64,000 nucleotides of DNA from Acidobacteriota bacterium (GTDB taxonomy: Bacteria > Acidobacteriota > Vicinamibacteria > Vicinamibacterales > JAKQTR01), in assembly GCA_040752275.1 (NCBI GenBank), contig JBFMFH010000056.1, forward strand, positions 13,015 to 77,014, in the 5' to 3' direction. Shown piece by piece: positions 1-64,000 of this stretch. Under the pieces are notes generated by a model, which worked only from the letters and a program-made list of their open reading frames with translations, did no database searches and was not told where the DNA came from. Position 1 is the first letter of the stretch; each line of letters starts with the position of its first letter. A program made the translations under genes and the position numbers.

Positions 1-2336
1 TCTACGGCCTGATGTTCCGGCCAACGACCTTCGATCCGTCCCGCAAGTACCCGATCGTCAACCAGATCTACCCCGGCCCGCAGTCGGGCAGCACCCGGGG
101 CTGGACCTTCGCCGCCGCGCGTGGAGATGCCCAGGCTCTCGCCGAACTGGGCTTCATCGTCGTCACGATCGACGGCACGGGAACGCCGGGCCGGTCGAAG
201 TCGTTCCACGACGCGTACTACGGGGCGATGGGCCGCGACAACACCATCCCGGACCAGATCGCCGGGATGAAGGACCTGGCCTCGAGATTCCCGTGGATCG
301 ACCTGGATCGCGTGGGGATCTGGGGGCACTCGGGAGGCGGGTTCGCCACGACGAGCGCGATGTTCCGCTTTCCCGACTTCTTCAAGGTCGGCATCGCCGA
401 GTCAGGCAACCACGACCAGCGGCTGTATGAGGACGACTGGGGCGAGCGGTACCAGGGGCTGCTCGTCAAGGGCGCGGACGGCAAGGACAGCTACGACATC
501 GAGGCGAACCAGAACGTCGCGAAGAACCTGAAGGGGCACCTGCTGCTCGCCCACGGGACGATGGACACCAACGTACCGCCTGAGAACACCCTGGCGGTGG
601 TGGATGCGCTCATCAAGGCGAACAAGGATTTCGACCTGCTGATGATCCCGAACGCGGGGCACGGATACGGCGGCGCATCGAACTACGTGATGCGGCGACG
701 GTGGGACTACTTCGTCAAGTGGCTGCTGGGGGTGGATCCGCCGAAGGGGTACGAGATCGGGAGCACCCGACCGCCTTCGGCGCCACGCGAGCCGACGCGG
801 GCCGACATCCTGCGCGGAGCCTGGGGGAAGCACCGGGCCAACAACGATCTGCTGTCGTACCATCTCGACGTCCGCGTCGACCCCGAGAAGAAGCACATCA
901 GCGGCACGAACACGATCCGGTTCCGCATGCTGAGCGACGACACCCGCATCCAGCTCGATCTGTCGGAGGCCCTCAAGGTCGACAGGATTCTCCTCGGTGC
1001 GCAGGAGTTGAAGTACGAGCGCGAGCTGGGTGCCCTGTTCGTCGACTTCCCCGAGACGCTTCGCCGGGGGCGGACCTACGCCATCGACGTCCGCTACTCG
1101 GGCAACCCGGCCGAGACGGGGCGTTTCGGCGGGATCGCCTTTCGGAAGGACCCGGCGGGACGGCACTGGATCAACACCGCGTGCCAGGGGACGGGCGCCA
1201 GCATCTGGTGGCCGAACAAGGACCAGCAGCGCGACGAAGTCGAGAACATGCGGCTGAGCGTGTCGATCCCCAATGACCTCGTCGACGTGTCGAACGGGAA
1301 GTTCCTCGGCAAGACGGATCTCGGCGACGGCTACACGCGCTGGGAGTGGCAGATCCAATACCCGATCAACAACTACAGCGTGTCGCTGAACATCGGCCAT
1401 TACACGCACTTCACCGGCACGGCCGGGGATATGACGCTCGACTTCTACGTGCTGCCCGAAAGCCTCGAGAAGGCGAGAGCCCAGTTCGCCCAGGTCGCGC
1501 CGATGATCGCCAGCTTCGAGAAGCACTTCGGCGAGTACCCCTTCAAGAAGGACGGCTACAAGCTCATCGAAGTGCCGTACTCGGGGATGGAGCACCAGAG
1601 CGCGGTCACCTACGGCAACCGCTTCGCAAACGGCTACCTCGAGCGAGACTGGACCGGCGTGGGCGTCAGCACGAAGTTCGATTTCATCATCGTCCACGAG
1701 AGCGCCCACGAGTGGTTCGGCAACGCCATCACGGCCGCCGACGTAGCCGACATGTGGATTCACGAGGGCTGGGGCACCTACCTGGAGGCCATCTACGTCG
1801 AGGATCAGTTCGGGTACGACGACGCCCTCAAGTACGTCAACGGATACAAGTCGAAGGTCCGGAACCGTGAGCCCATCGTGACCGAGCCTGGCATCAACCG
1901 CACGCCGTCGCAGGATCAGTACTTCAAGGGGGCGCTCTTCCTCCACACCCTGCGTCACGTGATCGACGATGACGCGCGCTGGTGGGCACTGCTCCGCGAG
2001 TTCTACCAGGAGTTCAAGTACCGGAACATCGGGACCGACGATGTGGTGGCGTTCTTCAACCGGAAGACCAGGCGGAACCTGACGCCGATCTTCGACCAGT
2101 ACCTGCGGCGCGCGAGCCTTCCGACACTCGACCTCCAGTTCCAGGATAGCGGGCAGGTGGCCTACCGGTGGAGTGCCGACGTGAAGGGGTTTGCCATGCC
2201 CGTCAAGGTCGGTCGCCCGGGCCAGTGGCAGGTCTTGCGCCCTACGACGGACTGGCAGGTGATGACGACCTCGATTGCGAGAGACGATTTCGAGGTTGGG
2301 ACGGATTGGTACTACATCAATGTCAGCAGGCACTAG
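1..2336 (+). CDS. Fused peptidase: S9 (DPP-IV/prolyl oligopeptidase-type) serine hydrolase C-terminal domain joined in frame to an M1 (aminopeptidase N-type) zinc peptidase; 5' end lies outside the window
   Basis: The frame is open to the window edge (sense codons precede the ATG at 12). The S9 triad appears in order: GIWGHSGGG, GTMDTNV, NAGHGY. Downstream are GMEHQS (GxMEN-like) and HESAHEWFGN...WIHEGWGTY (HExxH-x18-E). Confidence 0.85.
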   Translation, partial: YGLMFRPTTFDPSRKYPIVNQIYPGPQSGSTRGWTFAAARGDAQALAELGFIVVTIDGTGTPGRSKSFHDAYYGAMGRDNTIPDQIAGMKDLASRFPWIDLDRVGIWGHSGGGFATTSAMFRFPDFFKVGIAESGNHDQRLYEDDWGERYQGLLVKGADGKDSYDIEANQNVAKNLKGHLLLAHGTMDTNVPPENTLAVVDALIKANKDFDLLMIPNAGHGYGGASNYVMRRRWDYFVKWLLGVDPPKGYEIGSTRPPSAPREPTRADILRGAWGKHRANNDLLSYHLDVRVDPEKKHISGTNTIRFRMLSDDTRIQLDLSEALKVDRILLGAQELKYERELGALFVDFPETLRRGRTYAIDVRYSGNPAETGRFGGIAFRKDPAGRHWINTACQGTGASIWWPNKDQQRDEVENMRLSVSIPNDLVDVSNGKFLGKTDLGDGYTRWEWQIQYPINNYSVSLNIGHYTHFTGTAGDMTLDFYVLPESLEKARAQFAQVAPMIASFEKHFGEYPFKKDGYKLIEVPYSGMEHQSAVTYGNRFANGYLERDWTGVGVSTKFDFIIVHESAHEWFGNAITAADVADMWIHEGWGTYLEAIYVEDQFGYDDALKYVNGYKSKVRNREPIVTEPGINRTPSQDQYFKGALFLHTLRHVIDDDARWWALLREFYQEFKYRNIGTDDVVAFFNRKTRRNLTPIFDQYLRRASLPTLDLQFQDSGQVAYRWSADVKGFAMPVKVGRPGQWQVLRPTTDWQVMTTSIARDDFEVGTDWYYINVSRH

Positions 2337-2398
2337 ACAGGCGACAGGCGACAGGCGACGGGCGACAGGGTAGGGGTCAGGCGACAGGAGGCAGGAGG
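2336..2398 (+). repeat. Heptanucleotide tandem array (GACAGGC-type) starting at the last base of the TAG stop
   Basis: Read directly: gacaggc gacaggc gacaggc gacgggc gacaggg, then degenerate gacagga ggcagga units. Confidence 0.9.
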
Positions 2399-2423
2399 CG
2401 TTCCGCACTCCGCAATCGGATCG

Positions 2424-3071
2424 TCAGCCGGATCGCGGGCCTCGGGCGACGGCGGCGGCATAGTGTCGCAGTTCGCGCATGCCGGCCAGCTGGAGCTTGT
2501 TGATCAACCGGTTGGCGTAGGTCTCGACGGTGCGTGCGCTCACATCCAGCCGCGAGGCCATCTCGGCCAGGCTGTAGCCGGCGCTGAGGTACTGCAGCAC
2601 CTGGTCTTCCCGGCGGCTGAGTTGGACTCTCGTGCCCATGCGAACCAGCGGCTCGGTCTCGTCGGTGAGCGTGTCGTCGGCAAGAGGACTCAAGTACGGC
2701 CTCCCGCGAAGGACGGAGCGCAGAGCCTCCAGCAGCGTGTCACCGGCTTCGGCCTTGGTGACATAGCCTGAGGCCCCGGCCGTCAGCGCCTGCTCGACGT
2801 GCAGGTGGTCGTCGTGCATCGAACAGACGACGGCGGGAATGCCCTTCTCGCGCAGAGGCTCCATCAACGTGAGTCCGGACTCGCAGGCCAGTGCCAGGTC
2901 GAGCAGCGCGACGTCGGCCCCGCGATTGTTGATGAGCGACAGCGCGTCGCGTGTCGTGCCGGCCTCGCCCGACACGGCGAACCCGTTGCCTTCGAGCAGC
3001 ATGCGAACGCCCTGACGAAAGACCGGGTGGTCATCCACCAGCAGCACTTCGGTCCGAGCCCGCTCAGGCAT
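2424..3071 (-). CDS. NarL/FixJ-family response regulator (REC + LuxR-type HTH)
   Basis: VLLVDDHPVFRQG receiver start, a phospho-acceptor context (DVALLDLAL), and a C-terminal LSRREDQVLQYLSAGYSLAEMASRLDVSARTVETY HTH. It overlaps the upstream kinase stop by 8 nt. Confidence 0.9.
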   Translation of the reverse strand: MPERARTEVLLVDDHPVFRQGVRMLLEGNGFAVSGEAGTTRDALSLINNRGADVALLDLALACESGLTLMEPLREKGIPAVVCSMHDDHLHVEQALTAGASGYVTKAEAGDTLLEALRSVLRGRPYLSPLADDTLTDETEPLVRMGTRVQLSRREDQVLQYLSAGYSLAEMASRLDVSARTVETYANRLINKLQLAGMRELRHYAAAVARGPRSG

Positions 3072-4389
3072 GCTCCACCTCTTGGGCGGACGGCCTGTCC
3101 GACTCGTGCGGAATCGAGCAGACGATCACCGTCCCGCGACCAGACGATCCCTCGATGGAGACGTCGGCGCCGATGAGCTCCGCTCGCTGCCGCATGATCT
3201 GCAGTCCCAAGCCGGCGACCTGTTCCGAGCGCAGGCCGATGCCATCGTCCCGGACGGTGAGGTGCCAGGCGTCAGGCGTGTCATCCAGTTCGATCTCAAT
3301 GGTTGCGGCCCGGCTGTGCCGGACCGCGTTCGAGACGGCCTCGGCTGCGATGCGGTAGACCTGGTAGGCGGCTTCGCCTTCAAGCGAAATGCTGCCATTC
3401 CGGTTGCGGAACCTGCACGCGACCGCATGCAGACCGTGTGTAGTCTGGGCCAGGGCCTCGAGTCCTTCGGGAAGAGAGTCGAAGGCCTGACAGATCGGGC
3501 TGAGCCCCCTGGCCAGGCGCCGGGCGTCGACGGTCGCACTTCGCAGGGTCTCGGCGACTGCCTCGAGATCGGATGCCAGACGCCGATTCACTCTCGCGGC
3601 ACCGGTGGCGAGTACCCCCACGCGAAGCTGGGCGCCAGCCAATTGCTGGCAGACGCCATCGTGCAGCTCCCGTCCGATGTTCTGGCGTTCGCGGACCGGG
3701 GCATCCAGCACTTCGCGCTCGAGGCGGTGCCGTGCGATCGCTTCGTCCCGCAAGCGCTCGCTCGCGGTGCGCTCGTTCACCAGCAGCGTGGCGTGCAATC
3801 GCAGCAGCCGGTCCAGCAGGATCGTGATGGGGACGAGCGTCGCGCCCAGGCCCAATCCCTGAAGGCCCCATGCCTCGGCCGTTGCCGGTCGTGACGTCGC
3901 GAGCGACCCCGGTGCTCCGGCGAAGCCGAACCACGCGAGCCACGTGAGGCCGACATAGGTGCCGAGGCTCAGGCCGGCCGCGATCCAGCCGGCGGGAATG
4001 CCCAGCAGCACGATCGCCAGAATCGGCAGGCCGAGCAGGACGAAGGCCCCGATGCTGGCGTGGCCGCCCACCGCCGTCATCACCACCGTCAGCCCCATCA
4101 TCAGCAGCAACACACCCCACGTCCGCAGGCGGCTGTTCAGCCTGCGGGCGATGGCCAGCCCGATCAACATCAGGTAGGCGGCAGCGACGGCCAGCTGACT
4201 TCCCAGGCCCAGTTGCAGCAGCGCGCCGAAGACCGCGGGGAACAGTACGAGCGCGATGCCCGGCAGGACGGTCTCGCGCGTCCGATCGCGCCAGGCCATC
4301 ACAGTCGGGTGGACGACCACGTCCTCGGGCGCCGCGGATTCGAACCAGGCGCGCAGGCGACGGACCATGGTGCCTTCCCCTGGCCTCAA
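3064..4389 (-). CDS. Membrane sensor histidine kinase (HisKA_3/NarX-DegS type)
   Basis: Multiple N-terminal hydrophobic segments, the H-box IGRELHDGVCQQL, and the HATPase motifs NAVRHS, DDGIGL, GLGLQIM. Confidence 0.88.
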   Translation of the reverse strand: MRPGEGTMVRRLRAWFESAAPEDVVVHPTVMAWRDRTRETVLPGIALVLFPAVFGALLQLGLGSQLAVAAAYLMLIGLAIARRLNSRLRTWGVLLLMMGLTVVMTAVGGHASIGAFVLLGLPILAIVLLGIPAGWIAAGLSLGTYVGLTWLAWFGFAGAPGSLATSRPATAEAWGLQGLGLGATLVPITILLDRLLRLHATLLVNERTASERLRDEAIARHRLEREVLDAPVRERQNIGRELHDGVCQQLAGAQLRVGVLATGAARVNRRLASDLEAVAETLRSATVDARRLARGLSPICQAFDSLPEGLEALAQTTHGLHAVACRFRNRNGSISLEGEAAYQVYRIAAEAVSNAVRHSRAATIEIELDDTPDAWHLTVRDDGIGLRSEQVAGLGLQIMRQRAELIGADVSIEGSSGRGTVIVCSIPHESDRPSAQEVEHA

Positions 4390-4713
4390 CTCATCGGGAA
4401 CCGTGCCGACTGGTGAACATCAACAAGCTCCGCCCGACCTACAGAATCTGTAGATGGCGCACGGATTGTCAGTGGCCTATGCAAGCGGAATGCTCAGGCT
4501 TCGCGCCGTGCCTGGAATGAGACAACCTGCCCAAACACCAGACAATCGTGCACGGGAGTCCACGCCAGTTCGTGAGGAGCCTCCGCTGGCGTGTAGGATG
4601 TCCAGTCCCGAGACAACACAACCTGGGGGTACGAAAACGAGACACGGTGACTCGTGCGTGGACACGGCCTGTACGTATCCGGGACCGGGACCCATCCGCA
4701 TTCCGCACATGCC

Positions 4714-4788
4714 GGGATTCGGGATTCGGGATTCGGGATTCGGGAACGCGTCGCGCTGGCCGCGCGACCTCGACCTTTCGATTCGCAG
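4714..4788 (+). repeat. Copy A of a 75-bp intergenic element: (GGGATTC)x4 followed by a conserved core with a GTCGCGC-N5-GCGCGAC hairpin
   Basis: Near-identical to 6616-6690 by direct comparison. The hairpin stem is 4750-4756 / 4762-4768. Confidence 0.9.
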
Positions 4789-4794
4789 CGGTGC

Positions 4795-5409
4795 CTACTG
4801 GATTCTCGCGCCGATATCGTCGCCACCGAGGCTGGCGGTGCCGACCGGTTGTCTGTACGGTGTGTCAATCGTGCCGTTCGGGCCGGCCGACAACACCCAG
4901 ACGGCGGCAGGCTGTTCGTGGGGTGGGGAAGGGGAGGCAGGGCCAAGCAATCCGACGTTGACGAGATACCGGTGGCCCCACGGGTCAGGCCCCGGGTCGA
5001 AGTCGATGTACTGGTCGAACCGCTGGTCTGCCTGCTGAGTCGGCTTGGTGGGGCGGTTGACGAGGTACTCGGTCAGGGTGCTCACGTGGCCCGTGGACCA
5101 CTCGGTCCGGCGAGCCTCGATCGGCCGATCGCCTTGGCTGACGAGGAGATCGAACGGAAAGCGCCGGGCCGAGGTGCCCCAACTGCCGGGCCCGGCCGCC
5201 GTCGCGTCCCAGTCGCGGTAGAAGCGGGCGACCGCCGCGCCAATCGTATAGCAGGTCCGCTCCGCTCGAATCTCACGAGACGCGGTGAAGAAGGCCGAGA
5301 TGGAGGGCATCATGACCAGCCCGACGGTGGTGGCAGCCGCGAGCAGGACGGCAAGATCGAGAGGGGAGAAGGATGCGCGATGTCTGGCGATGAGCGGGCG
5401 GGCAAACAT
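4795..5409 (-). CDS. GspG-like pseudopilin paralog with a degenerate prepilin leader
   Basis: N-terminal hydrophobic helix (SFSPLDLAVLLAAATTVGLVMMPS). It shares the DPWGHRYLVN motif and the C-terminal GGDD with the neighbouring pseudopilin. Confidence 0.6.
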   Translation of the reverse strand: MFARPLIARHRASFSPLDLAVLLAAATTVGLVMMPSISAFFTASREIRAERTCYTIGAAVARFYRDWDATAAGPGSWGTSARRFPFDLLVSQGDRPIEARRTEWSTGHVSTLTEYLVNRPTKPTQQADQRFDQYIDFDPGPDPWGHRYLVNVGLLGPASPSPPHEQPAAVWVLSAGPNGTIDTPYRQPVGTASLGGDDIGARIQ

Positions 5410-5506
5410 CGTCGGACCCTCTGCGAGCGGCGTCCCTCGGACCTGAAGAGACAGGCCGGGGCATGGCCCCGGCCCAGGTGGTGACTTCCAAGAAGGGGCG
5501 CGCGGC

Positions 5507-6256
5507 CTACCGCGAGCCGCCGGAGATCACCGTCACGAAGTCGTCGCCACCACGCTGTGTGCCGCCGCCGCTCCCGGCAAACGGCGTCTCAATCGTCTGG
5601 TCCTCGCCAGCCGACAGACAGATGGTGTCATAGTGCCAGCCGTAATCCGGACAACCCTGGTCGCCCGAGCAGTTGGCATCGTTGGCCACCCTCAGGAAGA
5701 GGGTGTTCACCAGATAGGTGCTTCCCCACGGATCGGGCCCGATCGGCGGTGCCAAGTAAGCTCCGCGCCAGCCGGTGGTGAAGAGGGGCAGGGGGTTCTG
5801 GGCGAAACCCAGCGCGCCAGGCGTCTTGTACGCGGGATCGTTCCGCACGAGCTGGCTCTCGAGCGTGTCGAACGCGGCGCAGGGCGCCGCATCGAAGGGA
5901 TCATCCCAGTTGTAGGTCGCGCACTCCGCGGTGCTCCCTGCTGGGGTGAAGTTCGGGGCATCGACTAGGTCGATGCTCGGTTCGTTTCCGTCGCTGTACA
6001 GGATCCCCGCGATGTTCAAGATCTCGCAGTCAACCGGCACCGCAGAGCCGTTCTGCGCAACGCAGTTCGTGTCCCTGAACAGGCGCGCGATCGACACGGC
6101 GATCGCCTCGCAGTCTTCCTTCACCTTGACGCGCTGCGCGTCCTTGATGAAGTCGAAGATGGAGGGCACCAGGACGCTGGTGAGGAGCATCAGCACGAGC
6201 AGCATGATGGTGACCTCGATCAGCGACAGGCCCTTCTGTCCGTTGAGCTTTCTCAT
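5507..6256 (-). CDS. Type II secretion/type IV pilin-like pseudopilin (GspG-like)
   Basis: MRKLNGQKGLSLIEVTIMLLVLMLL is a class III signal (G|LSLIE) followed by a hydrophobic helix. It also has the DPWGSTYLVN motif. GGAGG lies 7 nt upstream of the ATG at 6256, so the longer track ORF (to 6469) was trimmed. Confidence 0.75.
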   Translation of the reverse strand: MRKLNGQKGLSLIEVTIMLLVLMLLTSVLVPSIFDFIKDAQRVKVKEDCEAIAVSIARLFRDTNCVAQNGSAVPVDCEILNIAGILYSDGNEPSIDLVDAPNFTPAGSTAECATYNWDDPFDAAPCAAFDTLESQLVRNDPAYKTPGALGFAQNPLPLFTTGWRGAYLAPPIGPDPWGSTYLVNTLFLRVANDANCSGDQGCPDYGWHYDTICLSAGEDQTIETPFAGSGGGTQRGGDDFVTVISGGSR

Positions 6257-6615
6257 TGAGCGACCTCCGTGGCTGCAAACGTCTGTTGACGAAACCCGAA
6301 GCCTCGGCCGATTCGTCGCAGCACCGCACGGGAGGGAGCCCGGACGTACACGAAAAGAGGGACTGTGACCGGCCACCGAGTCACAGTCCCCCGATTCCTG
6401 TGTCCCCGTTGTCGTGTGACGCCTTCGGGGAAGGCTCGTCGGCGCGTTAGCTAGACGCGCCCGAGTCACACAAGCACAGCCGACTGGGTCGGTCGGCGCG
6501 CTCCCGCGCGGTTGACCCGCTGCTTGCCACTCAATATGCGCCGGTGGGGATCGCTATGCTGTCCGGAGTCTCCCGGACAAGGGGAGAAATCACGGCTGGC
6601 AATCCCCAGGGACCC

Positions 6616-6690
6616 GGGATTCGGGATTCGGGATTGGGGATTCGGGAACGCGTCGCGCTGGTCGCGCGACCTCAGCCGTTCGATTCGCAG
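6616..6690 (+). repeat. Copy B of the 75-bp element (GGGATTC array + conserved hairpin core)
   Basis: gggattc gggattc gggattg gggattc, then gggaacgcgtcgcgctggtcgcgcgacc...ttcgattcgcag. The hairpin is 6652-6658 / 6664-6670. Confidence 0.9.
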
Positions 6691-6779
6691 GTGCGGCGCG
6701 TACGTGCAGCACTCCGCATCCCGCACTCCGGTCCCCGGGTCTCGGAACCCAGGATTGCGGAACGGCCGTAGAGCGGCCC

Positions 6780-6807
6780 GAATCCCGAATCCCGAACCCC
6801 GAATCCC
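6780..6807 (+). repeat. Inverted heptamer array (GAATCCC)x4, the reverse complement of the 6616-6643 array
   Basis: gaatccc gaatccc gaacccc gaatccc. Together with 6616-6643 it forms 28-nt terminal inverted repeats around about 136 bp. Confidence 0.85.
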
Positions 6808-6893
6808 GGGTGCGGGTTCCTCCCCCTGTATTCCGTGCCATAATCCGTCGGGGGGCGGCGTGTGCCCGTGCCCTGAGAAGGAGAGCGGCAGAG

Positions 6894-7628
6894 ATGGTCC
6901 GGATGCGGCGTTGGGTGAGCCTGGCAGCGTGGGTGACGATGGCCGGCGTAGCGGCAGGGTGCGACAGCTCGCCGACCGCGCCGACGAGCTACGCCCCGTA
7001 CTCACAAACGGACCTCCGCATCGGAGGCGGGGCCGAGGCCGTGACGGGCCAGTTGGTCACGGTCAGCTATACGGGATGGTTCTACGACGCCACGAAGACC
7101 GAGCAGAAGGGCGTGCAGTTCGATTCGTCAGTGGGACGGACGCCGCTAACCTTCACCTTGGGCGCCGGGCAGGTCATCGCCGGCTGGGACCAGGGCCTGG
7201 TGGGCATGAAGGTCGGAGGGCTTCGGCGGCTCATCATTCCGCCGTCGCTCGGCTACGGACCCTACCGTTATGGCACGATTCCCGGTAACTCGACGCTCCT
7301 CTTCGATGTCGAACTCCTTGCCACGGGGACGGCCCCGATTGTGACCGCCGATCCGACGGACGTGACGGTGACGGCGGGCGAGACAGCGAGCTTCACGGCG
7401 GCGGCAGGTGGGCAGCCCGCGCCGACGGTGCAGTGGCAGGTGAGCACCGACGGCGGCACGACCTGGACCGATGTGGCCGGCGCCACGGAGACGACCTACA
7501 GCTTCACGGCCGCCGCGGCGGACACGGGTAAGCAGTTCCGTGCGGTGTTCACGAACAGCGTCGGGACCGCGGCCTCGGCTTCGGCGACGCTGACCGTGAA
7601 CGCGGGCGGCGCAGGCGGAGGAGTCTGA
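6894..7628 (+). CDS. FKBP-type peptidyl-prolyl isomerase lipoprotein with a C-terminal Ig-like domain
   Basis: Signal/lipobox MVRMRRWVSLAAWVTMAGVAAGC. FKBP core VTVSYTGW...QFDSS...FTLGAGQVIAGWDQGLVGMKVGG.RRLIIPP.LGYG...LLFDVELL. The tail PTDVTVTAGETASFTAAAGGQPAPTVQWQVSTDGGTTW...ATLTV is Ig/I-set-like. GAAGGAG lies upstream of the ATG at 6894. Confidence 0.85.
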   Translation: MVRMRRWVSLAAWVTMAGVAAGCDSSPTAPTSYAPYSQTDLRIGGGAEAVTGQLVTVSYTGWFYDATKTEQKGVQFDSSVGRTPLTFTLGAGQVIAGWDQGLVGMKVGGLRRLIIPPSLGYGPYRYGTIPGNSTLLFDVELLATGTAPIVTADPTDVTVTAGETASFTAAAGGQPAPTVQWQVSTDGGTTWTDVAGATETTYSFTAAAADTGKQFRAVFTNSVGTAASASATLTVNAGGAGGGV

Positions 7629-7634
7629 CCCGCC

Positions 7635-8720
7635 TCACCGCGTGATGCGGATCCGGATTCCGGCCAGCGTCGAGTTGACGGCCTCGTCGATGGTGCCCTC
7701 GCCGCCTTCGGCTGAGGTGCCCTTGATGGGCATCCGCACGAACTCCCCGTAGATGGCGACCCTCGGCGACACCCAGACCTCGGCGCCGCCGCCGGCAAAC
7801 CACCGCCACCCCGTCACCCTCAACCCGAACGACTGCGTGCCGCCCACAATCGTCTGTTCGACATCATCGACCGTGACGGTGTAGTCGTCGATCGTCTGGT
7901 TGGTTGTCGACGTGGCCCGCGAATACGTGGCGCCGCCCTTGCCATACACCCGGACCCGGCCCATGGGTACGCCGATCTTGCCGGCGGCCGCCACGATCTG
8001 CGTGTCGAACGTGTTGTCGAACCGGTTACTCTCTCCAGCGCTCCGGGAGACAACGTCTGCGGGCTTCACGTAGCTGACCTCGGCCCCGAGGAAGGGCTTG
8101 AACCAGACGTCGATGCCCGCGGTCGGGGCCAGGCGGCTGCGCGAGCCGGTGCACTCGGGCTCGTTGCCGCACGCGACGAAGACCTGATTGCTGAAGAGCG
8201 ACAGGCCCCCGCCGCCGAAGGCGATGAGGCCCACCGGCAACGGTCCCCACTCGCGGGACGGACCGCCCTGTGCGGCGTCCGGATCCAGCCAGGCCTCCGG
8301 TGCCGGGCCCTGCCTGAACCGGACGGACGGCAGCGGGTCGGATACATCGACGACGAACGAGGTGACCTCGCGCAGGACATACACGCCGGCAATCTCCCGC
8401 CTGGTGCACTCGCCGGGCCCGGCCGGTCCCACGACCCCGGGCTCGATGAGGAGCACGCGCCGGAGACCCTCGCAGGCATCGACGAAGATGGTGGCGTCAA
8501 TCTCGGTTCTGCCTCGCTGGGCGGAGAGATCGAAGGTGAGCGTGGCGACGCCCCTGGCGTTCGCCGTCGTGGAGCCCACCTGGGCCGTGTTGAGCACGAG
8601 CTCGACGCGTGCCCCCGGCGGGGCCTTGATGACGCTGACGGACTGCGCCATCGCCACGCCGCTTGCTCCCGCGACGTTGAGTGCGGCCACGATCGCCAAC
8701 AGCCGCCAGAATCCCTTCAT
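7635..8720 (-). CDS. Outer-membrane protein with a C-terminal OmpA-like beta-barrel
   Basis: Signal peptide MKGFWRLLAIVAALNVAGASGVAMAQ. The C-terminal half has alternating beta-strand patterning. GGAGG lies upstream of the ATG at 8720, so the track ORF start at 8876 was trimmed. Confidence 0.7.
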   Translation of the reverse strand: MKGFWRLLAIVAALNVAGASGVAMAQSVSVIKAPPGARVELVLNTAQVGSTTANARGVATLTFDLSAQRGRTEIDATIFVDACEGLRRVLLIEPGVVGPAGPGECTRREIAGVYVLREVTSFVVDVSDPLPSVRFRQGPAPEAWLDPDAAQGGPSREWGPLPVGLIAFGGGGLSLFSNQVFVACGNEPECTGSRSRLAPTAGIDVWFKPFLGAEVSYVKPADVVSRSAGESNRFDNTFDTQIVAAAGKIGVPMGRVRVYGKGGATYSRATSTTNQTIDDYTVTVDDVEQTIVGGTQSFGLRVTGWRWFAGGGAEVWVSPRVAIYGEFVRMPIKGTSAEGGEGTIDEAVNSTLAGIRIRITR

Positions 8721-8890
8721 TCCCGCCTCCGCTCCAAACATCGGGCACACGGCCTTCCATGTTACTCCAGGGAGGGCTGCGTCTGCCTGGCCGGCGGCTC
8801 TGATGGCGTGCGTGGCGGCAGGCCGCTCGTGTCCCGCCCGCAGGGCGTTACCGCACTGGAGGCGCGGTTCATTCATCCGGACTCTGATGC

Positions 8891-9454
8891 CTACGGCACT
8901 GTCCGGAAAGGCACGCCGCGGCGGGCGGCCATCTCGCGGCCGACCGACTCCAACTCGTCGCGGCGCAGCACCCGGCCGGCGAGCGGGAACAGTTGCTGCT
9001 CCTCGACGGCGATGTGGCGGGTGTACTCGGCCTGCAGCTCTTCGAGGGTTTGCAGCAGGGCAGCGGCCTCTACCACCGGCAGCGTGCCGGCGGTCATCCA
9101 GACGCGAAAGCCGGCGTCCACTGCGGCGTGCTTCGCCTCGGCCGCTCGGTGATCGGCCTCCAGTTCGTCGAGCACCCGCCTGGCTCCATCGACCTCAGGC
9201 CCTGTGCAGGTGCGGAGGCGCGGGAAGAGGCTGACCTCCTCATCGGCGGTGTGCCGCGGTGCCGCCGAGCGGAAGTACAGGAGAGCCTGTTCGGCGACTC
9301 TCCGCTCCTCCTCGGGGATCGCGCCACCACACCGGTTCTGAGCGACGGTCAGCAGCACTGAGAGGAAGTGCTCGATGCGGCGATGGCAGTCGCTGAGCAG
9401 GCCCAGTGGCTGGTCAAACCCATGGCCGACCGACTGGCGAATCTGAACGAACAT
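8891..9454 (-). CDS. Hemerythrin (HHE cation-binding) domain protein
   Basis: Repeated H/E ligand motifs: DCHRRIEHF, HTADEEVSLFP, DHRAAEAKH, HIAVEEQQLFP. Confidence 0.8.
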   Translation of the reverse strand: MFVQIRQSVGHGFDQPLGLLSDCHRRIEHFLSVLLTVAQNRCGGAIPEEERRVAEQALLYFRSAAPRHTADEEVSLFPRLRTCTGPEVDGARRVLDELEADHRAAEAKHAAVDAGFRVWMTAGTLPVVEAAALLQTLEELQAEYTRHIAVEEQQLFPLAGRVLRRDELESVGREMAARRGVPFRTVP

Positions 9455-9618
9455 GGGATCAATGTACCACGCGTCCGAGGGCTTCGCTGGCTGCCGCCGG
9501 AATGCGCCACCGCCGCTGACCGACCGCCTGCCGGAAGTCGTGGCGGTGATCCCGAGGGAGTGACCCGCCTGATTGCATGTAGAATGGCCTCACGAACGTT
9601 CCACCGGAGAATCCGACG

Positions 9619-10077
9619 ATGACCGATGCCCCCAATGCCGTCCGGTTGCACCGCGTGCTCCGGGCCGCGCCTGAGCGCGTCTATCGCGCCTTCCTCGATC
9701 CCGACGCGATGGTGAAGTGGTTGCCGCCCCACGGTTTCACGGGCAGGGTTCATCACATGGACGCCCGGGTCGGGGGTGGCTACAAGATGTCGTTCACCAA
9801 CTTCGGCACAGGCCGGAGCCACGCATTCGGCGGCACGTACGTCGAGCTGAGGCCGCATGAGCTGATCCGGTACACCGACCGGTTCGACGATCCCGGTCTC
9901 CCGGGCGAGATGCAGGTCACCGTCGCCCTGCGGGCCGTAGCCTGCGGCACCGAGGTGACGATCGTTCAGGAAGGACTGCCGACGGTCATTCCGGTGGAGT
10001 TCTGCTACCTCGGCTGGCAGGAGTCGTTGTCGCAGATGGCTCCGCTGGTCGAACCGGACATCCCTGACGGTGCGTAG
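9619..10077 (+). CDS. SRPBCC/AHSA1-family (activator of Hsp90 ATPase homolog 1-like) protein
   Basis: RAAPERVYRAFLDPDAMVKWLPPHGF...RVGGGYKMSFTNF...HAFGGTYVELRPHELIRYTDRFDDP pattern, with a typical size of 152 aa. Confidence 0.75.
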   Translation: MTDAPNAVRLHRVLRAAPERVYRAFLDPDAMVKWLPPHGFTGRVHHMDARVGGGYKMSFTNFGTGRSHAFGGTYVELRPHELIRYTDRFDDPGLPGEMQVTVALRAVACGTEVTIVQEGLPTVIPVEFCYLGWQESLSQMAPLVEPDIPDGA

Positions 10078-10273
10078 AAGCCGCAGTCTCTGAGCCGCCC
10101 ACGGATGCCGCCGTCCGTTCCCAGCGCCGCTGGTGTGCACCTCCACGCTGACGGCCGGACGGCGAATCTCGTACGAGCTTGATGTGGCTGCCGTGCTGCG
10201 CGGCGACACGAAAGCCGAAACCTCGGAAGATACTGACGACCTCATCGCCGGAAAGCCTAGGGACCTTCGGCAT
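9986..10273 (-). CDS. hicA: HicA-like mRNA interferase toxin, probably frameshifted in its C-terminal half
   Basis: The N-terminal 43 aa, MPKVPRLSGDEVVSIFRGFGFRVAAQHGSHIKL, fit the HicA/YcfA pattern. The remaining 50 aa are low-complexity and overlap the convergent gene by 92 nt. Confidence 0.55.
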   Translation of the reverse strand: MPKVPRLSGDEVVSIFRGFGFRVAAQHGSHIKLVRDSPSGRQRGGAHQRRWERTAASVGGSETAASTHRQGCPVRPAEPSATTTPASRGSRTPPE

Positions 10274-10502
10274 TCGACGGTTGCACCTCGATCGTCACGA
10301 GCAGCGTCGGACGCCGTCGCAGGCCGAAGTCAGCGGGGTCTTCGCCATTAAGGTGGAGAGCGACCGCCCCGCGCAGGTTCTCGATGGTCTCATCGACGGT
10401 AGCGCCTTGCGTGACCACCGCAACTTCCAGGCACTCACCAATGAAACCGGAGGTATCGCCGCGTCGGATCGTCGCGGTGATGTTCTGGCGCAACTCAGGC
10501 AT
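10257..10502 (-). CDS. hicB: HicB-like antitoxin (UPF0150 fold)
   Basis: FIGECLEVAVVTQGATVDETIENLRGAVALHL matches the HicB N-domain pattern. It overlaps the hicA start by 17 nt. The start at 10502 was chosen for its GAGGGAAG upstream; 10532 and 10598 are also possible. Confidence 0.6.
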   Translation of the reverse strand: MPELRQNITATIRRGDTSGFIGECLEVAVVTQGATVDETIENLRGAVALHLNGEDPADFGLRRRPTLLVTIEVQPSNAEGP

Positions 10503-10730
10503 CGCTTCCCTCGGGACAATTGTCGCCCGCATGCCGACCGGCAACTGCCAAGAGCCCCGCCTCGTCCTGGGCCGGGCGGCAAGAACGTGCCAAGACATGC
10601 AGGTCGGGTCACGTCGTCTCGTCTCCTCCCAGTCGCAGATGTTTCCGGCCCTTCAGGGTCTCGACCCAGCGCGGGGCCATCTGGTGGCGGTTGCTCGCGT
10701 AGAGAGCACCAATGCCCGCTTGCTGCGCAG

Positions 10731-11648
10731 TCATGGTTCCCGCTCCTGGACATGGTCGAATCTCTGGCGAATCTCCAGCCTCAATCGCTCGGCGAGCTGT
10801 TCGTTCCATCCGCCCTTGGCATCGGCGATGACCTGTTGTTCGAGATCGGTCAGTTCACGAAGACACGCGAACCGCGTCTCGATCGAAGCGAGGACGTCCT
10901 CGGGATCGACTCGATCGGCGGATCGGATCAAACGCCGCAGGTCATCCCAATCGTGGGACCCGGCCCGTAGCTTCGTGAAGAAGGCGTCTGGGTCAAACGG
11001 ATCCCGCACCTGCCACAGTTTCAGGGTGACCAGGCCGCGAAGTAGTTCACCGTCGAATCGCGTCGCGGCGAATCGGTGCAGGTCGTACAGATCGCGGACC
11101 TTGACCCGCTGGAACGCTGCCCGCACCTTCTCGGCGATCATCTCGATCGGCTGCAACGCCCGAACCGAGAATGCAGGGAACTCGAGCTGGCTGAAATAGC
11201 TCTGCGACTGCATGGCCCGGATCGCGACTGCCAACGTCGGCCCTTCGCGCAGGCTCACTTGGAGACGGAAGCGGCCAGCGTTGTTCCACGCGTGCCTGTA
11301 CAGCACATCGCCGCCGAAGGACGTGTCGCCATCCGTCTTGTAGTAGTCCTCGAACACAAAGGCGATGCCGAAATGCTCGCGGTTGAACACCTGCACCAAC
11401 GCCACGAGAACGTCATCGTCCTGCTTCCGTGTGGCCAGGGTGAAGTCGAGGTCTTCGGAAAACCGACCGCTGGAACCGAAGATCAGTTTGGGCAGGCTCG
11501 TGCCGCCCTTGAAGGCGAGATTCTCCATCACGCCTGCGTCGAGCAGGGCGTGTAGGGCGTAGGTGAGGACGACGTCGCGCTCGGCCACGAACTTGTCGCG
11601 CACGCCGCTGTTGCGCGAATAGAGATCGACGAACTTGTCGGCGATCAA
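10731..11648 (-). CDS. AbiEii/AbiGii-family nucleotidyltransferase toxin (type IV TA / abortive infection)
   Basis: LAFKGGTSLPKL...GRFSEDLDFT signature plus a C-terminal helical region. There is a 4-nt overlap with the upstream AbiEi gene. Confidence 0.85.
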   Translation of the reverse strand: MIADKFVDLYSRNSGVRDKFVAERDVVLTYALHALLDAGVMENLAFKGGTSLPKLIFGSSGRFSEDLDFTLATRKQDDDVLVALVQVFNREHFGIAFVFEDYYKTDGDTSFGGDVLYRHAWNNAGRFRLQVSLREGPTLAVAIRAMQSQSYFSQLEFPAFSVRALQPIEMIAEKVRAAFQRVKVRDLYDLHRFAATRFDGELLRGLVTLKLWQVRDPFDPDAFFTKLRAGSHDWDDLRRLIRSADRVDPEDVLASIETRFACLRELTDLEQQVIADAKGGWNEQLAERLRLEIRQRFDHVQEREP

Positions 11649-12517
11649 CGGACAGGCCCCGTGGATGGAAGGACCACTCGTCGACCGGGCTTCTCGTTAC
11701 CCGATAGCAGAACGTCGCGCGGCACGTTTTCGACCACGTTCCACGGCTTGGCCAGCCGCCCGGTCGTGCCCCATCTGCGGCGGGAGCCTACGTGGATCTT
11801 GCTGTGGGGGACGATCAGTCTGAGCATGGCCGACCTCGTCGCCGCAGGAATCTGGGCCTGATGCAGGTCGAGGTAGTAGCCGAGACGCTGGACGAGTGCC
11901 GACGAGTTCCACGCACGAGCGTATTCGACAAGTCTCCTCCAGGATACACGCCGCGCCGCACGTCCCACGATGCTCGAGACCTCTCCCATGCCGCCGGCGA
12001 ATTGCGGTCGGTCGATCGCATCGAGCAACGCCCGTTCAAGCGTCGCCATCTGAACCGCCGATCCCAGCGCGGAGGTCTCCTCAAAGCCGAAGAACCGGTT
12101 CGCCCGCACGTGAACGAAGACGTAACGCACGGCTCGGATGGACTCCGCTGGGCGTCGCTGTCGGCAGGCGACGTACACCTCGGCGAATCTCTGCTCAGTG
12201 AGCCCGTGGTGCGTGCACGCCGTGCCGAAGGAGAAGAAGTAAGGCGCGGCCAGGACTGCGCCGGCGGCCAGCGGATTGGTGTCCGCCACTCCGTCGACGC
12301 CGCGATCAGCGGGAACAAGTTGGAACAAGCCGGGCCGCAAGCGTTCGAGCCAGCCCTTCTTCACCAGTCCGTGAGCCAGGTGCCTGGCATAGCCGTCGGA
12401 CGCGCCGACGATCCGGCGGATGTGCTCCAGCGTTGCTGTTTTCTCGCCTCGCCATTCGAGGTCGAGGACGATCTGGGCTTCGTTCTTCGAGAGTGTGCGG
12501 TTCATGGTTGCAGACAT
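11645..12517 (-). CDS. AbiEi-family antitoxin/transcriptional regulator
   Basis: N-terminal winged-helix-like region (EAQIVLDLEWRGEKTATLEHIRRIV...LVKKGWLERLRPGLFQLVP) and a position upstream of AbiEii. The start is uncertain: ATG at 12517, ATG at 12505, or the track's TTG at 12553. Confidence 0.75.
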   Translation of the reverse strand: MSATMNRTLSKNEAQIVLDLEWRGEKTATLEHIRRIVGASDGYARHLAHGLVKKGWLERLRPGLFQLVPADRGVDGVADTNPLAAGAVLAAPYFFSFGTACTHHGLTEQRFAEVYVACRQRRPAESIRAVRYVFVHVRANRFFGFEETSALGSAVQMATLERALLDAIDRPQFAGGMGEVSSIVGRAARRVSWRRLVEYARAWNSSALVQRLGYYLDLHQAQIPAATRSAMLRLIVPHSKIHVGSRRRWGTTGRLAKPWNVVENVPRDVLLSGNEKPGRRVVLPSTGPVR

Positions 12518-12524
12518 CGCATCG

Positions 12525-12543
12525 CGTTTGTATGTTACAAACG
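12525..12543 (-). promoter_or_regulatory. Perfect 8-bp inverted repeat (CGTTTGTA-TGT-TACAAACG) just upstream of abiEi; candidate autoregulatory operator next to a TATGAT -10-like hexamer (12545-12550)
   Basis: The palindrome was read directly. AbiEi antitoxins are known to autorepress through inverted repeats in their promoters. Confidence 0.4.
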
Positions 12544-12645
12544 AATCATACAAGCAGCAACCAGAGTCGACACTGGGGAAACCAGGTTCAGGCTGGAACA
12601 GGGTCTGAGCCTAGGCCATAAGTGATGTGCTATCAATACTTTGCA

Positions 12646-12669
12646 TGGTGGAGGCGGCGGGAGTCGGAC
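12646..12669 (-). repeat. Duplicate of the ssrA 3' end (att-like direct repeat, 23 of 24 nt identical to 15336-15359)
   Basis: tggtggaggcggcgggagtcgGac here versus tggtggaggcggcgggagtcgAac at the tmRNA 3' terminus. Confidence 0.85.
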
Positions 12670-12844
12670 TTGACACGGTCTTCAGAAACCGGCCTGTCTC
12701 TGCATTCTTGCCGAAAATCGCGCCCGCGCAACACGCGCGTCCCGCGGAACACGCGTTCCATAGCCCCAAATCAGCCCCAGCGGAAGGAGGGCTCCGTAAG
12801 GCGCCGGCTCAGCGTGCTATGATCCGCATCAATCTGCACACTCT

Positions 12845-13033
12845 GTGGTCGTCACCAAGGACGCCGACTTCGTCAGTTCTCACGTCATCTCCGGGAGCCC
12901 GGCGCGCCTATTGCCGGTGTCGACCGGCAACATCGGGAACGACGAACTGGAAGTCCGCCTCCTCGCGCAGTTGACTCCGATCGAGGACTGCCCGATGGCG
13001 CCCGGCTTTGTTGTCGTTGACGGAACTGGTCGG
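12845..13033 (+). pseudogene. C-terminal remnant of a DUF5615 (PIN-like) toxin gene
   Basis: VVTKDADFVSS...ARLLPVSTGNIGNDELEVRLL...GFVVVD parallels the C-terminal half of the intact DUF5615 protein at 13833-14207. No N-terminal half is present, and an in-frame stop lies at 12797-12799. Confidence 0.6.
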
Positions 13034-13135
13034 CGTGATGCGGGCGCGGGTGGAGTACTTACGCAATTCCGCCATCTCGAGGCGCGTCAGCGGGCGGTCG
13101 ACGGCCTGGAACTCGTAGTACTGGAACTCGCTCAT
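13025..13135 (-). pseudogene. N-terminal remnant (about 37 codons) of a conserved hypothetical gene starting MSEFQYYEFQAVDRPLT
   Basis: MSEFQYYEFQAVDRPLTRLEMAELRKYSTRARITPTS is a recognisable conserved N-terminus. The reading frame then runs into the antisense of the neighbouring remnant. Confidence 0.5.
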
Positions 13136-13321
13136 CACGCACCATCCTCGCACCCTTGCCCGACATCCTCGGGGCGACCCGATTCCGCGGATTCTCCCAC
13201 AGAATCGAATCGTTACGCCGCACCTGATCCCGGCTAGACTTGGCTAGACTGACCCTCGTGCCGAGCAGACCGATACCCTTGCTCGTCTCGCAGGCGTCGC
13301 CGCCCCACGATCCGCGATGGC

Positions 13322-13693
13322 GTGGATGTGCCGCTGGCGAGACTGTTCGTGCACGCGGCGCGCGCGGTGCCGCCCGATGCCGAAGGTGCGGCACGCGCCC
13401 GCAGCGCCACGGAGGAGTTCCTGTTCCAGCGATTGGAAACGCTCCCCGAGACCAAGGGGCGGTTCGTGCTGAACGAGCCCCTGGTAATCCCGTTCGACCA
13501 ACAGGGGCGCTTGGAGGTTGACCTGCTGTGCGCAGATGCCCGCATGGCTGTTGAGCTGGACGGCGGTCAGCACCTCGGAGATCCGGAGGCCTACCGGCGA
13601 GACCGCAGGAAGGACCAATTGCTGCAGGAGCACGGCTACTTCGTGCTGCGGTTCCTGGCCGAGGATGTCGGGAAGTGCCTCGACCAGGTCTAG
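13322..13693 (+). CDS. DUF559 (Vsr/endonuclease-like) domain protein
   Basis: LEVDLLCADARMAVELDGGQH...YRRDRRKDQLLQEHGYFVLRFLAEDV core. GTG start. Confidence 0.75.
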   Translation: MDVPLARLFVHAARAVPPDAEGAARARSATEEFLFQRLETLPETKGRFVLNEPLVIPFDQQGRLEVDLLCADARMAVELDGGQHLGDPEAYRRDRRKDQLLQEHGYFVLRFLAEDVGKCLDQV

Positions 13694-13832
13694 GACGCGA
13701 TTCTGCGGACGATGTCCGGCAGACGCCGCTCGCACGCTGTGGACGGGCGCACGTGAACAGCCTCGGGTCACTTCGGGCCAGACGCGAAGACATCCACCGC
13801 ATTTCGATGCGGCACGGAGCCAAAGAAAGGGT

Positions 13833-14207
13833 TCAGTCGGTGCCGACCGGCAGTCTCCGGATGCGAATGCGAGTGTCGTAGAACGCCACCACCGCCCCTC
13901 GATCCAGTTCGGGCGCAACGGCCGGCAGATTGGCAATCAGCAGATCGGCCTGTAACGAGGGGCGCCGTGGTGTGCCGCGTCTGAACAGAATCACCGACGG
14001 CTTGGTCTCGTTCCGAACAGCCAGGATTGCGCCGAAGTCGGTGTCCGCAGACAGAATCACGCGTCCCTCAGCCTTCGCGATGTCGACGAGTACTTCGTCG
14101 TCGGCCTGGTGCAAGCCTCGATCGCGCACGTGTACCGCGTCGTGGCCGGCGGCATTCAGTGCCTCCGCCACGAGCGGCGAGACGGGGTTGTCCACCAGGA
14201 ATCTCAC
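13833..14207 (-). CDS. DUF5615 (PIN-like) putative toxin
   Basis: MRFLVDNPVSPLVAEALNAAGHDAVHVRD...ILSADTDFG pattern. There is a 4-nt overlap with the upstream DUF433 gene. Confidence 0.8.
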   Translation of the reverse strand: MRFLVDNPVSPLVAEALNAAGHDAVHVRDRGLHQADDEVLVDIAKAEGRVILSADTDFGAILAVRNETKPSVILFRRGTPRRPSLQADLLIANLPAVAPELDRGAVVAFYDTRIRIRRLPVGTD

Positions 14208-14434
14208 AGCGTCGACGCAAGCGGAAGTTCGCGCTCCCTGACGGCCGCCGCCGCAAACCGGAGCGCTTCCCGTACATCGGCCTCGTCGAGATCGGGGTAC
14301 GCGGCGAGGATCTCATCGGTGGTCATCCCCTCAGCGACCATGCCTACCACCGTCGCGACGGGGATTCTGAGCCGCCGGATACAGGCGACGCCGCCGAGTT
14401 GACGCGGATCCGCGGTGATCCGAGTGAATTCCAT
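14204..14434 (-). CDS. DUF433 putative antitoxin
   Basis: ITADPRQLGGVACIRRLRIPVATVVGMVAEGMTTDEILAAYPDLDEADVREAL is the DUF433 pattern. The start was trimmed to the ATG at 14434. Confidence 0.8.
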   Translation of the reverse strand: MEFTRITADPRQLGGVACIRRLRIPVATVVGMVAEGMTTDEILAAYPDLDEADVREALRFAAAAVRERELPLASTL

Positions 14435-14707
14435 GGTGCCCTCGCGCAAGGTGTTCAAGGACGCTGACTCGATAGGCCAGTATAACCCCGCGGGGAAGCC
14501 TGGCGCCTCGGTCGCGCCCCCGAGACTTGTCCCGCTGGATCGGGAGGCGGCGGGAAACGAGCTCGCATCAGGTGACGCCTGAACGTGTCGCGGCGGCCAT
14601 CGCGGCACCGACGCGATTTGTTCCGCAATTCACGCCCAACAACACAGACTCGTCCGCTATGTGCGGAATCTGCGGGTCTCGCTTGTACGCCAGCATTCCG
14701 CGAACGG

Positions 14708-14959
14708 TTACACCGCGAAGTGGCGCCGCGAGAAGGCGCGACCGGAAGGGCTCTTCAGGTAGCGTTCAAACGCAGCGGCTCGGCCTTCGTCTTCGAATTC
14801 GATGCGCGTGGTCACGGCCCACGGTCGGAACTTCGCTGTGAACGGGGAGGCGCCCGCGTTGTGGGCCTCCAGCCGCCCGTCGATGTCAGACGTCAACCCA
14901 ACGTACTGACGTGCTGGCTCTTTGAAGCTGCGCAGGATGTAGACGAAACGCTTGGGCAT
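14708..14959 (-). CDS. Small GIY-YIG nuclease-superfamily protein (UPF0213-like)
   Basis: FVYILRS...YVGLTSDIDGRLEAHN...FTAKFRPW. The start was trimmed to the ATG at 14959 (MPKRFVYIL). Confidence 0.8.
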   Translation of the reverse strand: MPKRFVYILRSFKEPARQYVGLTSDIDGRLEAHNAGASPFTAKFRPWAVTTRIEFEDEGRAAAFERYLKSPSGRAFSRRHFAV

Positions 14960-15084
14960 GCGAGTGACGAAGGCAAGAGCCAGGCCAGTCGGACGAGAGT
15001 CTGGCAACAGCGAGTTCGTGGGGCTCGGTTGTTCCAGATGGCAGATCCTGCGACACCGGACGCGCCGAGGGTGTTGCAGATCTT

Positions 15085-15149
15085 GCCCGCCTTCGCTGCG
15101 GTCCGGCTCGGTATCTTCCTCCCGCAGCTACGGCGCGGCACCAGCCTTC
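15085..15149 (+). repeat. 65-bp direct repeat, copy 1 (contains a GCTGCGG...CCGCAGC inverted repeat)
   Basis: Identical to 15202-15266 except for one base (ctcgGtatc versus ctcgAtatc). Confidence 0.9.
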
Positions 15150-15201
15150 TCGTGAGCCTTGTTGGGACGCAGGCAGGCGGGTTCGACCGACGGAGGGAGG
15201 G

Positions 15202-15266
15202 GCCCGCCTTCGCTGCGGTCCGGCTCGATATCTTCCTCCCGCAGCTACGGCGCGGCACCAGCCTTC
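15202..15266 (+). repeat. 65-bp direct repeat, copy 2
   Basis: See copy 1. Its distal end (caccagccttcgc) is also an inverted match to gcgaaggctggtg, which spans the tmRNA 3' terminus (15328-15340). Confidence 0.9.
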
Positions 15267-15335
15267 GCCTCTGGGCTGGCTTGCCGAGCCGAAGCTCACC
15301 TGAGGAGAGCGGCAAGCCCGAAGGTGAGCGAAGGC

Positions 15336-15691
15336 TGGTGGAGGCGGCGGGAGTCGAACCCGCGTCCGAAAGCGCGTCGCCGAAGGACTCTACATGCGTG
15401 TCCGCTCTTGAAGGGTTCGCCGGCTGCGTGAAAGAACGGCGAGAAACCGCCGCCGGCTAGCTCCGAGACGCCTTCGCCGCCGCGCGTCGGAACCGCGCGC
15501 CGCGACTAGCCTGCGAAGATGACATCCAGTTCCGCCGTGCAGGCCCGGACGGAGTGGACGTCGCGGTTAGTTAAGCCGCGAGTGCGAGCTGCGTGTCCGC
15601 AGTTACGTTGTGTTCCACCGGATTTACGAGTCAGTGGAGCTCGGCATGCATCCCTCGGTCCTGCACCCCCGTCGAAGCCAGAATCGCCCCC
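15336..15691 (-). ncRNA. ssrA: tmRNA (transfer-messenger RNA)
   Basis: On the minus strand the 5' end is GGGGGCGAUUCUGGCUUCGACGGGGG and the 3' end is GGUUCGACUCCCGCCGCCUCCACCA. The acceptor stem has a G3:U pair. An internal tag reading frame reads ...GCG GAC ACG CAG CUC GCA CUC GCG GCU UAA (ADTQLALAA*); the resume codon is not certain. Confidence 0.93.
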
Positions 15692-15987
15692 ACGTCAGGT
15701 TGGCGCAAGCCCGCGGCACCACCTCCAGTGTACAGGGGCCGACGCAGGCGGTCAAAGCCATCCACCGCCATCCATCGCGCCGGGTGCGTGTGACCCGGAG
15801 ACGTATCCTCGTGCCTTGAAGCGGGTTGCCCACCGACAAGGCGAAGAGAGATGAGAGGCCAGCCGGTCCAACCTCCTCTCGGGACTGAACTTGTGGCCCT
15901 GAAGCGCCGAGAAGTGTACCTTGACGCGGGTGCCGCCGGCTTCCATAATTCGAAGCAGTCGCTGAGAGACACGAGACAGGTTCGACC

Positions 15988-17490
15988 ATGTCACTCGACC
16001 ACCAGATCTCCGATGCCATCGCTGCCGCCACCAAGCAGATCTCCGCTCAGATCGAAGAGCGTCTGCGGGCTGTGGCCTCCGACATCGGCCAGGCAGCGTC
16101 GGCCGAGCGGGTATCGATTGTCCGGGAGATCCGCCTGGCGGCCGAAGCGGAGGTCGCCCGCAAGTCTCAAGAGGCCGTGGCCGCCGTGCAGGCCGAGCAT
16201 GCCCGCCGTCTCGAAGAAGCCGTCGCCGCCTCCCGGGCAGACGGAACGCGGCGCCTCGAAGAAGCCATGGCCGCCGCACGTGGCGAACACGCGAGGCGCC
16301 TCGACGAGGCCGTGGCCGCCGCTCACGCCGAGTCGGCGCGGAGCCACCAGTCCGAGCTCGCGAACCTGCGATCGACGGCGGCACGGGACCTCGACACGGC
16401 CGTCCAGCGCGCGAAGGCCGATTGTCTGCGTGAACACGACTCGGAGCTCTCCCGGCTCCGCACGATGCACGAGAGGAGACTGGAAGAGACCATCGCCGCC
16501 GCCCGAGCCGAGGCCGCCGAGACGCTCGCCGATGCACTTCAGCGCACAAGGGCGGAGGCCGACGCACGGCTGGCCGCCGCCGTCGACGAGGCCCGCACGG
16601 ACGCCCGCGCCGAGGTCGAGCGGGCACTGGTCGAGACCCTCGCCTCCGAACGGCAGGCGGAACTGGCCCAGGTCGAGCGGATTGCCGATGACATCCGGCG
16701 CCTCGACGGTGCCCGTTCCCTGACCGAGGTGCTCGAACTGCTGACCGAGAGTGTGGCCGCGGCCGCGCCGCGCGTAGCGATGTTCATCGTACGCGGCGGG
16801 CGAGTGGCGGGCTGGCGACTCGCCGGATTCCCCGACGAGGCCGACGCCCGCAGCCTCGAATTCGGCGTCGACGACAGGGGACTGGTCTCCCGGGCAGTCA
16901 GGGCCGCCCGCCCGGTTTCGACATCCGACGGTCACGACGGACCGCAAGGCACCGTCACGCCCTTCGGTGAGTTGCCTCTGGAACGGGCCGGGCTGGCGGT
17001 GCCGGTCCGCGTCGGAGGCACCACGGTCGCCGTCCTCTACGCCGACGATGCGTCGGCCGGCGGCCACGAGGTGCCGAGTTCATGGCCGGAGGTGGCCGAG
17101 ATCCTCTGCCGGCACGCGGCCAGATGCCTCGAGGTCCTGACGGTGACGCGCGCGGTGCAGCCGATCGGGCCCGTGCCCGATGCCGCTCCATCCCCACGCT
17201 ACGCGCCGCAGAGCCGCCCGGCCCTCCACGGCCCAGCCGATGATGACGACGCGGCGCGACGCTACGCGAAGCTGCTCGTGTCCGAGATCAAGCTGTACCA
17301 CGAGACAGCCGTCAGCCAGGGACGACGCGACCGCAACCTGCTGGATCGGCTGCGCCCGGAGATCGAGCGTGCCCGTCGCTTGTACGAAGAACGGGTGCCG
17401 GCCGAGACCCGCCAGCGGATGGACTACTTCGGCCACGAACTCGTGCGGACGCTGGCGAACGGCGATGCGTCCCTCTTGGGAGGGCCGTAA
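15988..17490 (+). CDS. Coiled-coil repeat protein with a GAF-like middle domain and a conserved C-terminal helical module
   Basis: Tandem units of about 14 aa (AEHARRLEEAVAAS / RADGTRRLEEAMAAA / RGEHARRLDEAVAAA). A GAF-like stretch (SLTEVLELLTESVAAAAPRVAMFIVRGGRVAGWRLAGF). The C-terminus reads RRYAKLLVSEIKLYHE...RLRPEIERARRLYEERV. Confidence 0.6.
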   Translation: MSLDHQISDAIAAATKQISAQIEERLRAVASDIGQAASAERVSIVREIRLAAEAEVARKSQEAVAAVQAEHARRLEEAVAASRADGTRRLEEAMAAARGEHARRLDEAVAAAHAESARSHQSELANLRSTAARDLDTAVQRAKADCLREHDSELSRLRTMHERRLEETIAAARAEAAETLADALQRTRAEADARLAAAVDEARTDARAEVERALVETLASERQAELAQVERIADDIRRLDGARSLTEVLELLTESVAAAAPRVAMFIVRGGRVAGWRLAGFPDEADARSLEFGVDDRGLVSRAVRAARPVSTSDGHDGPQGTVTPFGELPLERAGLAVPVRVGGTTVAVLYADDASAGGHEVPSSWPEVAEILCRHAARCLEVLTVTRAVQPIGPVPDAAPSPRYAPQSRPALHGPADDDDAARRYAKLLVSEIKLYHETAVSQGRRDRNLLDRLRPEIERARRLYEERVPAETRQRMDYFGHELVRTLANGDASLLGGP

Positions 17491-19714
17491 ACTGGCACCG
17501 CCGGATCTAGGGCCCCGCCTCCACGCGACGCTCGGCGGTTTGCGGCCACCCCTCCTTCTCGTTGCCGCGATTCTCCTCATCGGGCTGTCGAGTCCGGCAT
17601 CGTCCTGGCGACCCGACGCCGACCAGGACGGCCGCGCCGGCGCTTCGACCGCAGAACTGCGCCCGACGGAGCACCCGCGTCTGCCCGCCGCGCTGGAGGG
17701 CTACTGGTTGGTACCGCCAGCCACCTGGCAACCCACACAGTCAGCCGCCGTTCGAAAGGCCATGACGAATCTCGGATTGGCCTTCAGCCGCATCAAGGAC
17801 GGCACCTACGCGGCCGCCCTTCCCCTGATTCAGGACGCGGTGCTGGCCGCCACACCGCTCGGCGGATGGGCCGCCGTGGCGCGGGGCCGGACCGAGCTTG
17901 GACTCGGGCGATTCGATCAGGCGAAACGGACCTTTCAGATGCTCAGGCGTCAGGCTCCTGGCGGTGCGCTGGCCGAGATTGCCGCGCTGGGCGAAGCGGA
18001 AGCCCTGGAGGGGCTGCGCGACCACGCCGCCGCGGCGGCCGTCTATGCGGCGCTCGCCGCCAAGAACCCCGCGGACCCGGCGGACATGCTGGGCAGACTG
18101 GCCCGCACGGCAGCGGCGGCCGGCGATCGCCGGCAAGCACTCGAGGCCTGGGCGCGTCTCTACTACGAGTACCCCGCCACCGACCAGGGCAAGGAAGCGT
18201 CGCGGACCCTGGCAAGGTCGACACGTCCGCCGATCGTTCCCGGATCGGTCACGGCTGCGCGAGAGCTGGCACGTGCCGAGGCTCTGTTCGCCCGCAGGCA
18301 GTACAGCGACGCGAGGTCGGCGTTCGAGGCGCTGGCCAAGATTGAGAAGGGGGACTCCCGCGCGCTCGCCCAGCTGCGCGTGGCGGAATGCGACGTCCAC
18401 CTTCGACGTTACCGGCAGGCTGTCCGAGCCTTGCGCCCCCTGTTGAACTCGGGCACGCGGCGCGTCGAGGCCGAGTACTACTACCTGAGTGCCATCCGAG
18501 GCAGCGGCCAGCACGGGGAGTACGCGAAGCTGGCACGGCGGTTGGTTGAGCGTCACCCCTCGACACCGTGGGCGGAGCGGGCACTCGATGAGCTCGCCAG
18601 CCACTACATCATCATCGACGAGGACGACAAAGCGGCCGGCGTCTTCCGCGAAGTGCTCAGCCGCTACCCCTCGAGCGACATCGCGCAGCGGGCCGGATGG
18701 AAGGCCGGATGGTGGGCCTATCGCCGGCGCGCGTTTCCGGAGGCGGCCGAGGCGTTCGAGGGTACGGCCGCGGCCTTCCCGCGTTCGGACTACCGGCCCG
18801 CGCTCCTGTACTGGTCCGGCAGGGCGCGCGAACACCTCGGGCAGCGCGAGACGGCGATCGCGCGCTACCAGCTGGCCGTCACCGACTATGGCAACCTCTA
18901 CTACGGCCGTCAGGCCGCAGCGCGACTCGGCAACCTCCGGGTCCCCGTGCGGGTCGTACCCCCGGCCGAGCGTTTCACCGGTGCGGAAGCGGCGAGACGC
19001 CCGATGCCCGCGACCCTGGACGCGGAGTTGTTCGGTTGGCTCGTCCGCGCCGGGGCGTACGAGCCCGCCCTGATGGAGCTCGAATTCGCGAGACGGACCG
19101 GTGAGCCGAGCAGAACGACCGAGACCACTCGCGCGTGGCTGTACAGCCAGTCAGGTGACCGGAGGACGGGCACCACGATCATGCGCCGGACCTACCCGCA
19201 CTTCATGGCCGACGGCGGCGAGGGCCTGCCCGAGGAGATTCTCAAGGTCATCTACCCGCTCGACTACTGGCCGCTCATCTCCAAGTACTGCACTGCCCGC
19301 GGGCTCGACCCGTACCTCATCGCCGCGCTCATGGCGCAAGAATCGGCCTTCGATCCCACGATCCGATCGTCCGCCAACGCGGTGGGCCTCATGCAACTGC
19401 TGCCGCGGACGGCTCGACTCTGGGCACGGAAGCTCGGGATCCGCTATTCGGCCAGCCGGTTGACGGATCCGGAGTTCAGCGTCCGCGTGGGGTGCGCACA
19501 CTTTGCCGATCTGCTGAAGCAGTTCGGCGGCGAGCACTTCGCGCTGGCTGGTTACAACGCCGGCGAGCACCGCGTCTCGGCCTGGAAGGCCGAACGACCG
19601 GGGATGAGCGCCGACGAGTTCATCGACGACATCCCGTTTCCGGAGACGCAGAACTACGTGAAGCGGATCCTCGGCTCGGCGGAGGACTACCGCCGACTCT
19701 ACGCCGGCCAGTGA
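17465..19714 (+). CDS. Soluble lytic murein transglycosylase (Slt70-like: TPR/superhelical domain + SLT domain)
   Basis: The C-terminal SLT motifs are MAQESAFDP...SSANAVGLMQLLP...YNAG. The long N-terminal region is TPR-like and Ala-rich. The start is uncertain: ATG at 17465, or TTG at 17540, which would give MRPPLLLVAAILLIGLSS. Confidence 0.8.
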   Translation: MRPSWEGRKLAPPDLGPRLHATLGGLRPPLLLVAAILLIGLSSPASSWRPDADQDGRAGASTAELRPTEHPRLPAALEGYWLVPPATWQPTQSAAVRKAMTNLGLAFSRIKDGTYAAALPLIQDAVLAATPLGGWAAVARGRTELGLGRFDQAKRTFQMLRRQAPGGALAEIAALGEAEALEGLRDHAAAAAVYAALAAKNPADPADMLGRLARTAAAAGDRRQALEAWARLYYEYPATDQGKEASRTLARSTRPPIVPGSVTAARELARAEALFARRQYSDARSAFEALAKIEKGDSRALAQLRVAECDVHLRRYRQAVRALRPLLNSGTRRVEAEYYYLSAIRGSGQHGEYAKLARRLVERHPSTPWAERALDELASHYIIIDEDDKAAGVFREVLSRYPSSDIAQRAGWKAGWWAYRRRAFPEAAEAFEGTAAAFPRSDYRPALLYWSGRAREHLGQRETAIARYQLAVTDYGNLYYGRQAAARLGNLRVPVRVVPPAERFTGAEAARRPMPATLDAELFGWLVRAGAYEPALMELEFARRTGEPSRTTETTRAWLYSQSGDRRTGTTIMRRTYPHFMADGGEGLPEEILKVIYPLDYWPLISKYCTARGLDPYLIAALMAQESAFDPTIRSSANAVGLMQLLPRTARLWARKLGIRYSASRLTDPEFSVRVGCAHFADLLKQFGGEHFALAGYNAGEHRVSAWKAERPGMSADEFIDDIPFPETQNYVKRILGSAEDYRRLYAGQ

Positions 19715-19751
19715 GGCCGGTACCGCTCGGGCAGGCCCCGGCGGAGCTTCA

Positions 19752-21377
19752 TCACCGCCGGCGATCGACCTCGTAGATCGTGAGATCCCGTTGCGCCGCC
19801 ATGGTCCGCAGCCACCCGGCGGCCGCGACAGCCGACCGCATCCGCTCGGCATGCTCCCCGTACTCGGCGAAGTGGACCACAACGTGCGTGACGCCTAGCT
19901 CGTCGAGCAACGAACGGCTGTTGTCGCCCGGAAAGTCGCGCAGCCGCTCGGCGTGGCGAACGTAGCTGGCAGGCGTGAACCCGCTGTAGCCGTTGACGAG
20001 CTTCCGCCAGTGGGCCGTCGAGTTGAGCACATACGAAGCGTTGCGGAAAACGGCGTCGGGCCGAAAGAAGGGGAACTCGGCGACGATGGCGTGAGGCTCG
20101 TTGGCGAGGACGTCGTAGACCCCGGGGACTCCGTCGAACGGCCGGTAGGCCAGCGGAGCCCTCAGCGCCTCGACATTGAGAACCACGACCAACAGGCCTG
20201 CGGCTATCGGCCACCACGTCCGGCCGCCCCATCGCGCCCGCAGGACCGACACACCGAAGCCGCCGAGCACGGCAACGGCGACCAGCATCAGGAACCCGAA
20301 ACGTGCCGCGCCGCGCACCCCCTGGAGCAGCGGAATCGACGCATATAGCCAAGCGTAGCCCGGCACGGCTGGTCCGAAGGAGAGCACGAGTCCGACTCCG
20401 CCGGTGATCGTGCACATGCGTGCGCGCGGGTCGCGCCGGACACGCATGCTCCCGAGCGCCACGCCTGCGAGGAGCAGGGCCGCGAAACCAGGAAACAGCG
20501 CCGTTGCGCCTTCGAGGAAGCGATGGCTCCACCATGCGTAGTGCAGCCGCCCGGCCGTGGCGACGTAATCGCGCCAGGTCGACGAATAGAGCGCGACCTC
20601 TTCAATGGACCTCGTGAGCCCCTGCTCCTGGCGGGCCAGGTAGTACGGCACGAGGGACGGCCCGACGAGCATCGTGGCGACGGCGCCGGCCAGCAGCAGA
20701 AAGCCCAGGGTCCGGCGGGAGTGGGGGCAGGCCCACTCGCGGGGCCGCACGGCGACCGAGACGACAAGCGCCAACGCCGTGAACACCAACTGGTAGTTCG
20801 AGGTGAGGGCCTGCGCGGCAGCCAGCAATCCGAGGGCGATCGCTGTGCGCAGATGCGGCCGGCGAAGCAGCGAATCAAGCGCCAGCCACGCGAGCGGGAG
20901 GAACTCCAGATGCAACGCCTGGACGTGCGGCAGCCTGGTCAGCGTGTGCGCGTTGAACGCCAGCAGCGAGCCGGCGGCCGCTCCGGCCGCGTCGCTACCC
21001 GTCCAGCGTTCCATGGTGACCCACATGGCCCACGCCGAAAGCGCCAGTCCGAGCATCAGCAGCAGGTTGTAGGCGAGGACGGGGGACGCACCCAGCCAAA
21101 TCATTGGTGCCGCCATGGCCGATTGCACCACCAGGTGCTCGGAGAAGGCGAGCGTGCGCCGCTCCGGATAGAAGATGTTGGCGTCGAAGAGCGCCGCCGG
21201 ATCGCGCGGGGCCTGGTGCACGACCCACGCCACGATCCACTCGTTCAACATCGTGTCGGCGTTGTCGTGGCGTGACAGCCGGTCGGGCGCGAGGGCGAGC
21301 GGCCAGGTATGGATGACGGCCAGGGCCAGGCAGACGATCAGCCGGGCGGCGGCCATCCGGTGATCTCGAAGAGCCAC
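19752..21377 (-). CDS. Large polytopic membrane protein, putative GT-C-fold glycosyltransferase (paralog 1)
   Basis: About 10 hydrophobic segments, the motif LFDANIFYPERRTLAFSEH, and a C-terminal soluble domain VNGYSGFTP... It is a paralog of the upstream gene. Confidence 0.6.
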   Translation of the reverse strand: MALRDHRMAAARLIVCLALAVIHTWPLALAPDRLSRHDNADTMLNEWIVAWVVHQAPRDPAALFDANIFYPERRTLAFSEHLVVQSAMAAPMIWLGASPVLAYNLLLMLGLALSAWAMWVTMERWTGSDAAGAAAGSLLAFNAHTLTRLPHVQALHLEFLPLAWLALDSLLRRPHLRTAIALGLLAAAQALTSNYQLVFTALALVVSVAVRPREWACPHSRRTLGFLLLAGAVATMLVGPSLVPYYLARQEQGLTRSIEEVALYSSTWRDYVATAGRLHYAWWSHRFLEGATALFPGFAALLLAGVALGSMRVRRDPRARMCTITGGVGLVLSFGPAVPGYAWLYASIPLLQGVRGAARFGFLMLVAVAVLGGFGVSVLRARWGGRTWWPIAAGLLVVVLNVEALRAPLAYRPFDGVPGVYDVLANEPHAIVAEFPFFRPDAVFRNASYVLNSTAHWRKLVNGYSGFTPASYVRHAERLRDFPGDNSRSLLDELGVTHVVVHFAEYGEHAERMRSAVAAAGWLRTMAAQRDLTIYEVDRRR

Positions 21378-22996
21378 ACTGATGCCTCAGTCCGGATCGG
21401 TCGGAGATACTCGCCGTACTCGGCGATGCGCGCCTTCACCCCGGCCGCAGTCTGGTGGCTGTAGAGGTCGAGATGGAACAGCACGTACCTCACACGGAGA
21501 CGCTGGAGGATCTTGAACGACTCGGGGTTGGGGAACGAGCTCAGGGGCACGGTCATCTCCCTGAAGTCCGGAGGGATGTAGTCCGTGTACCCGTTGACGA
21601 GTGGCCGCCAATGGTAGGTCGACCAGAACATGTACTCCGCGTGCCGGTGATAGTCCACGCGACGGTAGAAGAACGGAAACTCCGCGACCGGCCCGTACGG
21701 CCGCTTGGCCAGTGATTCGTAGGCGGCCGGCAGCGGCTGCGCCCGAGTGAGCCGCAGCGGCGCCACAAAGAGGTCGCCGAGCGACAGAAGGGCGAGCGAC
21801 GCCGCGATGAGCGGCGCGCGCCGCCCCGTCGTGACGTGGGCCACGAAGTAGCCTGCGAACACCAGGAGGACGAGCGTGACGAGGAGTCCCAGGCGCGATG
21901 GCGCATGCAGCAGCGAGAAGACGGGGACGAGCGAGTAGAGCCAGGCGTACAACCCGGCGCCCGGCCCCAACGACGCCCAGAAGGCCAGCACCCCGAGCAC
22001 GGTGTAGTAGGTGACGTGGGCCCTGTCCGGCGCGGGCCGCCGGCGGGTCCACATCAGAACCAGACCAGCCGATCCCAGGACCACGGCCAGCGTCCCGGGG
22101 TAGAGGACCTCACCCCACTGGCCCAGCCAGGGCAGGATCCACCGGTGGGCATGCGCCGGCGAGGCGAGGTAGGAACGCCATGTCGCCGACCACTTGAGTG
22201 ACTCCTGAACGGACCTCTCGAACCCCGTCGAACGCTGCAGCTCGACGACCGGCAGCAGGAAGGGCAGGACCACCAACACGGCCAGGAGTCCGGCCCCGAG
22301 GGTGCCGGCCCAGTATCGCTTCTGCTTCCACAGCCCGCGGGCGAAGGCGTAGTAGAGCAGCCCGGGAACGAGCATCAGCCCGAGGAACACGCCGTAGTAC
22401 CCGCACGACAGCGCCTCGGCGGCGACGATCAGGCCGAGCACAATGGCCCGACTCGTCGTCGGCCGCTCGACGTAGCGATGCATGGCCAGGAGGGCGAAGG
22501 GCAGGCCGGCGGTCATCAGGAGCTGGCTGTGGGCCGTATGGGAGAACGTATACGCGCAGAAACCGAATCCAATCCCGGCGACGGTGGCGCCCGCCCGACT
22601 GCCGGTGAGGTGCCGGACGAGTGCGAAGGCGCCGATCTGGGCCAGGACGAACGATAGCAGCGCCACGACGTTGTAGGCGAACAGCGCGTTCTTGGTCGCC
22701 CAGTAGGCGGGGATCGCCAGCACCCCGACGAAGATGTTCGGCTCGAGATACGCGAGCGTGTTGCGGTGCGGATAGAAGATGTTGGCGTCGAAGAGCTCGC
22801 GCGGGTTCACGACGAGGGTCCTGGCCACCCAGGCCACGGTCCAGATCGCCTGGCGGCCGTCGTTCGTGTCGACGCGCCCGGAGGAGGTGATCTCAGGCGC
22901 AAGCGGCCAGGTCATCGCTACCGCCAGTACACAGGCGATCGCACAGACGACCATCCACTCGGAGGCGCGAAGCGGCATCGGGCCGTATGGTAGCAT
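21338..22996 (-). CDS. Large polytopic membrane protein, putative GT-C-fold glycosyltransferase (paralog 2)
   Basis: LFDANIFYPHRNTLAYLEPN and VNGYTDYIPP motifs parallel paralog 1. The track ORF's N-terminal 146 aa are low-complexity, so the start was trimmed to 22996 (MLPYGPMPL); 22978 is also possible. Confidence 0.6.
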   Translation of the reverse strand: MLPYGPMPLRASEWMVVCAIACVLAVAMTWPLAPEITSSGRVDTNDGRQAIWTVAWVARTLVVNPRELFDANIFYPHRNTLAYLEPNIFVGVLAIPAYWATKNALFAYNVVALLSFVLAQIGAFALVRHLTGSRAGATVAGIGFGFCAYTFSHTAHSQLLMTAGLPFALLAMHRYVERPTTSRAIVLGLIVAAEALSCGYYGVFLGLMLVPGLLYYAFARGLWKQKRYWAGTLGAGLLAVLVVLPFLLPVVELQRSTGFERSVQESLKWSATWRSYLASPAHAHRWILPWLGQWGEVLYPGTLAVVLGSAGLVLMWTRRRPAPDRAHVTYYTVLGVLAFWASLGPGAGLYAWLYSLVPVFSLLHAPSRLGLLVTLVLLVFAGYFVAHVTTGRRAPLIAASLALLSLGDLFVAPLRLTRAQPLPAAYESLAKRPYGPVAEFPFFYRRVDYHRHAEYMFWSTYHWRPLVNGYTDYIPPDFREMTVPLSSFPNPESFKILQRLRVRYVLFHLDLYSHQTAAGVKARIAEYGEYLRPIRTEASVWLFEITGWPPPG

Positions 22997-25670
22997 GCCG
23001 GGCATGAGCGACAGGCGGCCCCTGCTGGCGAGCGTGGCCGCCGTGTGCGCGTCGGTGGCCGCCTGGTGCTCGCTCGGCACGCTCACGTTGTCATCGGCCG
23101 GGGAGGCGGGGCAGCGGATCGGGGTCCTCCCGGCGCTGTGGGTCCTCGTCGCGCTCGTGCTCATCGGCGTGGCGACGGCCTTCGTGCTGCGGCCGCGCCG
23201 CGGCACGGTCGTCCCCTGGTTCCTGAGCGGCCTTCTGATCCTGCCTTGGATGCCGATCTCACTACCGCCCGCGGTACTGGCGGCGAGCGGTCCGGTGACG
23301 GTACTGGTGTGGGCCGGCATCCTGGCCGCCAGTCTTGCCGCGACGGAGTGGCCTGCGGTGGTCGCGCGGCGGGCCCGGTCGTGGTGTGCCGGGCCGCGTG
23401 CGCCGCTCGCGGCATCGGTGCTCGCCTTCGTCATCTACGCGTGTTCGTCGTGGCAGATCGGCGCGGTGCTGCCGGGAGGTGACGAGCCGCACTACCTGGT
23501 CATCACGCAGAGCCTCCTCATCGATGGTGACCTGCGCATCGAGAACAACCACCGGCGCGCGGACTACCGGCCGTATTTCCGCGGTGTTCTCAGGCCTGAC
23601 TACCTCCGCCGTGGTCAGGACCGCGAGATCTACTCGATCCATCTCCCGGGCGTCTCCCTGCTCGTCGCACCCGCCTTCGCCGTCGGTGGTTACCCGGCGG
23701 CGCGATTATGGCTTGCCGTGCTCGCTGCCGTCGCCGTCGGCGCCACGTGGCACATGACGTGGCGGGTCACGGCGAGCGCCGGGGCGGCGTGGTTCGCCAC
23801 GGCGGGAGCGGCCCTGACGGTGCCGTTCCTGTTCCTGGCGTTCACCGTCTATCCCGACGGCCCCGGCGCGGTCGTCCTGGCCGCGGCCTTCGCCATGCTG
23901 GTGTCGCTGGACGGACGCCCGGCGCGGCCCGCGCGTTGGTGGATCGCGGCGGGGGCGCTGGCATCTACGCTGCCCTGGCTGCATCCACGCTTTGCCCTGC
24001 TCGCAGCGTCGCTCGGGGTTGTCTTCGCCGTCCGGGCGTGGCGTGGTCCCGGCCGGCTGCGCACGATGGCCGCGTTCACATGGCTGCCGGGCGCCAGCGC
24101 CGCGGCGTGGTTCGGCTACTACCTGGTCATCTACGGAAGCCCAGACCCGTCCATCGTCTACGGCCACTACACGCAGATGGCCGTGTCGAATGCGCCCAGA
24201 GGGCTGGTGGGCCTGCTCTTCGACCAGCAGTTCGGGCTGGTCGCCACGTCTCCCGTCTTCGCGCTGGCGCTGGCGGGTCTCGTCCCGCTCGCCCGGCACC
24301 ACCGGCGCCTCGCGATTGAGTGGCTCGCGATCGCCGCGCCGTACGCGGTGGTCGCGGCGATGTATCACATGTGGTGGGGAGGACAGAGTTCCCCGGCGAG
24401 ATTCCTCGGTCCCCTTCTGTTGCTTGGCGCGGTGCCGATCTCCGCGGCGTGGCGTCATGGGACTGGTGCCGCGACGCGGGCAGTCCAGGCCATCGCCCTG
24501 GCGGTGAGCCTGGCGATGGCCGCGATGTTCGTCGCCGTCGGCGACGGCCGGTTTGCGTTCAGCTTCCGGGACGGCTCTGCGCAGTGGGCCGTGGCGGCCA
24601 GCACCCTCGCCGACGTGCCGAGAGCCCTGCCGAGCTGGTTCCGGATCGGCTGGCTGGAGGGCGCGGCCTCTGCCGCGGTGTGGGTGGTGGCGATGGGCAT
24701 GGCCTGGATGGCCAGCCGGTGGCTGAGTACCCGGCTGGCGCTCGGGCGCGGCACCGCATCGCTCGTGGCTGGCGCGTGCATCGTCGCAGCCGCGATGGGC
24801 GCGGCGAGCCTCGCGTGGCGGCTGGAGGACGCCACCGGGATAGCGCCCACAGCCGGTCAGCTCGCGTTGATCCGCGAGCTGGCCTCCGCACGGGTCCCGC
24901 TGACCGTGCGCTACGCTCCGCTCGGTGTTGGCGACGGGCGAGAGTTGGCGCACGCCATGCGCCTCGGCAACGACCGCGTGGCCGGAACTCCGCCGGACGC
25001 CTGGCTGTGGCTGCCCGATCTCCCCGCCGGCCGCTACCGGCTCTGGCTGGACGAGGTTCGTCCGGGAGCCGACCTCGATGTTGACGTGTCGATCGGGCGC
25101 AGCCGCGATCCGCTCCTGACCTGGGCCCTGCGGGATGCGAGATCGGGGCCGCAGTCGTTCGACCTGGCGCTGCCGGCAGCCGTCCACTCCGTCGCGGTCC
25201 GGGGAGGCCCCGGGCAGCGGGCCGCGGTTCGCAGCCTATGGCTCCAGCCTTTGTCCCTTGCCGACCCCGCGGACCCCGCCAGTGCGGAGCGGGCCGTCGA
25301 GGCACGGCGCTACGGCGCTGCTGTTGTGTGGGCGCTCGGCGACACCGTGTACCTCGAAGCCGATGGGCTGTGGGTGGCAGCCGAGGAAGGGGCAGGTCTG
25401 TTGCTCGACAGTCCTCCGGCCGGGGCGGGCCGGCGAGTCGGGTTGCGAGCCGGCGCCGTCGCGACAACCGTGCTCGTGCAAAGCGGGACCTGGCAGGCGA
25501 GCCTCAGGCTGAAGGCCGGGGAACGCCGCGATTTCATCGTGCCGGGGCCGGCTGAACGGCCGGCCCTGGTGCGGATTCGCACCGATGCCGGCTTCAGACC
25601 ATCGCAGGTGGACCCTGCCAGCACGGACGATCGCTACCTCGGCGTGTGGGTCGACCTCCCTGGGTCCTGA
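22995..25670 (+). CDS. Very large polytopic membrane protein (GT-C/ArnT-like N-terminal region + about 300-aa soluble C-terminal domain)
   Basis: GGDEPHYLVITQSLLIDGDLRIENNHRRADYRPYF motif, more than 10 hydrophobic segments, and a beta-rich C-terminus. The start is at 22995 or 23004, and the track start at 22779 was rejected. Confidence 0.55.
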   Translation: MPGMSDRRPLLASVAAVCASVAAWCSLGTLTLSSAGEAGQRIGVLPALWVLVALVLIGVATAFVLRPRRGTVVPWFLSGLLILPWMPISLPPAVLAASGPVTVLVWAGILAASLAATEWPAVVARRARSWCAGPRAPLAASVLAFVIYACSSWQIGAVLPGGDEPHYLVITQSLLIDGDLRIENNHRRADYRPYFRGVLRPDYLRRGQDREIYSIHLPGVSLLVAPAFAVGGYPAARLWLAVLAAVAVGATWHMTWRVTASAGAAWFATAGAALTVPFLFLAFTVYPDGPGAVVLAAAFAMLVSLDGRPARPARWWIAAGALASTLPWLHPRFALLAASLGVVFAVRAWRGPGRLRTMAAFTWLPGASAAAWFGYYLVIYGSPDPSIVYGHYTQMAVSNAPRGLVGLLFDQQFGLVATSPVFALALAGLVPLARHHRRLAIEWLAIAAPYAVVAAMYHMWWGGQSSPARFLGPLLLLGAVPISAAWRHGTGAATRAVQAIALAVSLAMAAMFVAVGDGRFAFSFRDGSAQWAVAASTLADVPRALPSWFRIGWLEGAASAAVWVVAMGMAWMASRWLSTRLALGRGTASLVAGACIVAAAMGAASLAWRLEDATGIAPTAGQLALIRELASARVPLTVRYAPLGVGDGRELAHAMRLGNDRVAGTPPDAWLWLPDLPAGRYRLWLDEVRPGADLDVDVSIGRSRDPLLTWALRDARSGPQSFDLALPAAVHSVAVRGGPGQRAAVRSLWLQPLSLADPADPASAERAVEARRYGAAVVWALGDTVYLEADGLWVAAEEGAGLLLDSPPAGAGRRVGLRAGAVATTVLVQSGTWQASLRLKAGERRDFIVPGPAERPALVRIRTDAGFRPSQVDPASTDDRYLGVWVDLPGS

Positions 25671-25683
25671 CCCCGATCCCATC

Positions 25684-25722
25684 GCGGAATGCGGAATCTC
25701 CTCCTGACTCCTGACTCCTGGT
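25684..25722 (+). repeat. Short period-7 arrays between convergent genes: (GCGGAAT)x2 then (TCCTGAC)x2 plus a partial unit
   Basis: Read directly: gcggaat gcggaat ctcc tcctgac tcctgac tcctgg. Confidence 0.75.
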
Positions 25723-25737
25723 CCCGCTGCCCGCCGC

Positions 25738-26580
25738 CTAATACCTGACGACCCCTCCGAAATACGGGCCCCTCAGCTTGATCGTCCCTTCGTCCTGCTC
25801 GATCCGGAAGCCCATGTCGGTGGATCGCCATCCGCCCTGGATGCCGAAGTTGTTGGTGATGTTGAAGGTGGCGTAGACGTCGACATCCACGGCATTGAGC
25901 GACGCGTTCACCTGCACGCTGTCGGGGAGGCGGAAGTAGGTGAACTCGCCGTGGACGGACAGGAACGACGCGGGATAGAAGCGGGCCACGCCGCCGATGG
26001 CGGGGATCGGTGCCCGCGCCCGGACGAACTCGTGGCTGATGGGGTTGGTGAGGTCCAGCTTGGCGTCGGCGTACTTGGCCTCGATGAGGAGGCCGCCAAA
26101 CCCGCGGCTCCGGTGGATGAAGTCGTACTCGTAGGTAAACCGGTAGGCCGTCCAGGTGAAGTCGGTCTGCACCGGGATGGCGATCGGGAAGATGATGCCG
26201 TTGAAGATGAGGTCCTTGCGCAGGACGGCATCGGCCGTGTACCGCAGCGGCAGATAGTGGAAGCGGAACTTGTGCTTGGTGCCAGGGCGCAGAACCAGAC
26301 GAAGCTCGTAGGTCTGCCGCTTCTCGATGCCAAGGTCCGCCTGCAGGTCGATCTCGGTGCCGGGAATGCCCAGGCCCTCACTCGTGAAGGTGAACACGGG
26401 CGGCGGATTCCAGAGATTGGCGGCGAACTCGATGTGATAGGACTCGCCCTTCACGTCCGGCCCCGTCCCATACGTGGAGGGCAGGGGACGGTACTGGGCG
26501 GCGGCCTCACCGGGGAGGCCGGCGGCCAGCGCGACGGCGCAGGCGAACGCGACGAGACAACTGCGGGATGTCGACGGCAT
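25738..26580 (-). CDS. Outer-membrane beta-barrel protein
   Basis: Signal peptide MPSTSRSCLVAFACAVALAAGLPGEAAAQ, alternating-strand composition, and a C-terminal GGVVRY aromatic terminus. Confidence 0.65.
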   Translation of the reverse strand: MPSTSRSCLVAFACAVALAAGLPGEAAAQYRPLPSTYGTGPDVKGESYHIEFAANLWNPPPVFTFTSEGLGIPGTEIDLQADLGIEKRQTYELRLVLRPGTKHKFRFHYLPLRYTADAVLRKDLIFNGIIFPIAIPVQTDFTWTAYRFTYEYDFIHRSRGFGGLLIEAKYADAKLDLTNPISHEFVRARAPIPAIGGVARFYPASFLSVHGEFTYFRLPDSVQVNASLNAVDVDVYATFNITNNFGIQGGWRSTDMGFRIEQDEGTIKLRGPYFGGVVRY

Positions 26581-26768
26581 GGATGCACTCCTTCGCACGT
26601 GACCGGGGCTCACGCACGCACCACGACCTGCAAGTGGAGTGCCTGCTGGGAGAGGCAGGTTCAGGATACCACACAGGAAGGTCTGGGCTCCCTCTTTCGC
26701 GTGATCCGCCTCGGATCCGTACGGGCGCTGACGAAGGTGTAATCGGGCTGGTATGCTGAGACCATCGG

Positions 26769-28514
26769 ATGCCGTTGTCGCCGACCCGCCGCCTGCTCGG
26801 ATTTGCTCTTCGCCACCGCCGCCAGTACGTGATCGGTGTCAGCTGCACCATTGCAGCGACTACCATGTCGCTGCTGGCGCCCTGGGTCCTCAAGTACGCC
26901 ATCGATGACCTGACTGCCGGCGTCACCTCCGCGAAGCTGGGCGCCTATGCGGCCATCCTCCTGGGCATTGCGCTGGTGGGCGGGTACTTCCGGTTCCTGA
27001 TGCGCCGGGTCCTGGTCGGGGCGTCGCGCGACATCGAGTACGACCTGCGCCACGCGTTCGTCGGGCACCTGGTGACGCTTCCGGCCTCCTACTACCACGC
27101 GCACCGAACCGGCGACCTGATGTCGCGCGCCACGAACGATCTCAACGCCGTGCGCATGATGATCGGGCCGGCCGTCATGTACTTGGCGAGCACGATCATC
27201 GTGTTCGGTGTCGCCCTGGTGCTGATGTTGTCGCTCGACCCCTGGCTGACGCTGGTGGCGCTCATCCCGCTGCCGTTCGTGTCGGTCGCAGTCAAGATCT
27301 TCGGCACCGCCATCCACCGGCGGTTCGAGCGGATCCAGGCCCAGCTCTCCGACCTGAGTGCCGTGGCTCAGGAGGCGCTCGCCGGCGTGCGGGTGGTCCG
27401 AGCCTACCGCCAGGAGAAGGCACAGATCGAGCGGTTCGAGGCGGCGAACCGCGAGTATGTCCGCCGCAATCTCCGTCTCGTACGGCTCCAAGGAATGTTC
27501 TTCCCGAGCCTGGGCCTCTTCCTGGGCTTTGGCGCCTTGCTGGTCCTGTGGCTTGGCAGCCGCGAGGTCATTGGCGAGCGCCTGACCCTCGGCGAGTTCG
27601 TGGCGTTCAACGCCTACCTCGCCATGCTGACCTGGCCGATGATCGCGTTTGGCTGGGTGACCAACATGGTCCAGCGGGGGAGCGCGTCGTGGCAGCGCAT
27701 GCTCGAGGTCATGGACACTGCCCCCGCCATTGCTGATGCGCCGGATGCGGTCGGAACCGCGCCCGTTCGCGGCGACATCGAGTTCCGCGATCTGACGTTC
27801 GCGCACGACGGGCGGACGGCACTCGCGAACGTCTCGCTTCGCATCGAGGCCGGATCGACCGTCGCGATTGTCGGTCGCACCGGATCTGGCAAATCGACAC
27901 TGATCAGTCTGTTGCCACGCATCTACGACCCGCCCCCGGGCACGGTCTTCATCGACGGGATCGACGTGCGCCGGATTCCACTCGCCCGCCTGCGTGGCGC
28001 GATCGGGTTCGTGGACCAGGAGCCGTTCCTCTTCTCGACCACGATCGCCGAGAACATCGCGTTCGGTCTGCCCGGCGACACCGGCGGGTGCGAACCGCAG
28101 GTGGAACTGGCGTCTGCCATCGCCCGTCTCGACAAGGACATCGCCGGCTTTCCCGAGGGGGCCGGCACCGTCGTGGGCGAACGGGGCATCACGCTCTCCG
28201 GAGGCCAGCGACAGCGGGCGGCGATCGCGCGGGCGATCGGCACCGACCCCCGCATTCTGGTGCTGGACGATGCGTTGTCAGCCGTGGATACCTACACCGA
28301 AGAAGAGATCCTGTCGCGCCTGCGTGGCGTGATGCGGGAGCGCACGTCCATCATCGTGTCGCATCGGATGTCGACGGTCCGGGACGCCGATCGCATCGTG
28401 GTGCTGGACGCCGGGCGGATTGTCGAACTCGGCCGCCACGGCGACCTGCTCGCCCTTGGTGGCGTCTATGCGGAGCTCTACCGGAAGCAGATGCTGGAGG
28501 AGGAGTTGGGCTAG
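26769..28514 (+). CDS. ABC exporter half-transporter (TMD-NBD), subunit 1 of a heterodimeric pair
   Basis: Six-helix TMD, Walker A GRTGSGKST, signature LSGGQRQR, Walker B ILVLDDALSAVD. Confidence 0.9.
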   Translation: MPLSPTRRLLGFALRHRRQYVIGVSCTIAATTMSLLAPWVLKYAIDDLTAGVTSAKLGAYAAILLGIALVGGYFRFLMRRVLVGASRDIEYDLRHAFVGHLVTLPASYYHAHRTGDLMSRATNDLNAVRMMIGPAVMYLASTIIVFGVALVLMLSLDPWLTLVALIPLPFVSVAVKIFGTAIHRRFERIQAQLSDLSAVAQEALAGVRVVRAYRQEKAQIERFEAANREYVRRNLRLVRLQGMFFPSLGLFLGFGALLVLWLGSREVIGERLTLGEFVAFNAYLAMLTWPMIAFGWVTNMVQRGSASWQRMLEVMDTAPAIADAPDAVGTAPVRGDIEFRDLTFAHDGRTALANVSLRIEAGSTVAIVGRTGSGKSTLISLLPRIYDPPPGTVFIDGIDVRRIPLARLRGAIGFVDQEPFLFSTTIAENIAFGLPGDTGGCEPQVELASAIARLDKDIAGFPEGAGTVVGERGITLSGGQRQRAAIARAIGTDPRILVLDDALSAVDTYTEEEILSRLRGVMRERTSIIVSHRMSTVRDADRIVVLDAGRIVELGRHGDLLALGGVYAELYRKQMLEEELG

Positions 28515-28518
28515 AGCA

Positions 28519-30363
28519 GTGGCACCACAAGACGACGAGATCGTCGGCAAAGCGTACGACGCCGTGCTGATGCGGCGGCTGCTGGGGTACTTGTGGCCGT
28601 ATTGGCCGCACGTCGTTGCGGCCTTCGCCGCGATCGCCGGGCACTCCGTGCTCCAACTGGCGCAGCCCTACCTGATGAAGGTGGCCATCGATCGCTACAT
28701 CGCTGCCGGCGACCTCGACGGACTCGACGCCCTTGCCCTCCTGTTCCTGGGCATTCTGGTCGGTTCCTTCCTGCTCGAGTACGCCGAGACCTACATCCTC
28801 CAGCTCACGGGCCAGCGCATCATGTACGACCTGCGGATGCAGATCTACGGGCGGCTGCAGCGGCTCGACGTCGCCTTCTACGATCGCAACCCGGTCGGCC
28901 GGCTGATGACGCGGGTGACCACGGATGTCGATGCGCTGAACGACCTGTTCACGTCTGGAGTCGTCTCGGTCTTCGGCGACGTCTTCACGCTCGCCGGCAT
29001 CATGATCGTGCTCGTGGCGATGGACTGGCGCCTGGCGCTGGTGGCCTTCTCGGTGCTGCCCCTGATCGTGCTGGTCACGCAGTGGTTCCGGCGCAGCGTG
29101 CGCGAGTCGTACCGGACGGTGCGCAGCTGGATTGCGAAGATCAATGCCTTCCTGCAAGAACACCTGACCGGCATGACGACGGTCCAGCTCTTTCGCAGGG
29201 AAGCGCGGGCGCTTCGCGAATTCGACGCGGTCAACCGGGGACACCGTGACGCCAACATCGACTCGATCTTCTACTACGCCGTCTTCTATCCGGCCATCGA
29301 GATCGTCGGTGCGCTGGCGACGGCGCTGATCATCTGGTGGGGCGGGGCGTGGGCGCTGGCCGGGACGATCACGCTGGGGTCGCTCGTGGCGTTCATCCAG
29401 TACTCGCAGCGGTTCTTCCGGCCGATCAGCGATCTCTCCGAGAAGTTCAACATCCTTCAGTCGGCTATGGCCGCCTCCGAACGCATCTTCAAGATCATCG
29501 ATACGCCGGTGGCCGTCGCCAGTCCCCGCGCGCCGCGCGCGGCGCCGGCGGGCCGGGGCCACGTGGTGTTCGAGAATGTCTGGTTCGCCTACCAGCGGGA
29601 CGACTACGTCCTGCGCGACGTATCGTTCGAGGTCAGGCCCGGCCGGCGCGTGGGCATCGTCGGCGCGACGGGAGCGGGCAAGAGCACGATCATCAACCTG
29701 CTGCTCCGGTTCTACGACGTCAGCCGCGGGCGGATCCTCATCGACGGCCATGACGTGCGGGAGATGCGCCTCGAGGACGTCCGGCGGCACTTCAGCCTCG
29801 TGCTCCAGGACGTGTACCTGTTCTCCGGGACCGTTGCCGGCAACGTCAGGCTCGGCGAGGTCGCGATCTCCGATGCACACGTCCGCTCGGCGATCGAGGC
29901 TGTACGCGCGGCGAGCTTCGTCGATCGGTTGCCGCTGGGGCTGGAGACACCCGTGGCCGAGCGGGGCGCCACGCTCTCGACGGGGCAGAAGCAGCTGCTC
30001 TCGTTCGCCCGGGCGCTGGCCTTCGACCCGCGCATCCTCGTGCTGGACGAAGCGACGTCGAGTATCGATACCGAGACCGAGATGCTGATTCGGGACGCGC
30101 TCGGGGTGCTCATGCGCGGGCGGACAACCTTGGCGATCGCCCACCGGCTGTCTACCATCCAGGACATGGACACGATCCTCGTCCTGCACCACGGGCAACT
30201 GCGTGAGTCGGGCACGCACCAGGAACTGCTGGCTCGGCGCGGCATCTACTACCGGTTGTATCAGCTGCAGTACAGGGACCAAGAGAACGCCCTCCCGCGA
30301 CAGGACGGGAGGGCGTCGTCAGGCGACAGGCGGCAGGCGACAGGCGACAGGGCTACTTCCTGA
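28519..30363 (+). CDS. ABC exporter half-transporter (TMD-NBD), subunit 2
   Basis: A GTG start 4 nt after the subunit-1 stop, preceded by GGAGGAGGAG. Walker A GATGAGKST, signature LSTGQKQL, Walker B ILVLDEATSSID. The last 13 or so codons run through a heptamer array. Confidence 0.88.
   Translation: MAPQDDEIVGKAYDAVLMRRLLGYLWPYWPHVVAAFAAIAGHSVLQLAQPYLMKVAIDRYIAAGDLDGLDALALLFLGILVGSFLLEYAETYILQLTGQRIMYDLRMQIYGRLQRLDVAFYDRNPVGRLMTRVTTDVDALNDLFTSGVVSVFGDVFTLAGIMIVLVAMDWRLALVAFSVLPLIVLVTQWFRRSVRESYRTVRSWIAKINAFLQEHLTGMTTVQLFRREARALREFDAVNRGHRDANIDSIFYYAVFYPAIEIVGALATALIIWWGGAWALAGTITLGSLVAFIQYSQRFFRPISDLSEKFNILQSAMAASERIFKIIDTPVAVASPRAPRAAPAGRGHVVFENVWFAYQRDDYVLRDVSFEVRPGRRVGIVGATGAGKSTIINLLLRFYDVSRGRILIDGHDVREMRLEDVRRHFSLVLQDVYLFSGTVAGNVRLGEVAISDAHVRSAIEAVRAASFVDRLPLGLETPVAERGATLSTGQKQLLSFARALAFDPRILVLDEATSSIDTETEMLIRDALGVLMRGRTTLAIAHRLSTIQDMDTILVLHHGQLRESGTHQELLARRGIYYRLYQLQYRDQENALPRQDGRASSGDRRQATGDRATS
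30325..30352 (+). repeat. Heptanucleotide array (GACAGGC-type) inside the 3' tail of the ABC gene
   Basis: gacaggc ggcaggc gacaggc gacaggg. This is the same unit and orientation as at 2336. Confidence 0.85.
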
Positions 30364-31333
30364 CGATCCGGATGTCGCCGCTGAAGGCGGTCAGCACCAG
30401 CTTGGCCGAGCCGTCGCCGAAGGTGCCCCGGATCTCCTGCCGGCGCCCGCGGCGCCCCTCCCGGCCTCCGCCGAAGGTCATCGCCAGCGCCACGTCGCTG
30501 TTGATGTCGCCGCTGAAGCTGCTGGCCGTCACCTCGAACCCGACCTGCTCGCCGGTCTCCACGATAACGTCCCCCGAGTGGGATTGCAGCTCGTAGCGCC
30601 CGCCGCGGGAGAGCGGCCCGGCATAGCGCAGGGTCCCGCTCACGGACTTGGCCGCCAGCCGCTCGCACGAGCCGGTGACGGTAATCTCTCCGCTCACGCT
30701 GCTCAGGTCCAGGCTACGCGCCTTGACGTTCCTCAGCTCGAGGTCGCCGCTCACGCTCCCGACCGACAGCTCGCCGGGGCTCCCGGCCGACTCGACAATG
30801 ACGTCACCGGACACGGACTTGGCCGCCTCCAGGTTGCCGATCCCGTTGATGTCCACATCGCCGCTCACCGACTCGGCCCGGAAGAGCCCGTCGATCGTGC
30901 TGGCCTTGATGTCGCCCGAGACGGAGTTCAGGCGGACTTCCGCGTCCTTCGGGACCATGACCGTGAAGTAGACCGACACGTTCAGGTTCCGGCTCTCGCG
31001 CGGGTACCGCGTCTCCACCTCGACCCGTCCCTGGGACGCCATGACGTCGATGGTGACCAGCTTCAGCTCATCAGCCGTGCGCCCGCGCTTCACCGCCTCG
31101 ATGACCACCTGGTCTCCGGCGACGCCCGTCACAACGATGTCGCCCGAGATGTTCGAGAGTTCGAAGTGCCCGGCCCTCCCTAGCGGCACGGTCTTCGAGA
31201 ACTTCTCCGTCTGTGTCTGTGCCGTGGACCAGCCCGGTGGATCGATGCCCGGCGCCGCCGCGTTGGCGGGAACGCCGTAGAGCATCAGGGCCGTCACGAG
31301 GAACGCGCCAGTCGTGAAGGACTTCGTACGCAT
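30353..31333 (-). CDS. DUF4097-type beta-helical repeat protein (LiaG-like putative adhesin), secreted
   Basis: Signal peptide MRTKSFTTGAFLVTALMLYGVPANA. At least 10 repeats of (V/F)SGD(I/V)xV. Confidence 0.8.
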   Translation of the reverse strand: MRTKSFTTGAFLVTALMLYGVPANAAAPGIDPPGWSTAQTQTEKFSKTVPLGRAGHFELSNISGDIVVTGVAGDQVVIEAVKRGRTADELKLVTIDVMASQGRVEVETRYPRESRNLNVSVYFTVMVPKDAEVRLNSVSGDIKASTIDGLFRAESVSGDVDINGIGNLEAAKSVSGDVIVESAGSPGELSVGSVSGDLELRNVKARSLDLSSVSGEITVTGSCERLAAKSVSGTLRYAGPLSRGGRYELQSHSGDVIVETGEQVGFEVTASSFSGDINSDVALAMTFGGGREGRRGRRQEIRGTFGDGSAKLVLTAFSGDIRIVRK

Positions 31334-31372
31334 GATGTTTTCCCCTTCTCTCCGTTCGATGTCGTCCAGTAC

Positions 31373-32113
31373 TCAGGACTTGCTCAGTCCCTCGATCACC
31401 TTGGCCGTGCCTGTCTGATCACCCTTCCGCATGACGTTGATCAGCGTGATCGTGTCCTCCAGTAGCGAGACCTTCCTGCGGAGCGCCTCGAAGAGGCTCT
31501 CTCGCGCCAGCGTGCTCTCCGGCTGGTCGGTCAGCGCCTGCCGGCTCTCGTTGATGGCCTGGTCGATGATCCCGATGTTCTTCTGCAGCGTCGCCGCGAC
31601 TTCCGGGGTCAGCGTCTTTTCTCCGTCCGCCGCGATCTGCTCCAGCCCGGCAATCGCGTTCTCGTAGTGCGATTCGGCGAGCCGCAGCTCCTGGTCGATG
31701 CTTCTGACGAGATCCTCCCGAGTTCCGTGCACCGCAGGAACCGAGCCGCCGGGCCAGACCAGGTAGGTCAGGCTCGCTCCAGCCACGAGCACGAGTGCTG
31801 CCGCGAGCGGCAGCACGATTCGCGCGGACGCCCACCTGCGGCGGGCGACATCACCGGGCGTGCGGCCTTCGGCATCCAGCCGCTCGGCGATGCGCTCCCA
31901 GGCGTTGGCTCTGGGTGAGCGCACGGGCAGCTCGCGGGCGACGCGATGAATGTCGTCGAGGTCACGGGCCAGCATCCGGCAGGCCGTGCACTCGGTCAGG
32001 TGGGCATCGAGGTCCGCCTTCTCCGCCTTGCCGAGCGTGCCGCCGATCAAGTCGTCGATCAACTGCGCAACGCTCTCGCACGCGTGTTCAGACGGGGATC
32101 GAGCGTCCATCAT
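31373..32113 (-). CDS. Anti-sigma factor (zf-HC2 type) with one transmembrane helix
   Basis: HLTECTACRMLARDL zinc-finger motif, the TM segment IVLPLAAALVLVAGASLTYLV, and an ATGA start/stop overlap with the sigma gene. Confidence 0.8.
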   Translation of the reverse strand: MMDARSPSEHACESVAQLIDDLIGGTLGKAEKADLDAHLTECTACRMLARDLDDIHRVARELPVRSPRANAWERIAERLDAEGRTPGDVARRRWASARIVLPLAAALVLVAGASLTYLVWPGGSVPAVHGTREDLVRSIDQELRLAESHYENAIAGLEQIAADGEKTLTPEVAATLQKNIGIIDQAINESRQALTDQPESTLARESLFEALRRKVSLLEDTITLINVMRKGDQTGTAKVIEGLSKS

Positions 32114-32751
32114 CGTTCTCCCCGGGCCTCCGCCAGCGAGATCACAGCCGCCGCAGGACGCTGGGCCGGGGTTCCCCCCGCCTGGCCCCTCAGCAGCGCC
32201 CGCAGGCGCAGCCGCGCTTTGTGAACCAGAGACTTCGACGTCCCTTCCGCGATTCCCAACATGGTCCCGACCTCCCGGTGGTCGAGTCCCTCCACGTCGT
32301 GCAGCACGAAGGCGGCCCGGTAGCTGGGCGGGAGCTTCGCCACGGCCCGCTCCAGATCGATGCGGTCCAGCGCCGCTCCGGGGCTCCACGAGGCCGGCGC
32401 CGCCGGCTCCGGCAGATCCAGATCCTCCAGGAACCCCGTCGCGTGCTGCTGGCGCCCCTGCTTGCTGCGCACGTGATCCAGGCAGCAGTTCACGGCCAGC
32501 CGGTAGAGCCAGGTTCCCAGGGAGGCTTCCCCCCGGAAGGTGTCCAGCCGCCGGTAGGCCTGCAGGAATGTGTCCTGGAGCAGGTCGTCCGCGTCGGTGG
32601 CGTTGCCGGCAAACCGGTAGGCGACGTTGTAGAGCCTGCCGCTATAGGTCCTGTATAGCTCTTCCTGCGCGCTCGGTTCGCCACGTCGGCATCGGGCGAC
32701 AAGGTTGCGGTCCACCCGGCTTCCCTCCACCTTCTGAGACGAGAACATCAT
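32110..32751 (-). CDS. ECF (group 4) RNA polymerase sigma-70 factor
   Basis: Region 2 DADDLLQDTFLQAYRRLDTFRGEASLGTWLYRLAVNCCLDHVR, and region 4 REVGTMLGIAEGTSKSLVHKARLRLR. The start was trimmed to 32751 (MMFSSQ). Confidence 0.88.
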   Translation of the reverse strand: MMFSSQKVEGSRVDRNLVARCRRGEPSAQEELYRTYSGRLYNVAYRFAGNATDADDLLQDTFLQAYRRLDTFRGEASLGTWLYRLAVNCCLDHVRSKQGRQQHATGFLEDLDLPEPAAPASWSPGAALDRIDLERAVAKLPPSYRAAFVLHDVEGLDHREVGTMLGIAEGTSKSLVHKARLRLRALLRGQAGGTPAQRPAAAVISLAEARGER

Positions 32752-32809
32752 GGTGGATCGTTGCCTCCCGGCCGAAGAATACCAGGCCGGGGCGCCATGG
32801 ACGCCTTTC

Positions 32810-33121
32810 TCAGCGGGGCAACCAGCGGACCTGGCGAAAGGCGCGGATGCGCTCACCGACGACGATGACGCCCTCGGCTCTCAACAGGGCCCGCTTGAGA
32901 GACTGATGGCCCCCATAGCCCCCGAGACGGCCGCCAGAAGCGACCACCCGGTGGTACGGCACGTCGGTCTGCGGGGAAGTTCGCATGATGGTGCCGACGG
33001 CCCGCCAGGCCCGCGGGCGTCCTGCCAGCGCGGCAATGTCCCCGTAGGTGGCCACCCGGCCAGGCGGGATCCGCCGGGTCACGGCGAGCACCCTGGCGGT
33101 GAACTCGGTGGGTCGGATCAT
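32810..33121 (-). CDS. Alkyltransferase-like (ATL) protein: single MGMT DNA-binding domain with Tyr in place of the acceptor Cys
   Basis: IPPGRVATYGDIAALAGRPRAWRAVGTIM...VPYHRVV...GGYGG. The canonical PCHRV motif reads PYHRV here. Confidence 0.75.
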   Translation of the reverse strand: MIRPTEFTARVLAVTRRIPPGRVATYGDIAALAGRPRAWRAVGTIMRTSPQTDVPYHRVVASGGRLGGYGGHQSLKRALLRAEGVIVVGERIRAFRQVRWLPR

Positions 33122-33196
33122 CGCTCGCGCACGGCCGGATGTCGCGTCTCGCACGCAGGCGGCAGCGATCCAAGGGCCCGCCGGGCAGCAGGCCCG

Positions 33197-33955
33197 TCAG
33201 AACCGGATCCGGAGCCCGCCCGAGGCCTGGACCCCGCCAAGATCGAGTGCCGCCTGAGCCGTCTCTCCGCCGCCGAGCCTTCCCGATGCCCGCGAGTAGC
33301 GCAGAAGCCCGCCCACGCCGGCGGCCTTCGAGAACAGGTACGACACGTCGGCGCCGACGGTGAACCCCGTGGCCGAGATCGTCTGGCTCGTCCGCTCCAC
33401 ATCGGTGAGCATCGCCTCGTCGTAGGGGTACGATTCCGTGAACCGGGCCGCACCTGCCACCGTCTGCCAGGCCCTGAAGTAGGCGGGACCGCCGAAGATC
33501 GTGACGTTCACCCGGGACCCGGCGCGAACGAGCCAGGAGGCCTCCGCCGAGACCATCACCTGTTGGTGCTCGAAGCTGCCGAGTGTGCCCGAGGCCATCC
33601 GGTTCCGGTTGAGATAGAACGGATGGGGCAACTGGGCCTCCACCTCCGCGTGTCCGGTCTGGCTGAAGTACGACACGCCGGCACCGACTGCGAGGTTCTT
33701 CCAGACCCGCACCCCGCCTCTGGCGCCGAACATGGGGCCGGGCTCGATCTCGTACGAGGCCGACACGTGCGCCGGCTCCACGTTGAGGGTGTAGGTGGTC
33801 GTCGTATCGAAGGTCGTCGACGCGATCTGATAGCCGGCGTCGATGGCGATGAAGCCGGCGCCCGTCCAGGCAGATGGCTGCTGAGCGCGCGCGGGACGGA
33901 CCATGAAAAGAGCGAGGGCCGTCACGGCCAGGATCCGGAGGGTGCGGTGCGTCAT
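33197..33955 (-). CDS. Outer-membrane beta-barrel protein
   Basis: Signal peptide MTHRTLRILAVTALALFMVRPARAQQ and a C-terminal GGLRIRF. The start was trimmed from the track ORF. Confidence 0.65.
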   Translation of the reverse strand: MTHRTLRILAVTALALFMVRPARAQQPSAWTGAGFIAIDAGYQIASTTFDTTTTYTLNVEPAHVSASYEIEPGPMFGARGGVRVWKNLAVGAGVSYFSQTGHAEVEAQLPHPFYLNRNRMASGTLGSFEHQQVMVSAEASWLVRAGSRVNVTIFGGPAYFRAWQTVAGAARFTESYPYDEAMLTDVERTSQTISATGFTVGADVSYLFSKAAGVGGLLRYSRASGRLGGGETAQAALDLGGVQASGGLRIRF

Positions 33956-33992
33956 GGTGGAATGTCCGTGGTTGAGTGGCGCCCGCGAACGC

Positions 33993-35639
33993 CTAGAAGA
34001 CCCCGCACGCCGTCCAGGCCTGTGTGATGGCGGTCTCGACTCCGCTGCCGGCGCCGTAAAGGTCCCGTGCCGCCTGGATCGTGGCGGCGCGGGCGATCGA
34101 GAACGTGGCATTGGCCGGCAGCATCTGAGTGAACGCGCGGAAGAAGACCTTCTCGATCCGGTCGCGGTTGGCCCCGCCCACTCCTTGGACCGCAAGCCCG
34201 GAGGTGCGGTTCACACCGCCCTCGATGGCCAGGTAGAAGGCATGGTTGGCGATGCCCGAGTTGCTGTGGACGCCGCCATTGTCTGCCGGACCAAGGTAGC
34301 GCTTCGAGTAGTGATCCGGATCGCCGAAGGCTCCGGGGTTGGCCATGGACCGGAACCCGCCCATTGGCGAGGTCAGATCTTCGCCCAGCACATAGTCCGC
34401 CCTCATATAGCCGCTTCCGACGTCCTGGAAGTAGAACTCCGCGGAGGTCCCGATGATGTCGGAGAACGCCTCGTTGAGCGCGCCCGGCTCGTTGAGGTAG
34501 ATCAGGTCCGAGGAGTAGTCCGTCACCCCGTGCGTCAACTCGTGGGCGACGACATCGAGTGCCCCGGCGAAGTAGTTCCACCGATACCCACCTGAGGTCA
34601 CCGTGGGGGGCAGCCCTTCGCCGTACACCATGATGCCGCGGCCGGCGTAGAACGCGTTCAGGTAATAGAGGCCGATCACGCTGCCCGGATAGTCGCGCCA
34701 GGCATCGCGGCTGACGGGGTGGACGATGCTCGTCATGCTCCGGTTGTGCCCGTCGAGGCCCAGGCGGTTGAAGCGCTTGTACAGGTAGTCGTAGGTCCAG
34801 CCGGCGTACGCGTGCGCGTCGACCGCCGCCGGATCCTCCCACGTGTTGTCGGCATCGGAGGCGAAGTCGTTGTCGCCGAGCGCAATGAACCCGTTCAGAT
34901 AGGAGCGGGTCCTGGTGAGGTCGCCCTTCATGTCGTAGGTGTAGATGGCCGCCGGACGCAACTGGTCCCACGCGACGAACCGTCCTCCTCGCTCGCTCGT
35001 ACTGAGCTTCTTGGTGTCGCTGTGGACGCCGGTTCCCGAGCCGACAGTCGTCTGGAGATCGCTGTACTGAAACACGACCGCGCCGGAGTGAGCGTCGATG
35101 AAGAAGACGACGATGTCGCTCAGCGTGACGGTACGGGCCCGGTACGCGAGGCCGAAGGTGCCCAGATCCAGCGCCACCACCATTAGCTCGGGCTCATCGT
35201 CGGGACTCGGCATCACGCCTGAGACGTCGGCGACTCTCCGGGCGGCCTCAGAGGGCGTGAGGGTGGGTTCGGCATCGATGTCAATGCCGGTGTAGAGCGT
35301 GCCGAAGATGGAAACGGTCTGCTCCCGTTCCAGCTGCCTGACGAGTTGACCTCCGAACACGGGGACGTCGCGATGGTACTGGTCCAGACGTTCGTGCCGC
35401 CGGCCCGCCACCATCTCGTCATCGTCGGCCCGCCGGAGGCGCAGCTCCCCGTCACGCAGCATCCGCGTGATTCGCGCATCCCACTGCCGCAGTTCGCTGA
35501 TGCGAGGAGCGCGCTCATCCGTACCGATCGCCACGCGCAGGGCGTCCTGGCGAACCTGGGCGATGCCGGATGGCTGAGCGGCGAGTGCCAGCAGACCGAA
35601 GCCGAGCAGCCATCGGCCCAGCCTTCCGTCGGACGTCAT
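33993..35639 (-). CDS. M4 (thermolysin-like) secreted zinc metalloprotease with propeptide
   Basis: VVAHELTHGVTDYSSDLIYLNEPGALNEAFSDI (HExxH + GALNE.FSD), a signal peptide, and the C-terminal GGVHSNSGIANHAFY motif. Confidence 0.9.
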   Translation of the reverse strand: MTSDGRLGRWLLGFGLLALAAQPSGIAQVRQDALRVAIGTDERAPRISELRQWDARITRMLRDGELRLRRADDDEMVAGRRHERLDQYHRDVPVFGGQLVRQLEREQTVSIFGTLYTGIDIDAEPTLTPSEAARRVADVSGVMPSPDDEPELMVVALDLGTFGLAYRARTVTLSDIVVFFIDAHSGAVVFQYSDLQTTVGSGTGVHSDTKKLSTSERGGRFVAWDQLRPAAIYTYDMKGDLTRTRSYLNGFIALGDNDFASDADNTWEDPAAVDAHAYAGWTYDYLYKRFNRLGLDGHNRSMTSIVHPVSRDAWRDYPGSVIGLYYLNAFYAGRGIMVYGEGLPPTVTSGGYRWNYFAGALDVVAHELTHGVTDYSSDLIYLNEPGALNEAFSDIIGTSAEFYFQDVGSGYMRADYVLGEDLTSPMGGFRSMANPGAFGDPDHYSKRYLGPADNGGVHSNSGIANHAFYLAIEGGVNRTSGLAVQGVGGANRDRIEKVFFRAFTQMLPANATFSIARAATIQAARDLYGAGSGVETAITQAWTACGVF

Positions 35640-35741
35640 GCTTCCCTCCCATCGAGCAGCCGCACGCGTGATCCCAGCCTAGGTGACCCCAGATGCGCTG
35701 TCAACAAGATCAGCGACCATCAACGCGAGCGAGCTCCGGGA

Positions 35742-37133
35742 TCAGGCGGCGGCGACCTCCAGGTAGGGCAGTGGGTCGATACCCACTACGGCCGGATCGA
35801 GCGGCGTGACGATCTGGGGCGGCGGTCCGGCGGGGCCGTCGTCCTCCCAGAGTGCTACGTCGAAGGGTTGCTCGAGGCGGCGTCCGTCCGGTTCGGTCAA
35901 CACCCGAACGGCCGGCCGCGCCGGATCGGGCGCGTGCGTGCGCACAACGACGGCGATGCTGCCGGTATCCAGCCGGACGAGGCTGCCAGGCGGGTAGATG
36001 CCCATGAGCTGCGCGAAGCGGCGCACGAGGCGCTGATCGAAGCGCTGATTGTCGGCCTGTTGCAGGACGGTGAGAATGCGGTCGGTCGGGAATGCCTCCT
36101 GGTACGCGCGCTGGGAGCGCATCGCGTCGTAGACATCGGCGATGCTGCACAGCTGCGTGGCCACGTTGAGGGCCGTCCGGCTCACGCCGGTCGGATAGCC
36201 CGTGCCGTCGACGCGCAGGTGGTGTTCGAAGGCGACAACGGCGGCGAGCGGCGGCATCTCGAGCTGCCGTCTCAGGATCTCGGCGCCGTCCACCGGGTGG
36301 CGCTTCATGATGGTGAACTCGTCGTCAGTCAGCTTGCTCGTCTTCTTGAGGACCTCGGCCGGCGTCTTGATCTTGCCGATGTCGTGCATCAGGCCCGCGA
36401 GGCCGAACTGCCTGAGGGCCGCTCCCTCGATGCCGAGGCTCTGCGCCTGCGCGATTGTCAGGACGCTGACGTTCACCATGTGCGTGAAGGTGTAGTTGTC
36501 GTACCGGCACAGGGCGGTCAGGGCCACCATCGCCCGGCGGTTCTGGCCAACGGCCTGTGCCAGCCCCTCCACCACCGTCTTGGCGAGCGCGGGATCGACC
36601 GAACCCTCGGCGGCGGATTGGTACCATAGCTGCTCCGCCTGTCCGACGGCGTTGTCGTAGAGCTGTCGAGCCTCGTGGACGTTGCTGCCGACCTCCGACT
36701 GGACGCGCCTCTGCAGCTGCAGGCGCCCGACCCTGGTGTGCGGCCCCGTATTGATGGGCGCGGCGGCGTCTCCCGGATTGCGGCGGGCGGCCGCAGACAC
36801 CAGACTGGCCAGGAAGGCCAGCAGTTCCTCGCGCGTCACACCCTTTTCGATGGTGATGCGCTCGACGTCGGCCGCGCGCAGCCGCTCAATCGCCTCTGCC
36901 GCGCCGACGGACTTGGGCATCGGCACGTCGTTCACGATCACCTGGCCCTCGAGGATCCCCACGATGAGGGCTTCCCCTTCCGCGTGAATCCGATCCATGC
37001 TCTCGAGCAATTGCTCGAGGGCCCGATCCAGGATGGGATGGCCCATCCCGTAGAGGACGATGCCCTTGACGGCACCGGCCAATCGCTTCAGGACCTCTTC
37101 GGCCGTGTGGATGCGGCGCAGGTCGGTACTCAT
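35742..37133 (-). CDS. HD-GYP domain protein (putative c-di-GMP phosphodiesterase), copy 1
   Basis: LMHDIGKIKTP, HHLRVDGTGYP, DVYDAMRSQRAY. N-terminal LYxxxHP module. The start at 37133 forms an ATGA overlap with the upstream HEAT gene. The 865-aa track ORF was rejected. Confidence 0.88.
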   Translation of the reverse strand: MSTDLRRIHTAEEVLKRLAGAVKGIVLYGMGHPILDRALEQLLESMDRIHAEGEALIVGILEGQVIVNDVPMPKSVGAAEAIERLRAADVERITIEKGVTREELLAFLASLVSAAARRNPGDAAAPINTGPHTRVGRLQLQRRVQSEVGSNVHEARQLYDNAVGQAEQLWYQSAAEGSVDPALAKTVVEGLAQAVGQNRRAMVALTALCRYDNYTFTHMVNVSVLTIAQAQSLGIEGAALRQFGLAGLMHDIGKIKTPAEVLKKTSKLTDDEFTIMKRHPVDGAEILRRQLEMPPLAAVVAFEHHLRVDGTGYPTGVSRTALNVATQLCSIADVYDAMRSQRAYQEAFPTDRILTVLQQADNQRFDQRLVRRFAQLMGIYPPGSLVRLDTGSIAVVVRTHAPDPARPAVRVLTEPDGRRLEQPFDVALWEDDGPAGPPPQIVTPLDPAVVGIDPLPYLEVAAA

Positions 37134-39382
37134 GCCTGGACTCCCGATCGACTGCCCGCCGGCACGCGTTCTCTGAGGGCCGATCGCGCGGCCGACCGCG
37201 TGCCCCGGGCGCCGTTGGCGGCGGCGGCCTCCAGCTGTTCGATGGCCCGTACCGACCCGATGCGGGCGAGCGCACCGGCCGCCTGCCGGCGGAGCGAGGC
37301 CGTCATGAAGGGCGCGAACAGCCACCCACGGCGCAAGACGTGCCCGAGAGCGTCGATGGCCTCGCGGCTGTCCGACTCGCCGAGGCGCTGCAGGGCCTTC
37401 TCGTGCACGTCGCGCATCCCGCCGCGGGGAGTCGTCTGCTCCGCCACGAAGGCCAGCACCGGGACGGCGTCGGCGAGCGGAAGCGACCACAGGACGTTCA
37501 CCACGATCCCCCGGGTTTCGTTGGTACCGCGTACGAGGGCGTTGGCGAGGATCTGGAACGCGGGCTCGATGCCCAGCATCGCGATCGCGCGGGTGGCCTC
37601 CCGCTGAACGTGCGGGGCTCTGTCGTTCAGCAGCGACTCGAGCTCCGGAAGCGCGTCGTGTCCGCCGAACTCTCGCAGCAGCACGACGGCCGTCCGGCGG
37701 ACGGCGGCGTTGCTCGACTGCATCAGGCGTTCCACCGCCTGGCGGCCTGCCGGGCCGTAGGACACGAGCAGGGCGACCAGGTGGTTCCGCGAGCGCGTGC
37801 GCTCTTCGCGCGCCAGCGTCTGGGCCAGCGGTCCGACGGCGCTCGTGCCGATGGCGCGGCACATGCGCTCGGCCGCAGACGCCAGGCGCTCGTCCGAGGT
37901 GTCGAGGTGCGATGCGAGGTGCCGCATCGCGGCCGGATCCAGCACCTGCTCCAGGGCGGCCGACGCGGCCGCCTGGAGGGCATGGCCGCTCTCCGGATCG
38001 GCGCGCGCGGCAATGGCCTCGGTGAGACCGGCTGCGGTCTGAAGGTCGCCGAGCACGATGCAGACCTGGATGCGCGACACCACCAAGTCGGCAAGTTCCC
38101 GCCAGGGGCCGGGCTCTGTCCGCAGGCCGAGCAGATCCACCAGGAGCTGGGCGTCCAGCAGGCGCACGGCATCGTCGCTGACGGTCGAGGCCCACCGCGC
38201 CAGACGCTCGGGCGGATCGGTCCGAGCCTGATCGAGCTCGACGGCGCGGCGCGAGGCGGCCTGCAACTCGCTCGTGTAGGGATCGCCGACATACGAATCG
38301 TGGTCGTACGTGCTCAGGAGCTGTTCCGCCTGGCGCCACATCTGATCGGTGGCCGAATCCTCGAAGGCCGAGGACTTCTGCAGAATCTCGCGGGCCAACG
38401 CCAGGATCGCCTCCCGGCGGTCGATGTCCGGCGCGATGCCCCAGACGGCGCCGGCGAGGTCGGGCGACGTCCCACGGTTGTTGCGAACCTCAGACACGAT
38501 CGCCTGCGCCACGGTCGCATCCTTGATGCGAACCGCGAGGTTCTCGACGAAGCCAGCCAGTTCAGGGCGATCGACCAGTCTGCGTGCCCCCATCAGGCCG
38601 GCCAGCGTGCCCATCGGGAGCCGAGCCGCGGCATCGGCCATGCCGCAGAGCACCGCCTCGAGGCGCTGCGGCTGGACCTGGGCGACGAACGTCGCGACGG
38701 CGTGGAGCAGGCCGCCAACGATCAGCGCCCCGCGTCCCGTGCCGCCCGACGTTCGCTCCTCGACGGCCGCGACGAGTTCCCCCGCCCGCTCCGGGTCGTT
38801 CAGGACGTCCAGCAGCAGATCCACGACCCATTCGTCGAGGGCGAGGGACTCGCCGGCGAGGCACTGCGCGATGATGGCCTCCCATGTGGCGGGTTCCCCC
38901 TTGATCGACTCCCGAAGCAGCTCGCGGTAGTCGAGCTGTTTCACCGCGATGGCCGGCTCGGCTTCCGATGCCCACAGCTTCACGATGCCGCCTCGACCAC
39001 GTGCCTGATCGGGCTGGATGGAGACGAGCGCGAGGAATCGCTGCCAGACGTCGGCGGGCGTGTCAGGCTGAATCGTCACCTGTGCCACCAGGTGTCGATG
39101 CAGAAGGTCGGCGAAGTCCGTGACTGCCTGGTCCCTTCGGGCCAGCGGATGCCCGCCGACCAGCAGCGAATCGGGCAGCACCGAGAGGTGCAGGGGCCCG
39201 GCCGAGGTGACCTGCGTCGTGGCCGTCGCGACCGCCGCGAGCGCGGCGGCGATGTTCGGGTGTTCCGCCGGATACAGGGCCAGGACGCGCGCCGCCGACC
39301 GGCAGGCCTTCACCAGGTTGACCAGGGGCGCCGCCTCAACGGCGGAGAGGGTGTTCGCGACCGCGTCGGCGCCGTGAGTCAT
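37130..39382 (-). CDS. HEAT/armadillo-repeat protein (750 aa), copy 1
   Basis: C-terminal HEAT units (AVRRTAVVLLREFGGHDALPELESLLNDRAPHVQREATRAIAMLG). N-terminal LVKACRSAARVLALYPAEHP module. ATGA overlaps at both ends. Confidence 0.75.
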   Translation of the reverse strand: MTHGADAVANTLSAVEAAPLVNLVKACRSAARVLALYPAEHPNIAAALAAVATATTQVTSAGPLHLSVLPDSLLVGGHPLARRDQAVTDFADLLHRHLVAQVTIQPDTPADVWQRFLALVSIQPDQARGRGGIVKLWASEAEPAIAVKQLDYRELLRESIKGEPATWEAIIAQCLAGESLALDEWVVDLLLDVLNDPERAGELVAAVEERTSGGTGRGALIVGGLLHAVATFVAQVQPQRLEAVLCGMADAAARLPMGTLAGLMGARRLVDRPELAGFVENLAVRIKDATVAQAIVSEVRNNRGTSPDLAGAVWGIAPDIDRREAILALAREILQKSSAFEDSATDQMWRQAEQLLSTYDHDSYVGDPYTSELQAASRRAVELDQARTDPPERLARWASTVSDDAVRLLDAQLLVDLLGLRTEPGPWRELADLVVSRIQVCIVLGDLQTAAGLTEAIAARADPESGHALQAAASAALEQVLDPAAMRHLASHLDTSDERLASAAERMCRAIGTSAVGPLAQTLAREERTRSRNHLVALLVSYGPAGRQAVERLMQSSNAAVRRTAVVLLREFGGHDALPELESLLNDRAPHVQREATRAIAMLGIEPAFQILANALVRGTNETRGIVVNVLWSLPLADAVPVLAFVAEQTTPRGGMRDVHEKALQRLGESDSREAIDALGHVLRRGWLFAPFMTASLRRQAAGALARIGSVRAIEQLEAAAANGARGTRSAARSALRERVPAGSRSGVQA

Positions 39383-40737
39383 GCAGCCAACACCGTGATT
39401 GGGTCGACGCCCACGTCGTCCTGGTTCACGGCCTCCATGACGGAGTATTGGAATCGTCCGCGGGCGTCCCGGTCGGAGGTGTCCACGACGAGGGGCTCGG
39501 GCAGCCGATACCCCCGCCGGTCGAGGACGATCTTCACCTTCGGGCGGAACGGATCACGTGCGTGCTCGCCGATGACGACGCCCACTTCGCCCAGCTCCAG
39601 GCGGACGAGCGTGCCGACGGGAAAGGCGCCCATCAAGGTGACGAAGCGCTGCAGCAGCGTCGACTCGAAGGTCGTGCCCGACTGCTCGTCCAGCATGACC
39701 CGCACGCGTGCGGCCGGGAGTTCGTCGCGATAGGCCCGCTTCGTGCGCAGGGCGTCGAACACGTCAGCGATGCTGACGAGCATCGTGCAGAGGTTCAAGG
39801 TCCGGTGCCCGATTCTCTCTGGATACCCGCTGAGATCCTGCTTCAGGTGGTGCTCGAACGCCACGACAGCCGCGAGCGACGGCATCTCCGGGGTCCGTCG
39901 CAGGATCTGGGCGCCATCGACGACATGGCGCTTCATGATGTCCATTTCCTCGCCGGTCAGGCGCCCGGGCTTGCCGAGAATCTCGGCGGGCGTCTTGACC
40001 TTGCCGATGTCGTGCATCAGGCCGGCGAGGCCGAACTCGCGCAAGAGCGGCCCGGTGATCCCGAGCGTCCGGGCCTGAGCCATCGTGAGCAGCGACACGT
40101 TCACCATGTGGGTGAAGGTGTAGGTGTCGTGGCTCTTGAGCGAGGTGAGCGCCATCATGGACGTCCGGTCCTGCGAGACCGCCGTGGCGAGGGCGTCGAT
40201 GATGGTGCGAGCGGCCGCCGGGTCCGGCTCCTCGCCGGCCGTGGCGGCGCCCCAGACCGACTCCGCCGCGCTGACGGCCGTTCCGTAGACCCGCTGCGCC
40301 GTCGAGAGGCCCAGGTGCTCGATGGGCATGGCTTCTTCGGGGGCGATCGTCCCGACGCCGATTCCCTTGACGCCAACCGCGGCAAGCCGCTCGAACACCG
40401 GCTGGGCGCTGCGCTCTGCCATCACCGCGACGAAGGACCGGAGCCCAGACACGCCCATGTCCCGCGAGAACGAGACCTTGTCGACGCGGCGATCGCGGAA
40501 GTGCCGGACGATGCTCGAGAGGGCGGGGTTTCTCAACCGGGTCCGGCCCACGATCACGTCTGAGCCCAGGAAGCCGATCGTGACGGTCGGGGCCTCCGTG
40601 AAGTGTGCCTCGAACGAACCCGTCAGGATTTCGACGCTGCGCGAGACGATCGGATGCGTGGGAGCGTAAAGGCTCGAGGCCCGAATGGCAGCCCCGAGGC
40701 GCTTGACGAGTTCTTCGGCGCCGCGTGTCGAATCCAT
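39379..40737 (-). CDS. HD-GYP domain protein (putative c-di-GMP phosphodiesterase), copy 2
   Basis: LMHDIGKVKTP, HHLKQDLSGYP, DVFDALRTKRAY. N-terminal LVKRLGAAIRASSLYAPTHP. The start lies 1 nt after the upstream stop. Confidence 0.88.
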   Translation of the reverse strand: MDSTRGAEELVKRLGAAIRASSLYAPTHPIVSRSVEILTGSFEAHFTEAPTVTIGFLGSDVIVGRTRLRNPALSSIVRHFRDRRVDKVSFSRDMGVSGLRSFVAVMAERSAQPVFERLAAVGVKGIGVGTIAPEEAMPIEHLGLSTAQRVYGTAVSAAESVWGAATAGEEPDPAAARTIIDALATAVSQDRTSMMALTSLKSHDTYTFTHMVNVSLLTMAQARTLGITGPLLREFGLAGLMHDIGKVKTPAEILGKPGRLTGEEMDIMKRHVVDGAQILRRTPEMPSLAAVVAFEHHLKQDLSGYPERIGHRTLNLCTMLVSIADVFDALRTKRAYRDELPAARVRVMLDEQSGTTFESTLLQRFVTLMGAFPVGTLVRLELGEVGVVIGEHARDPFRPKVKIVLDRRGYRLPEPLVVDTSDRDARGRFQYSVMEAVNQDDVGVDPITVLAA

Positions 40738-40738
40738 C

Positions 40739-42991
40739 TCAGGCCTCTCCTCGCAGGGCCTCACGGGCCAGTCGCCTCAGGGCGCGATCGCCGCGTCGGG
40801 CCAGCATCGTGATGGCGTCGCGCGCCGCCGGCGTGTCGATGTGGTTCAGGACACCGAGCACGCCGTGCCGCAGTTCCCGCGTCTTCGCGCGGGCGAACCA
40901 GCGGCGCGCTCGGGCCACGCCGACAAGGCTCTCGATGGCGGACTCGTCCCCGATAATGCGCAGCGCCGCCAGCGTTCTGAGAGCCAAGTCGAAGTCGGCG
41001 CCGAGCACGTCCAGGTGAGGAAGCAGGCCCGCAACCACCGGGGACGCGCGACGGTCGCGGCTGGCGGCGAGCGCATCGATCGCCATGTCCCGGACGCCGG
41101 GGCCGCCCATCGTCAGAATCCGCGAGATGGCCTTGGGGGCGGCCGGGTCGTCGAGCTTGATGAGCGCCGCAATGGCCTCACGGGCCCGGCGCAGATCCTG
41201 ATCCCTCGCAATGGGGAGGAGCAGCACGACGGCGTCGCGTGCCCCCAACCGGCCCAGCAGTTGAATCGCGCCCCGCGCGACCTGCCAGTCTGGCTCGTGG
41301 GCCAGGCGGCCGAGCGCCGAGATCCCGTCCTCTCGGAAGGCGCTCAGGATCCCGCACAGGCGCTCCCGGACATCATCCTGCACCGACGCTGCGTAGGTCG
41401 AGACGAGGCCACGGATGACACCCGGGCCCACGGCCAGGCAGAGTCGGACCAGGTCGCCGAACTGGTCCGTGTCGAGATCGCCGGCCGCGGCGAGCATCTC
41501 GGCCAGCGCCGGCGAGGAGGCGATGGATTCGAGGGCGAGACGCGCGGCCAGCGCCCGCCCGCTCCTGGCGCCTCCGCCCGCCGCCTGCAGGGCCGTGGCC
41601 ACCCGAAGAGCCTCGCTGAGATCGCCGGACAGCAGCAGGTCGCCCACCAGCACCGCGAGGTCACCGGCGGTCTCCGTCAGGGCAGCCGGGTGATCCTCCA
41701 GACTGAAGAGATCGAGCAGGAGCGTCACCGAGAGGGTTCGAACCGAATCCGACGACACGGTCTGCATCCAGTCGTCGAGTTCGACTGGCACATCGAGCAT
41801 CAGCCGGCGCGACCGCGCTTCGGCTTGGTCGAGGCTGGCCGAGTAGCCGTCGGAGACGTAGGTGACGTCTGCCGGGCCGCTCATGAACCGCTGCAGCGAT
41901 GCCCACGCCGTCTCCAGGCCCGACGCGTTGTCGGCTGGCGTGCTCATCGATTGGGCGAGCCGCACGACGCGGTCGCGGCGATCCGACTCTGGGGTCAGGG
42001 TACTCAGGGCCGCAGCCATCCGCCCGCTGGCCCGACCTTCGGCCGCCAGCGATCGTGCCAGCATCGTGGCAATCTGCCCGTCATCGAAGTGGCGGCCCAG
42101 GGTCGCGGTCAGGTCGGATCCGAGGCCCGATTCGGCCGACTCCGCGATTGCCCGCATCATCAGCGCGGGGTCAAGGCGGCCGGCGGCCTTGGCCACGTTC
42201 TTGACCGCTACGCTCAGGTCGTCGGGCGCATTGGTTCGGACGGTGCTCACCAGATGTTCGAACGTGGCCAGGATCGTCGCTGCCTGTGCGGCCGCCAGCG
42301 CGGATCCGGACGGCGCGGTGTGAACCGACGCGGCCTGGCTGGCGAGCATCTGGATCGATTCCGCGGAGCGGGCGATGTCGACGAGGCGCTTCTGCGCCGG
42401 GGCATCGGCCGACGGGCGTCCGCCAGCAATCGACCGGACTAGAGCGGTCCAGACGTCGTCCTGGGAGGCGGACCTGCCGCCATCGCCACCCCCGCTACCG
42501 GCGCCGCCAGACGCCCGGCCGGCCGGGGTCGCCGCCAGGATCGAGTCGTAGTCGAGCTGGTCGACTTCGAGCCAACGGTGACCGAAGTGCTCCCAGACGC
42601 GGGCCGGTCCGCCGCGCTTCCGGAGTGTATTCCCGTCGAAGCCGAGTAGCTGCAGGAAGTCGCTGGCTTCGTTGAGAGCCGGCGCACTGCGGACGCGGAG
42701 CCGGAGGAGGTCGCGTTCGTGCAGGAGTGCGGCCGCCTCGCCCGTCCGCTCGTCCGGCGCGAGGACTTCGCCGTTCGCCATCAGGGCCGCCGGTGTGATC
42801 CCGAGTTCGAGACCACCGTGGCCGGCTAGCTGCGCAAAGGCGGTCCGAAGGCGCTCGGCCGCGGCCATGGCGGCCGGGTGGTCGGCCGTGTAGAGCTGCC
42901 GGGCGCGGGCGGCCGCGACGAGCATCCGGGCGAACGCCCGGACATCACGAATGGTCTCGGCGGGGACGAGGGTTGACGACACCACAGGCAT
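40739..42991 (-). CDS. HEAT/armadillo-repeat protein (750 aa from the ATG at 42991), copy 2
   Basis: A paralog of 37130-39382 with shared N-terminal ...LYTADHP..., VDQLDYDSIL versus VKQLDYRELL, and C-terminal HEAT-like units. The start was chosen because it gives a length identical to the paralog. Confidence 0.7.
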   Translation of the reverse strand: MPVVSSTLVPAETIRDVRAFARMLVAAARARQLYTADHPAAMAAAERLRTAFAQLAGHGGLELGITPAALMANGEVLAPDERTGEAAALLHERDLLRLRVRSAPALNEASDFLQLLGFDGNTLRKRGGPARVWEHFGHRWLEVDQLDYDSILAATPAGRASGGAGSGGGDGGRSASQDDVWTALVRSIAGGRPSADAPAQKRLVDIARSAESIQMLASQAASVHTAPSGSALAAAQAATILATFEHLVSTVRTNAPDDLSVAVKNVAKAAGRLDPALMMRAIAESAESGLGSDLTATLGRHFDDGQIATMLARSLAAEGRASGRMAAALSTLTPESDRRDRVVRLAQSMSTPADNASGLETAWASLQRFMSGPADVTYVSDGYSASLDQAEARSRRLMLDVPVELDDWMQTVSSDSVRTLSVTLLLDLFSLEDHPAALTETAGDLAVLVGDLLLSGDLSEALRVATALQAAGGGARSGRALAARLALESIASSPALAEMLAAAGDLDTDQFGDLVRLCLAVGPGVIRGLVSTYAASVQDDVRERLCGILSAFREDGISALGRLAHEPDWQVARGAIQLLGRLGARDAVVLLLPIARDQDLRRAREAIAALIKLDDPAAPKAISRILTMGGPGVRDMAIDALAASRDRRASPVVAGLLPHLDVLGADFDLALRTLAALRIIGDESAIESLVGVARARRWFARAKTRELRHGVLGVLNHIDTPAARDAITMLARRGDRALRRLAREALRGEA

Positions 42992-43070
42992 AGCTCGGGC
43001 GCCCTCGACGGGGGTGCCTCTAGAGGTATCGGCCCAAGGGCCAGGAACTTTCGCTATACTGCTGGCTTCC

Positions 43071-44420
43071 ATGCGTGCGGTCGACATCATTCGGGCCAAG
43101 CGTGATGGCGGCGCGCTGAACCGTCAGCAGATTGACAGCTTCGTCATTGGCGCCACCGATGGCTCATGGCCCGACTACCAGATCTCCGCCCTGCTGATGG
43201 CCATCGTCCTGCGGGGCATGACCGACGAAGAGACGGCCTGGCTGACCAGCGCAATGGCCCAGTCCGGGGCGCGCCTCGACCTGAGCCGTCACCCGGGCCG
43301 CAAGATCGACAAACACAGCACGGGCGGTGTCGGCGACAAGACCTCGCTCGTCGTCGCGCCGGTGGCGGCCGCCTGCGGCGTGGTCGTGCCGATGATGTCC
43401 GGGCGGGGTCTCGGCCACACCGGCGGAACGCTGGACAAGCTCGAGTCCATTCCAGGATTCCGGGTCGACCTCGCGGCGAGGGAGATCGCGGACGCGCTGT
43501 CGGATGTCGGCTGCGTGATCGTCGGTCAGACGCGCGACGTCGCGCCGGCCGACCGGCGGCTCTATCGCCTCCGCGACGTGACCGCCACGGTCGAGAGTGT
43601 TCCGCTCATTACGGCGTCCATCATGAGTAAGAAGCTCGCCGAAGGGATCGACGGGCTGGTGCTCGACGTCAAAGTCGGCCGGGGCGCCTTCATGGGCACG
43701 GCCGCGGAGGCCGGACATCTGGCCCGGTCGATGGTCCGGGCCGGGGATCTGGCCGGTGTCCGGACCGAGGCGTTGCTGACCCGCATGGATGCGCCACTCG
43801 GGCAGCACGTGGGCCACGCCCTCGAGGTTCGGGAGGCGATTCACGCGCTCCAGGGACGGGGACCCCAGGATCTGGCGCGTCTGTCGCTCTTGCTGGCCGG
43901 CCGGATGGTGATGCTCGCCGGCCTCGCGCCGACCCCTGAGGAAGGCGAGCAGCGGGCCGAGTCGGCCTTGCGGTCTGGCGCCGCGCTCGAGCGGTTCCGC
44001 CGCATGGTCGAGCGGCAGGGCGGGGACGGGTCTGTCGTCGACGATCCGGGCCGGATCGAGTCGGCGGGCGGCCATGAACTCGTCCGGGCCCCGCGGGCGG
44101 GCTACGTGACCGGCCTCGATGCGCTGCTGATTGGCCGGGCGGCCTCGGCACTCGGCGGCGGTCGCGACACAGCCGACGATCGTGTTGATCACGGCGTCGG
44201 CGTGCGGGTGCTGGTGCCACTGGGGATCCTCGTCAGGGCCGGCGATCCCGTTCTCGAGTTGCATCATCGCGACGGCCGGGGGCTCGCGGAAGCGGTGGCG
44301 CTGGCAGCGCAGGCCATCGAGCTGGGCGGCGCACCGCCGGTTCCACAGCCGTTGGTGCTCGAAGTGGTGACGGGCGGGACGGGCGATTCACGAGCGAGGG
44401 GGGAACGACATGACGCGTGA
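43071..44420 (+). CDS. deoA: Thymidine/pyrimidine-nucleoside phosphorylase
   Basis: MRAVDIIRAKRDGG, KHSTGGVGDKTSL, SGRGLGHTGGTLDKLE. Confidence 0.92.
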   Translation: MRAVDIIRAKRDGGALNRQQIDSFVIGATDGSWPDYQISALLMAIVLRGMTDEETAWLTSAMAQSGARLDLSRHPGRKIDKHSTGGVGDKTSLVVAPVAAACGVVVPMMSGRGLGHTGGTLDKLESIPGFRVDLAAREIADALSDVGCVIVGQTRDVAPADRRLYRLRDVTATVESVPLITASIMSKKLAEGIDGLVLDVKVGRGAFMGTAAEAGHLARSMVRAGDLAGVRTEALLTRMDAPLGQHVGHALEVREAIHALQGRGPQDLARLSLLLAGRMVMLAGLAPTPEEGEQRAESALRSGAALERFRRMVERQGGDGSVVDDPGRIESAGGHELVRAPRAGYVTGLDALLIGRAASALGGGRDTADDRVDHGVGVRVLVPLGILVRAGDPVLELHHRDGRGLAEAVALAAQAIELGGAPPVPQPLVLEVVTGGTGDSRARGERHDA

Positions 44421-45762
44421 GGTCGAGACCGGCCGGGTCGGTCGCAGCAGCCGGACGTGGCAGGTGGCGGCCGTGGCCGTGGCGGTGGTGCTGGTGGCGG
44501 CGGCCTACGGACTGCGGGGCACGATCGGCGCGCGCGGCCAGGCGGCGTGCGGTGTGGTGTTCTTCATCGCACTCGTCGCGTCGTTCTCGCCCGACCTGCG
44601 CCGGGTGAACTGGCGCACGGTCGTCACCGGGTTCGCCATCCAGGTAGTCCTGGCGCTGTTCATCCTGAAGTTCGAGGTGGGAGGCGTCCGCCCGGGCTAC
44701 CATCTGTTCACGATGATCGGGAACGGCGTGAAACGGTTCCTTGAGTTCACCAACGCCGGATCGCTCTTCGTCTTCGGCGGGCTGGCGGATCAGACGGCCA
44801 TGTCGAAGATCTTCGCCGGCGGATTCGTGTTTGCGTTCACCGCGCTGCCCACGATCATCTTCGTGTCGTCGTTCTTCACCGTGCTGTACTACTTCGGCAT
44901 CCTGCAGTTCATTGTCCGCGTGATGGCGAAGGCGATGATGTTCCTCATGCAGACCAGCGGGGCCGAGACCCTCTCGGCGGCCGCCAACGTGTTCATGGGG
45001 CAGACCGAGGCGCCGATCATCGTCAAGCCGTACGTCCCGAAGATGACGCAGTCTGAGCTGCTGGCCCTGATGGTCGGCGGCCTTGCCACGATCTCGGGCG
45101 GCGTCATGGCGGTCTACATCCAGTTGGGTGCCGACCCGGTGGCGATTCTGACGACGAGCGTCATGGCGGCGCCTGGCGGGCTGTATCTGTCGAAGATCCT
45201 GCTGCCCGAAACCGACGAACCGCTGACGCGGGGCGAGGTCAAGATGGTGGTCGAGCGGACGCACGTCAATGCGATCGACGCGGCCTCCTCAGGCGCCTCC
45301 GACGGCATGACGCTGGCCTTCAACGTGGCCGCGATGCTGATTGCGTTTCTCGCCTTCATCGCGCTGTTCGACTACCTGCTGGCCCTCATTCACCCGGAAC
45401 TGTCCCTGTCCCGGCTGTTTTCGTGGGTGTTCTCGCCCATGGCGGTGCTGATGGGCGTGAGGTCCGCGGATGTGCCGGCGATTGCCGATCTGCTCGGGAC
45501 GAAGCTCGTGGCCAACGAGTTCGTGGCATTCGTCAAGTTGACGACCGAGTATCGGCAGTCGCTCGATCCGAGGTCCTATAGCCTGGCCACGTTCGCGCTG
45601 ACAGGGTTTGCGAACTTCTCCTCGATTGGCATTCTGCTCGGCGGGATAGGGGGGATGGCCCCGGGGCGGAGGCACGATTTGGCGAAGCTCGGCTTTCGGG
45701 CGCTGTTGGCCGGGTTCACGGCAACCATGATCAACTCGTCGCTCGCGTCCATCCTGCTCTAG
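44410..45762 (+). CDS. nupC: NupC/CNT-family nucleoside transporter
   Basis: Polytopic, with GFAIQVVLALFILK and NEFVAF...GFANFSSIGI motifs. It overlaps the deoA stop by 11 nt. Confidence 0.88.
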   Translation: MTREVETGRVGRSSRTWQVAAVAVAVVLVAAAYGLRGTIGARGQAACGVVFFIALVASFSPDLRRVNWRTVVTGFAIQVVLALFILKFEVGGVRPGYHLFTMIGNGVKRFLEFTNAGSLFVFGGLADQTAMSKIFAGGFVFAFTALPTIIFVSSFFTVLYYFGILQFIVRVMAKAMMFLMQTSGAETLSAAANVFMGQTEAPIIVKPYVPKMTQSELLALMVGGLATISGGVMAVYIQLGADPVAILTTSVMAAPGGLYLSKILLPETDEPLTRGEVKMVVERTHVNAIDAASSGASDGMTLAFNVAAMLIAFLAFIALFDYLLALIHPELSLSRLFSWVFSPMAVLMGVRSADVPAIADLLGTKLVANEFVAFVKLTTEYRQSLDPRSYSLATFALTGFANFSSIGILLGGIGGMAPGRRHDLAKLGFRALLAGFTATMINSSLASILL

Positions 45763-45829
45763 GAGCGGATTCGGGGACGCCTCGCGCCGATCGCGCGAGC
45801 TCGGGGCTCTCGGCAAGGCGGACAGACGC

Positions 45830-46648
45830 ATGGGCATCTTCGATGACATCGAACGCGCGGCCGAATTCGTTGCGGCGCGGATCACGCTCCGGCCCGACGT
45901 GGCCCTCGTCCTCGGGTCGGGGCTTGGCGATTTCGCCGAGCGGGTCGCCGGCGCGACCGCGCTGTCCTATGGCGACATCCCGGGCTGGCCGCCTGCGACG
46001 GTCGTCGGCCACGCCGGCAAGCTCGTTGTCGGGACCGTTCGCGGGCGTCATGTAGCCGTCCTGGCCGGCCGGGCGCATTTCTACGAGGGGCACCCGATGT
46101 CGGCGGTGGTGTTCCCCACGAGAGTGATGGCCCGGGTGGGTGTCCGCACGCTGATCCTCACGAACGCCGCCGGCGGCATCAACACCTCGTTCTCCCGGGG
46201 TGCGCTGATGGTGATCGACGACCATCTGAACCTGATGGGTACCAACCCGCTCGTCGGGCCGAACGACGAGCGGTTCGGGCCGAGGTTCCCGGACATGAGC
46301 GAGGTCTATTCACGACGCCTGCGACGGATTGCTGACCAGGCCGCTGCCCGGGTGGGTTTGACCCTCGCGCACGGCGTCTACGCCGGACTGCACGGCCCGA
46401 GCTACGAAACCCCGGCCGAGATCAGACACCTGCGGGCGATCGGGGCCGATGCGGTCGGCATGTCGACGGTGCCCGAGGCCATTGCGGCCCGGCACATGGG
46501 ACTCGAGGTGCTCGGCCTGTCGTGCATCACGAACCTGGCGGCCGGCGTCCTGCATGCGCAGATCGACCACGACGAGGTGATGGACACGGCTCGCCGGGTC
46601 CGTAACGACTTCATCGCGCTGCTGGAGGAGATCATTGGGGGAGTCTAG
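45830..46648 (+). CDS. Purine nucleoside phosphorylase (trimeric PNP family)
   Basis: LGSGLG, GHAGKLVVG...GRAHFYEGH, TNAAGG, GPSYETPAE...GADAVGMSTVPE. Confidence 0.9.
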   Translation: MGIFDDIERAAEFVAARITLRPDVALVLGSGLGDFAERVAGATALSYGDIPGWPPATVVGHAGKLVVGTVRGRHVAVLAGRAHFYEGHPMSAVVFPTRVMARVGVRTLILTNAAGGINTSFSRGALMVIDDHLNLMGTNPLVGPNDERFGPRFPDMSEVYSRRLRRIADQAAARVGLTLAHGVYAGLHGPSYETPAEIRHLRAIGADAVGMSTVPEAIAARHMGLEVLGLSCITNLAAGVLHAQIDHDEVMDTARRVRNDFIALLEEIIGGV

Positions 46649-46679
46649 GAGCAGGGACCGGGGCGGATATGGAGGCGAT

Positions 46680-47081
46680 GTGGACGATCAGACCTTCGTT
46701 GATGCGGCGAGACGCGCGCGGGAGCGCGCGGTGGCGCCCTACTCGACCTTCAAAGTCGGCGCGGCCCTCGAGGCCGATGATGGCACCATTGTCACCGGCT
46801 GCAACATCGAGAATTCCACCTACGGGTTGACGGTGTGCGCCGAGAGGGTCGCCGTGTTCAAGGCCGTGTCGGAGGGGCACCGGCATTTCAAACGGATTGC
46901 CATCGTGGCGGAGACGGAGGAGCCCACCCCTCCCTGTGGACCGTGCCGCCAGATCCTGTGGGAATTCTGCGGCGACCTCGAGATCATCCTCGCGAACCTG
47001 CGGGAGGAGACAGGCCGGTATCATCTGGCCGAGTTGCTGCCGCTGCCATTCGACCAGCGGTTCTTGGATCGAAGGAGGTAG
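46680..47081 (+). CDS. cdd: Cytidine deaminase
   Basis: CAERVA and PCGPCRQ zinc motifs. The GTG at 46680 with GGAGG upstream gives a typical 133-aa size. The track's TTG at 46635 is possible but would overlap the PNP gene. Confidence 0.85.
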   Translation: MDDQTFVDAARRARERAVAPYSTFKVGAALEADDGTIVTGCNIENSTYGLTVCAERVAVFKAVSEGHRHFKRIAIVAETEEPTPPCGPCRQILWEFCGDLEIILANLREETGRYHLAELLPLPFDQRFLDRRR

Positions 47082-47097
47082 CGATCGCGGACCTTCC

Positions 47098-47160
47098 GAT
47101 TGCGGATTGGGGATTGCGGATTGCGGAGGCCCGAATCCCGAATCCCGAATCCCGAATCCC
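47098..47160 (+). repeat. Back-to-back heptamer arrays (GATTGCG/GATTGGG)x4 - gaggcc - (GAATCCC)x4 forming an imperfect hairpin downstream of cdd
   Basis: Read directly. The two arms are partially complementary: 5-bp helices interrupted by 2-nt mismatches. Confidence 0.85.
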
Positions 47161-47181
47161 GTCGAGTATCATTGATCCCCT

Positions 47182-48249
47182 ATGCTTCCGACCATCGAGT
47201 GGCAGGACGGCACCGTGGTGATGATCGACCAGCGCAAGCTGCCTGGAGCCGAAGTGTGGGTGCGTTGCCGGACTGCCGCCGACGTGGCGAAGGCCATCAC
47301 GACCATGGTCATTCGCGGGGCGCCGGCCATCGGCGTGGCCGCCGCGATGGGCGTGGCGCTGGGGGTGAGAGGCAGCAAGGCCACCGGGACCGCCAGGTTC
47401 GCGGCCGAGTTCCAGAAGACGTGCGACCTTCTGGCGTCTACCCGCCCGACGGCGGTCAACCTCTTCTGGGCCATCGAGCGCATGAAGCGGGTCTTCGCGC
47501 AGCTGGCCCAGGCCGGGGCCTCGGTCGGCGAGATCACGGCGAAGCTGGAGGCCGAGGCCCGGGCCATCGACCAGGAGGACGTGCAGAGTTGCCGTGACAT
47601 GGGGCGGCACGGCGCCACGCTCGTCCCCGACGAGGCCCGCATCCTGACGCACTGCAACGCCGGAGCCCTGGCCACGGCCGGCTACGGCACCGCGCTGGGT
47701 GTCATCCGCGCGGCGGCCGAGGCGGGCAAACGCGTGAGCGTGTACGCGGACGAAACGCGGCCGTTCCTGCAGGGGGCACGGCTCACGGCGTGGGAGCTCG
47801 TGCGCGACGGGATCGACACGACCGTCATCACCGACAACATGGCCGGCGCCCTGATGCGGCAGGGACTGATCGACCTCGTCGTGGTGGGCGCCGACCGCAT
47901 CGCGGGCAACGGTGACGTCGCCAACAAGATCGGCACCTACAGCGTGGCTGTCCTGGCGCGGGAGCACCGGATCCCGTTCTACGTGGCCGCGCCGTTGTCG
48001 ACAATCGACCTGGCGACGGCAGATGGCTCCCTCATCCCGATTGAAGAACGGCGCGAACGCGAGGTCACGCACGTGGGCCCGACGCGCCTGACCCCTGCGG
48101 GGGCGAAGATTCGCAATCCGGCGTTCGACGTCACACCTGGCGCGTACATCGCGGCCATCATCACCGAGCGCGGAATCTGCCGGCCGCCGTACGGCGATTC
48201 GCTCGCCGCAGTCGTTCATGCTCATCCTGGGCATCGAAACGTCGTGTGA
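47182..48249 (+). CDS. mtnA: S-methyl-5-thioribose-1-phosphate isomerase
   Basis: [52 protein letters not shown]. Confidence 0.9.
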
Positions 48250-49321
48250 CGAGACGGCGGCCGCGGTTGTCGAAGAGCAGCCCGACCCGGCTCGTCCGTG
48301 GGCCATCAGGTCCAGCGTCGTCGCCTCGCAGGTGGACATTCACCGCGAGTGGGGAGGCGTCGTCCCGGAGCTGGCGTCGCGCCAGCACGTCCGCGACATC
48401 TGCGGCGTCGTCGAGCGGGCGTTGGAGGATGCCGGCGTCAGGGCCGGCGACCTCGGGGCGATCGCCGTGACGCAGGGGCCCGGCCTGGTGGGCTCGCTCC
48501 TGGTCGGCGTCTCGATGGCCAAGGGGCTCGCGGCTGTGTGGAAGCTCCCGCTCGTGCCCGTGCATCACCTGGCCGGCCACATCGAATCGCTCGTCCTGCA
48601 CAACGGCCCGCTCCCGCTGCCCGCCATCGTGCTCGTCGTCTCCGGCGGACACACCAGCCTCTACGACGTGCCGGTGGCTGGAACCTACCGCCGGATCGGT
48701 CGGACGCGCGACGATGCGGCGGGGGAGGCGTACGACAAGGTCGCGAAGCTGCTGGGGCTCGGGTACCCTGGCGGACCCGTCATCGACCGCCTGGCGCGGG
48801 ACGGCAACGATCGCGCGATCGATTTCCCGATCGCACGCATGACGCACCGCGATCGGAACGCGCCATGCGAACGAGGGCAGTGGGACTTCAGCTTCAGCGG
48901 AATCAAGACGTCCGTTCTTCGGTACGTGAAGGCCCGCGGGGACGCATGGACGCCGGCCCCGGACGAAGTGGCCAACCTCTGTGCCAGCTTCCAGCGGTCG
49001 GTGGTCGAGGCACTGCTCGACCGCTCGTTCGATGCGGCCCGATGGTTCGGTGCCAGGAGTGTCGGTATCGCCGGGGGCGTGTCGGCCAACAGCCGGCTGC
49101 GGGCCGATGCCGCCGTCCGCGGCGAGCGCAGCGGCCTGCCCGTGTTCATTCCGGCCCTGCACCTGTCCACGGACAACGCGGCGATGATCGCCGCCGCGGG
49201 CCTGCGACGCTACCACGAAGGCGTGCGCGCCGGCTGGGATCTCAATGCCGACGCCGCACTGGCCCTCGACGTCGTTCCCGGGACCCGGTTCGCGTTGCCC
49301 CAGGTAGGCGGTGAGGACTGA
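48218..49321 (+). CDS. tsaD: tRNA N6-adenosine threonylcarbamoyltransferase
   Basis: [38 protein letters not shown]. Confidence 0.93.
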
Positions 49322-49332
49322 GGTGCCTTCTC

Positions 49333-49360
49333 GAATCCCGAATCCCGAATCCCGAATCCC
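49333..49360 (+). repeat. Heptamer array (GAATCCC)x4 between tsaD and yjbQ
   Basis: Read directly. The array starts 11 nt after the tsaD TGA stop. Confidence 0.9.
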
Positions 49361-49373
49361 GAAGGTGTTCGTG

Positions 49374-49787
49374 ATGACCGTCCACACCGAGTATCTCTAC
49401 TTCCACACCAAGCAACGCCGCGAGATCGTGCGCATCACCGACGAGGTCTCCGCGATCGTCCAGAAAAGCGGCGTGCGGGAAGGCATGGTGCTGGTGTCCG
49501 CCATGCACATCACCGCTGCCGTCTACGTGAACGACTGGGAGAGCGGGCTGATGCACGATATCCAGGTCTGGCTCGAGAAGCTCGCCCCCGCGGGCCTCGA
49601 CTACCGGCATCACCAGACCGGCGAGGACAACGCGGACGCTCACCTCAAGCGAACGGTCATGGGCCATCAGGTCGTCCTGCCCATCACCGGCGGCGCCCTG
49701 GACCTGGGGCCCTGGGAGCAGGTCTTCTACGCGGAGTTCGACGGGCAGCGCCGGAAGCGCGTGGTCGTCAAGGTCATGGGGCAATGA
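49374..49787 (+). CDS. yjbQ: YjbQ/UPF0047 family (secondary thiamine-phosphate synthase) protein
   Basis: ITDEV...[24 protein letters not shown]......[13 protein letters not shown]...[24 protein letters not shown]. Confidence 0.88.
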
Positions 49788-50260
49788 CGGCCACTCGCCC
49801 GACCGGCGCCGATTGCAGTGCCGCCGAGGCGCGGCGCTATCCGGCGCGCCCGATCGTGGGCGTGGGCGGCGTGGTGTTCCTGGACGGCCAGGTTCTGCTC
49901 ATCAGGCGACGGTTCGATCCGATGGCGGGGCGCTGGAGCATTCCAGGCGGCACGGTCGAGCTCGGCGAGCGGCTGGAGGAGGCCCTCGCCCGTGAAATGC
50001 GCGAAGAGACGGGACTGGTGGTCGAGGTCGGGCCGCTCGTCGATCTCTTCGACCGCGTCACGCGAGACGACGACGGTCGCGTGCGCTATCACTACGTGCT
50101 GGCCGACTACCTGTGTTTCGGCAGAGGTGGCACGCTCGCCGCCGGCAGCGACGTGACCGAGGTCGCCCTAGCCGACGCCGACGAGCTCGGCTCGTACGAT
50201 CTGACCCCCAAGACGATTGAGGTGATCGCCCGCGCCCGTCAGATGGCCGCCGGCATCTGA
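49784..50260 (+). CDS. NUDIX hydrolase
   Basis: Nudix box [28 protein letters not shown] overlap with yjbQ. Confidence 0.88.
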
Positions 50261-51135
50261 GCCTTCTCGCGAGCGGCCGTCCGCAGCAGGCCGATGCCCG
50301 TGTAGACGACGACCACGGTCACCAGCCACATGACCCAGTAGAGGGGCATGCTCTTCACGACGAGCAGCGCGAGCGCGGACCCGAAGATGCCGCCGATGGC
50401 CCAGCCGACCGTCGACCGCAGGCTGTAGCGGCGAGTCTTGATGAACTTGATGCTCGCGACCGGCATCAGGAACGCGCAGGCGCCCATCATGATGGGAAAG
50501 GCCGCCAGCGGGTTCATCCCGAGCAGGTTCACGAGGATCATGCACGGCGCGTAGTACCCGATGCCGAGCGGCATGATCGAGCCGAGGAAGAAACTGCCGG
50601 CGAGGCCCAGGACCAGGAGGAGGCCCGACAGGTGCAGCGTGCCCTCGTCGCTCGAGGGCATCAGGCCGGTCACCTTGGCGAACATGAACCCGGCGGCGGC
50701 CAGCAGCGCGATGCCCATGCCGACCTGGATGGCCCGTCTCGGCATTTGCGAGACCACGCCCGCGCCGAACCAGGACCCCGCGACCGCGGCCGCGATCATC
50801 AGGACCAGCGTCCACGGCTCGACGGCGATCACGCTGATGCCGATGAAGGCCTGGGTGATCGTCGGCAGACAGTGCCCGACATTGAGCGAACCAGGGATGA
50901 GCTCGTCACGGACCAGCTTGCGCAGGCGGACGTACGTCGTCGTCGTGGCGAAGCTGCCAATGCCCAGGGCGTCGAAGAAGTTGGCGAAGAACCCGATGGC
51001 GATGCGCTCACCGTCGGGCCGGCCGGCATCCGGCGTGTCGGTCCTCTTGCGGACCTCGGCGATCCAGATCGCCACATACACGATGGTCACGATTCCCAGT
51101 GCGATGAGCAACGCTGCTATCACGGATGCCTCCAT
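50239..51135 (-). CDS. TSUP (TauE/SafE-like) family membrane transporter
   Basis: Eight or so hydrophobic helices, a two-fold internal repeat, and Gly-rich helix motifs. Confidence 0.65.
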   Translation of the reverse strand: MEASVIAALLIALGIVTIVYVAIWIAEVRKRTDTPDAGRPDGERIAIGFFANFFDALGIGSFATTTTYVRLRKLVRDELIPGSLNVGHCLPTITQAFIGISVIAVEPWTLVLMIAAAVAGSWFGAGVVSQMPRRAIQVGMGIALLAAAGFMFAKVTGLMPSSDEGTLHLSGLLLVLGLAGSFFLGSIMPLGIGYYAPCMILVNLLGMNPLAAFPIMMGACAFLMPVASIKFIKTRRYSLRSTVGWAIGGIFGSALALLVVKSMPLYWVMWLVTVVVVYTGIGLLRTAAREKAQMPAAI

Positions 51136-51270
51136 CTGAATTGAGTCTGTCCCCTGGGCTGACGCCCTGGGCCCACGGACGTCGCCTGACGCATGCCCCT
51201 GGCCTCAGCCGCCGGGCGAATATATCATGCTCGAATCCTCAACCCCGAAGCAGAGAAGGCGACCGAGACG

Positions 51271-52497
51271 ATGGTTCTGAAACTCGACATGGTGCAAACG
51301 CTGGCGCTCGCGGCGGTGGTGCTGTTCCTCGGCTACGCCATCCGGCAGCGCATCGGCGTCCTGGACCGGTACAACATTCCCGCGCCGGTCGTGGGCGGGT
51401 TCCTGTTCGCGGCACTGGCCACGGGATTCCGGTTATCGGGCACCATCGCCCTCGAGATGGACACGACGCTCCAGACGCCGCTGATGATCGCGTTCTTCAC
51501 CACGATCGGTCTCGGGGCCAGCTTGTCGCTGCTCAAGGTCGGCGGGCCCCAGGTGCTGCTCTTCTGGGGACTGGCGAGTGCGCTTGCGATCCTGCAGAGC
51601 GGCGTGGGCATCGCGCTGGCTCGGGCGCTCAACGTGCATCCGTTCCTGGGCCTCATTGCCGGGTCAATCACGATGACCGGCGGCCACGGAACCGGGGCCG
51701 CGTTCGGCAAGCTGATGGAGGACCAGTACCAGTTTACCGGCGCGGTGACGCTGGCCATGGCCGCGGCCACCTTCGGTTTGGTCAGCGGCGGCCTGATCGG
51801 CGGGCCCATCGCCACCCGCCTCGTGCAGCGAAGGCGCCTGAAGCCGGCACCCCGCGGACGGGGGGCGGAGAACACACCCGATGTGAAGGGCCTCGGTCTC
51901 GATACCGAGATCGACACCGAAATGGGCGGCGACGCGCCAACCGCCTATCTGCTGCTCAAGATCATGACGGTCATCCTCGTGGCGATGTGGGCCGGGTCGC
52001 TGCTCTCCGCCTGGCTGGGCCGGTATGTGACGCTGCCGGCGTACATCTGGGCCATGATCATCGCCGCCGTCATGCGGAACGTCGCCGACCTGCTGAAGTC
52101 CGTCCGCATCGAGCAGCGGCTCGTGGACGACCTCGGGACCATCGCTCTCTCGTTGTTCCTGTCGATGGCACTCATGTCGCTGAAGCTGTGGGAGCTGCTC
52201 GACCTGGCCATCCCGATGCTGATCGTCCTCACGGTGCAGGTCGCCATGATGGCGGCCTTCGCCTACTTCGTCACCTTCTGGGTGATGGGGCGGGACTACG
52301 ACGCGGCGGTCATGGCGGGAGGGCACTGTGGGTTCGGCCTGGGCGCCACGCCGAACGCGGTGGCCAACATGGAGGCGATCGTCGAGCGTTTCGGCCCGGC
52401 TCCCCGAGCATTCCTGGTGCTGCCCATGGTCGGCGCGTTCTTCATTGATTTCACGAATGCGCTCATCATCTCGACGTACATCAATCTGGTGCACTAG
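51271..52497 (+). CDS. gltS: Sodium/glutamate symporter
   Basis: MVLKLDMVQTLALAAVVLFLGYAIRQRIGVLDRYNIPAPVVGGFLFA. The C-terminal motif is HCGFGLGATPNAVANM. Confidence 0.88.
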   Translation: MVLKLDMVQTLALAAVVLFLGYAIRQRIGVLDRYNIPAPVVGGFLFAALATGFRLSGTIALEMDTTLQTPLMIAFFTTIGLGASLSLLKVGGPQVLLFWGLASALAILQSGVGIALARALNVHPFLGLIAGSITMTGGHGTGAAFGKLMEDQYQFTGAVTLAMAAATFGLVSGGLIGGPIATRLVQRRRLKPAPRGRGAENTPDVKGLGLDTEIDTEMGGDAPTAYLLLKIMTVILVAMWAGSLLSAWLGRYVTLPAYIWAMIIAAVMRNVADLLKSVRIEQRLVDDLGTIALSLFLSMALMSLKLWELLDLAIPMLIVLTVQVAMMAAFAYFVTFWVMGRDYDAAVMAGGHCGFGLGATPNAVANMEAIVERFGPAPRAFLVLPMVGAFFIDFTNALIISTYINLVH

Positions 52498-52576
52498 GAC
52501 AGGGACCGGGGACCCGGGACCAGTTGTGGATGTTCCTAGTGCCCCGTTCACCCCCAACCCCCATGAGGATCGACCG

Positions 52577-53146
52577 ATGCAACTGACGCGCGACCTGGCG
52601 TGGGCTCTGCTGACCGAGTTCACGCAGAACGAGAACCTGCTGAAGCATGCCTTGGCCGTCGAGGCGGCGGTCCGTGGATACGCCCGGCAGTTCGGTGAGG
52701 ACGAGGAGTTCTGGGGCGTGACCGCCCTCCTGCACGATTTCGACTACGAGCGCTATCCCGACCTGAAGGACCATCCGTTCCGGGGCGCCGAGGTCCTGCG
52801 CGAACGAGGATACCCGGATGCGCTCGTACGGGCCGTGCTCTCCCATGCGGATCACACCGGCGTGCCGAGAGAGAGCCGGCTCGAGCACACGCTGTTTGCC
52901 TGCGACGAGATGGCCGGGTTCGTGACGGCGGCGGCCCTGGTCCGCCCTTCGAAGAGCCTGCTGGATCTCGAGGCGAGATCCGTGATCAAACGCATGAAGG
53001 AGAAGGCCTTTGCGCGAGCGGTCAACCGCGACGACCTGCGCAAGGGGGCGGAAGAGATCGGCTTGCCTCTGGAGGAGCACGCAGCCAACGTCATCGGGTT
53101 CATGCGCGAGAAAGCCGGCGAGCTGGGGCTTCGGGGTACGCTCTGA
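52577..53146 (+). CDS. HD/HDIG-domain metal-dependent phosphohydrolase
   Basis: LLKHALAVEAAVRGYA...ALLHDFDYE...SHADHTG. Confidence 0.8.
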   Translation: MQLTRDLAWALLTEFTQNENLLKHALAVEAAVRGYARQFGEDEEFWGVTALLHDFDYERYPDLKDHPFRGAEVLRERGYPDALVRAVLSHADHTGVPRESRLEHTLFACDEMAGFVTAAALVRPSKSLLDLEARSVIKRMKEKAFARAVNRDDLRKGAEEIGLPLEEHAANVIGFMREKAGELGLRGTL

Positions 53147-53188
53147 ACGCGACGCGAACCGCGTTGGACCCCTGATCGTATACTCCAT

Positions 53189-54127
53189 GTGAGCATGAGC
53201 CCGACTTCAGCCGACGCCGTCGTCAACATCCAGGGCCTCACCGTCCGCTACGGAAGACAGCCTGCGCTGCGGGACGTCACCGCGGTTTTTCCGCGTGGTG
53301 CCGTCGGCCTGCTGGGGCCCAACGGAGCCGGCAAGAGCACGATGCTCAAGGCGCTGCTCGGGTTCTTGAAGCCCGAGACCGGACGGCTGCAGGTCCTCGG
53401 CCTCGACGTCGCGTCAACGCCCCTCGAGATCAGGGCCCGCCTGGGCTACATGCCCGAGATCGACGCCCACATTCCCGGCATGAACGCCGTCGCGTTCGTG
53501 GCCTACTGCGGCCAGTTGTCCGGCTTGCCTCCGGTCGATTCAATGCAGCGCGCCCACGAGGTGCTCTACTACGTCGGCTTGGGCGAGGCCCGCTACCGGA
53601 ACCTCGAGACCTACTCGACCGGCATGAAGCAGCGCATCAAGCTCGCCCAAGCGCTCGTGCACGATCCCGATTTGCTCTTTCTCGACGAGCCCACCAACGG
53701 CATGGACCCGAAGGGCCGCGAGGAGATGCTCGAGCTGATTCGCGACCTCGCCCACAACAAGGGCATGAATCTCATCCTCTCGTCGCACCTGCTTCCTGAC
53801 GTCGAGTACACCTGCGACCACGTCGTCGTCCTCCACCAGGGACAACTGGCCACGCACGGGCCGATCAAGGACCTGAAGAACCCACAGGGCAGCATGTTCG
53901 AGCTCCGCGTCAAGGGCGACCGGGCGGCGTTTGCCGACGTGCTGCGCCAGGCCGGGATGACGGCTCACGCCGCAGAGGAGGACTTGATGCGGGTGTTCGT
54001 GCCTGGGGATCGCGGCGCCCTGGGCCTGTTCCAGGCAGCCTCGCGCGGGGGTGTGCAGGTGCGGCATCTCCGGCCGAGCGTGCCGACGCTCGAGGACGTG
54101 TTTGCCCAGGCGGTGGGCGAGGAGTAG
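53189..54127 (+). CDS. ABC transporter ATP-binding protein (ABC-2 type), cassette 1
   Basis: Walker A GPNGAGKST, signature YSTGMKQR, Walker B LLFLDEPTNGMD. Confidence 0.9.
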   Translation: MSMSPTSADAVVNIQGLTVRYGRQPALRDVTAVFPRGAVGLLGPNGAGKSTMLKALLGFLKPETGRLQVLGLDVASTPLEIRARLGYMPEIDAHIPGMNAVAFVAYCGQLSGLPPVDSMQRAHEVLYYVGLGEARYRNLETYSTGMKQRIKLAQALVHDPDLLFLDEPTNGMDPKGREEMLELIRDLAHNKGMNLILSSHLLPDVEYTCDHVVVLHQGQLATHGPIKDLKNPQGSMFELRVKGDRAAFADVLRQAGMTAHAAEEDLMRVFVPGDRGALGLFQAASRGGVQVRHLRPSVPTLEDVFAQAVGEE

Positions 54128-54130
54128 GCC

Positions 54131-54970
54131 GTGCCCATCCACGACCAGAGCTACCGCCGGTACCGGGGAGCGCGGGCGCCGCAGGGGCGCTCCTGGACGG
54201 TCATCGCGCTTGCCGGGATCAAGCTCATGCTGGCCAAGAAGAAGTTCCTGGCGCTGCTCGTGCTGGCCTGGGTGCCCTTCGTGGTCAGGGCCGTGCAGTT
54301 CTACGTCGCCGCGAACTTCCCCCAGGCGTCGATGATCGCCCCTGGGCCGTCGACCTTCGACGACTTCCTGGAACAGCAGGGCGTGTTCGTGTTCTTCGTC
54401 ACAATCTTCACCGGGGCGGGCCTCATCGCCAACGACATGCGCGCCAATGCCCTCCAGATCTACCTGTCGAAGCCGCTCGGGCGGGCCGAGTACATCGCGG
54501 GGAAGTTCGCCGTCCTGGCCTTCTTCCTGCTGCTCGTGACCTGGCTGCCGGCGACGATGCTGGTGTTCGTGCAGGTGATCTTCGCGGGCAACGTCTCGTT
54601 CCTGACAGCGCATTCCTACCTGCTGCCGGCCATCCTCGTCGTCACGAGCATCCAGACTATCGTGCTCGGGTTCATCATGCTGGCGCTGTCGTCGCTCTCG
54701 AAGAGCTCGCGGTTCGTCGGCATCATGTACGCGGGGATCTTCTTCTTCATGGACGCCCTCTACGGTGTCGTGTTCGTGGTGACGAGGGACACGAGCTTCT
54801 CGTGGATGTCGCCCAGGGCCAACCTGACGCAGCTCGCCGATTTGATCTTCCGGCTGGAGCCGATCTACAAGACCTCAGGCTTCGTGACGGTCGTGGCCCT
54901 GGGGGCGGCCCTCGGGCTGGCGATGCTGGTGCTCGAGAGGCGCGTGCGCGGCGTGGAGGTCGTCACGTGA
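54131..54970 (+). CDS. ABC-2-type permease, cassette 1
   Basis: MPIHDQSYRRYRG N-terminus followed by 6 hydrophobic helices. It starts 3 nt after the ATPase stop. Confidence 0.75.
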   Translation: MPIHDQSYRRYRGARAPQGRSWTVIALAGIKLMLAKKKFLALLVLAWVPFVVRAVQFYVAANFPQASMIAPGPSTFDDFLEQQGVFVFFVTIFTGAGLIANDMRANALQIYLSKPLGRAEYIAGKFAVLAFFLLLVTWLPATMLVFVQVIFAGNVSFLTAHSYLLPAILVVTSIQTIVLGFIMLALSSLSKSSRFVGIMYAGIFFFMDALYGVVFVVTRDTSFSWMSPRANLTQLADLIFRLEPIYKTSGFVTVVALGAALGLAMLVLERRVRGVEVVT

Positions 54971-55911
54971 CCGGCGCCTCGCCCGCGCCCCCGGCACCCA
55001 TCGTCGTGACCGACCACGTGTCGAAGTGGTACGGCCAGGTCATCGGCCTCAACGACGTGAGCGTCACGATTCCCCGCGGCATCACCGGCCTGCTGGGACC
55101 GAACGGTGCGGGTAAGTCGACTCTGATGAAGCTGCTGACCGGCCAGCTCAAGCCGAGCAAGGGGACGATCTCGGTGCTGGGTGAAGCGGTGTGGGGCAAC
55201 CCGCACCTGTACTTCAGGATGGGGTTCTGTCCCGAGCAGGACGCGTTCTACGACCGCATGACCGGCCTCGAGTGGGTGACGGGCCTGGTGCGCCTCAACG
55301 GGCTCGGGGAGGCTCGGGCCATCGAGGCGGCGAGAGCAGCCCTGGCGCAGGTGGACTTGAGTGAGGCGGCCGACAAGAAGATCGGCGGCTACAGCAAAGG
55401 CATGCGCCAGCGCGTGAAGCTCGCGCAGGCTCTCGTGCACGACCCGGAGCTCCTGATCCTCGATGAGCCCTTGTCCGGGATGGATCCGATCGGCCGCCGC
55501 CGCACGATCCGCCTCATCAAGGACTGGGCCCGGGCCGGGAAGAGCCTCATCGTCTCGAGTCACATCCTGTATGAGATCGAGGCCATGACCTCGAACATCC
55601 TGCTCATCAACAATGGACGGATCCTGGCCGAGGGCGACGTCCACCAGATCCGGGAACTCATCGACGAGCACCCGCATACCGTGTACGTGCGCGCCGACGA
55701 GCCGCGGACGCTCGCCCGCGAGTTCCTCACACGTGACGACGTGCTGAGCCTTCGGCTCGAGCAGGATGCCATCGTCATCGAGACGTCGAAGCCCGACAGC
55801 TTCTACCGGTATCTGACGGACCTCGCGGCGTCGGGGCAGGCCGGCACGATCAGCGAAGTCACCTCGCCGGACGACAACCTGCAGGCCGTCTTCAAGTTCC
55901 TCGTCAAATGA
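54967..55911 (+). CDS. ABC transporter ATP-binding protein (ABC-2 type), cassette 2
   Basis: A GTG start forming a GTGA overlap. Walker A GPNGAGKST, signature YSKGMRQR, Walker B LLILDEPLSGMD. Confidence 0.88.
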   Translation: MTGASPAPPAPIVVTDHVSKWYGQVIGLNDVSVTIPRGITGLLGPNGAGKSTLMKLLTGQLKPSKGTISVLGEAVWGNPHLYFRMGFCPEQDAFYDRMTGLEWVTGLVRLNGLGEARAIEAARAALAQVDLSEAADKKIGGYSKGMRQRVKLAQALVHDPELLILDEPLSGMDPIGRRRTIRLIKDWARAGKSLIVSSHILYEIEAMTSNILLINNGRILAEGDVHQIRELIDEHPHTVYVRADEPRTLAREFLTRDDVLSLRLEQDAIVIETSKPDSFYRYLTDLAASGQAGTISEVTSPDDNLQAVFKFLVK

Positions 55912-56804
55912 CCGTGACCTCATCGAATCCGATTGTGCCGCCCGCCGGCCAGAGCGTGCCGACTTCCGGCGGCGTGCCCAGGGAAGCGCCTCCCTTCCTC
56001 ACCGCGGCGCTCCGCATCTTCGACCTGTCACTCGGCCAGATGTTGTGGTCGCGCCGGACCATCTTCCTGGCGCTGGTGGTGGGATCGCCGCTGGCCCTCG
56101 GGGTCCTGTTCCGAGTCCTCGAGGCGATGGGGGTTGGCGACATGCGCGTCGGGCGGAGCCCCGTGGCCGGTCCCACCGTGTTCGGTGGCATGATCTGGCT
56201 CCTGTACCTGCGGTTTATCGTACCCGTGCTCGGCGTGTTCTACGGCACGGCCCTCGTGGCCGACGAAGTCGAGGACAAGACCATCACCTACCTGTTCGTC
56301 CGGCCCGTCCCTCGCGCGGCGGTGCTGGCCGGCAAGTATCTGGCCTACCTGGTGACCACCATCTGCGTGGTGCTGCCGTCGGTCGTGCTGTTGTACCTGC
56401 TGGTCGTCCCGCTCGGGAGCGGTTCGCTGGCCGCGGCCTTTCCGGACCTGCTGAAGGACTTGGCGCTCCTGGGGATTGGGCTGGCGGCGTACGGCGCCAT
56501 CTTCGCGTTCATCGGTGCCCAGTTCAAGCACCCGCTGGTGACCGGGCTGGTCTTCGCCTTCGGATGGGAGCAGCTGGCGCTGATTCTGCCCGGATACCTC
56601 AGGCGGGCGACAGTGGCCTATTACCTGCAGGCCCTGGTGCCGCACACCATGCCCGCGCAGGGGCTCGGCACCGCGCTGCAGGCGATCTTCCGGGACACGC
56701 CGTCTACGCTGGTCAGCCTGGCGTGGCTAGCGATCTACATCGCCGGGTTCGTGTATGTGGCCGGTCGGGTGATCGAGCGGCGGGAATACGTGCTGGAACA
56801 GTAG
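55908..56804 (+). CDS. ABC-2-type permease, cassette 2
   Basis: ATGA overlap with the ATPase gene, six hydrophobic helices, and the EVEDKTITYLFVRP motif. Confidence 0.75.
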   Translation: MTVTSSNPIVPPAGQSVPTSGGVPREAPPFLTAALRIFDLSLGQMLWSRRTIFLALVVGSPLALGVLFRVLEAMGVGDMRVGRSPVAGPTVFGGMIWLLYLRFIVPVLGVFYGTALVADEVEDKTITYLFVRPVPRAAVLAGKYLAYLVTTICVVLPSVVLLYLLVVPLGSGSLAAAFPDLLKDLALLGIGLAAYGAIFAFIGAQFKHPLVTGLVFAFGWEQLALILPGYLRRATVAYYLQALVPHTMPAQGLGTALQAIFRDTPSTLVSLAWLAIYIAGFVYVAGRVIERREYVLEQ

Positions 56805-56971
56805 GACAGGGGAAGGGGACCCAACTTCGCCGGGCGCGCTGACGCGCGGCTTCGTCGAGGCGAGCCGGGGACCATTGGAGAATCAGCGTTCTAATTGTGA
56901 ACGTCGTACGCCTCGCCGACCAGGGAACTTCCGAGGGGCCCCACCGTATAGCGGATCAGAGGGACGTGACG

Positions 56972-57988
56972 ATGACCGCAAAGACACGCTATTTCCTTAT
57001 CGGTTCGGCGCTGGTGCTCGTGCTCGGCCTGGGCATCGGTGTGGTGGCCTACTACGGAGGCGTCTCGGGTGGCCTGTTCGCCCAGGGGCCCGGGCCCAAG
57101 GAGTTGAAGTACGTCCCTGAGGACGCGGCGGTGGTGGCCTATGCCGATGTCAGGCAGGTCATGACCTCCGAGTTGCGGCAGCACCTCCGGCAGCTCGATG
57201 GCGTCACTGACGAGGGGCGGAGCGAGTTCCGCGACCAGACCGGGATCGACATCGAGCACGACATCGACTACGTTGTGGCCTCGATGCGCGGCGCGGAGAT
57301 CTCGGACCACGCGGACGGCCTCGTGATCGCCCGCGGCCGCTTTGACCAGGGGCGCCTCGAGGCGCTTGCCGTGGAGCACGGCGGGAAGGTCACGGAGTAC
57401 CGCGGGAAGCGGATGGTGATGGCGCCTGTCGACCGCCACCGGGAACGCGCGGCGGCCGAGGCTCCCGAGTTTGCCCTGGCGTTTGTCGAGCCTGGCCTGA
57501 TGGCGATGGGCAGCCTGCCGGCCGTGCAGCAGGCCCTCGAGACCGGGGCGGCAGGCCGGAACGTGACGGACAACGCCGAGATGATGAAGTTCGTCGCCGA
57601 GATGCAGTCCGAGAGCATGTGGGCCGTGGGCCGCTTCGATGCAGTCAGGGCAGAGGCGAGGCTGCCGGCAGAGGTCGAGAACCGGATCCCGCCCATCACC
57701 TGGTTCGCCGCCAGCGGTCGCGTGAACGGCGGCGTGCAGGCCACGGTCAAGGTCGATGCCCGTGACGAGCAGGCGGCCGACAGCCTGCGGGACATCGTTC
57801 GGGGGTTCGTCGCCCTGGCCAAGATGCAGGCTGGGGACAAGACCGAGGCGGCGGCCCTGCTGCCTGCCATCGAGCTCGGCGGGACGGGCAAGACGGTCTC
57901 GGTGTCCTTCGCGGTCTCGACCGCACTGCTGGATGCCGTGTCGAAAGGCGGCGCCATGAAGCGGGAGGCAGCGCCCAAGAAGGAATAG
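56972..57988 (+). CDS. Membrane-anchored periplasmic protein of unknown function
   Basis: N-terminal anchor MTAKTRYFLIGSALVLVLGLGIGVVAYYGG and no catalytic motif recognised. It immediately follows the doubled ABC-2 cassette. Confidence 0.55.
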   Translation: MTAKTRYFLIGSALVLVLGLGIGVVAYYGGVSGGLFAQGPGPKELKYVPEDAAVVAYADVRQVMTSELRQHLRQLDGVTDEGRSEFRDQTGIDIEHDIDYVVASMRGAEISDHADGLVIARGRFDQGRLEALAVEHGGKVTEYRGKRMVMAPVDRHRERAAAEAPEFALAFVEPGLMAMGSLPAVQQALETGAAGRNVTDNAEMMKFVAEMQSESMWAVGRFDAVRAEARLPAEVENRIPPITWFAASGRVNGGVQATVKVDARDEQAADSLRDIVRGFVALAKMQAGDKTEAAALLPAIELGGTGKTVSVSFAVSTALLDAVSKGGAMKREAAPKKE

Positions 57989-58154
57989 CCCCCTGTGACG
58001 CGTGTGACCGCTTTTGCTTGACGGATCCCGGTCGGTTTCCCTACACTGGCGCTCATTCCTGACCTTCTTCCGCGCCACCTTCCGTCCCCGGTGTGGTCGG
58101 CAAGGGGAGGTGACGGACATTCCGGCGGCGGGGCCGCCCGGAGGCGGGCGTCGC

Positions 58155-58559
58155 GTGAACAACAGGGTCTTCTTCTACGGCACTCTGATGGCGGGCTTCG
58201 ACCGCCGCCGGCGCGCGGGCATCGACACGCGCATGCGGTTCATGGGGCGGGGCTGGATCCAGGGTGCGCTGTTCGATCTGGGGCTGTACCCGGCGGCCAT
58301 CCCGGCACCTGAGGGACAGGTCTGGGGAGAAGTGTACGAGATCGACGACGAGTCGGTACTCGAGGCGCTCGACGACATCGAGGGCTACCGCGCGAGCGAG
58401 CCGGACACCAGCCTCTACAACCGGGTCCAGACCGACGCGACCTTGGCCAACGGGGATCGACACCCGGTGTGGGTGTACTTCTACAACGCCCCGCTGGGAC
58501 GTGCCGAGCGGATCGACTCGGGCGACTACCTGGCGTACCTGAACGTCAGTCGCGGATAG
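58155..58559 (+). CDS. Gamma-glutamylcyclotransferase (GGCT/AIG2-like) family protein
   Basis: VFFYGTLM...GALFDLGLYPAA......VWGEVYEI....L..LD.IEGY. The GTG start at 58155 is uncertain. Confidence 0.75.
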   Translation: MNNRVFFYGTLMAGFDRRRRAGIDTRMRFMGRGWIQGALFDLGLYPAAIPAPEGQVWGEVYEIDDESVLEALDDIEGYRASEPDTSLYNRVQTDATLANGDRHPVWVYFYNAPLGRAERIDSGDYLAYLNVSRG

Positions 58560-58573
58560 CGACGAGACGACAC

Positions 58574-58909
58574 CTACCCCGCCTCCTGCCGCCCCAGGAC
58601 GAACGCGACGATTGACGCCTTGACGCGCTCCGGCAGGTCCACGAACTCGAGCCCCGCCCGGTAGATGACGGAGTCCCGCCCGAGGTCGGCGATCTGGCAG
58701 TGGACGACACGGGCCTTGACGACGACCACGTCGTCGTCGAGATGCAGGCGTAGGTCGTGCAGCGAATTCACCAGCAGCGGGAATGCCGATTCCAGTCTGA
58801 CGCCCGCCGGGCCGATCTCGCGGATGGCGACGGGCGCCATCACGCTCAGTTCGCCCGCGAGCTTCTCGAGCAGATCCACCCGGGTCGCCGTCCGCCGGTC
58901 CTGGCTCAT
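58574..58909 (-). CDS. Stand-alone PilZ-domain protein
   Basis: RRTATR (RxxxR) near the N-terminus, EIGPAGV in the position of D/NxSxxG, a beta-barrel-like remainder, and a length of 111 aa. Confidence 0.7.
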   Translation of the reverse strand: MSQDRRTATRVDLLEKLAGELSVMAPVAIREIGPAGVRLESAFPLLVNSLHDLRLHLDDDVVVVKARVVHCQIADLGRDSVIYRAGLEFVDLPERVKASIVAFVLGRQEAG

Positions 58910-58967
58910 CCCGCGCGGACTATAGCATATGATGGAGGTTCACCCTGACAACCCGGGCAGGACGTGT

Positions 58968-60470
58968 ATGACCACGAACACATCGAGCGTTCAGACCGCT
59001 CACAACTTCATCGATGGCGAGTGGGTGGCCGCCGCCTCGGGCGAGACCTTCGAGAACCGCAATCCGGCCGACTGCACTGATCTAGTCGGACGCTTTGCGA
59101 GGTCCTCGCGTGCCGACGCCGCGCGCGCCATCGACGCCGCGCGCCGGGCGTTCGACGCCTGGCGGCTCGTGCCGGCGCCGAAGCGCGCGGAGATTCTGTA
59201 CCGCGCCGCCCAGCTGCTGGCCGAGCGCAAGGAGCGCTACGCCCGCGACATGACCCGCGAGATGGGCAAGGTCCTCGACGAGACGCGGGGCGACGTCCAG
59301 GAGGCCATCGACATGGCCTTCTTCATGGCGGGTGAGGGTCGCCGGCAGCATGGGCAGACCGCGCCGTCCGAACTGCGCGACAAGTTCGCCATGTCGATCC
59401 GTCAGCCCATCGGAGTCTGCGGCATCATCACGCCGTGGAACTTCCCGATGGCCATCCCGTCGTGGAAGATCCTGCCGGCGCTCATCTGCGGCAACACGGT
59501 CGTGCTGAAGCCGGCCACGCTGACGCCGCTCTCGGCCGTGAACTTCGTCAGCGTCCTCGAGGAGGCCGGCGTCCCGCCCGGGGTCGTCAACCTCGTGACT
59601 GGTGGCGGGGGAGAGGTCGGCAACGCGATCCTCGAGTCGTCGGACGTCGATGTCGTGTCCTTTACGGGCTCGACCGACGTCGGCCGCACGGTGAGCGTCA
59701 AGGCCGCGCCCAGCTTCAAGAAGGTCCACCTCGAGATGGGCGGCAAGAACATCATCATCGTCATGGACGATGCGGATCTCGAATTGGCGGTCGACGGCTG
59801 CGTGTGGGGAGGCTTTGGGACGACCGGGCAACGCTGCACGGCCGCGAGCCGCATCGCGGTGCAGCGCAGGGTCTATCGGGCGTTCGTCGACCGGTACGTG
59901 GAGCGCGTCAAGGCGCTCAAGGTCGGGAACGGTCTCGACCCGGCCACGCAGATGGGGCCGTCGGTCAGCCAGGCCCAGCTCGAGACCGTGATGAGCTACG
60001 TCGAGATCGGGAAGGGCGAGGGCGCGACGCTCGCGTGCGGTGGACACCGCATCGACACAGGAGCTCATGCGGACGGCTACTTCCACGAGCCGACGGTGTT
60101 TGTCGACGTGCATCACCGGATGCGCATTGCCCAGGAAGAGATCTTCGGCCCCGTGGTGTCGGTGATACCGTTCGAGTCGTTCGACGAGGCGATTGCGGTC
60201 GGGAACAGCGTCGAGTACGGCCTGTCGTCGTCGATCTACACACGGAACATCAACCTGGCGTTCCTCGCCATGCGGGATTTGCACACGGGCCTGTTCTATG
60301 TGAACGCCCCCACCATCGGCGCCGAGATCCACCTGCCATTCGGCGGCACCAAGAACACGGGCAACGGCCACCGCGAGGCCGGCGAAGCCGCGTTGGACGT
60401 GTTCTCGGAGTGGAAGTCGATCTACGTCGACTTCAGCGGGAAACTCCAGCGGGCGCAGATCGACCAATAG
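58968..60470 (+). CDS. NAD(P)-dependent aldehyde dehydrogenase
   Basis: FIDGEWV, ITPWNFP, VSFTGST.VG, LEMGGKN, catalytic GQRCTA, EEIFGPV. Confidence 0.9.
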
Positions 60471-60845
60471 ACACCTTACGGAGGGCGACAGGGCCGGGAT
60501 CGGGCGTCAGGCGATCCCCCCTGATCGACCCGGAGTGTCCCGGAGCAAACCATGTGAGCACGGCGACAGCGGCCTTGGCGCGCCGAAGCCGGAATGGCGG
60601 AGGCGGAAGTCTGCAAGACGCGCCGAAGAACAAGGGGCCCAGCCGGCGTTTCGTCCGCGGAGCGGCGGCCGGCGTCCAGCGGCCCGTAGCGGGCCGAAGG
60701 CGTGTCTTGCCGCCGTGTCGAACGGTTTGCGGAGGGGCACTCCGGGTCGACTGTCTGGTGTCGCGTCCCGGCGCCTTGTCGGTCCCCGCTGTCTTCCGGT
60801 ATCGTGTGGCCGATACGCCACGTTCGTCCAACAACGGAGAGCTCC

Positions 60846-62510
60846 ATGCTGAATGCTGCGCTGGTCGGGGTGTTGGGTGCCATCTGGTTCGTCCTCGCGT
60901 ATCGCTGGTATGGCGGGTTCATTGCCAGGCGCCTCATCCAGCCCGACGATGGCCGTGCGACGCCGGCGCACGCCCAGCGGGACAACGTCGACTTCGTCCC
61001 GGCGAATCGCGCGATCCTTTTCGGGCACCACTTCTCCTCGATCGCAGGCGCCGGGCCGATCGTGGGGCCGATGCTGGCCTACTCGCTGTTCGGCTGGCTG
61101 CCGGCGCTCGTCTGGATCTTCGCCGGATCCGTGTTCATCGGCGCGGTGCACGACTACACGGCCATGATGGCATCGGTACGTAGCCGCGGCGTGTCGGTCG
61201 CGGACATTGCCAAGGTGCACGTGTCGGCGACGGCCCGCTGGATCTTCAGTGTGTTCCTCTGGCTGGCTCTGGTGCTGGTGATCGCGGTCTTTGCCGTCCT
61301 GACCGCGCAAACGCTCGCCGAGAAGCCGGAGATCGTCGTTCCGACGCTGGGCCTGATGCTGCTGGCGATGCTCTTCGGCACGCTCGTCTACCGCGGTGGC
61401 GTCAACCTGTGGGTGGGCACGGCGGTGGCGCTGGTCGTGATGGTCGCGCTCATCGTCGCCGGCGACCACTACCCGATTCCGGCCAGCTATGAGTTCTGGC
61501 TGGTGTTCGCCCTCGTGTACTCGTTCGTCGCCGCGACGCTGCCCGTCTGGTTTCTGCTGCAGCCGCGCGACTACCTCTCGATGTACATCCTCGTCGCAGG
61601 GCTCGCCCTCGGATTCGTGTCGTTGCTCATCATGCGGCCGGCGATCACCGGACCCGCCTTCATCGGCGTGTCGAGCAGCTCCGGGCCGCTCTGGCCCATC
61701 CTGTTCATCACGGTGGCGTGTGGGGCGGTGTCGGGCTTCCACTCGGTGGTGTCGAGCGGCACCTCCGCCAAACAGCTGGCTCGAGAGAGCGATGCGCGGC
61801 TCGTCGCGTTTGGCGGCATGCTCACCGAGGGCGCCCTCGCCATGCTCGTCGTGCTCTTGATGTCGGCGGTGCTGTTCTGGGACCGGGCACCGTCCGAAGG
61901 GCTGTCGGATTTCGTGTTCCGGTCGGTGCTGGCCGAGAAGGGCGCGAACATCACGTTCGGCCGGGCGATGGGCCGGGCGATCGAAAGCATCGGCATCCCG
62001 CTGAACTACGGTATCGCCTTCGGCGTGCTGATGCTCAATGCCTTCATCCTGACCACCCTGGATACCTGCACGCGGCTCACCCGGTTCATCGTGGTCGAGA
62101 GCGCGGGGCAGAAAGTGGGCATCCTGCGCAACCGGTTCGTTGCCACCGCTGTCGGCCTCGTGGCGGCCTACTTCTTGACGTTGGGCAACGGCTGGCGTGT
62201 GCTGTGGCCGGCCTTCGGGGCGGCGAACCAGTTGATTGCCGCGCTGTCGCTGCTCGTCGTGTCGGCCTACCTGTTCGGCTACGGCAAGAGGACCGTCTAC
62301 ACCATCGTGCCCGGCATCTTCATGCTGGCGACCACCGAAGGCGCCCTCTTCTACCAGCTCTTCTGGCAGTATCTGCCGGCGAAGAACGTCCCCCTGGCTA
62401 TCGTCGCCACCGTGCTCATGGCGCTGGGTCTGGTTGTCGCGGCGGAAGTCTACCGGCGGCTGCAGCGGACCGATGTCGGGGTGCCGGCGATTGGGGAGCC
62501 GGTACGGTAG
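60846..62510 (+). CDS. cstA: Carbon starvation protein A (peptide/pyruvate transporter family)
   Basis: YRWYGGFIARRL, LFGHHFSSIAGAGPIVGP, CGAVSGFHSVVSSGTSAKQ. Confidence 0.9.
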   Translation: MLNAALVGVLGAIWFVLAYRWYGGFIARRLIQPDDGRATPAHAQRDNVDFVPANRAILFGHHFSSIAGAGPIVGPMLAYSLFGWLPALVWIFAGSVFIGAVHDYTAMMASVRSRGVSVADIAKVHVSATARWIFSVFLWLALVLVIAVFAVLTAQTLAEKPEIVVPTLGLMLLAMLFGTLVYRGGVNLWVGTAVALVVMVALIVAGDHYPIPASYEFWLVFALVYSFVAATLPVWFLLQPRDYLSMYILVAGLALGFVSLLIMRPAITGPAFIGVSSSSGPLWPILFITVACGAVSGFHSVVSSGTSAKQLARESDARLVAFGGMLTEGALAMLVVLLMSAVLFWDRAPSEGLSDFVFRSVLAEKGANITFGRAMGRAIESIGIPLNYGIAFGVLMLNAFILTTLDTCTRLTRFIVVESAGQKVGILRNRFVATAVGLVAAYFLTLGNGWRVLWPAFGAANQLIAALSLLVVSAYLFGYGKRTVYTIVPGIFMLATTEGALFYQLFWQYLPAKNVPLAIVATVLMALGLVVAAEVYRRLQRTDVGVPAIGEPVR

Positions 62511-62514
62511 GGGG

Positions 62515-62599
62515 GAGACAGGGGCAAGAAGACAGAAGACAGGAGACAGAAGACAGAAGACAGAACGCAGAAGATGTTGAGTCGCGCTCAACGCGCGAC
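62515..62599 (+). repeat. Heptamer array ((A/G)AGACAG x8) followed by a GTCGCGC-N5-GCGCGAC hairpin, just after the cstA stop
   Basis: gagacag gggcaag aagacag aagacag gagacag aagacag aagacag aacgcag. The hairpin is 62581-62587 / 62593-62599. Confidence 0.88.
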
Positions 62600-62621
62600 C
62601 GTTGGTTGCCCGGGTGATCGC

Positions 62622-62663
62622 CCCCAAAAGAAAAGGCCCGGCACGCCGCGTGGCGTGCCGGGC
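62622..62663 (-). terminator. Rho-independent terminator of the TonB-dependent receptor gene
   Basis: A perfect 12-bp GC-rich stem (62636-62647 / 62652-62663) with a 4-nt loop, followed on the minus strand by TTTTCTTTTGGGGG. Confidence 0.75.
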
Positions 62664-62710
62664 TGCCCAAACCGCGGAACCGGGAATACCCCGGCCCATG
62701 CGGTGCACTC

Positions 62711-64000
62711 CTAGAAGATGAACTTCACGCCGAAGCGGCCTTCCATCTGGCGCTGGAAGCCGTTGTCCTTCAGGAACAGCGGATTTTGAACGACGCCCTG
62801 GGCCGTGATGTACTGGTCGAAGCTGGCCTGCCCGGCGTACACCAGCGCCTCGTCCGGCACGATGCCGTTTGAGTCGTGATACGTGCTGAACCGGTTGACG
62901 GCCGTCTTCTGGTTGAAGAGGTTGAGCACGTTCAAGCTCACCTGCAGCCTCCGGCCGTTGGCGAATCTGAACTCGTGCTGCACGTAAATGTCGGTCTGCG
63001 AGAAGACCGGCGTGCGGCCGTCGCTCAACCGGCCCTTGTACTGCACGGGCAGGTTGTTGGGCGGGTAGACGCCAAGCTCACGGGTCACCGGGAGACCGCT
63101 GGCTCCGTAGAAGTTGGCGCCGACGCTCGTGCCGAAGTCGAACACGTACAGCGCCTGCACCTTGACCTGGTGTGGCCGATCGGTCGGCAACAGGCCGTAG
63201 ACTGCCTGGCCCTTCTCATCGAACATCATGAGCGGGTAATCGAACACGCGGCCGACGTTCGGGCTGGTCCGGCCGTTCTCGTCCGACTGGGACAGCCCGG
63301 AGTAGTTGCCCCACAACCGGCTCCACATGTAGCTGGCGCGGAGCGACCAGTTGTCGGAGAGCAACTTGTTGTAGGTGAACTCCACGCTGTCGTACTGGCG
63401 CTTCGCCTTCGGGTACGGCACACCCGGATAGGCGAAGGCGGCCAGACCGAAGCCCGGGTTGGCGATGATGTAGATCTCGTTCTGGTTGGCATCGAGCGCG
63501 CCGGTGTCCTCGATGGCCTTCACCAGGTGCTTGTGCACGTAGCGCACGCCGAGCGCCTGGTTTGCCGCCAACTGGTGGTCGAAGCCGAAGGCGGCTTCCT
63601 GCATCTGCATCGGCTTCAGATCGGGCTCGACGTAGTCGGCGCCGAGGCCGACATGCCGGAAGTCGATCGGCCCGCGAATCAGTCTGCCGGAGCACGGCGT
63701 CGAGGGCGTCGGGCCGCTCGGGCACGGCGTGAGCAGCGTGTTGTAGTCGAAGGTGTCGAGCGTGTAGTAGTACTCGAGCCACCGGTCACCGCCCCACGAT
63801 CCGCGGGGCAGTTCGAGCTTGAAGATGTCGTAGAAGATGCCCCACGAGCCGTAGGCCTTCCAGCGGCCGTCGCCCTTGAGGTCGTAGGCGAAGCCCACGC
63901 GCGGGGCGAGCTTGTCCTTGAAGCCCCACTCGACGCCGTATTTCGGCACCGTGGGATCCCCAGTGACATAAGTCGGTACCTTCTCCTGCTCGGTCCGGAT
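62711..64000 (-). CDS. TonB-dependent receptor / large outer-membrane beta-barrel, C-terminal part (5' end outside the window)
   Basis: The frame is open to the window edge. The barrel has aromatic-rich strand patterning and ends in the terminal GVKFIF motif. Confidence 0.8.
   Translation of the reverse strand: MRTEQEKVPTYVTGDPTVPKYGVEWGFKDKLAPRVGFAYDLKGDGRWKAYGSWGIFYDIFKLELPRGSWGGDRWLEYYYTLDTFDYNTLLTPCPSGPTPSTPCSGRLIRGPIDFRHVGLGADYVEPDLKPMQMQEAAFGFDHQLAANQALGVRYVHKHLVKAIEDTGALDANQNEIYIIANPGFGLAAFAYPGVPYPKAKRQYDSVEFTYNKLLSDNWSLRASYMWSRLWGNYSGLSQSDENGRTSPNVGRVFDYPLMMFDEKGQAVYGLLPTDRPHQVKVQALYVFDFGTSVGANFYGASGLPVTRELGVYPPNNLPVQYKGRLSDGRTPVFSQTDIYVQHEFRFANGRRLQVSLNVLNLFNQKTAVNRFSTYHDSNGIVPDEALVYAGQASFDQYITAQGVVQNPLFLKDNGFQRQMEGRFGVKFIF

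Follow-up and report, generated by a model that had tools for sequence, protein, structure and literature searches.

Tandem arrays with a strict period of seven nucleotides lie in the gaps between genes across the window, the 64-kb stretch of DNA analyzed here, and they are genuine features of the sequence. The window belongs to a Vicinamibacterales (Acidobacteriota) MAG, and the host is a soil acidobacterium. Judged from their sequence, the arrays are best read as an occurrence in Vicinamibacterales of the class of heptameric simple-sequence repeats that comprises the STRR repeats, the GGGAATC arrays of Xanthomonas and the TAACTGA arrays of Beggiatoa. The explanation that we consider probable, by a modest measure, is that slippage generated them in intergenic DNA and that strand-specific selection on transcripts determined which were retained.

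Heptamer arrays and their positions

The window arrays were located using TRF and direct reading of the sequence (Table 1), and every array listed in a preliminary description, which had proposed a window-wide period-7 family, was recovered. The excess over other periods expected of such a family was found in the window, where perfect arrays of at least three copies numbered six at period 7 versus none at the other periods from 5 to 15, and 50 dinucleotide shuffles of the window yielded none. It was also found in 2.28 Mb of related loci, with 163 arrays of at least three copies at period 7 versus 22, 18 and 12 at the next periods (9, 8 and 12, respectively), counts that ignore phylogenetic kinship. 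The arrays had been described as non-coding, which holds for 11 of the 12, each lying entirely within intergenic sequence (7.8% of the window); the exception, at 30320–30352, lies inside the tail of a plus-strand ORF.

Table 1. Heptamer arrays and associated elements in the window
Position	Strand	Unit and copies	Detection	Context
2336–2399	+	GACAGGC ×7.9 (2336–2388), then CAGGAGG ×2.1	TRF and direct reading	Begins at last base of TAG stop (0 nt) of S9/M1 peptidase gene (12–2336); G-rich on sense strand; fills most of convergent spacer
2400–2423	−	Degenerate heptamers, minus strand CGATCCGATTGCGGAGTGCGGAAC	Direct reading; weak	Directly follows TGA of minus-strand response-regulator gene (2424–3071)
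4713–4745	−	CGGGATT ×4.7; GAATCCC ×4.7 on sense (minus) strand	TRF and direct reading	C-rich on sense strand; 49 nt past stop of ORF 4795–5409; histidine-kinase start 324 nt downstream; canonical G4 motif on G-rich strand
4746–4788		43-nt flank with hairpin GTCGCGC-N5-GCGCGAC		Array and flank duplicated as one module (4712–4788 and 6614–6690, 94% match)
6615–6647	−	CGGGATT ×4.7, left arm of inverted pair	TRF	Divergent spacer; C-rich on sense strand of minus-strand gene 5507–6469
6777–6808	+	CCCGAAT ×4.6, right arm of inverted pair	TRF	-10-like CATAAT box just downstream, then SD, then ATG (6894) of FKBP lipoprotein gene, 85 nt from array
25684–25722		GCGGAAT ×2, then CTCCTGA ×2.9	TRF and direct reading	13 nt past stop; convergent spacer 25671–25737
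30320–30352	+	CAGGCGA ×4.6	TRF (30320–30351)	Read as C-terminal tail (...SGDRRQATGDRATS, then stop) of plus-strand ABC-transporter ORF 28420–30363; adjoins stop of convergent minus-strand gene 30353–31333
47098–47127	+	GATTGCG ×4.3, G/T-rich arm	TRF	16 nt after cdd TAG
47130–47161	+	CCCGAAT ×4.6, A/C-rich arm	TRF	Ends 20 nt before mtnA ATG, with conserved AGTATCAT box between
49332–49363	+	CGAATCC ×4.6 (CCCGAAT register)	TRF	Fills 52-nt tsaD-yjbQ spacer; TGA 10 nt before, ATG (49374) 10 nt after
52498–52521	+	GACAGGG/ACCGGGG/ACCCGGG, ~3 imperfect units		Directly (0 nt) after gltS TAG
52542–52562	+	Degenerate C-rich heptamers CCCCGTT CACCCCC AACCCCC	Direct reading; weak	Just upstream of SD and ATG (52577) of HD-domain gene; GGTCCCC ×3 at same place in L001
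56805–56818	+	GACAGGG GAAGGGG, 2 units		Directly (0 nt) after TAG of ABC-2 permease gene
62515–62574	+	AGAAGAC/AGACAGG ×6.9, purine-rich	TRF (62527–62574)	4 nt after cstA TAG; convergent spacer

Eight of the 12 window arrays begin 0–16 nt after a stop codon or abut one, as had been stated for most of them; that statement omitted the A/C-rich complementary arrays just upstream of starts, and the remaining four arrays (47130, 6777, 6615 and 4713) are start- or promoter-proximal. Across related loci, the median distances are 4 nt from a stop and 8.5 nt from a start, in agreement with the proposed concentration at gene ends. About half of the arrays are start-proximal, some of them in divergent spacers, and many lie in apparent operons with spacers of 50–100 nt (tsaD-yjbQ, cdd-mtnA). 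Units in the window also have preferred places: each sense-strand GACAGG comes after a stop codon, and GAATCCC in the sense orientation stands 10–20 nt before an ATG at two of its five sites (47130 and 49332) and 85, 145 and 324 nt before it at the others. Owing to the degenerate heptamers at 2400–2423, the spacer that they share with the GACAGGC array is G-rich and then C-rich whichever strand is read. The runs at 52498–52521 and 56805–56818, with only two to three imperfect units, are read as probable degenerate arrays because the relative L001 has full arrays there, CGGGGAT ×3.9 in the spacer orthologous to that 3′ of gltS and GGGACCG ×3.9 plus CGATCCC ×7.3 in the other. No copy of the 4746–4788 flank was found in 87 related loci.

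Strand composition, inverted pairs and turnover

The arrays of related loci, placed using homology-supported gene calls, follow a strand composition rule: on the sense strand, stop-proximal arrays are G+T-rich (42 vs 12, p = 5e-5) and start-proximal arrays are A+C-rich (40 vs 11, p = 6e-5). At mtnA alone, the arrays ahead of the start are A+C-rich in 29 cases versus 2, with 26 different units. GACAGGC and some other stop-proximal units are not G+T-rich. Among 90 adjacent array pairs in relatives, 45 are reverse complements and four are direct, and in 36 of the reverse-complement pairs versus 9 the G+T-rich arm precedes the other. This order of G+T then A+C is strand-symmetric. It could originate from an intrinsic DNA-level mechanism instead of transcript selection; co-directional spacers hold 33 of the 34 classifiable pairs, and convergent spacers, which would discriminate between the two, number only seven, with gene calls that are too unreliable there.

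In the window, 6615–6647 and 6777–6808 form a 35-nt inverted pair with 94% complementarity, and the arrays at 47098 and 47130 form an imperfect one. The region 6600–6825 folds at −133 kcal/mol (z = −7.2); for paired spacers the z-scores range from −3 to −7, with stems of 13–35 bp, and the array-free orthologous spacers in L005 have z-scores near 0. The spacer 47082–47181 folds no better than its shuffles (z = −0.7), and the stop-proximal and start-proximal units of the window are mostly not complementary, most arrays having no complementary partner. The hairpin part of the model described below therefore fits only some sites.

Between the window, L001, L002, L168 and L169, units and copy numbers differ at orthologous spacers. 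Between 89–91% relatives the unit at a given spacer changes while the flanking motifs stay fixed, and the 24-nt flank GTCGAGTATCATTGATCCCCTATG is identical in the window and L168. Arrays are absent from L005–L007 and from numerous further Vicinamibacterales loci; close relatives without them share the genes and have spacers of similar length. Within a genome, one unit recurs at unrelated spacers: GAATCCC at five sites and GACAGG after six stops in the window, ATCCCCG six times and ACCGGGG four times in L001, and ACGCCCC three times in L002. Simple independent slippage does not explain this recurrence; a factor acting in trans, some means of dispersal or selection for particular sequences may be involved.

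Origin and possible roles

In the favored explanation, the filtering is visible in the statistics above, and we infer its cause and the origin of the arrays. A replication or repair process of this lineage that slips preferentially in a 7-nt register would create, expand and homogenize arrays, and template switching across hairpins would place a reverse-complement copy at the far side of the spacer. Arrays would be kept only at harmless sites: they would be confined to intergenic DNA because insertion of a 7-nt unit shifts the reading frame of an ORF, and their spread would be limited by a stop codon on one side and by an SD, a -10 box or a start codon on the other. Orientation would be filtered at the transcript level. 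On the sense strand the start-side arm is rich in A and C and contains little G or T; its RNA would have little self-pairing and few start-codon- or SD-like sites, and may provide an unstructured leader or a standby site for ribosomes. The G/T-rich complement of this arm would sit beside the preceding stop. A spacer with both arms could fold into a long, register-tolerant hairpin that spans the interval between the stop codon and the following ribosome-binding region, and this hairpin might stabilize or delimit the upstream transcript or tie downstream initiation to the ribosome reaching the stop.

A multivalent platform for a genome-specific trans-acting factor (an S1/Csp/CsrA-like RNA-binding protein, a DNA-binding protein or an sRNA), with one heptamer recognized per subunit and an effect on termination, stability or initiation, is a minor possibility. 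The recurrence of one unit at unrelated spacers, with other units in related genomes, and the position-specific placement of GAATCCC before ATG and of GACAGG after stops are consistent with it, as are the ACA..GGA-like motifs seen by direct reading in many G-rich units; S1, Csp or CsrA has been suggested for the TAACTGA arrays (MacGregor 2015). However, the 338 Acidobacteriota arrays comprise 190 distinct canonical units, several unrelated ones within one genome, units differ between relatives of 89–91% at one spacer, close relatives with the same genes lack arrays, and no candidate factor was identified.

A role as G-quadruplex or i-motif elements, in which four or more G3 tracts fold as G4 DNA or RNA beside genes and modulate transcription or translation, is doubtful here, even though it is the working idea for the Xanthomonas and Nostoc arrays, (GGGAATC)3GGG DNA folds into a G4 in vitro and the same four-unit preference holds there (Rehm 2015, PMC4692102). 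All five GGGATTC arrays have four to five G3 tracts, 4-nt loops and 4.6–4.7 units, and they account for five of the ten canonical G4 motifs in the window. Because only these five window arrays can form one, G4 cannot be the general explanation: no motif occurs in seven other window arrays (GACAGGC, CAGGCGA, GATTGCG, CTCCTGA, AGAAGAC and the short runs), and 266 of the 338 Acidobacteriota arrays lack GGG or CCC, with a copy-number mode of ~4, the same as for G3 units. Every window GGGATTC array has its G-rich strand antisense to the adjacent downstream gene, so that no RNA G4 would form there, and three of the five are non-independent (the duplicated module and its inverted partner).

Another role for stop-proximal arrays, alone or together with their complement, would be to terminate or protect the upstream mRNA, either as hairpins or as R-loop/G-rich pause elements, a reading we regard as unlikely. 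Their closeness to stops, the stems of the paired arrays and the published array positions, 28 nt from the upstream versus 160 nt from the downstream ORF (Rehm 2015, PMC4692102), speak for it. Yet the arrays are not classical terminators, since no U-tract follows any of them, whereas a canonical terminator is used elsewhere in the genome (62636–62663). The preliminary description had excluded classical hairpin terminators on the ground that most arrays are single-orientation; the conclusion stands, but given the inverted pairs (6615/6777 and those of the relatives) the ground holds only in part. Within apparent operons termination would be a disadvantage, half of the arrays lie near starts, and most window arrays lack a partner with which to pair.

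It is very unlikely that the arrays are scars of enzymatic 3′-end extension, whereby both 3′ ends of an intergenic break gain the same G/T-rich heptamer from a telomerase-like RNA template or a slippage-prone repair polymerase, and rejoining leaves a G/T-rich array and its complement, on either strand. This single step would cover the inverted pairs, their G+T-then-A+C order and the genome-specific units, and the composition of GGGATTC, GGGGATT and GGGGATC is telomere-like. The idea is purely inferential, however: the window has no candidate enzyme or template, leader selection in co-directional spacers would give the same chirality, many arrays are unpaired, and some stop-proximal units (GACAGGC) are not G+T-rich.

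Phase-variable contingency tracts, in which copy-number slippage toggles adjacent gene expression, had been among the roles first suggested and are highly improbable; the other suggestions, protein landing pads and UTR elements, may apply. Tandem SSRs are inherently slippage-prone and copy number at the same spacer varies between species, but the neighbors are housekeeping genes (cdd, mtnA, tsaD, yjbQ, gltS, ABC transporters) and not genes for surface or restriction-modification functions, the arrays are located outside ORFs, for the most part past stops, seven is not a multiple of three, and the loci number dozens per 100 kb; the same verdict was reached for Xanthomonas (Rehm 2015, PMC4692102). 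Chance or assembly artefact is refuted, even though assemblers struggle with such repeats and contigs L004 and L168 start inside arrays: the shuffles contained none, three independent assemblies of one locus (L002, L003 and L004) are 100% identical throughout with the same arrays, and orthologous-site arrays are present in NCBI, JGI, ENA and Logan assemblies.

The cyanobacterial STRR repeats had been named correctly as an analogy, but the statement that no equivalent was described in a GC-rich diderm is contradicted by Xanthomonas, with ~185 GGGAATC arrays per genome, G-rich on the sense strand just past stops and C-rich just ahead of starts, a preference for ~4 units, 70–75 inverted pairs and turnover of the unit from one species to another (Rehm 2015, PMC4692102). 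This position rule, unit number, inverted pairing and inter-species turnover in Xanthomonas/Nostoc (Rehm 2015) are all shared with the acidobacterial arrays. In Beggiatoa, the TAACTGA arrays precede start codons by a few nucleotides, and SD sites are few (MacGregor 2015), and heptamer over-representation across many bacteria, with a polymerase-slippage hypothesis, is attributed to Mrazek 2007 in the account of Rehm 2015. Any function is probably modulatory and not essential, because close relatives have the same genes and similar spacers without arrays. The lineage, Acidobacteriota, is new for these arrays, and the repeat class is already known.

Heptamer arrays in the window

Tandem arrays of 7-nt period were recovered by TRF and direct reading at every site named in the preliminary description, two of these sites holding only 2–3 imperfect units. 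Perfect arrays of at least 3 copies numbered 6 at period 7 and 0 at each other period from 5 to 15, and 50 dinucleotide-preserving shuffles of the window yielded 0 perfect arrays of at least 3 copies; the period-7 excess in the window is far above chance. The enrichment over other periods, on which the preliminary description depended, extends to related loci: in a sample of 164 non-redundant MtnA loci (2.28 Mb in total), arrays of at least 3 copies numbered 163 at period 7, followed by 22 at period 9, 18 at period 8, 12 at period 12 and 5 at period 6.

Heptamer arrays of the window and the conserved box upstream of mtnA (window positions unless a related locus is named)
Feature	Position	Relation to genes and other arrays	Basis
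GACAGGC x7.9, then CAGGAGG x2.1	2336–2388, then to 2399	shares G of TAG	TRF and direct reading
CGGGATT x4.7	4713–4745	400-nt spacer between two minus-strand genes; counted as start-side	TRF
CGGGATT x4.7	6615–6647	inverted partner of 6777–6808, same divergent spacer	TRF
CCCGAAT/CGAATCC x4.6 (reverse complement of CGGGATT)	6777–6808	ends just before -10-like box, SD and ATG (6894) of FKBP lipoprotein gene	
GCGGAAT x2 + CTCCTGA x2.9	25684–25722	+13 from stop	TRF
CAGGCGA x4.6	30320–30351 (array extent to 30352)	adjoins stop of minus-strand gene 30353–31333	TRF
GATTGCG x4.3	47098–47127	+16 from stop	TRF
CCCGAAT/CGAATCC x4.6	47130–47161	ends 20 nt before mtnA ATG	TRF
CCCGAAT/CGAATCC x4.6	49332–49363	+10 from stop	TRF
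2–3 imperfect units only	52498–52521	directly after TAG	
2–3 imperfect units only	56805–56818	directly after TAG	
AGAAGAC x6.9	62527–62574 (array start 62515)	array start +4 from stop	TRF
AGTATCAT box	47164–47181 (window); 9982–10000 (L001); 159–176 (L168); 720–737 (L169)		

Genes in the window were mapped by codon-position GC content and Pfam. Intergenic DNA, which makes up 7.8% of the window, wholly contains 11 of the 12 arrays, and about 8% of it consists of arrays; the exclusivity of period 7 is accompanied by confinement to intergenic DNA, from the stop codon down to the ribosome-binding region. The earlier statement that most arrays begin 0–16 nt after a stop codon holds for 8 of the 12, and the other four are start-side. 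On the sense strand of the nearest gene, stop-side arrays are G-rich (GACAGGC, GATTGCG, GACAGGG and others) and start-side arrays are C-rich. All five GAATCCC sites precede a start, only 2 of them at 10–20 nt; the start-proximal arrays of the window end 10–20 nt upstream of the start, where SD-like or -10-like motifs remain. The neighbouring genes are housekeeping genes (cdd, mtnA, tsaD, yjbQ, gltS, ABC transporters and cstA). No Rfam match at gathering score was obtained at the array sites, the sole match in the window being the tmRNA.

The CAGGCGA array at 30320–30352 also forms the last 11 codons of an ABC-transporter ORF (28420–30363, plus strand). This ORF lacks a stop at its expected end (...LYQLQY), reads through a hairpin (30290–30313) and the array, thereby gaining about 30 residues, and overlaps the convergent DUF4097 gene (30353–31333, minus strand) by 11 nt. 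In the related locus L001, tsaD likewise extends at its 3′ end through an array (L001 12112–12140). Between the inverted GGGATTC arms, the apparent loop at 6690–6776 is made of degenerate period-7 units (CACTCCG CATCCCG CACTCCG GTCCCCG), and CGCATTC/GCGGAAT-type remnants flank the arrays at 2400–2423 and 4690–4712, so that more of the intergenic DNA appears to be heptamer-derived than TRF reports; lag-7/14/21 autocorrelation in intergenic DNA agrees with such remnants outside the TRF arrays. A 77-nt module, consisting of a GGGATTC array and 43 nt with the hairpin GTCGCGC-N5-GCGCGAC, occurs twice, 1.9 kb apart and with 94% identity between the copies (4712–4788 and 6614–6690), both of which precede transcription units on the minus strand, among them a LuxR-type two-component operon. 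The 43-nt flank had 0 copies in 87 related loci; it was therefore rejected as a mobile or sRNA module and treated as a local duplication.

Stop-codon usage in this 67% GC genome is unusual (TAG 25, TGA 27 and TAA 2 among 54 window genes). TAG stops were rejected as part of the phenomenon, since TAG is simply common in the genome, 16 of the 25 being followed by G. The tmRNA gene (15336–15691, minus strand; Rfam 161 bits) is adjoined at its 3′ end by a stretch of lower GC3 content (10257–15300), which contains an AbiEii-type toxin gene (10731–11648) and a 65-nt direct repeat of 98% identity (15085–15149 and 15202–15266) and which, from its sequence features, resembles a genomic island inserted at ssrA.

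Pairing, strand composition and turnover in related loci

Arrays are patchily distributed across the MtnA loci, being present in many loci of Terriglobia/Acidobacteriaceae, Pyrinomonadaceae and Blastocatellia and in some of Vicinamibacterales; 0 of the Bryobacterales/Solibacteraceae loci in the sample carry arrays, and the non-acidobacterial loci are nearly array-free (1 weak array among nine). A scan of 2.9 million viral contigs for (GGGATTC)4 gave 5 matches. The 338 arrays comprise 190 distinct canonical units, and some units recur inside one genome, such as GAATCCC (five times in the window) and ATCCCCG and ACCGGGG (six and four times in L001). The modal copy number over the 338 arrays is about 4, which is perhaps partly a detection effect because the TRF score threshold under-counts 2–3-copy arrays. 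This threshold, together with the same mode in G3-containing and other units, led to rejection of the idea that four copies imply selection for G4. Very long inverted pairs were observed in L064, a Blastocatellia locus (3199–3531 and 8473–8789), where GGGATTG x6 faces CCAATCC x33 and CAGAAGG x11 faces TTCTGCC x24. The contigs of L004 and L168 start at position 1 inside heptamer arrays; arrays break short-read assemblies and are thus probably under-represented in MAGs.

Units of adjacent arrays (no more than 200 nt apart, n = 90 pairs) were reverse-complementary, with at most 1 mismatch allowed, in 45 pairs and direct in 4, and the G+T-richer arm came first in 36 pairs versus 9 (p = 7e-5, over loci that are not phylogenetically independent). 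This inverted pairing carries hairpin potential: folding of paired spacers relative to shuffles gave z = -7.2 in the window (6600–6825, the spacer of the inverted pair 6615/6777) and z = -3.5 and -4.3 in L001 (8483–8585 and 15285–15390), array-free spacers of the related locus L005 gave z near 0, and the pair at 47082–47181 of the window reached z = -0.7 only.

A sense-strand composition rule holds in co-directional spacers, for which gene calls were backed by cross-locus protein homology. On the sense strand, G+T-rich arrays prevail within 20 nt after a stop (42 versus 12) and A+C-rich arrays within 25 nt before a start (40 versus 11), both counts being over loci that are not phylogenetically independent; the arrays lie at a median of 4 nt from the stop and 8.5 nt from the start. 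An array ends within 25 nt before the mtnA ATG in 32 of 161 loci, and these arrays, with 26 different units, are A+C-rich in 29 cases and not in 2 (loci again not independent), with a mean T content of 0.13 and a mean G content of 0.20. A GC3/ORF-length rule for convergent and divergent spacers was dropped because it mis-called known co-directional spacers; with homology-supported genes, 7 convergent and 13 divergent arrays were left, some of them still mis-called.

Exact-sequence look-ups of two window proteins gave no record, and it was homologues of MtnA that placed the window in Acidobacteriota. The nearest named relatives of the window in a scan of species-representative genomes are Vicinamibacterales at 77–78% identity, and a metagenome scan for same-species strains gave no match closer than 80%. 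The syntenic loci fetched for comparison show 91% (L168), 89% (L001 and L169), 83% (L002–L004) and 82% (L005–L007) identity, L002, L003 and L004 being identical (100%) over their whole length. In L001 and L002, period-7 arrays crowd the orthologous spacers, with units (GGGACCG, CCGATCC, GGGGCGT, CAGTAGG, CCCACGT and ACAGGGA) unlike those of the window; L005–L007 share the genes, their spacers are of about the same length, and they contain 0 arrays, with L009 and L015 as further array-free relatives. The 24 nt before the mtnA ATG (GTCGAGTATCATTGATCCCCTATG) are identical in the window and L168, but the arrays upstream are wholly different (GATTGCG x4 and CCCGAAT x4.6, 2 nt apart, in the window; GGGGATT x4, a long loop and then GGTCCCC x5 in L168), so turnover is much faster in the arrays than in the flanking sequence, and the sequence comparison indicates that each array changes in concert. 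Turnover is fast and concerted, and arrays are dispensable in close relatives. In four lineages, the mtnA ATG is preceded at a distance of exactly 9 nt by a conserved AGTATCAT box that looks like a -10 element, which would give a leaderless or very-short-leader mtnA mRNA. Boxes similar to TATAAT are also present before other starts, among them CGTATAAT (L002) and CGTATATT (L005) before the DUF3352 gene, both with a GGAACTT motif about 17–21 nt further upstream.

Relation to published heptamer repeats and other elements

The STRR heptanucleotide families of heterocystous cyanobacteria were reportedly described by Mazel et al. in 1990, and resemble the present arrays in that several heptamer families per genome occur in tandem, dispersed in non-coding DNA. 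The STRR class is defined by a cyanobacterial host and particular consensus units; the host here belongs to Vicinamibacterales and the units of the window differ.

The preliminary description knew of no equivalent in a GC-rich diderm, but one is published: Xanthomonas, a GC-rich diderm like the present host, contains GGGAATC arrays, about 185 per genome, and Nostoc contains 89 GGGGA(C/T)T arrays (Rehm, 2015, PLoS One, PMC4692102). The intergenic share is 89–93% in Xanthomonas and 68% in Nostoc; four units are preferred, 70–75 inverted pairs occur in Xanthomonas genomes, arrays are placed either in sense orientation up to 50 bp past a stop or antisense up to 50 bp ahead of an ORF, sister species share spacers with differing array lengths, and neither a link to surface genes nor a function was found (Rehm, 2015, PMC4692102). 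Mrazek (2007), as quoted in that paper, noted over-representation of heptamers in many bacteria and offered polymerase slippage as the cause; an STRR report for Calothrix PCC7601 is also cited there. According to a 2022 preprint, heptamer arrays have a modest effect on reporters in Nostoc. The present arrays share with those of Rehm (2015) strict 7-nt tandem units with one G3–4 tract each (in the GGGATTC arrays), a strong intergenic bias, housekeeping neighbours, occasional overlap with the stop codon, G-rich sense strands within 50 bp after stops or antisense placement within 50 bp upstream of ORFs, a preference for about four units (4.6–4.7 in GGGATTC arrays, with 2–3-copy arrays under-counted by TRF), many inverted pairs, and spacers that are shared by sister species with arrays differing in length and sequence. 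They differ in that the host belongs to another phylum, the main unit is GGGATTC rather than GGGAATC, the window genome mixes several unrelated units, most without G4 capacity, and most units across Acidobacteriota are not G-rich. One G3–4 tract per unit (GGGNATC-like) is present in the five GGGATTC arrays and absent from the GACAGGC, CAGGCGA, GATTGCG, CTCCTGA and AGAAGAC arrays, and the Nostoc unit GGGGATT/CCCCAAT occurs in the relatives L002 (9952–9980) and L064 only.

TAACTGA repeats, with 2–6 copies a few nt upstream of starts, SD sequences rare and downstream genes without a functional theme, are found in marine Beggiatoaceae, some cyanobacteria and Bacteroidetes (MacGregor, 2015, PMC4679880). 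Similar arrays were observed in Terriglobia relatives (L025–L054, around 9900–10000), where the 30–40 nt before the mtnA ATG consist of AACGACC, CCAACGA, AACTGAC and ACTGAGA arrays; these NAACTGA- and AACGAC-type arrays reach within 2–7 nt of the start, no Shine-Dalgarno sequence precedes the mtnA ATG, and the median array end in Terriglobia relatives is 5.5 nt before the start. NAACTGA dimers numbered 14 in the related loci, and TAACTGA has 0 occurrences in the window, where the start-side unit is GAATCCC. In Beggiatoa one unit dominates and indirect repeats are almost absent, whereas here units are many and inverted pairs common. No paper on heptamer arrays in Acidobacteria was found in a limited literature collection. 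The window represents a known heptamer-array class in a new phylum, Acidobacteriota, and not a new kind of element.

Among the other readings considered, G4 formation accords with the five GGGATTC arrays, which alone contain a canonical motif (judged as (G3N4)x4), in every case antisense to the downstream gene; the remaining seven window arrays and most units of the phylum have no predicted G4 capacity, and since units can be almost any sequence, G4 formation is not a general answer. REP/BIME elements of enterobacteria are abundant and genome-specific, lie just after stops, often in inverted pairs, and form hairpins that affect mRNA stability; each is one imperfect palindrome some 35 nt long, and RAYT transposases spread them. 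The present arrays share the abundance, the intergenic position just after stops and the inverted pairing, but they are heptamers in tandem, neither RAYT nor a REP-like consensus was seen, and a REP/MITE-type mobile element was rejected because units and loops differ at every site and the sole shared flank is that of the duplicated 77-nt module. Contingency SSRs of Haemophilus and Neisseria, with units of 1–5 nt (sometimes 7) in ORFs or promoter spacers of surface or restriction-modification genes, are likewise short tandem repeats prone to slippage, but the present arrays lie outside ORFs, beside housekeeping genes and at very high density, against the role as contingency tracts proposed earlier and against phase variation. 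The arrays are, as already proposed, not classical Rho-independent terminators: no T-run, and hence no U-tract, follows any of the 12 in directly read flanks, and a terminator consensus scan of 44000–63000, covering 6 of the 12, reported no array. A textbook intrinsic terminator with a 12-bp GC stem and a CTTTTCTTTT tail is located at 62636–62663 (minus strand), downstream of an outer-membrane beta-barrel gene, and the organism thus uses classical terminators alongside the arrays. An assembly artefact is ruled out by the agreement of independent assemblies on the arrays.

Origin and implications of the arrays

Reports of an excess of heptamers in bacteria go back to 1990 for STRR and to 2007 for Mrazek. 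We lean slightly towards a combination of slippage, template switching, purging from ORFs, filtering of orientation and stop-to-start hairpins. Arrays would arise through replication or repair slippage in a 7-nt register, with a probable contribution from template switching across hairpins, and would be purged from ORFs. Orientation may be filtered such that the transcript before the start codon is A/C-rich; as A/C-rich RNA has little self-pairing and few start-codon or SD-like sites, this segment could act as a structure-free leader or standby region, and paired arms may form a stop-to-start hairpin that stabilizes the upstream message or couples translation.

Two regularities fit this combination poorly. 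That a single unit spreads across unrelated spacers within a genome points to a dispersal mechanism or to a factor acting in trans, and the fixed G/T-then-A/C order, being strand-symmetric, could equally reflect an intrinsic DNA-level process. A much bolder proposal, which we consider improbable, is that a lineage-specific process (RNA-templated or slippage-prone 3′-end extension at breaks, or a factor that both seeds and homogenizes one unit across loci) writes genome-specific heptamers as inverted G/T-then-A/C pairs, which would be used as stop-to-start hairpins with a structure-free A/C leader coupling or gating translation of the next gene. If so, the arrays of Acidobacteriota, cyanobacteria, Xanthomonas and Beggiatoa would reflect one undiscovered mechanism rather than passive slippage.

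In practical terms, the arrays disrupt assembly from short reads, lengthen or overlap ORF calls, as in the ABC-transporter tail and the tsaD 3′ end, and take up a measurable share of intergenic DNA. Their presence adds a large, poorly studied phylum to the hosts of heptamer arrays, and the regularities seen across loci set four constraints on any explanation of this long-standing puzzle: units can have almost any sequence; neighbouring arrays are usually reverse complements (45/90 adjacent pairs) in a fixed G/T-then-A/C order; arrays come within a few nt of stop codons and of ribosome-binding regions; and turnover is much faster than that of the flanks, yet one unit is spread over many spacers of a genome.

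Follow-up and report, generated by a model that had tools for sequence, protein, structure and literature searches.

A conserved HEAT-repeat/HD-GYP gene cassette with a shared N-terminal module points to two-subunit control of c-di-GMP breakdown in Acidobacteriota

Organization of the four-gene operon

The minus strand of the analysed window, a 64,000-nt stretch of DNA from an Acidobacteriota bacterium, carries four consecutive genes that encode, in order, a HEAT-repeat protein of 750 aa (A), an HD-GYP phosphodiesterase of 452 aa (B), a second HEAT-repeat protein of 750 aa (C) and a second HD-GYP phosphodiesterase of 463 aa (D) (Table 1). This order agrees with that given by the first-pass annotation, and the junctions it had listed, TGAgATG, ATGA and ATGA, were borne out by direct reading of the sequence. 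At the A/B junction GGAGAGG stands 8 nt upstream of the ATG of gene B, and the same +1 type of junction occurs in the pair-1 orthologues at loci L002, L012, L017 and L036. The codons of neighbouring genes overlap or abut at all three junctions of the operon, an arrangement kept in relatives, and such overlap makes the fixed stoichiometry proposed earlier plausible.

The two pairs are paralogous, with A and C sharing 26% identity over their full length (E 9e-35) and B and D sharing 41%. The product of gene C is 100% identical to P0001, while gene A is annotated by NCBI as a protein of 747 aa (P0020, 100% match) whose start lies 9 nt downstream, at 42982. A sigma-70 consensus scan of the short divergent region ahead of gene A returned no promoter match, the consensus being uninformative for this phylum.

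Table 1. Positions of the genes, domains and junctions of the operon, counted from the first nucleotide of the window
Feature	Position	Strand	Basis
Gene A, pair-1 HEAT/alpha-solenoid protein, 750 aa	40739..42991	-	ORF; Pfam HEAT_2
Gene B, pair-1 HD-GYP phosphodiesterase, 452 aa	39379..40737	-	ORF; Pfam HD_5, HD
Gene C, pair-2 HEAT/alpha-solenoid protein, 750 aa	37130..39382	-	ORF; Pfam HEAT_2, HEAT_PBS; AlphaFold2; Foldseek
Gene D, pair-2 HD-GYP phosphodiesterase, 463 aa	35742..37133	-	ORF; Pfam HD_5; PDB sequence matches
Shared module of A, ~residues 10-150, QLYTADHP	42542..42991	-	hhalign; HD-type-only HMM match E 9e-6
Shared module of B, SLYAPTHP	40288..40737	-	hhalign; HEAT-type-only HMM match E 7.8e-11
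Shared module of C, ALYPAEHP	38933..39382	-	hhalign; cross-family HMM; pLDDT >90, residues 10-150
Shared module of D, VLYGMGHP	36684..37133	-	hhalign; family alignment; AlphaFold2; Foldseek
HEAT repeat-model region of C, residues ~550-721	37220..37735	-	Pfam
HD-GYP catalytic domain of B, residues ~205-371, MHDIGK ... HHLKQDLSGYP	39625..40125	-	Pfam; alignment to D
HD-GYP catalytic domain of D, residues ~212-380	35994..36500	-	Pfam; PDB sequence match; family alignment
A/B junction TGA-g-ATG, 1-nt spacer	40735..40741	-	read as ...cctGAgATGgat
B/C junction ATGA, 4-bp stop/start overlap	39379..39382	-	read as ...gcATGActc
C/D junction ATGA, 4-bp overlap	37130..37133	-	read as ...gcATGAgta
Short divergent intergenic region, gene A / thymidine-phosphorylase-like gene	42992..43073	.	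presumed operon promoter

HEAT solenoids of A and C

In protein A, HEAT_2 scored 32.5 bits over residues 533-610, and protein C matched HEAT_2 with 56.0 bits (Pfam cut-off 27.7 in both cases) and HEAT_PBS with 23.9 bits (cut-off 20.9). The Pfam/NCBIfam search of the HEAT proteins returned these two families only, and nothing that would count as an output domain or a known effector feature. As modelled by AlphaFold2 (pLDDT 84.9), protein C is entirely helical past the N-terminal module, from residue 164 to 739, and Foldseek retrieved 190 PDB matches for this model at E<=1e-3, headed by alphaRep, SF3B1, PP2A-A and CAND1.

HD-GYP catalytic domains of B and D

Both phosphodiesterases scored far above the Pfam cut-offs of 27.2 for HD_5 (PF13487) and 22 for HD (PF01966), with 60.7 and 53.3 bits for B and 77.2 and 56.5 bits for D. 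The metal-binding residues H218, H250-D251, H279, H304-H305 and D333 (D numbering), together with G312-Y-P314, are invariant among 43 family members including B, and those of D align to their counterparts in PmGH; MHDIGK is present in both copies. The first-pass annotation had ascribed HD...HHxxxDGxGYP to both copies, which holds in full for D (HHLRVDGTGYP), whereas B departs slightly from the pattern with Leu for the Gly of 'DG'. Compared with HHExxDGxGYP, both B and D carry Leu instead of Glu after HH, G-Y-P being invariant. By these alignments, the predicted active site of the HD-GYP enzymes of the cassette is intact.

In a PDB sequence search, D matched PmGH (4mcw, residues 189-351; E 4.9e-27) and V-cGAP3 (5z7c; E 1.8e-21), in each case over the catalytic domain only. 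The substrate of B and D is probably c-di-GMP, which would be hydrolysed to pGpG/GMP; specificity is not readable from sequence, since the cGAMP-specific 5z7c scores nearly as high as the c-di-GMP HD-GYP. At the start of the catalytic domain, D-P-E-T-Q-N-H of PmGH is matched by D-N-Y-T-F-T-H of D, so that the PmGH Glu lying four positions ahead of the first His, which we take to be a ligand of the third metal (iron), is replaced by Tyr214, a residue invariant in the family. With Tyr214 in place of Glu, D would fall outside the trinuclear-iron subclass of the PmGH type. PADLOC defence and CBASS-type models gave only marginal Cas3 HD-domain matches for B and D (E 1e-4 to 1e-2), and the PADLOC defence models gave no match for A or C.

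A homologous N-terminal module in both protein families

The HEAT and HD-GYP proteins begin with a homologous module of ~140 residues. All four motifs of the LY-x3-HP type to which the first-pass annotation had drawn attention are present, and the beta-like stretch said to follow them corresponds to a beta-hairpin predicted in the AlphaFold models of both C and D. Profile comparison attributed the resemblance to true homology instead of composition: hhalign of 12 N-termini of the HEAT type with 12 of the HD-GYP type gave 98.7% probability and E 2.3e-16 over 136 columns, with a score of 97.8 compared with 8-16 for 20 column shuffles and one reversal (E 0.09-0.85 for the shuffles). An HMM built from a single family retrieved the window proteins of the other family at E 1e-10 to 1e-5, the next best of the 419 window ORFs standing at E 0.35.

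AlphaFold2 returned a confident alpha/beta domain for the module of D (pLDDT 88.2, pTM 0.82), and the module of C was modelled with the element order alpha-alpha-beta-beta-alpha-beta-alpha-(alpha-alpha)-beta, the order being equal in both models. The predicted layout is a two-helix hairpin bearing an invariant Y-x3-H, followed by a small beta-alpha-beta sheet. Searches of Pfam, NCBIfam and PDB sequences found no match for the module, and Foldseek against the PDB found no relative (best E 0.98). The module is nonetheless common: at a cut-off of E<=1e-10 it occurs in ~2,000 protein clusters. The best Foldseek neighbours, all insignificant, were GAF and sensor-kinase domains.

Y28, H32 and R37 of the module (D numbering) are invariant in the HD-GYP family, and Tyr, His and Arg/Lys stand invariant at equal positions in both families; these residues could equally form a ligand site or cap the helical hairpin. 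Of all parts of the HD-GYP paralogues the module has diverged fastest, with 22% identity compared with 58% in the catalytic domain, and this divergence would count toward a regulatory role. In P0168 and P0207 the module+HEAT unit shares one polypeptide with a GGDEF diguanylate cyclase and a STAND NTPase, with no HD-GYP neighbour at the loci examined, indicating that an HD-GYP partner is not required for the unit to work; the GGDEF fusion itself may be counted as a link to c-di-GMP.

Conservation and duplication of the cassette

The HEAT/HD-GYP adjacency described in the first-pass annotation extends well beyond this genome, to another phylum and to a non-syntenic location. The sample comprised ~30 Vicinamibacterales/Acidobacteriota MAGs and two Desulfuromonadales MAGs, nearly all related loci being retrieved through the HEAT gene, and every related locus with both genes readable had the order HEAT(module) to HD-GYP(module). 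In most Vicinamibacterales loci the cassette adjoins genes for thymidine phosphorylase, NupC, PNP and cytidine deaminase. A pair-1-type cassette lies in a different neighbourhood at L006, and the low-GC Desulfuromonadales loci L040 and L043 have the cassette with 4-bp overlaps. A HEAT gene also precedes, with a 4-bp overlap, the HD-type fragment P0063 that was found from the HD-GYP side, and in a third, unclassified MAG (L041) a module+HEAT gene is followed by a module-bearing ORF with a masked HD region.

At each junction the start candidate closest to the upstream stop was chosen, so that the overlap counts are biased: exact 4-bp overlaps were found at 23 of the 44 HEAT>HD junctions in related loci (36 of 44 within -20..+2 nt) and at 9 of the 14 HD>HEAT junctions. 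Despite this bias, the frequency of exact overlaps is far above the ~5% per codon expected. The cassette genes are 120-255 nt apart in the subclade L026, L028, L031 and L035, and translational coupling is therefore not universal.

The neighbour-joining trees of the HEAT and HD-GYP proteins are congruent: of 41 pairs, 40 have matching paralogue assignments. The mirror-tree correlation reaches r = 0.96, a value inflated by shared species phylogeny. The cassette was duplicated as one unit, anciently in Acidobacteriota, leading to the four-gene operon of this window, and a Geopsychrobacteraceae MAG carries a separate whole-pair duplication, independent of the acidobacterial one. The earlier proposal that two specificities underlie the duplication gains support from this history, considering that the pairs are ancient paralogues, retained together in many genomes and congruent in their trees.

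Proposed function and alternative explanations

As a whole, the locus is best explained by the conserved HEAT and HD-GYP genes forming a cognate regulatory pair, a reading to which we give about an even chance. The two products would be made together and act as a pair, most likely in a physical complex, for which the adjacency and the co-phylogeny speak indirectly. In it the HEAT solenoid would have a regulatory or scaffolding part, much as the PP2A A subunit has toward its metallophosphatase. The shared N-terminal modules may be where the partners pair or may receive a common input, the substrate of the HD-GYP subunit would be c-di-GMP, and the two paralogous pairs may act as insulated channels with different inputs or targets. 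The operon thereby points to an undescribed two-subunit control of c-di-GMP breakdown, an accessory-subunit variant of HD-GYP signalling. Literature searches are consistent with the earlier remark that no HD-GYP partner of this kind has been characterised. A bolder synthesis, which we hold tentatively and consider somewhat doubtful, takes the module as a new fold and a cognate hetero-pairing (or shared-ligand) domain that defines an unrecognised class of two-subunit c-di-GMP phosphodiesterase holoenzymes, with a HEAT-solenoid regulatory and an HD-GYP catalytic subunit, insulated paralogous pairs, and the module+solenoid reused to control diguanylate cyclases in the GGDEF-STAND fusions.

It is unlikely, though well within consideration, that each protein independently senses the same cue, a small molecule or redox state, through its own module, co-transcription then amounting to mere co-expression with no complex. 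The invariant Tyr, His and Arg/Lys at equal positions fit a shared ligand site, and the position of the module ahead of HEAT repeats in fusions without an HD-GYP neighbour also favours this reading, as do the GAF and sensor-kinase domains at the top of the insignificant Foldseek list; yet co-expression alone predicts neither strict one-to-one co-duplication and tree congruence nor 4-bp overlaps kept across phyla, and Foldseek against the PDB and the profile searches detected no ligand-binding family for the module. Control might also run toward the HEAT protein, which would then be a downstream target bound by the HD-GYP enzyme and freed or activated with c-di-GMP turnover, comparable to local c-di-GMP signalling modules. 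Genetic linkage and co-evolution fit this trigger-enzyme scheme as they fit the cognate pair, HEAT solenoids are typically interaction platforms, and RpfG is a precedent for action via protein-protein contacts; the HEAT_2/HEAT_PBS-only content of the HEAT proteins, with neither output domain nor known effector feature, speaks against it, as does a sequence that does not tell which way control runs, and we regard it as rather improbable.

Slightly less probable again is another substrate (3'3'-cGAMP, pGpG or other phosphodiesters), with the cassette tied functionally to the divergent nucleoside-salvage cluster. The V-cGAP3 match, the salvage genes adjoining the cassette in most Vicinamibacterales loci and the invariant Tyr in place of the PmGH third-metal Glu are in its favour, but the cassette structure is kept away from salvage genes at L006, L040 and L043, fusions join the module+HEAT unit to a GGDEF cyclase, and defence or CBASS-type models yielded no real match. 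That the N-terminal resemblance is compositional, arising from Ala/Arg/Leu-rich, high-GC sequence, and the gene arrangement a lineage-specific accident could be argued from the weak pairwise BLASTP between N-termini (E 0.036 and 0.89) and the ~68% G+C of the window; this reading is refuted by the separation of the hhalign comparison from its column shuffles, by the cross-family HMM matches and by the arrangement kept in low-GC Desulfuromonadales, which leave it a practically negligible probability.

Comparison with known systems

The likeness of D to PmGH of Persephonella marina (4MCW), as well as to PA4781 (4R8Z) and Bd1817 (3TM8), lies in the HD-GYP catalytic domain, where the HD, H, HH, D and GYP residues of PmGH are all retained. 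The N-terminal regions of these solved enzymes are unrelated to the module, and no dedicated partner subunit has been described for them, unlike the putative HEAT partner of the cassette enzymes. V-cGAP3, the 3'3'-cGAMP phosphodiesterase of Vibrio cholerae (5Z7C), has the HD-GYP catalytic domain in common with B and D and differs from them in its tandem HD-GYP architecture and N-terminus.

Among the uncharacterised domains found N-terminal to HD-GYP, DUF3391 (PF11871) is the commonest (PMC12943098). Like the module, it is an uncharacterised domain of ~130 aa ahead of HD-GYP, and each combines one or two helices with a small antiparallel sheet; compared by description, the long two-helix hairpin bearing Y-x3-H with which the module opens is absent from DUF3391, which is not reported on a HEAT partner. 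Membership of the module in DUF3391 was rejected, as seven module sequences gave no Pfam DUF3391 match at E<=10 (control proteins 1e-18 to 5e-20) and hhalign against a 3-sequence profile of bona fide DUF3391 domains gave 0.08% probability and E 0.62, the small size of that profile leaving room for a very distant relationship.

The PP2A holoenzyme also combines a HEAT solenoid with a metal-dependent phospho(di)esterase, its A subunit scaffolding the metallophosphatase. Foldseek places PP2A-A among the top matches of C (E ~7e-6), with TM-scores of ~0.2 that indicate generic solenoid similarity, so that the likeness is one of analogy; the PP2A catalytic fold is unrelated to HD-GYP, and its subunits have no common N-terminal domain, unlike the cassette proteins. 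RpfG, an HD-GYP enzyme of Xanthomonas, signals by contacting GGDEF and PilZ proteins and is a precedent for HD-GYP enzymes working via specific protein-protein complexes; it has a REC input domain, and its GGDEF/PilZ partners are encoded elsewhere, with no adjacent, domain-sharing HEAT protein.

NCBIfam scores of 15-23 bits compared with cut-offs of 300-330 bits show that A and C are not members of the cyanobacterial NblB or CpcE (lyase subunit) families, which are ~210-260 aa long and without the N-terminal module; the likeness to these HEAT_PBS proteins lies in the repeat type, which A and C carry in their C-terminal third.

Operon layout and annotation

The first-pass annotation had described four consecutive minus-strand genes in the order HEAT/HD-GYP/HEAT/HD-GYP (A to D), and both this arrangement and the lengths it gave were confirmed by the ORFs. 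The junctions it had reported were also borne out by the sequence, which reads TGA-g-ATG, ATGA and ATGA at A/B, B/C and C/D, respectively. Model scores and the predicted fold place A and C among the HEAT/alpha-solenoid proteins; both have identical counterparts in an Acidobacteriota MAG, where they carry the label "HEAT repeat domain-containing protein". B and D belong to the HD-GYP family, as judged by domain score, metal ligands and GYP motif. In Pfam, the HEAT_2 match was confined to the C-terminal third of A and C and the HD_5/HD match to residues ~205-375 of B and D, and neither Pfam nor NCBIfam gave any match in the N-terminal ~500 residues of A and C or the N-terminal ~200 of B and D. 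A and C share 26% identity over the full length (E 9e-35) and B and D share 41%, indicating that the array results from an old rather than a recent duplication.

Features of the HEAT/HD-GYP operon and its surroundings (positions in the window)
Feature	Position	Strand	Description
A	40739-42991	minus	ORF, 750 aa
B	39379-40737	minus	ORF, 452 aa
C	37130-39382	minus	ORF, 750 aa
D	35742-37133	minus	ORF, 463 aa
D-x-Y-T-x-T-H segment	36473-36502		D residues ~211-220, equivalent position in B; family alignment
Nucleoside-salvage cluster	43074-46648	plus	Divergent from A; thymidine phosphorylase-like, NupC-type transporter, purine nucleoside phosphorylase
M4 (thermolysin-like) peptidase gene	33993-35639	minus	~100 nt downstream of D
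MGMT-like small ORF	32810-33154	minus	MGMT-like C-terminal DNA-binding domain
Antisense ORF	37340-39733	plus	797 aa
Antisense ORF	40685-42442	plus	585 aa
Antisense ORF	35346-36629	plus	427 aa

Scans for promoter and terminator consensus sequences gave no matches and are uninformative for an acidobacterial genome of 68% G+C (the window itself has ~68%). Three very long antisense ORFs overlie the four genes; no evidence supports their being genes, and their translations, rich in Arg, Gly and Pro, are of the kind that shadow frames in high-GC DNA typically give.

A common N-terminal module

All four proteins open with a region of ~140 residues, hereafter the module, whose N-termini aligned in register in pairwise BLASTP with weak scores (E 0.036 for A/B and 0.89 for C/D), and orthologues were therefore gathered from related contigs. 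Twelve HEAT-type and 12 HD-GYP-type N-termini were aligned separately, and comparison of the two profiles gave a probability of 98.7% with an E of 2.3e-16 over 136 columns. When one alignment was column-shuffled 20 times or reversed, the score fell from 97.8 to 8-16 (E 0.09-0.85). Among the 419 ORFs of the window, the HMM built from HEAT-type sequences only matched B at E 8e-11 and D at E 7e-10, and the HMM built from HD-type sequences only matched C at 3e-10 and A at 9e-6, the next ORF following at E 0.35. The shared N-terminus suspected in the first-pass annotation thus withstood the profile comparison, the shuffle control and the cross-family HMM matches, and the likeness of the HEAT and HD-GYP proteins is one of homology, not of composition. 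Among the HD-GYP paralogues, the module diverges fastest, with 22% identity vs 58% in the catalytic domain.

In the full-length AlphaFold2 model of C (52-sequence alignment), residues 10-150 have pLDDT > 90, and a model of residues 1-150 of D (31-sequence alignment) reached a pLDDT of 88.2 and a pTM of 0.82. The order of elements is the same in both: two long helices forming a hairpin, followed by beta-beta(-beta)-alpha-beta-alpha and a last strand. The invariant Tyr and His-Pro of the module sit at the turn of the two-helix hairpin, and the "beta-like stretch" noted earlier behind the LY-x3-HP motif corresponds in both models to the first hairpin of the sheet.

A Foldseek search of the PDB with the whole HEAT model of C returned generic solenoids, such as PP2A-A, SF3B1 and CAND1, which carry no information on the module, so the module was modelled by itself. 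Its own Foldseek search against the PDB gave no significant match (best E 0.98), a PDB sequence search with the module profile gave only chance-level matches (dynein and NMDA receptor, E >= 0.037), and Pfam gave none at E <= 10. Since many unannotated HD-GYP N-termini have been suggested to be divergent DUF3391 domains (PMC12943098), this identity was tested as well, and it was rejected at the sequence level by the absence of Pfam matches and by an hhalign probability of 0.08% against three genuine domains from plasmid-borne HD-GYP genes; at the fold level, the beta-rich half of the module may still be related to DUF3391. Judged from sequence, the module is outside every described family compared.

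Conservation of the HEAT/HD-GYP pair

The adjacency of the two genes extends beyond this genome. In every related locus with both genes readable, including non-syntenic and Desulfuromonadales loci, a gene for a module-bearing HEAT protein is directly followed by one for a module-bearing HD-GYP protein; nearly all loci were retrieved through the HEAT gene, including by a genome scan with its pair-2 (C/D) subfamily, the HD side being entered through one fragment, P0063. This independently found HD-type fragment also has a HEAT gene upstream with an ATGA overlap. Most loci belong to Vicinamibacterales/Acidobacteriota MAGs syntenic with the window, flanked by the nucleoside-salvage cluster on one side and, in closer relatives, by the M4 peptidase on the other. 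Outside this syntenic pattern, L006 carries a cassette of the pair-1 (A/B) type between efflux and oxidoreductase genes. The low-GC Desulfuromonadales MAG loci L040 and L043 retain the pair with 4-bp overlaps, although their proteins are no more than 16-28% identical to those of the window, and in an unclassified MAG (L041) a module+HEAT gene is followed by a module-bearing ORF with a masked HD region. The HEAT-to-HD-GYP junction is an exact 4-bp overlap in 23 of 44 cases and lies within -20 to +2 nt in 36, with the overlap count somewhat biased because the candidate start nearest the stop was taken. Such tight coupling is not found throughout the family, since four loci of a single-cassette acidobacterial subclade (L026, L028, L031 and L035) have gaps of 120-255 nt.

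The neighbour-joining trees of the HEAT and HD-GYP proteins are congruent, and the acidobacterial sequences split into two paralogous clades corresponding to pair 1 and pair 2. For 40 of 41 pairs, the partner falls in the matching HD-GYP clade, the exception being a Desulfuromonadales protein too distant to assign; the pairwise distances of the two families correlate with r = 0.96, much of which reflects shared phylogeny. On this tree evidence, the cassette has been duplicated and inherited as one unit, without partner swapping. Genomes with a single cassette mostly hold pair 2, L006 holding pair 1; in L038 a pair-1 cassette is present and the contig ends within the next HEAT gene. A Geopsychrobacteraceae MAG has its own HEAT/HD-GYP/HEAT/HD-GYP array (L043:5923-12498), whose copies group together and with L040 (L040:5938-9296), not with the acidobacterial clades, indicating that the same doubling arose there independently. 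At 381 aa, the HD-GYP proteins of L040 and L043 are without the C-terminal extension of ~85 aa seen in B and D.

Catalytic domain and connection to c-di-GMP

The claim that both HD-GYP copies keep their motifs holds overall, with one Gly-to-Leu change in the motif of B. Neither metal ligands nor GYP motif vary among the 43 family members, and these residues align with those of PmGH, the HD-GYP protein of Persephonella marina (PDB 4MCW), indicating from the alignment that the active site is intact. All 43 members have D-x-Y-T-x-T-H in place of D-P-E-T-Q-N-H in PmGH. The invariant Tyr stands where PmGH has a Glu, which we take to be a ligand of the third iron, and a binuclear rather than a trinuclear metal site is therefore predicted for the B/D family.

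The best PDB matches cover two candidate substrates: 4mcw, a c-di-GMP enzyme (E 5e-27), and 5z7c, the cGAMP enzyme V-cGAP3 of Vibrio cholerae (E 2e-21). For a cGAMP-type role, no PADLOC model matched that would provide a defence-system or CBASS link. The system is tied to c-di-GMP by the fusion of the module+HEAT unit to GGDEF domains. Two proteins of ~1,420 aa, P0168 (L044:77-4339) and P0207 (L045:3081-7337), have the architecture GGDEF - AAA_16/STAND NTPase - module - HEAT_2, with the module at residues ~830-950, demonstrating that the same unit is also joined to a diguanylate cyclase. Their genes stand alone, without an HD-GYP neighbour.

A set of 1.84 billion cluster representatives was searched exhaustively with HMMER, using a mixed module profile. 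The matches numbered 7,035 at E <= 1e-3, of which 2,035 remained at E <= 1e-10 and 81 at the strictest threshold of E <= 1e-30. These counts are upper bounds, since P0068, a TPR/ankyrin protein of 2,094 aa, accumulated 25 partial matches to the module's second helix, reached E 2e-44 in this way and was rejected as a false positive. Length and motif checks showed that nearly all of the best 150 matches are HEAT-type proteins of ~740-760 aa or fragments of them. The module thus represents a large unannotated domain family, of ~2,000 clusters at the middle threshold, with no Pfam/NCBIfam model and no detectable PDB relative. For hundreds of proteins of soil Acidobacteriota and of Desulfuromonadales that are labelled "HEAT repeat domain-containing" or "hypothetical", it gives a hint of function, and the GGDEF-STAND fusions connect them to the c-di-GMP network.

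Pairing and possible function

Of the two classes of c-di-GMP phosphodiesterases, the HD-GYP proteins are understood less well, and to our knowledge the regulation of most of them is unknown. Their known inputs are covalently attached domains, e.g., REC, GAF and DUF3391, and the known partners are the GGDEF and PilZ proteins of RpfG, which are unrelated to the HEAT/HD-GYP arrangement. No description of a HEAT partner of an HD-GYP enzyme was found in literature searches. The system described here is classed as a familiar HD-GYP enzyme that has a dedicated accessory protein and shares with it a domain not described before.

The interpretation given in the first-pass annotation is supported in part: module homology, conservation of the pair and co-evolution of the HEAT and HD-GYP proteins are established, the module being common to the enzyme and to the dedicated HEAT-repeat protein encoded beside it. 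We infer that the two products may associate into a cognate complex; the solenoid would regulate or localise c-di-GMP hydrolysis by its HD-GYP partner, the modules would supply a pairing surface or a common input, and the two pairs would act as insulated channels. The main alternative is that HEAT and HD-GYP proteins each use the module independently as a sensor. Tyr, His and Arg/Lys, which both families keep invariant, fit this reading and a purely structural role equally well. Should the cognate complex prove true, the HEAT protein would represent the first accessory subunit of scaffold type for an HD-GYP enzyme, and the operon, with its two insulated paralogous pairs, would lend itself as a clean natural model for work on signalling specificity. 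The likeness to PP2A, which also combines a HEAT scaffold with a metallo-hydrolase, is an analogy only.

Neighbouring and plasmid-borne genes

The nucleoside-salvage cluster is conserved as the divergent neighbour of the cassette in most Vicinamibacterales loci and is absent beside it in L006, L040 and L043; in L010, a PilZ-domain gene (L010:2857-3237) is inserted in the cluster. The M4 peptidase gene, downstream of D on the same strand, is found at this position in the closer relatives L001 and L002-L005 as well, where it is followed by an OMP-like gene, in most loci an MGMT-like gene, and an ECF sigma / anti-sigma / DUF4097 trio. The counterparts of the MGMT-like ORF in relatives match PF01035; the ORF has P-Y-H-R-V vs P-C-H-R-V of the methyltransferases and is a candidate alkyltransferase-like (ATL) protein lacking the acceptor cysteine.

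On the Aeromonas caviae plasmid pGSH8M-1-2, a widely spread DUF3391/HD-GYP gene (L047:762-1968) has been annotated as separate CDSs for a DUF3391 fragment and an HD-GYP protein, and looks like a frameshifted or split gene. It is identical on about 40 other plasmids, its carriers in Aeromonas, Klebsiella and Pseudomonas being resistance plasmids of the IncP/IncU and other types.
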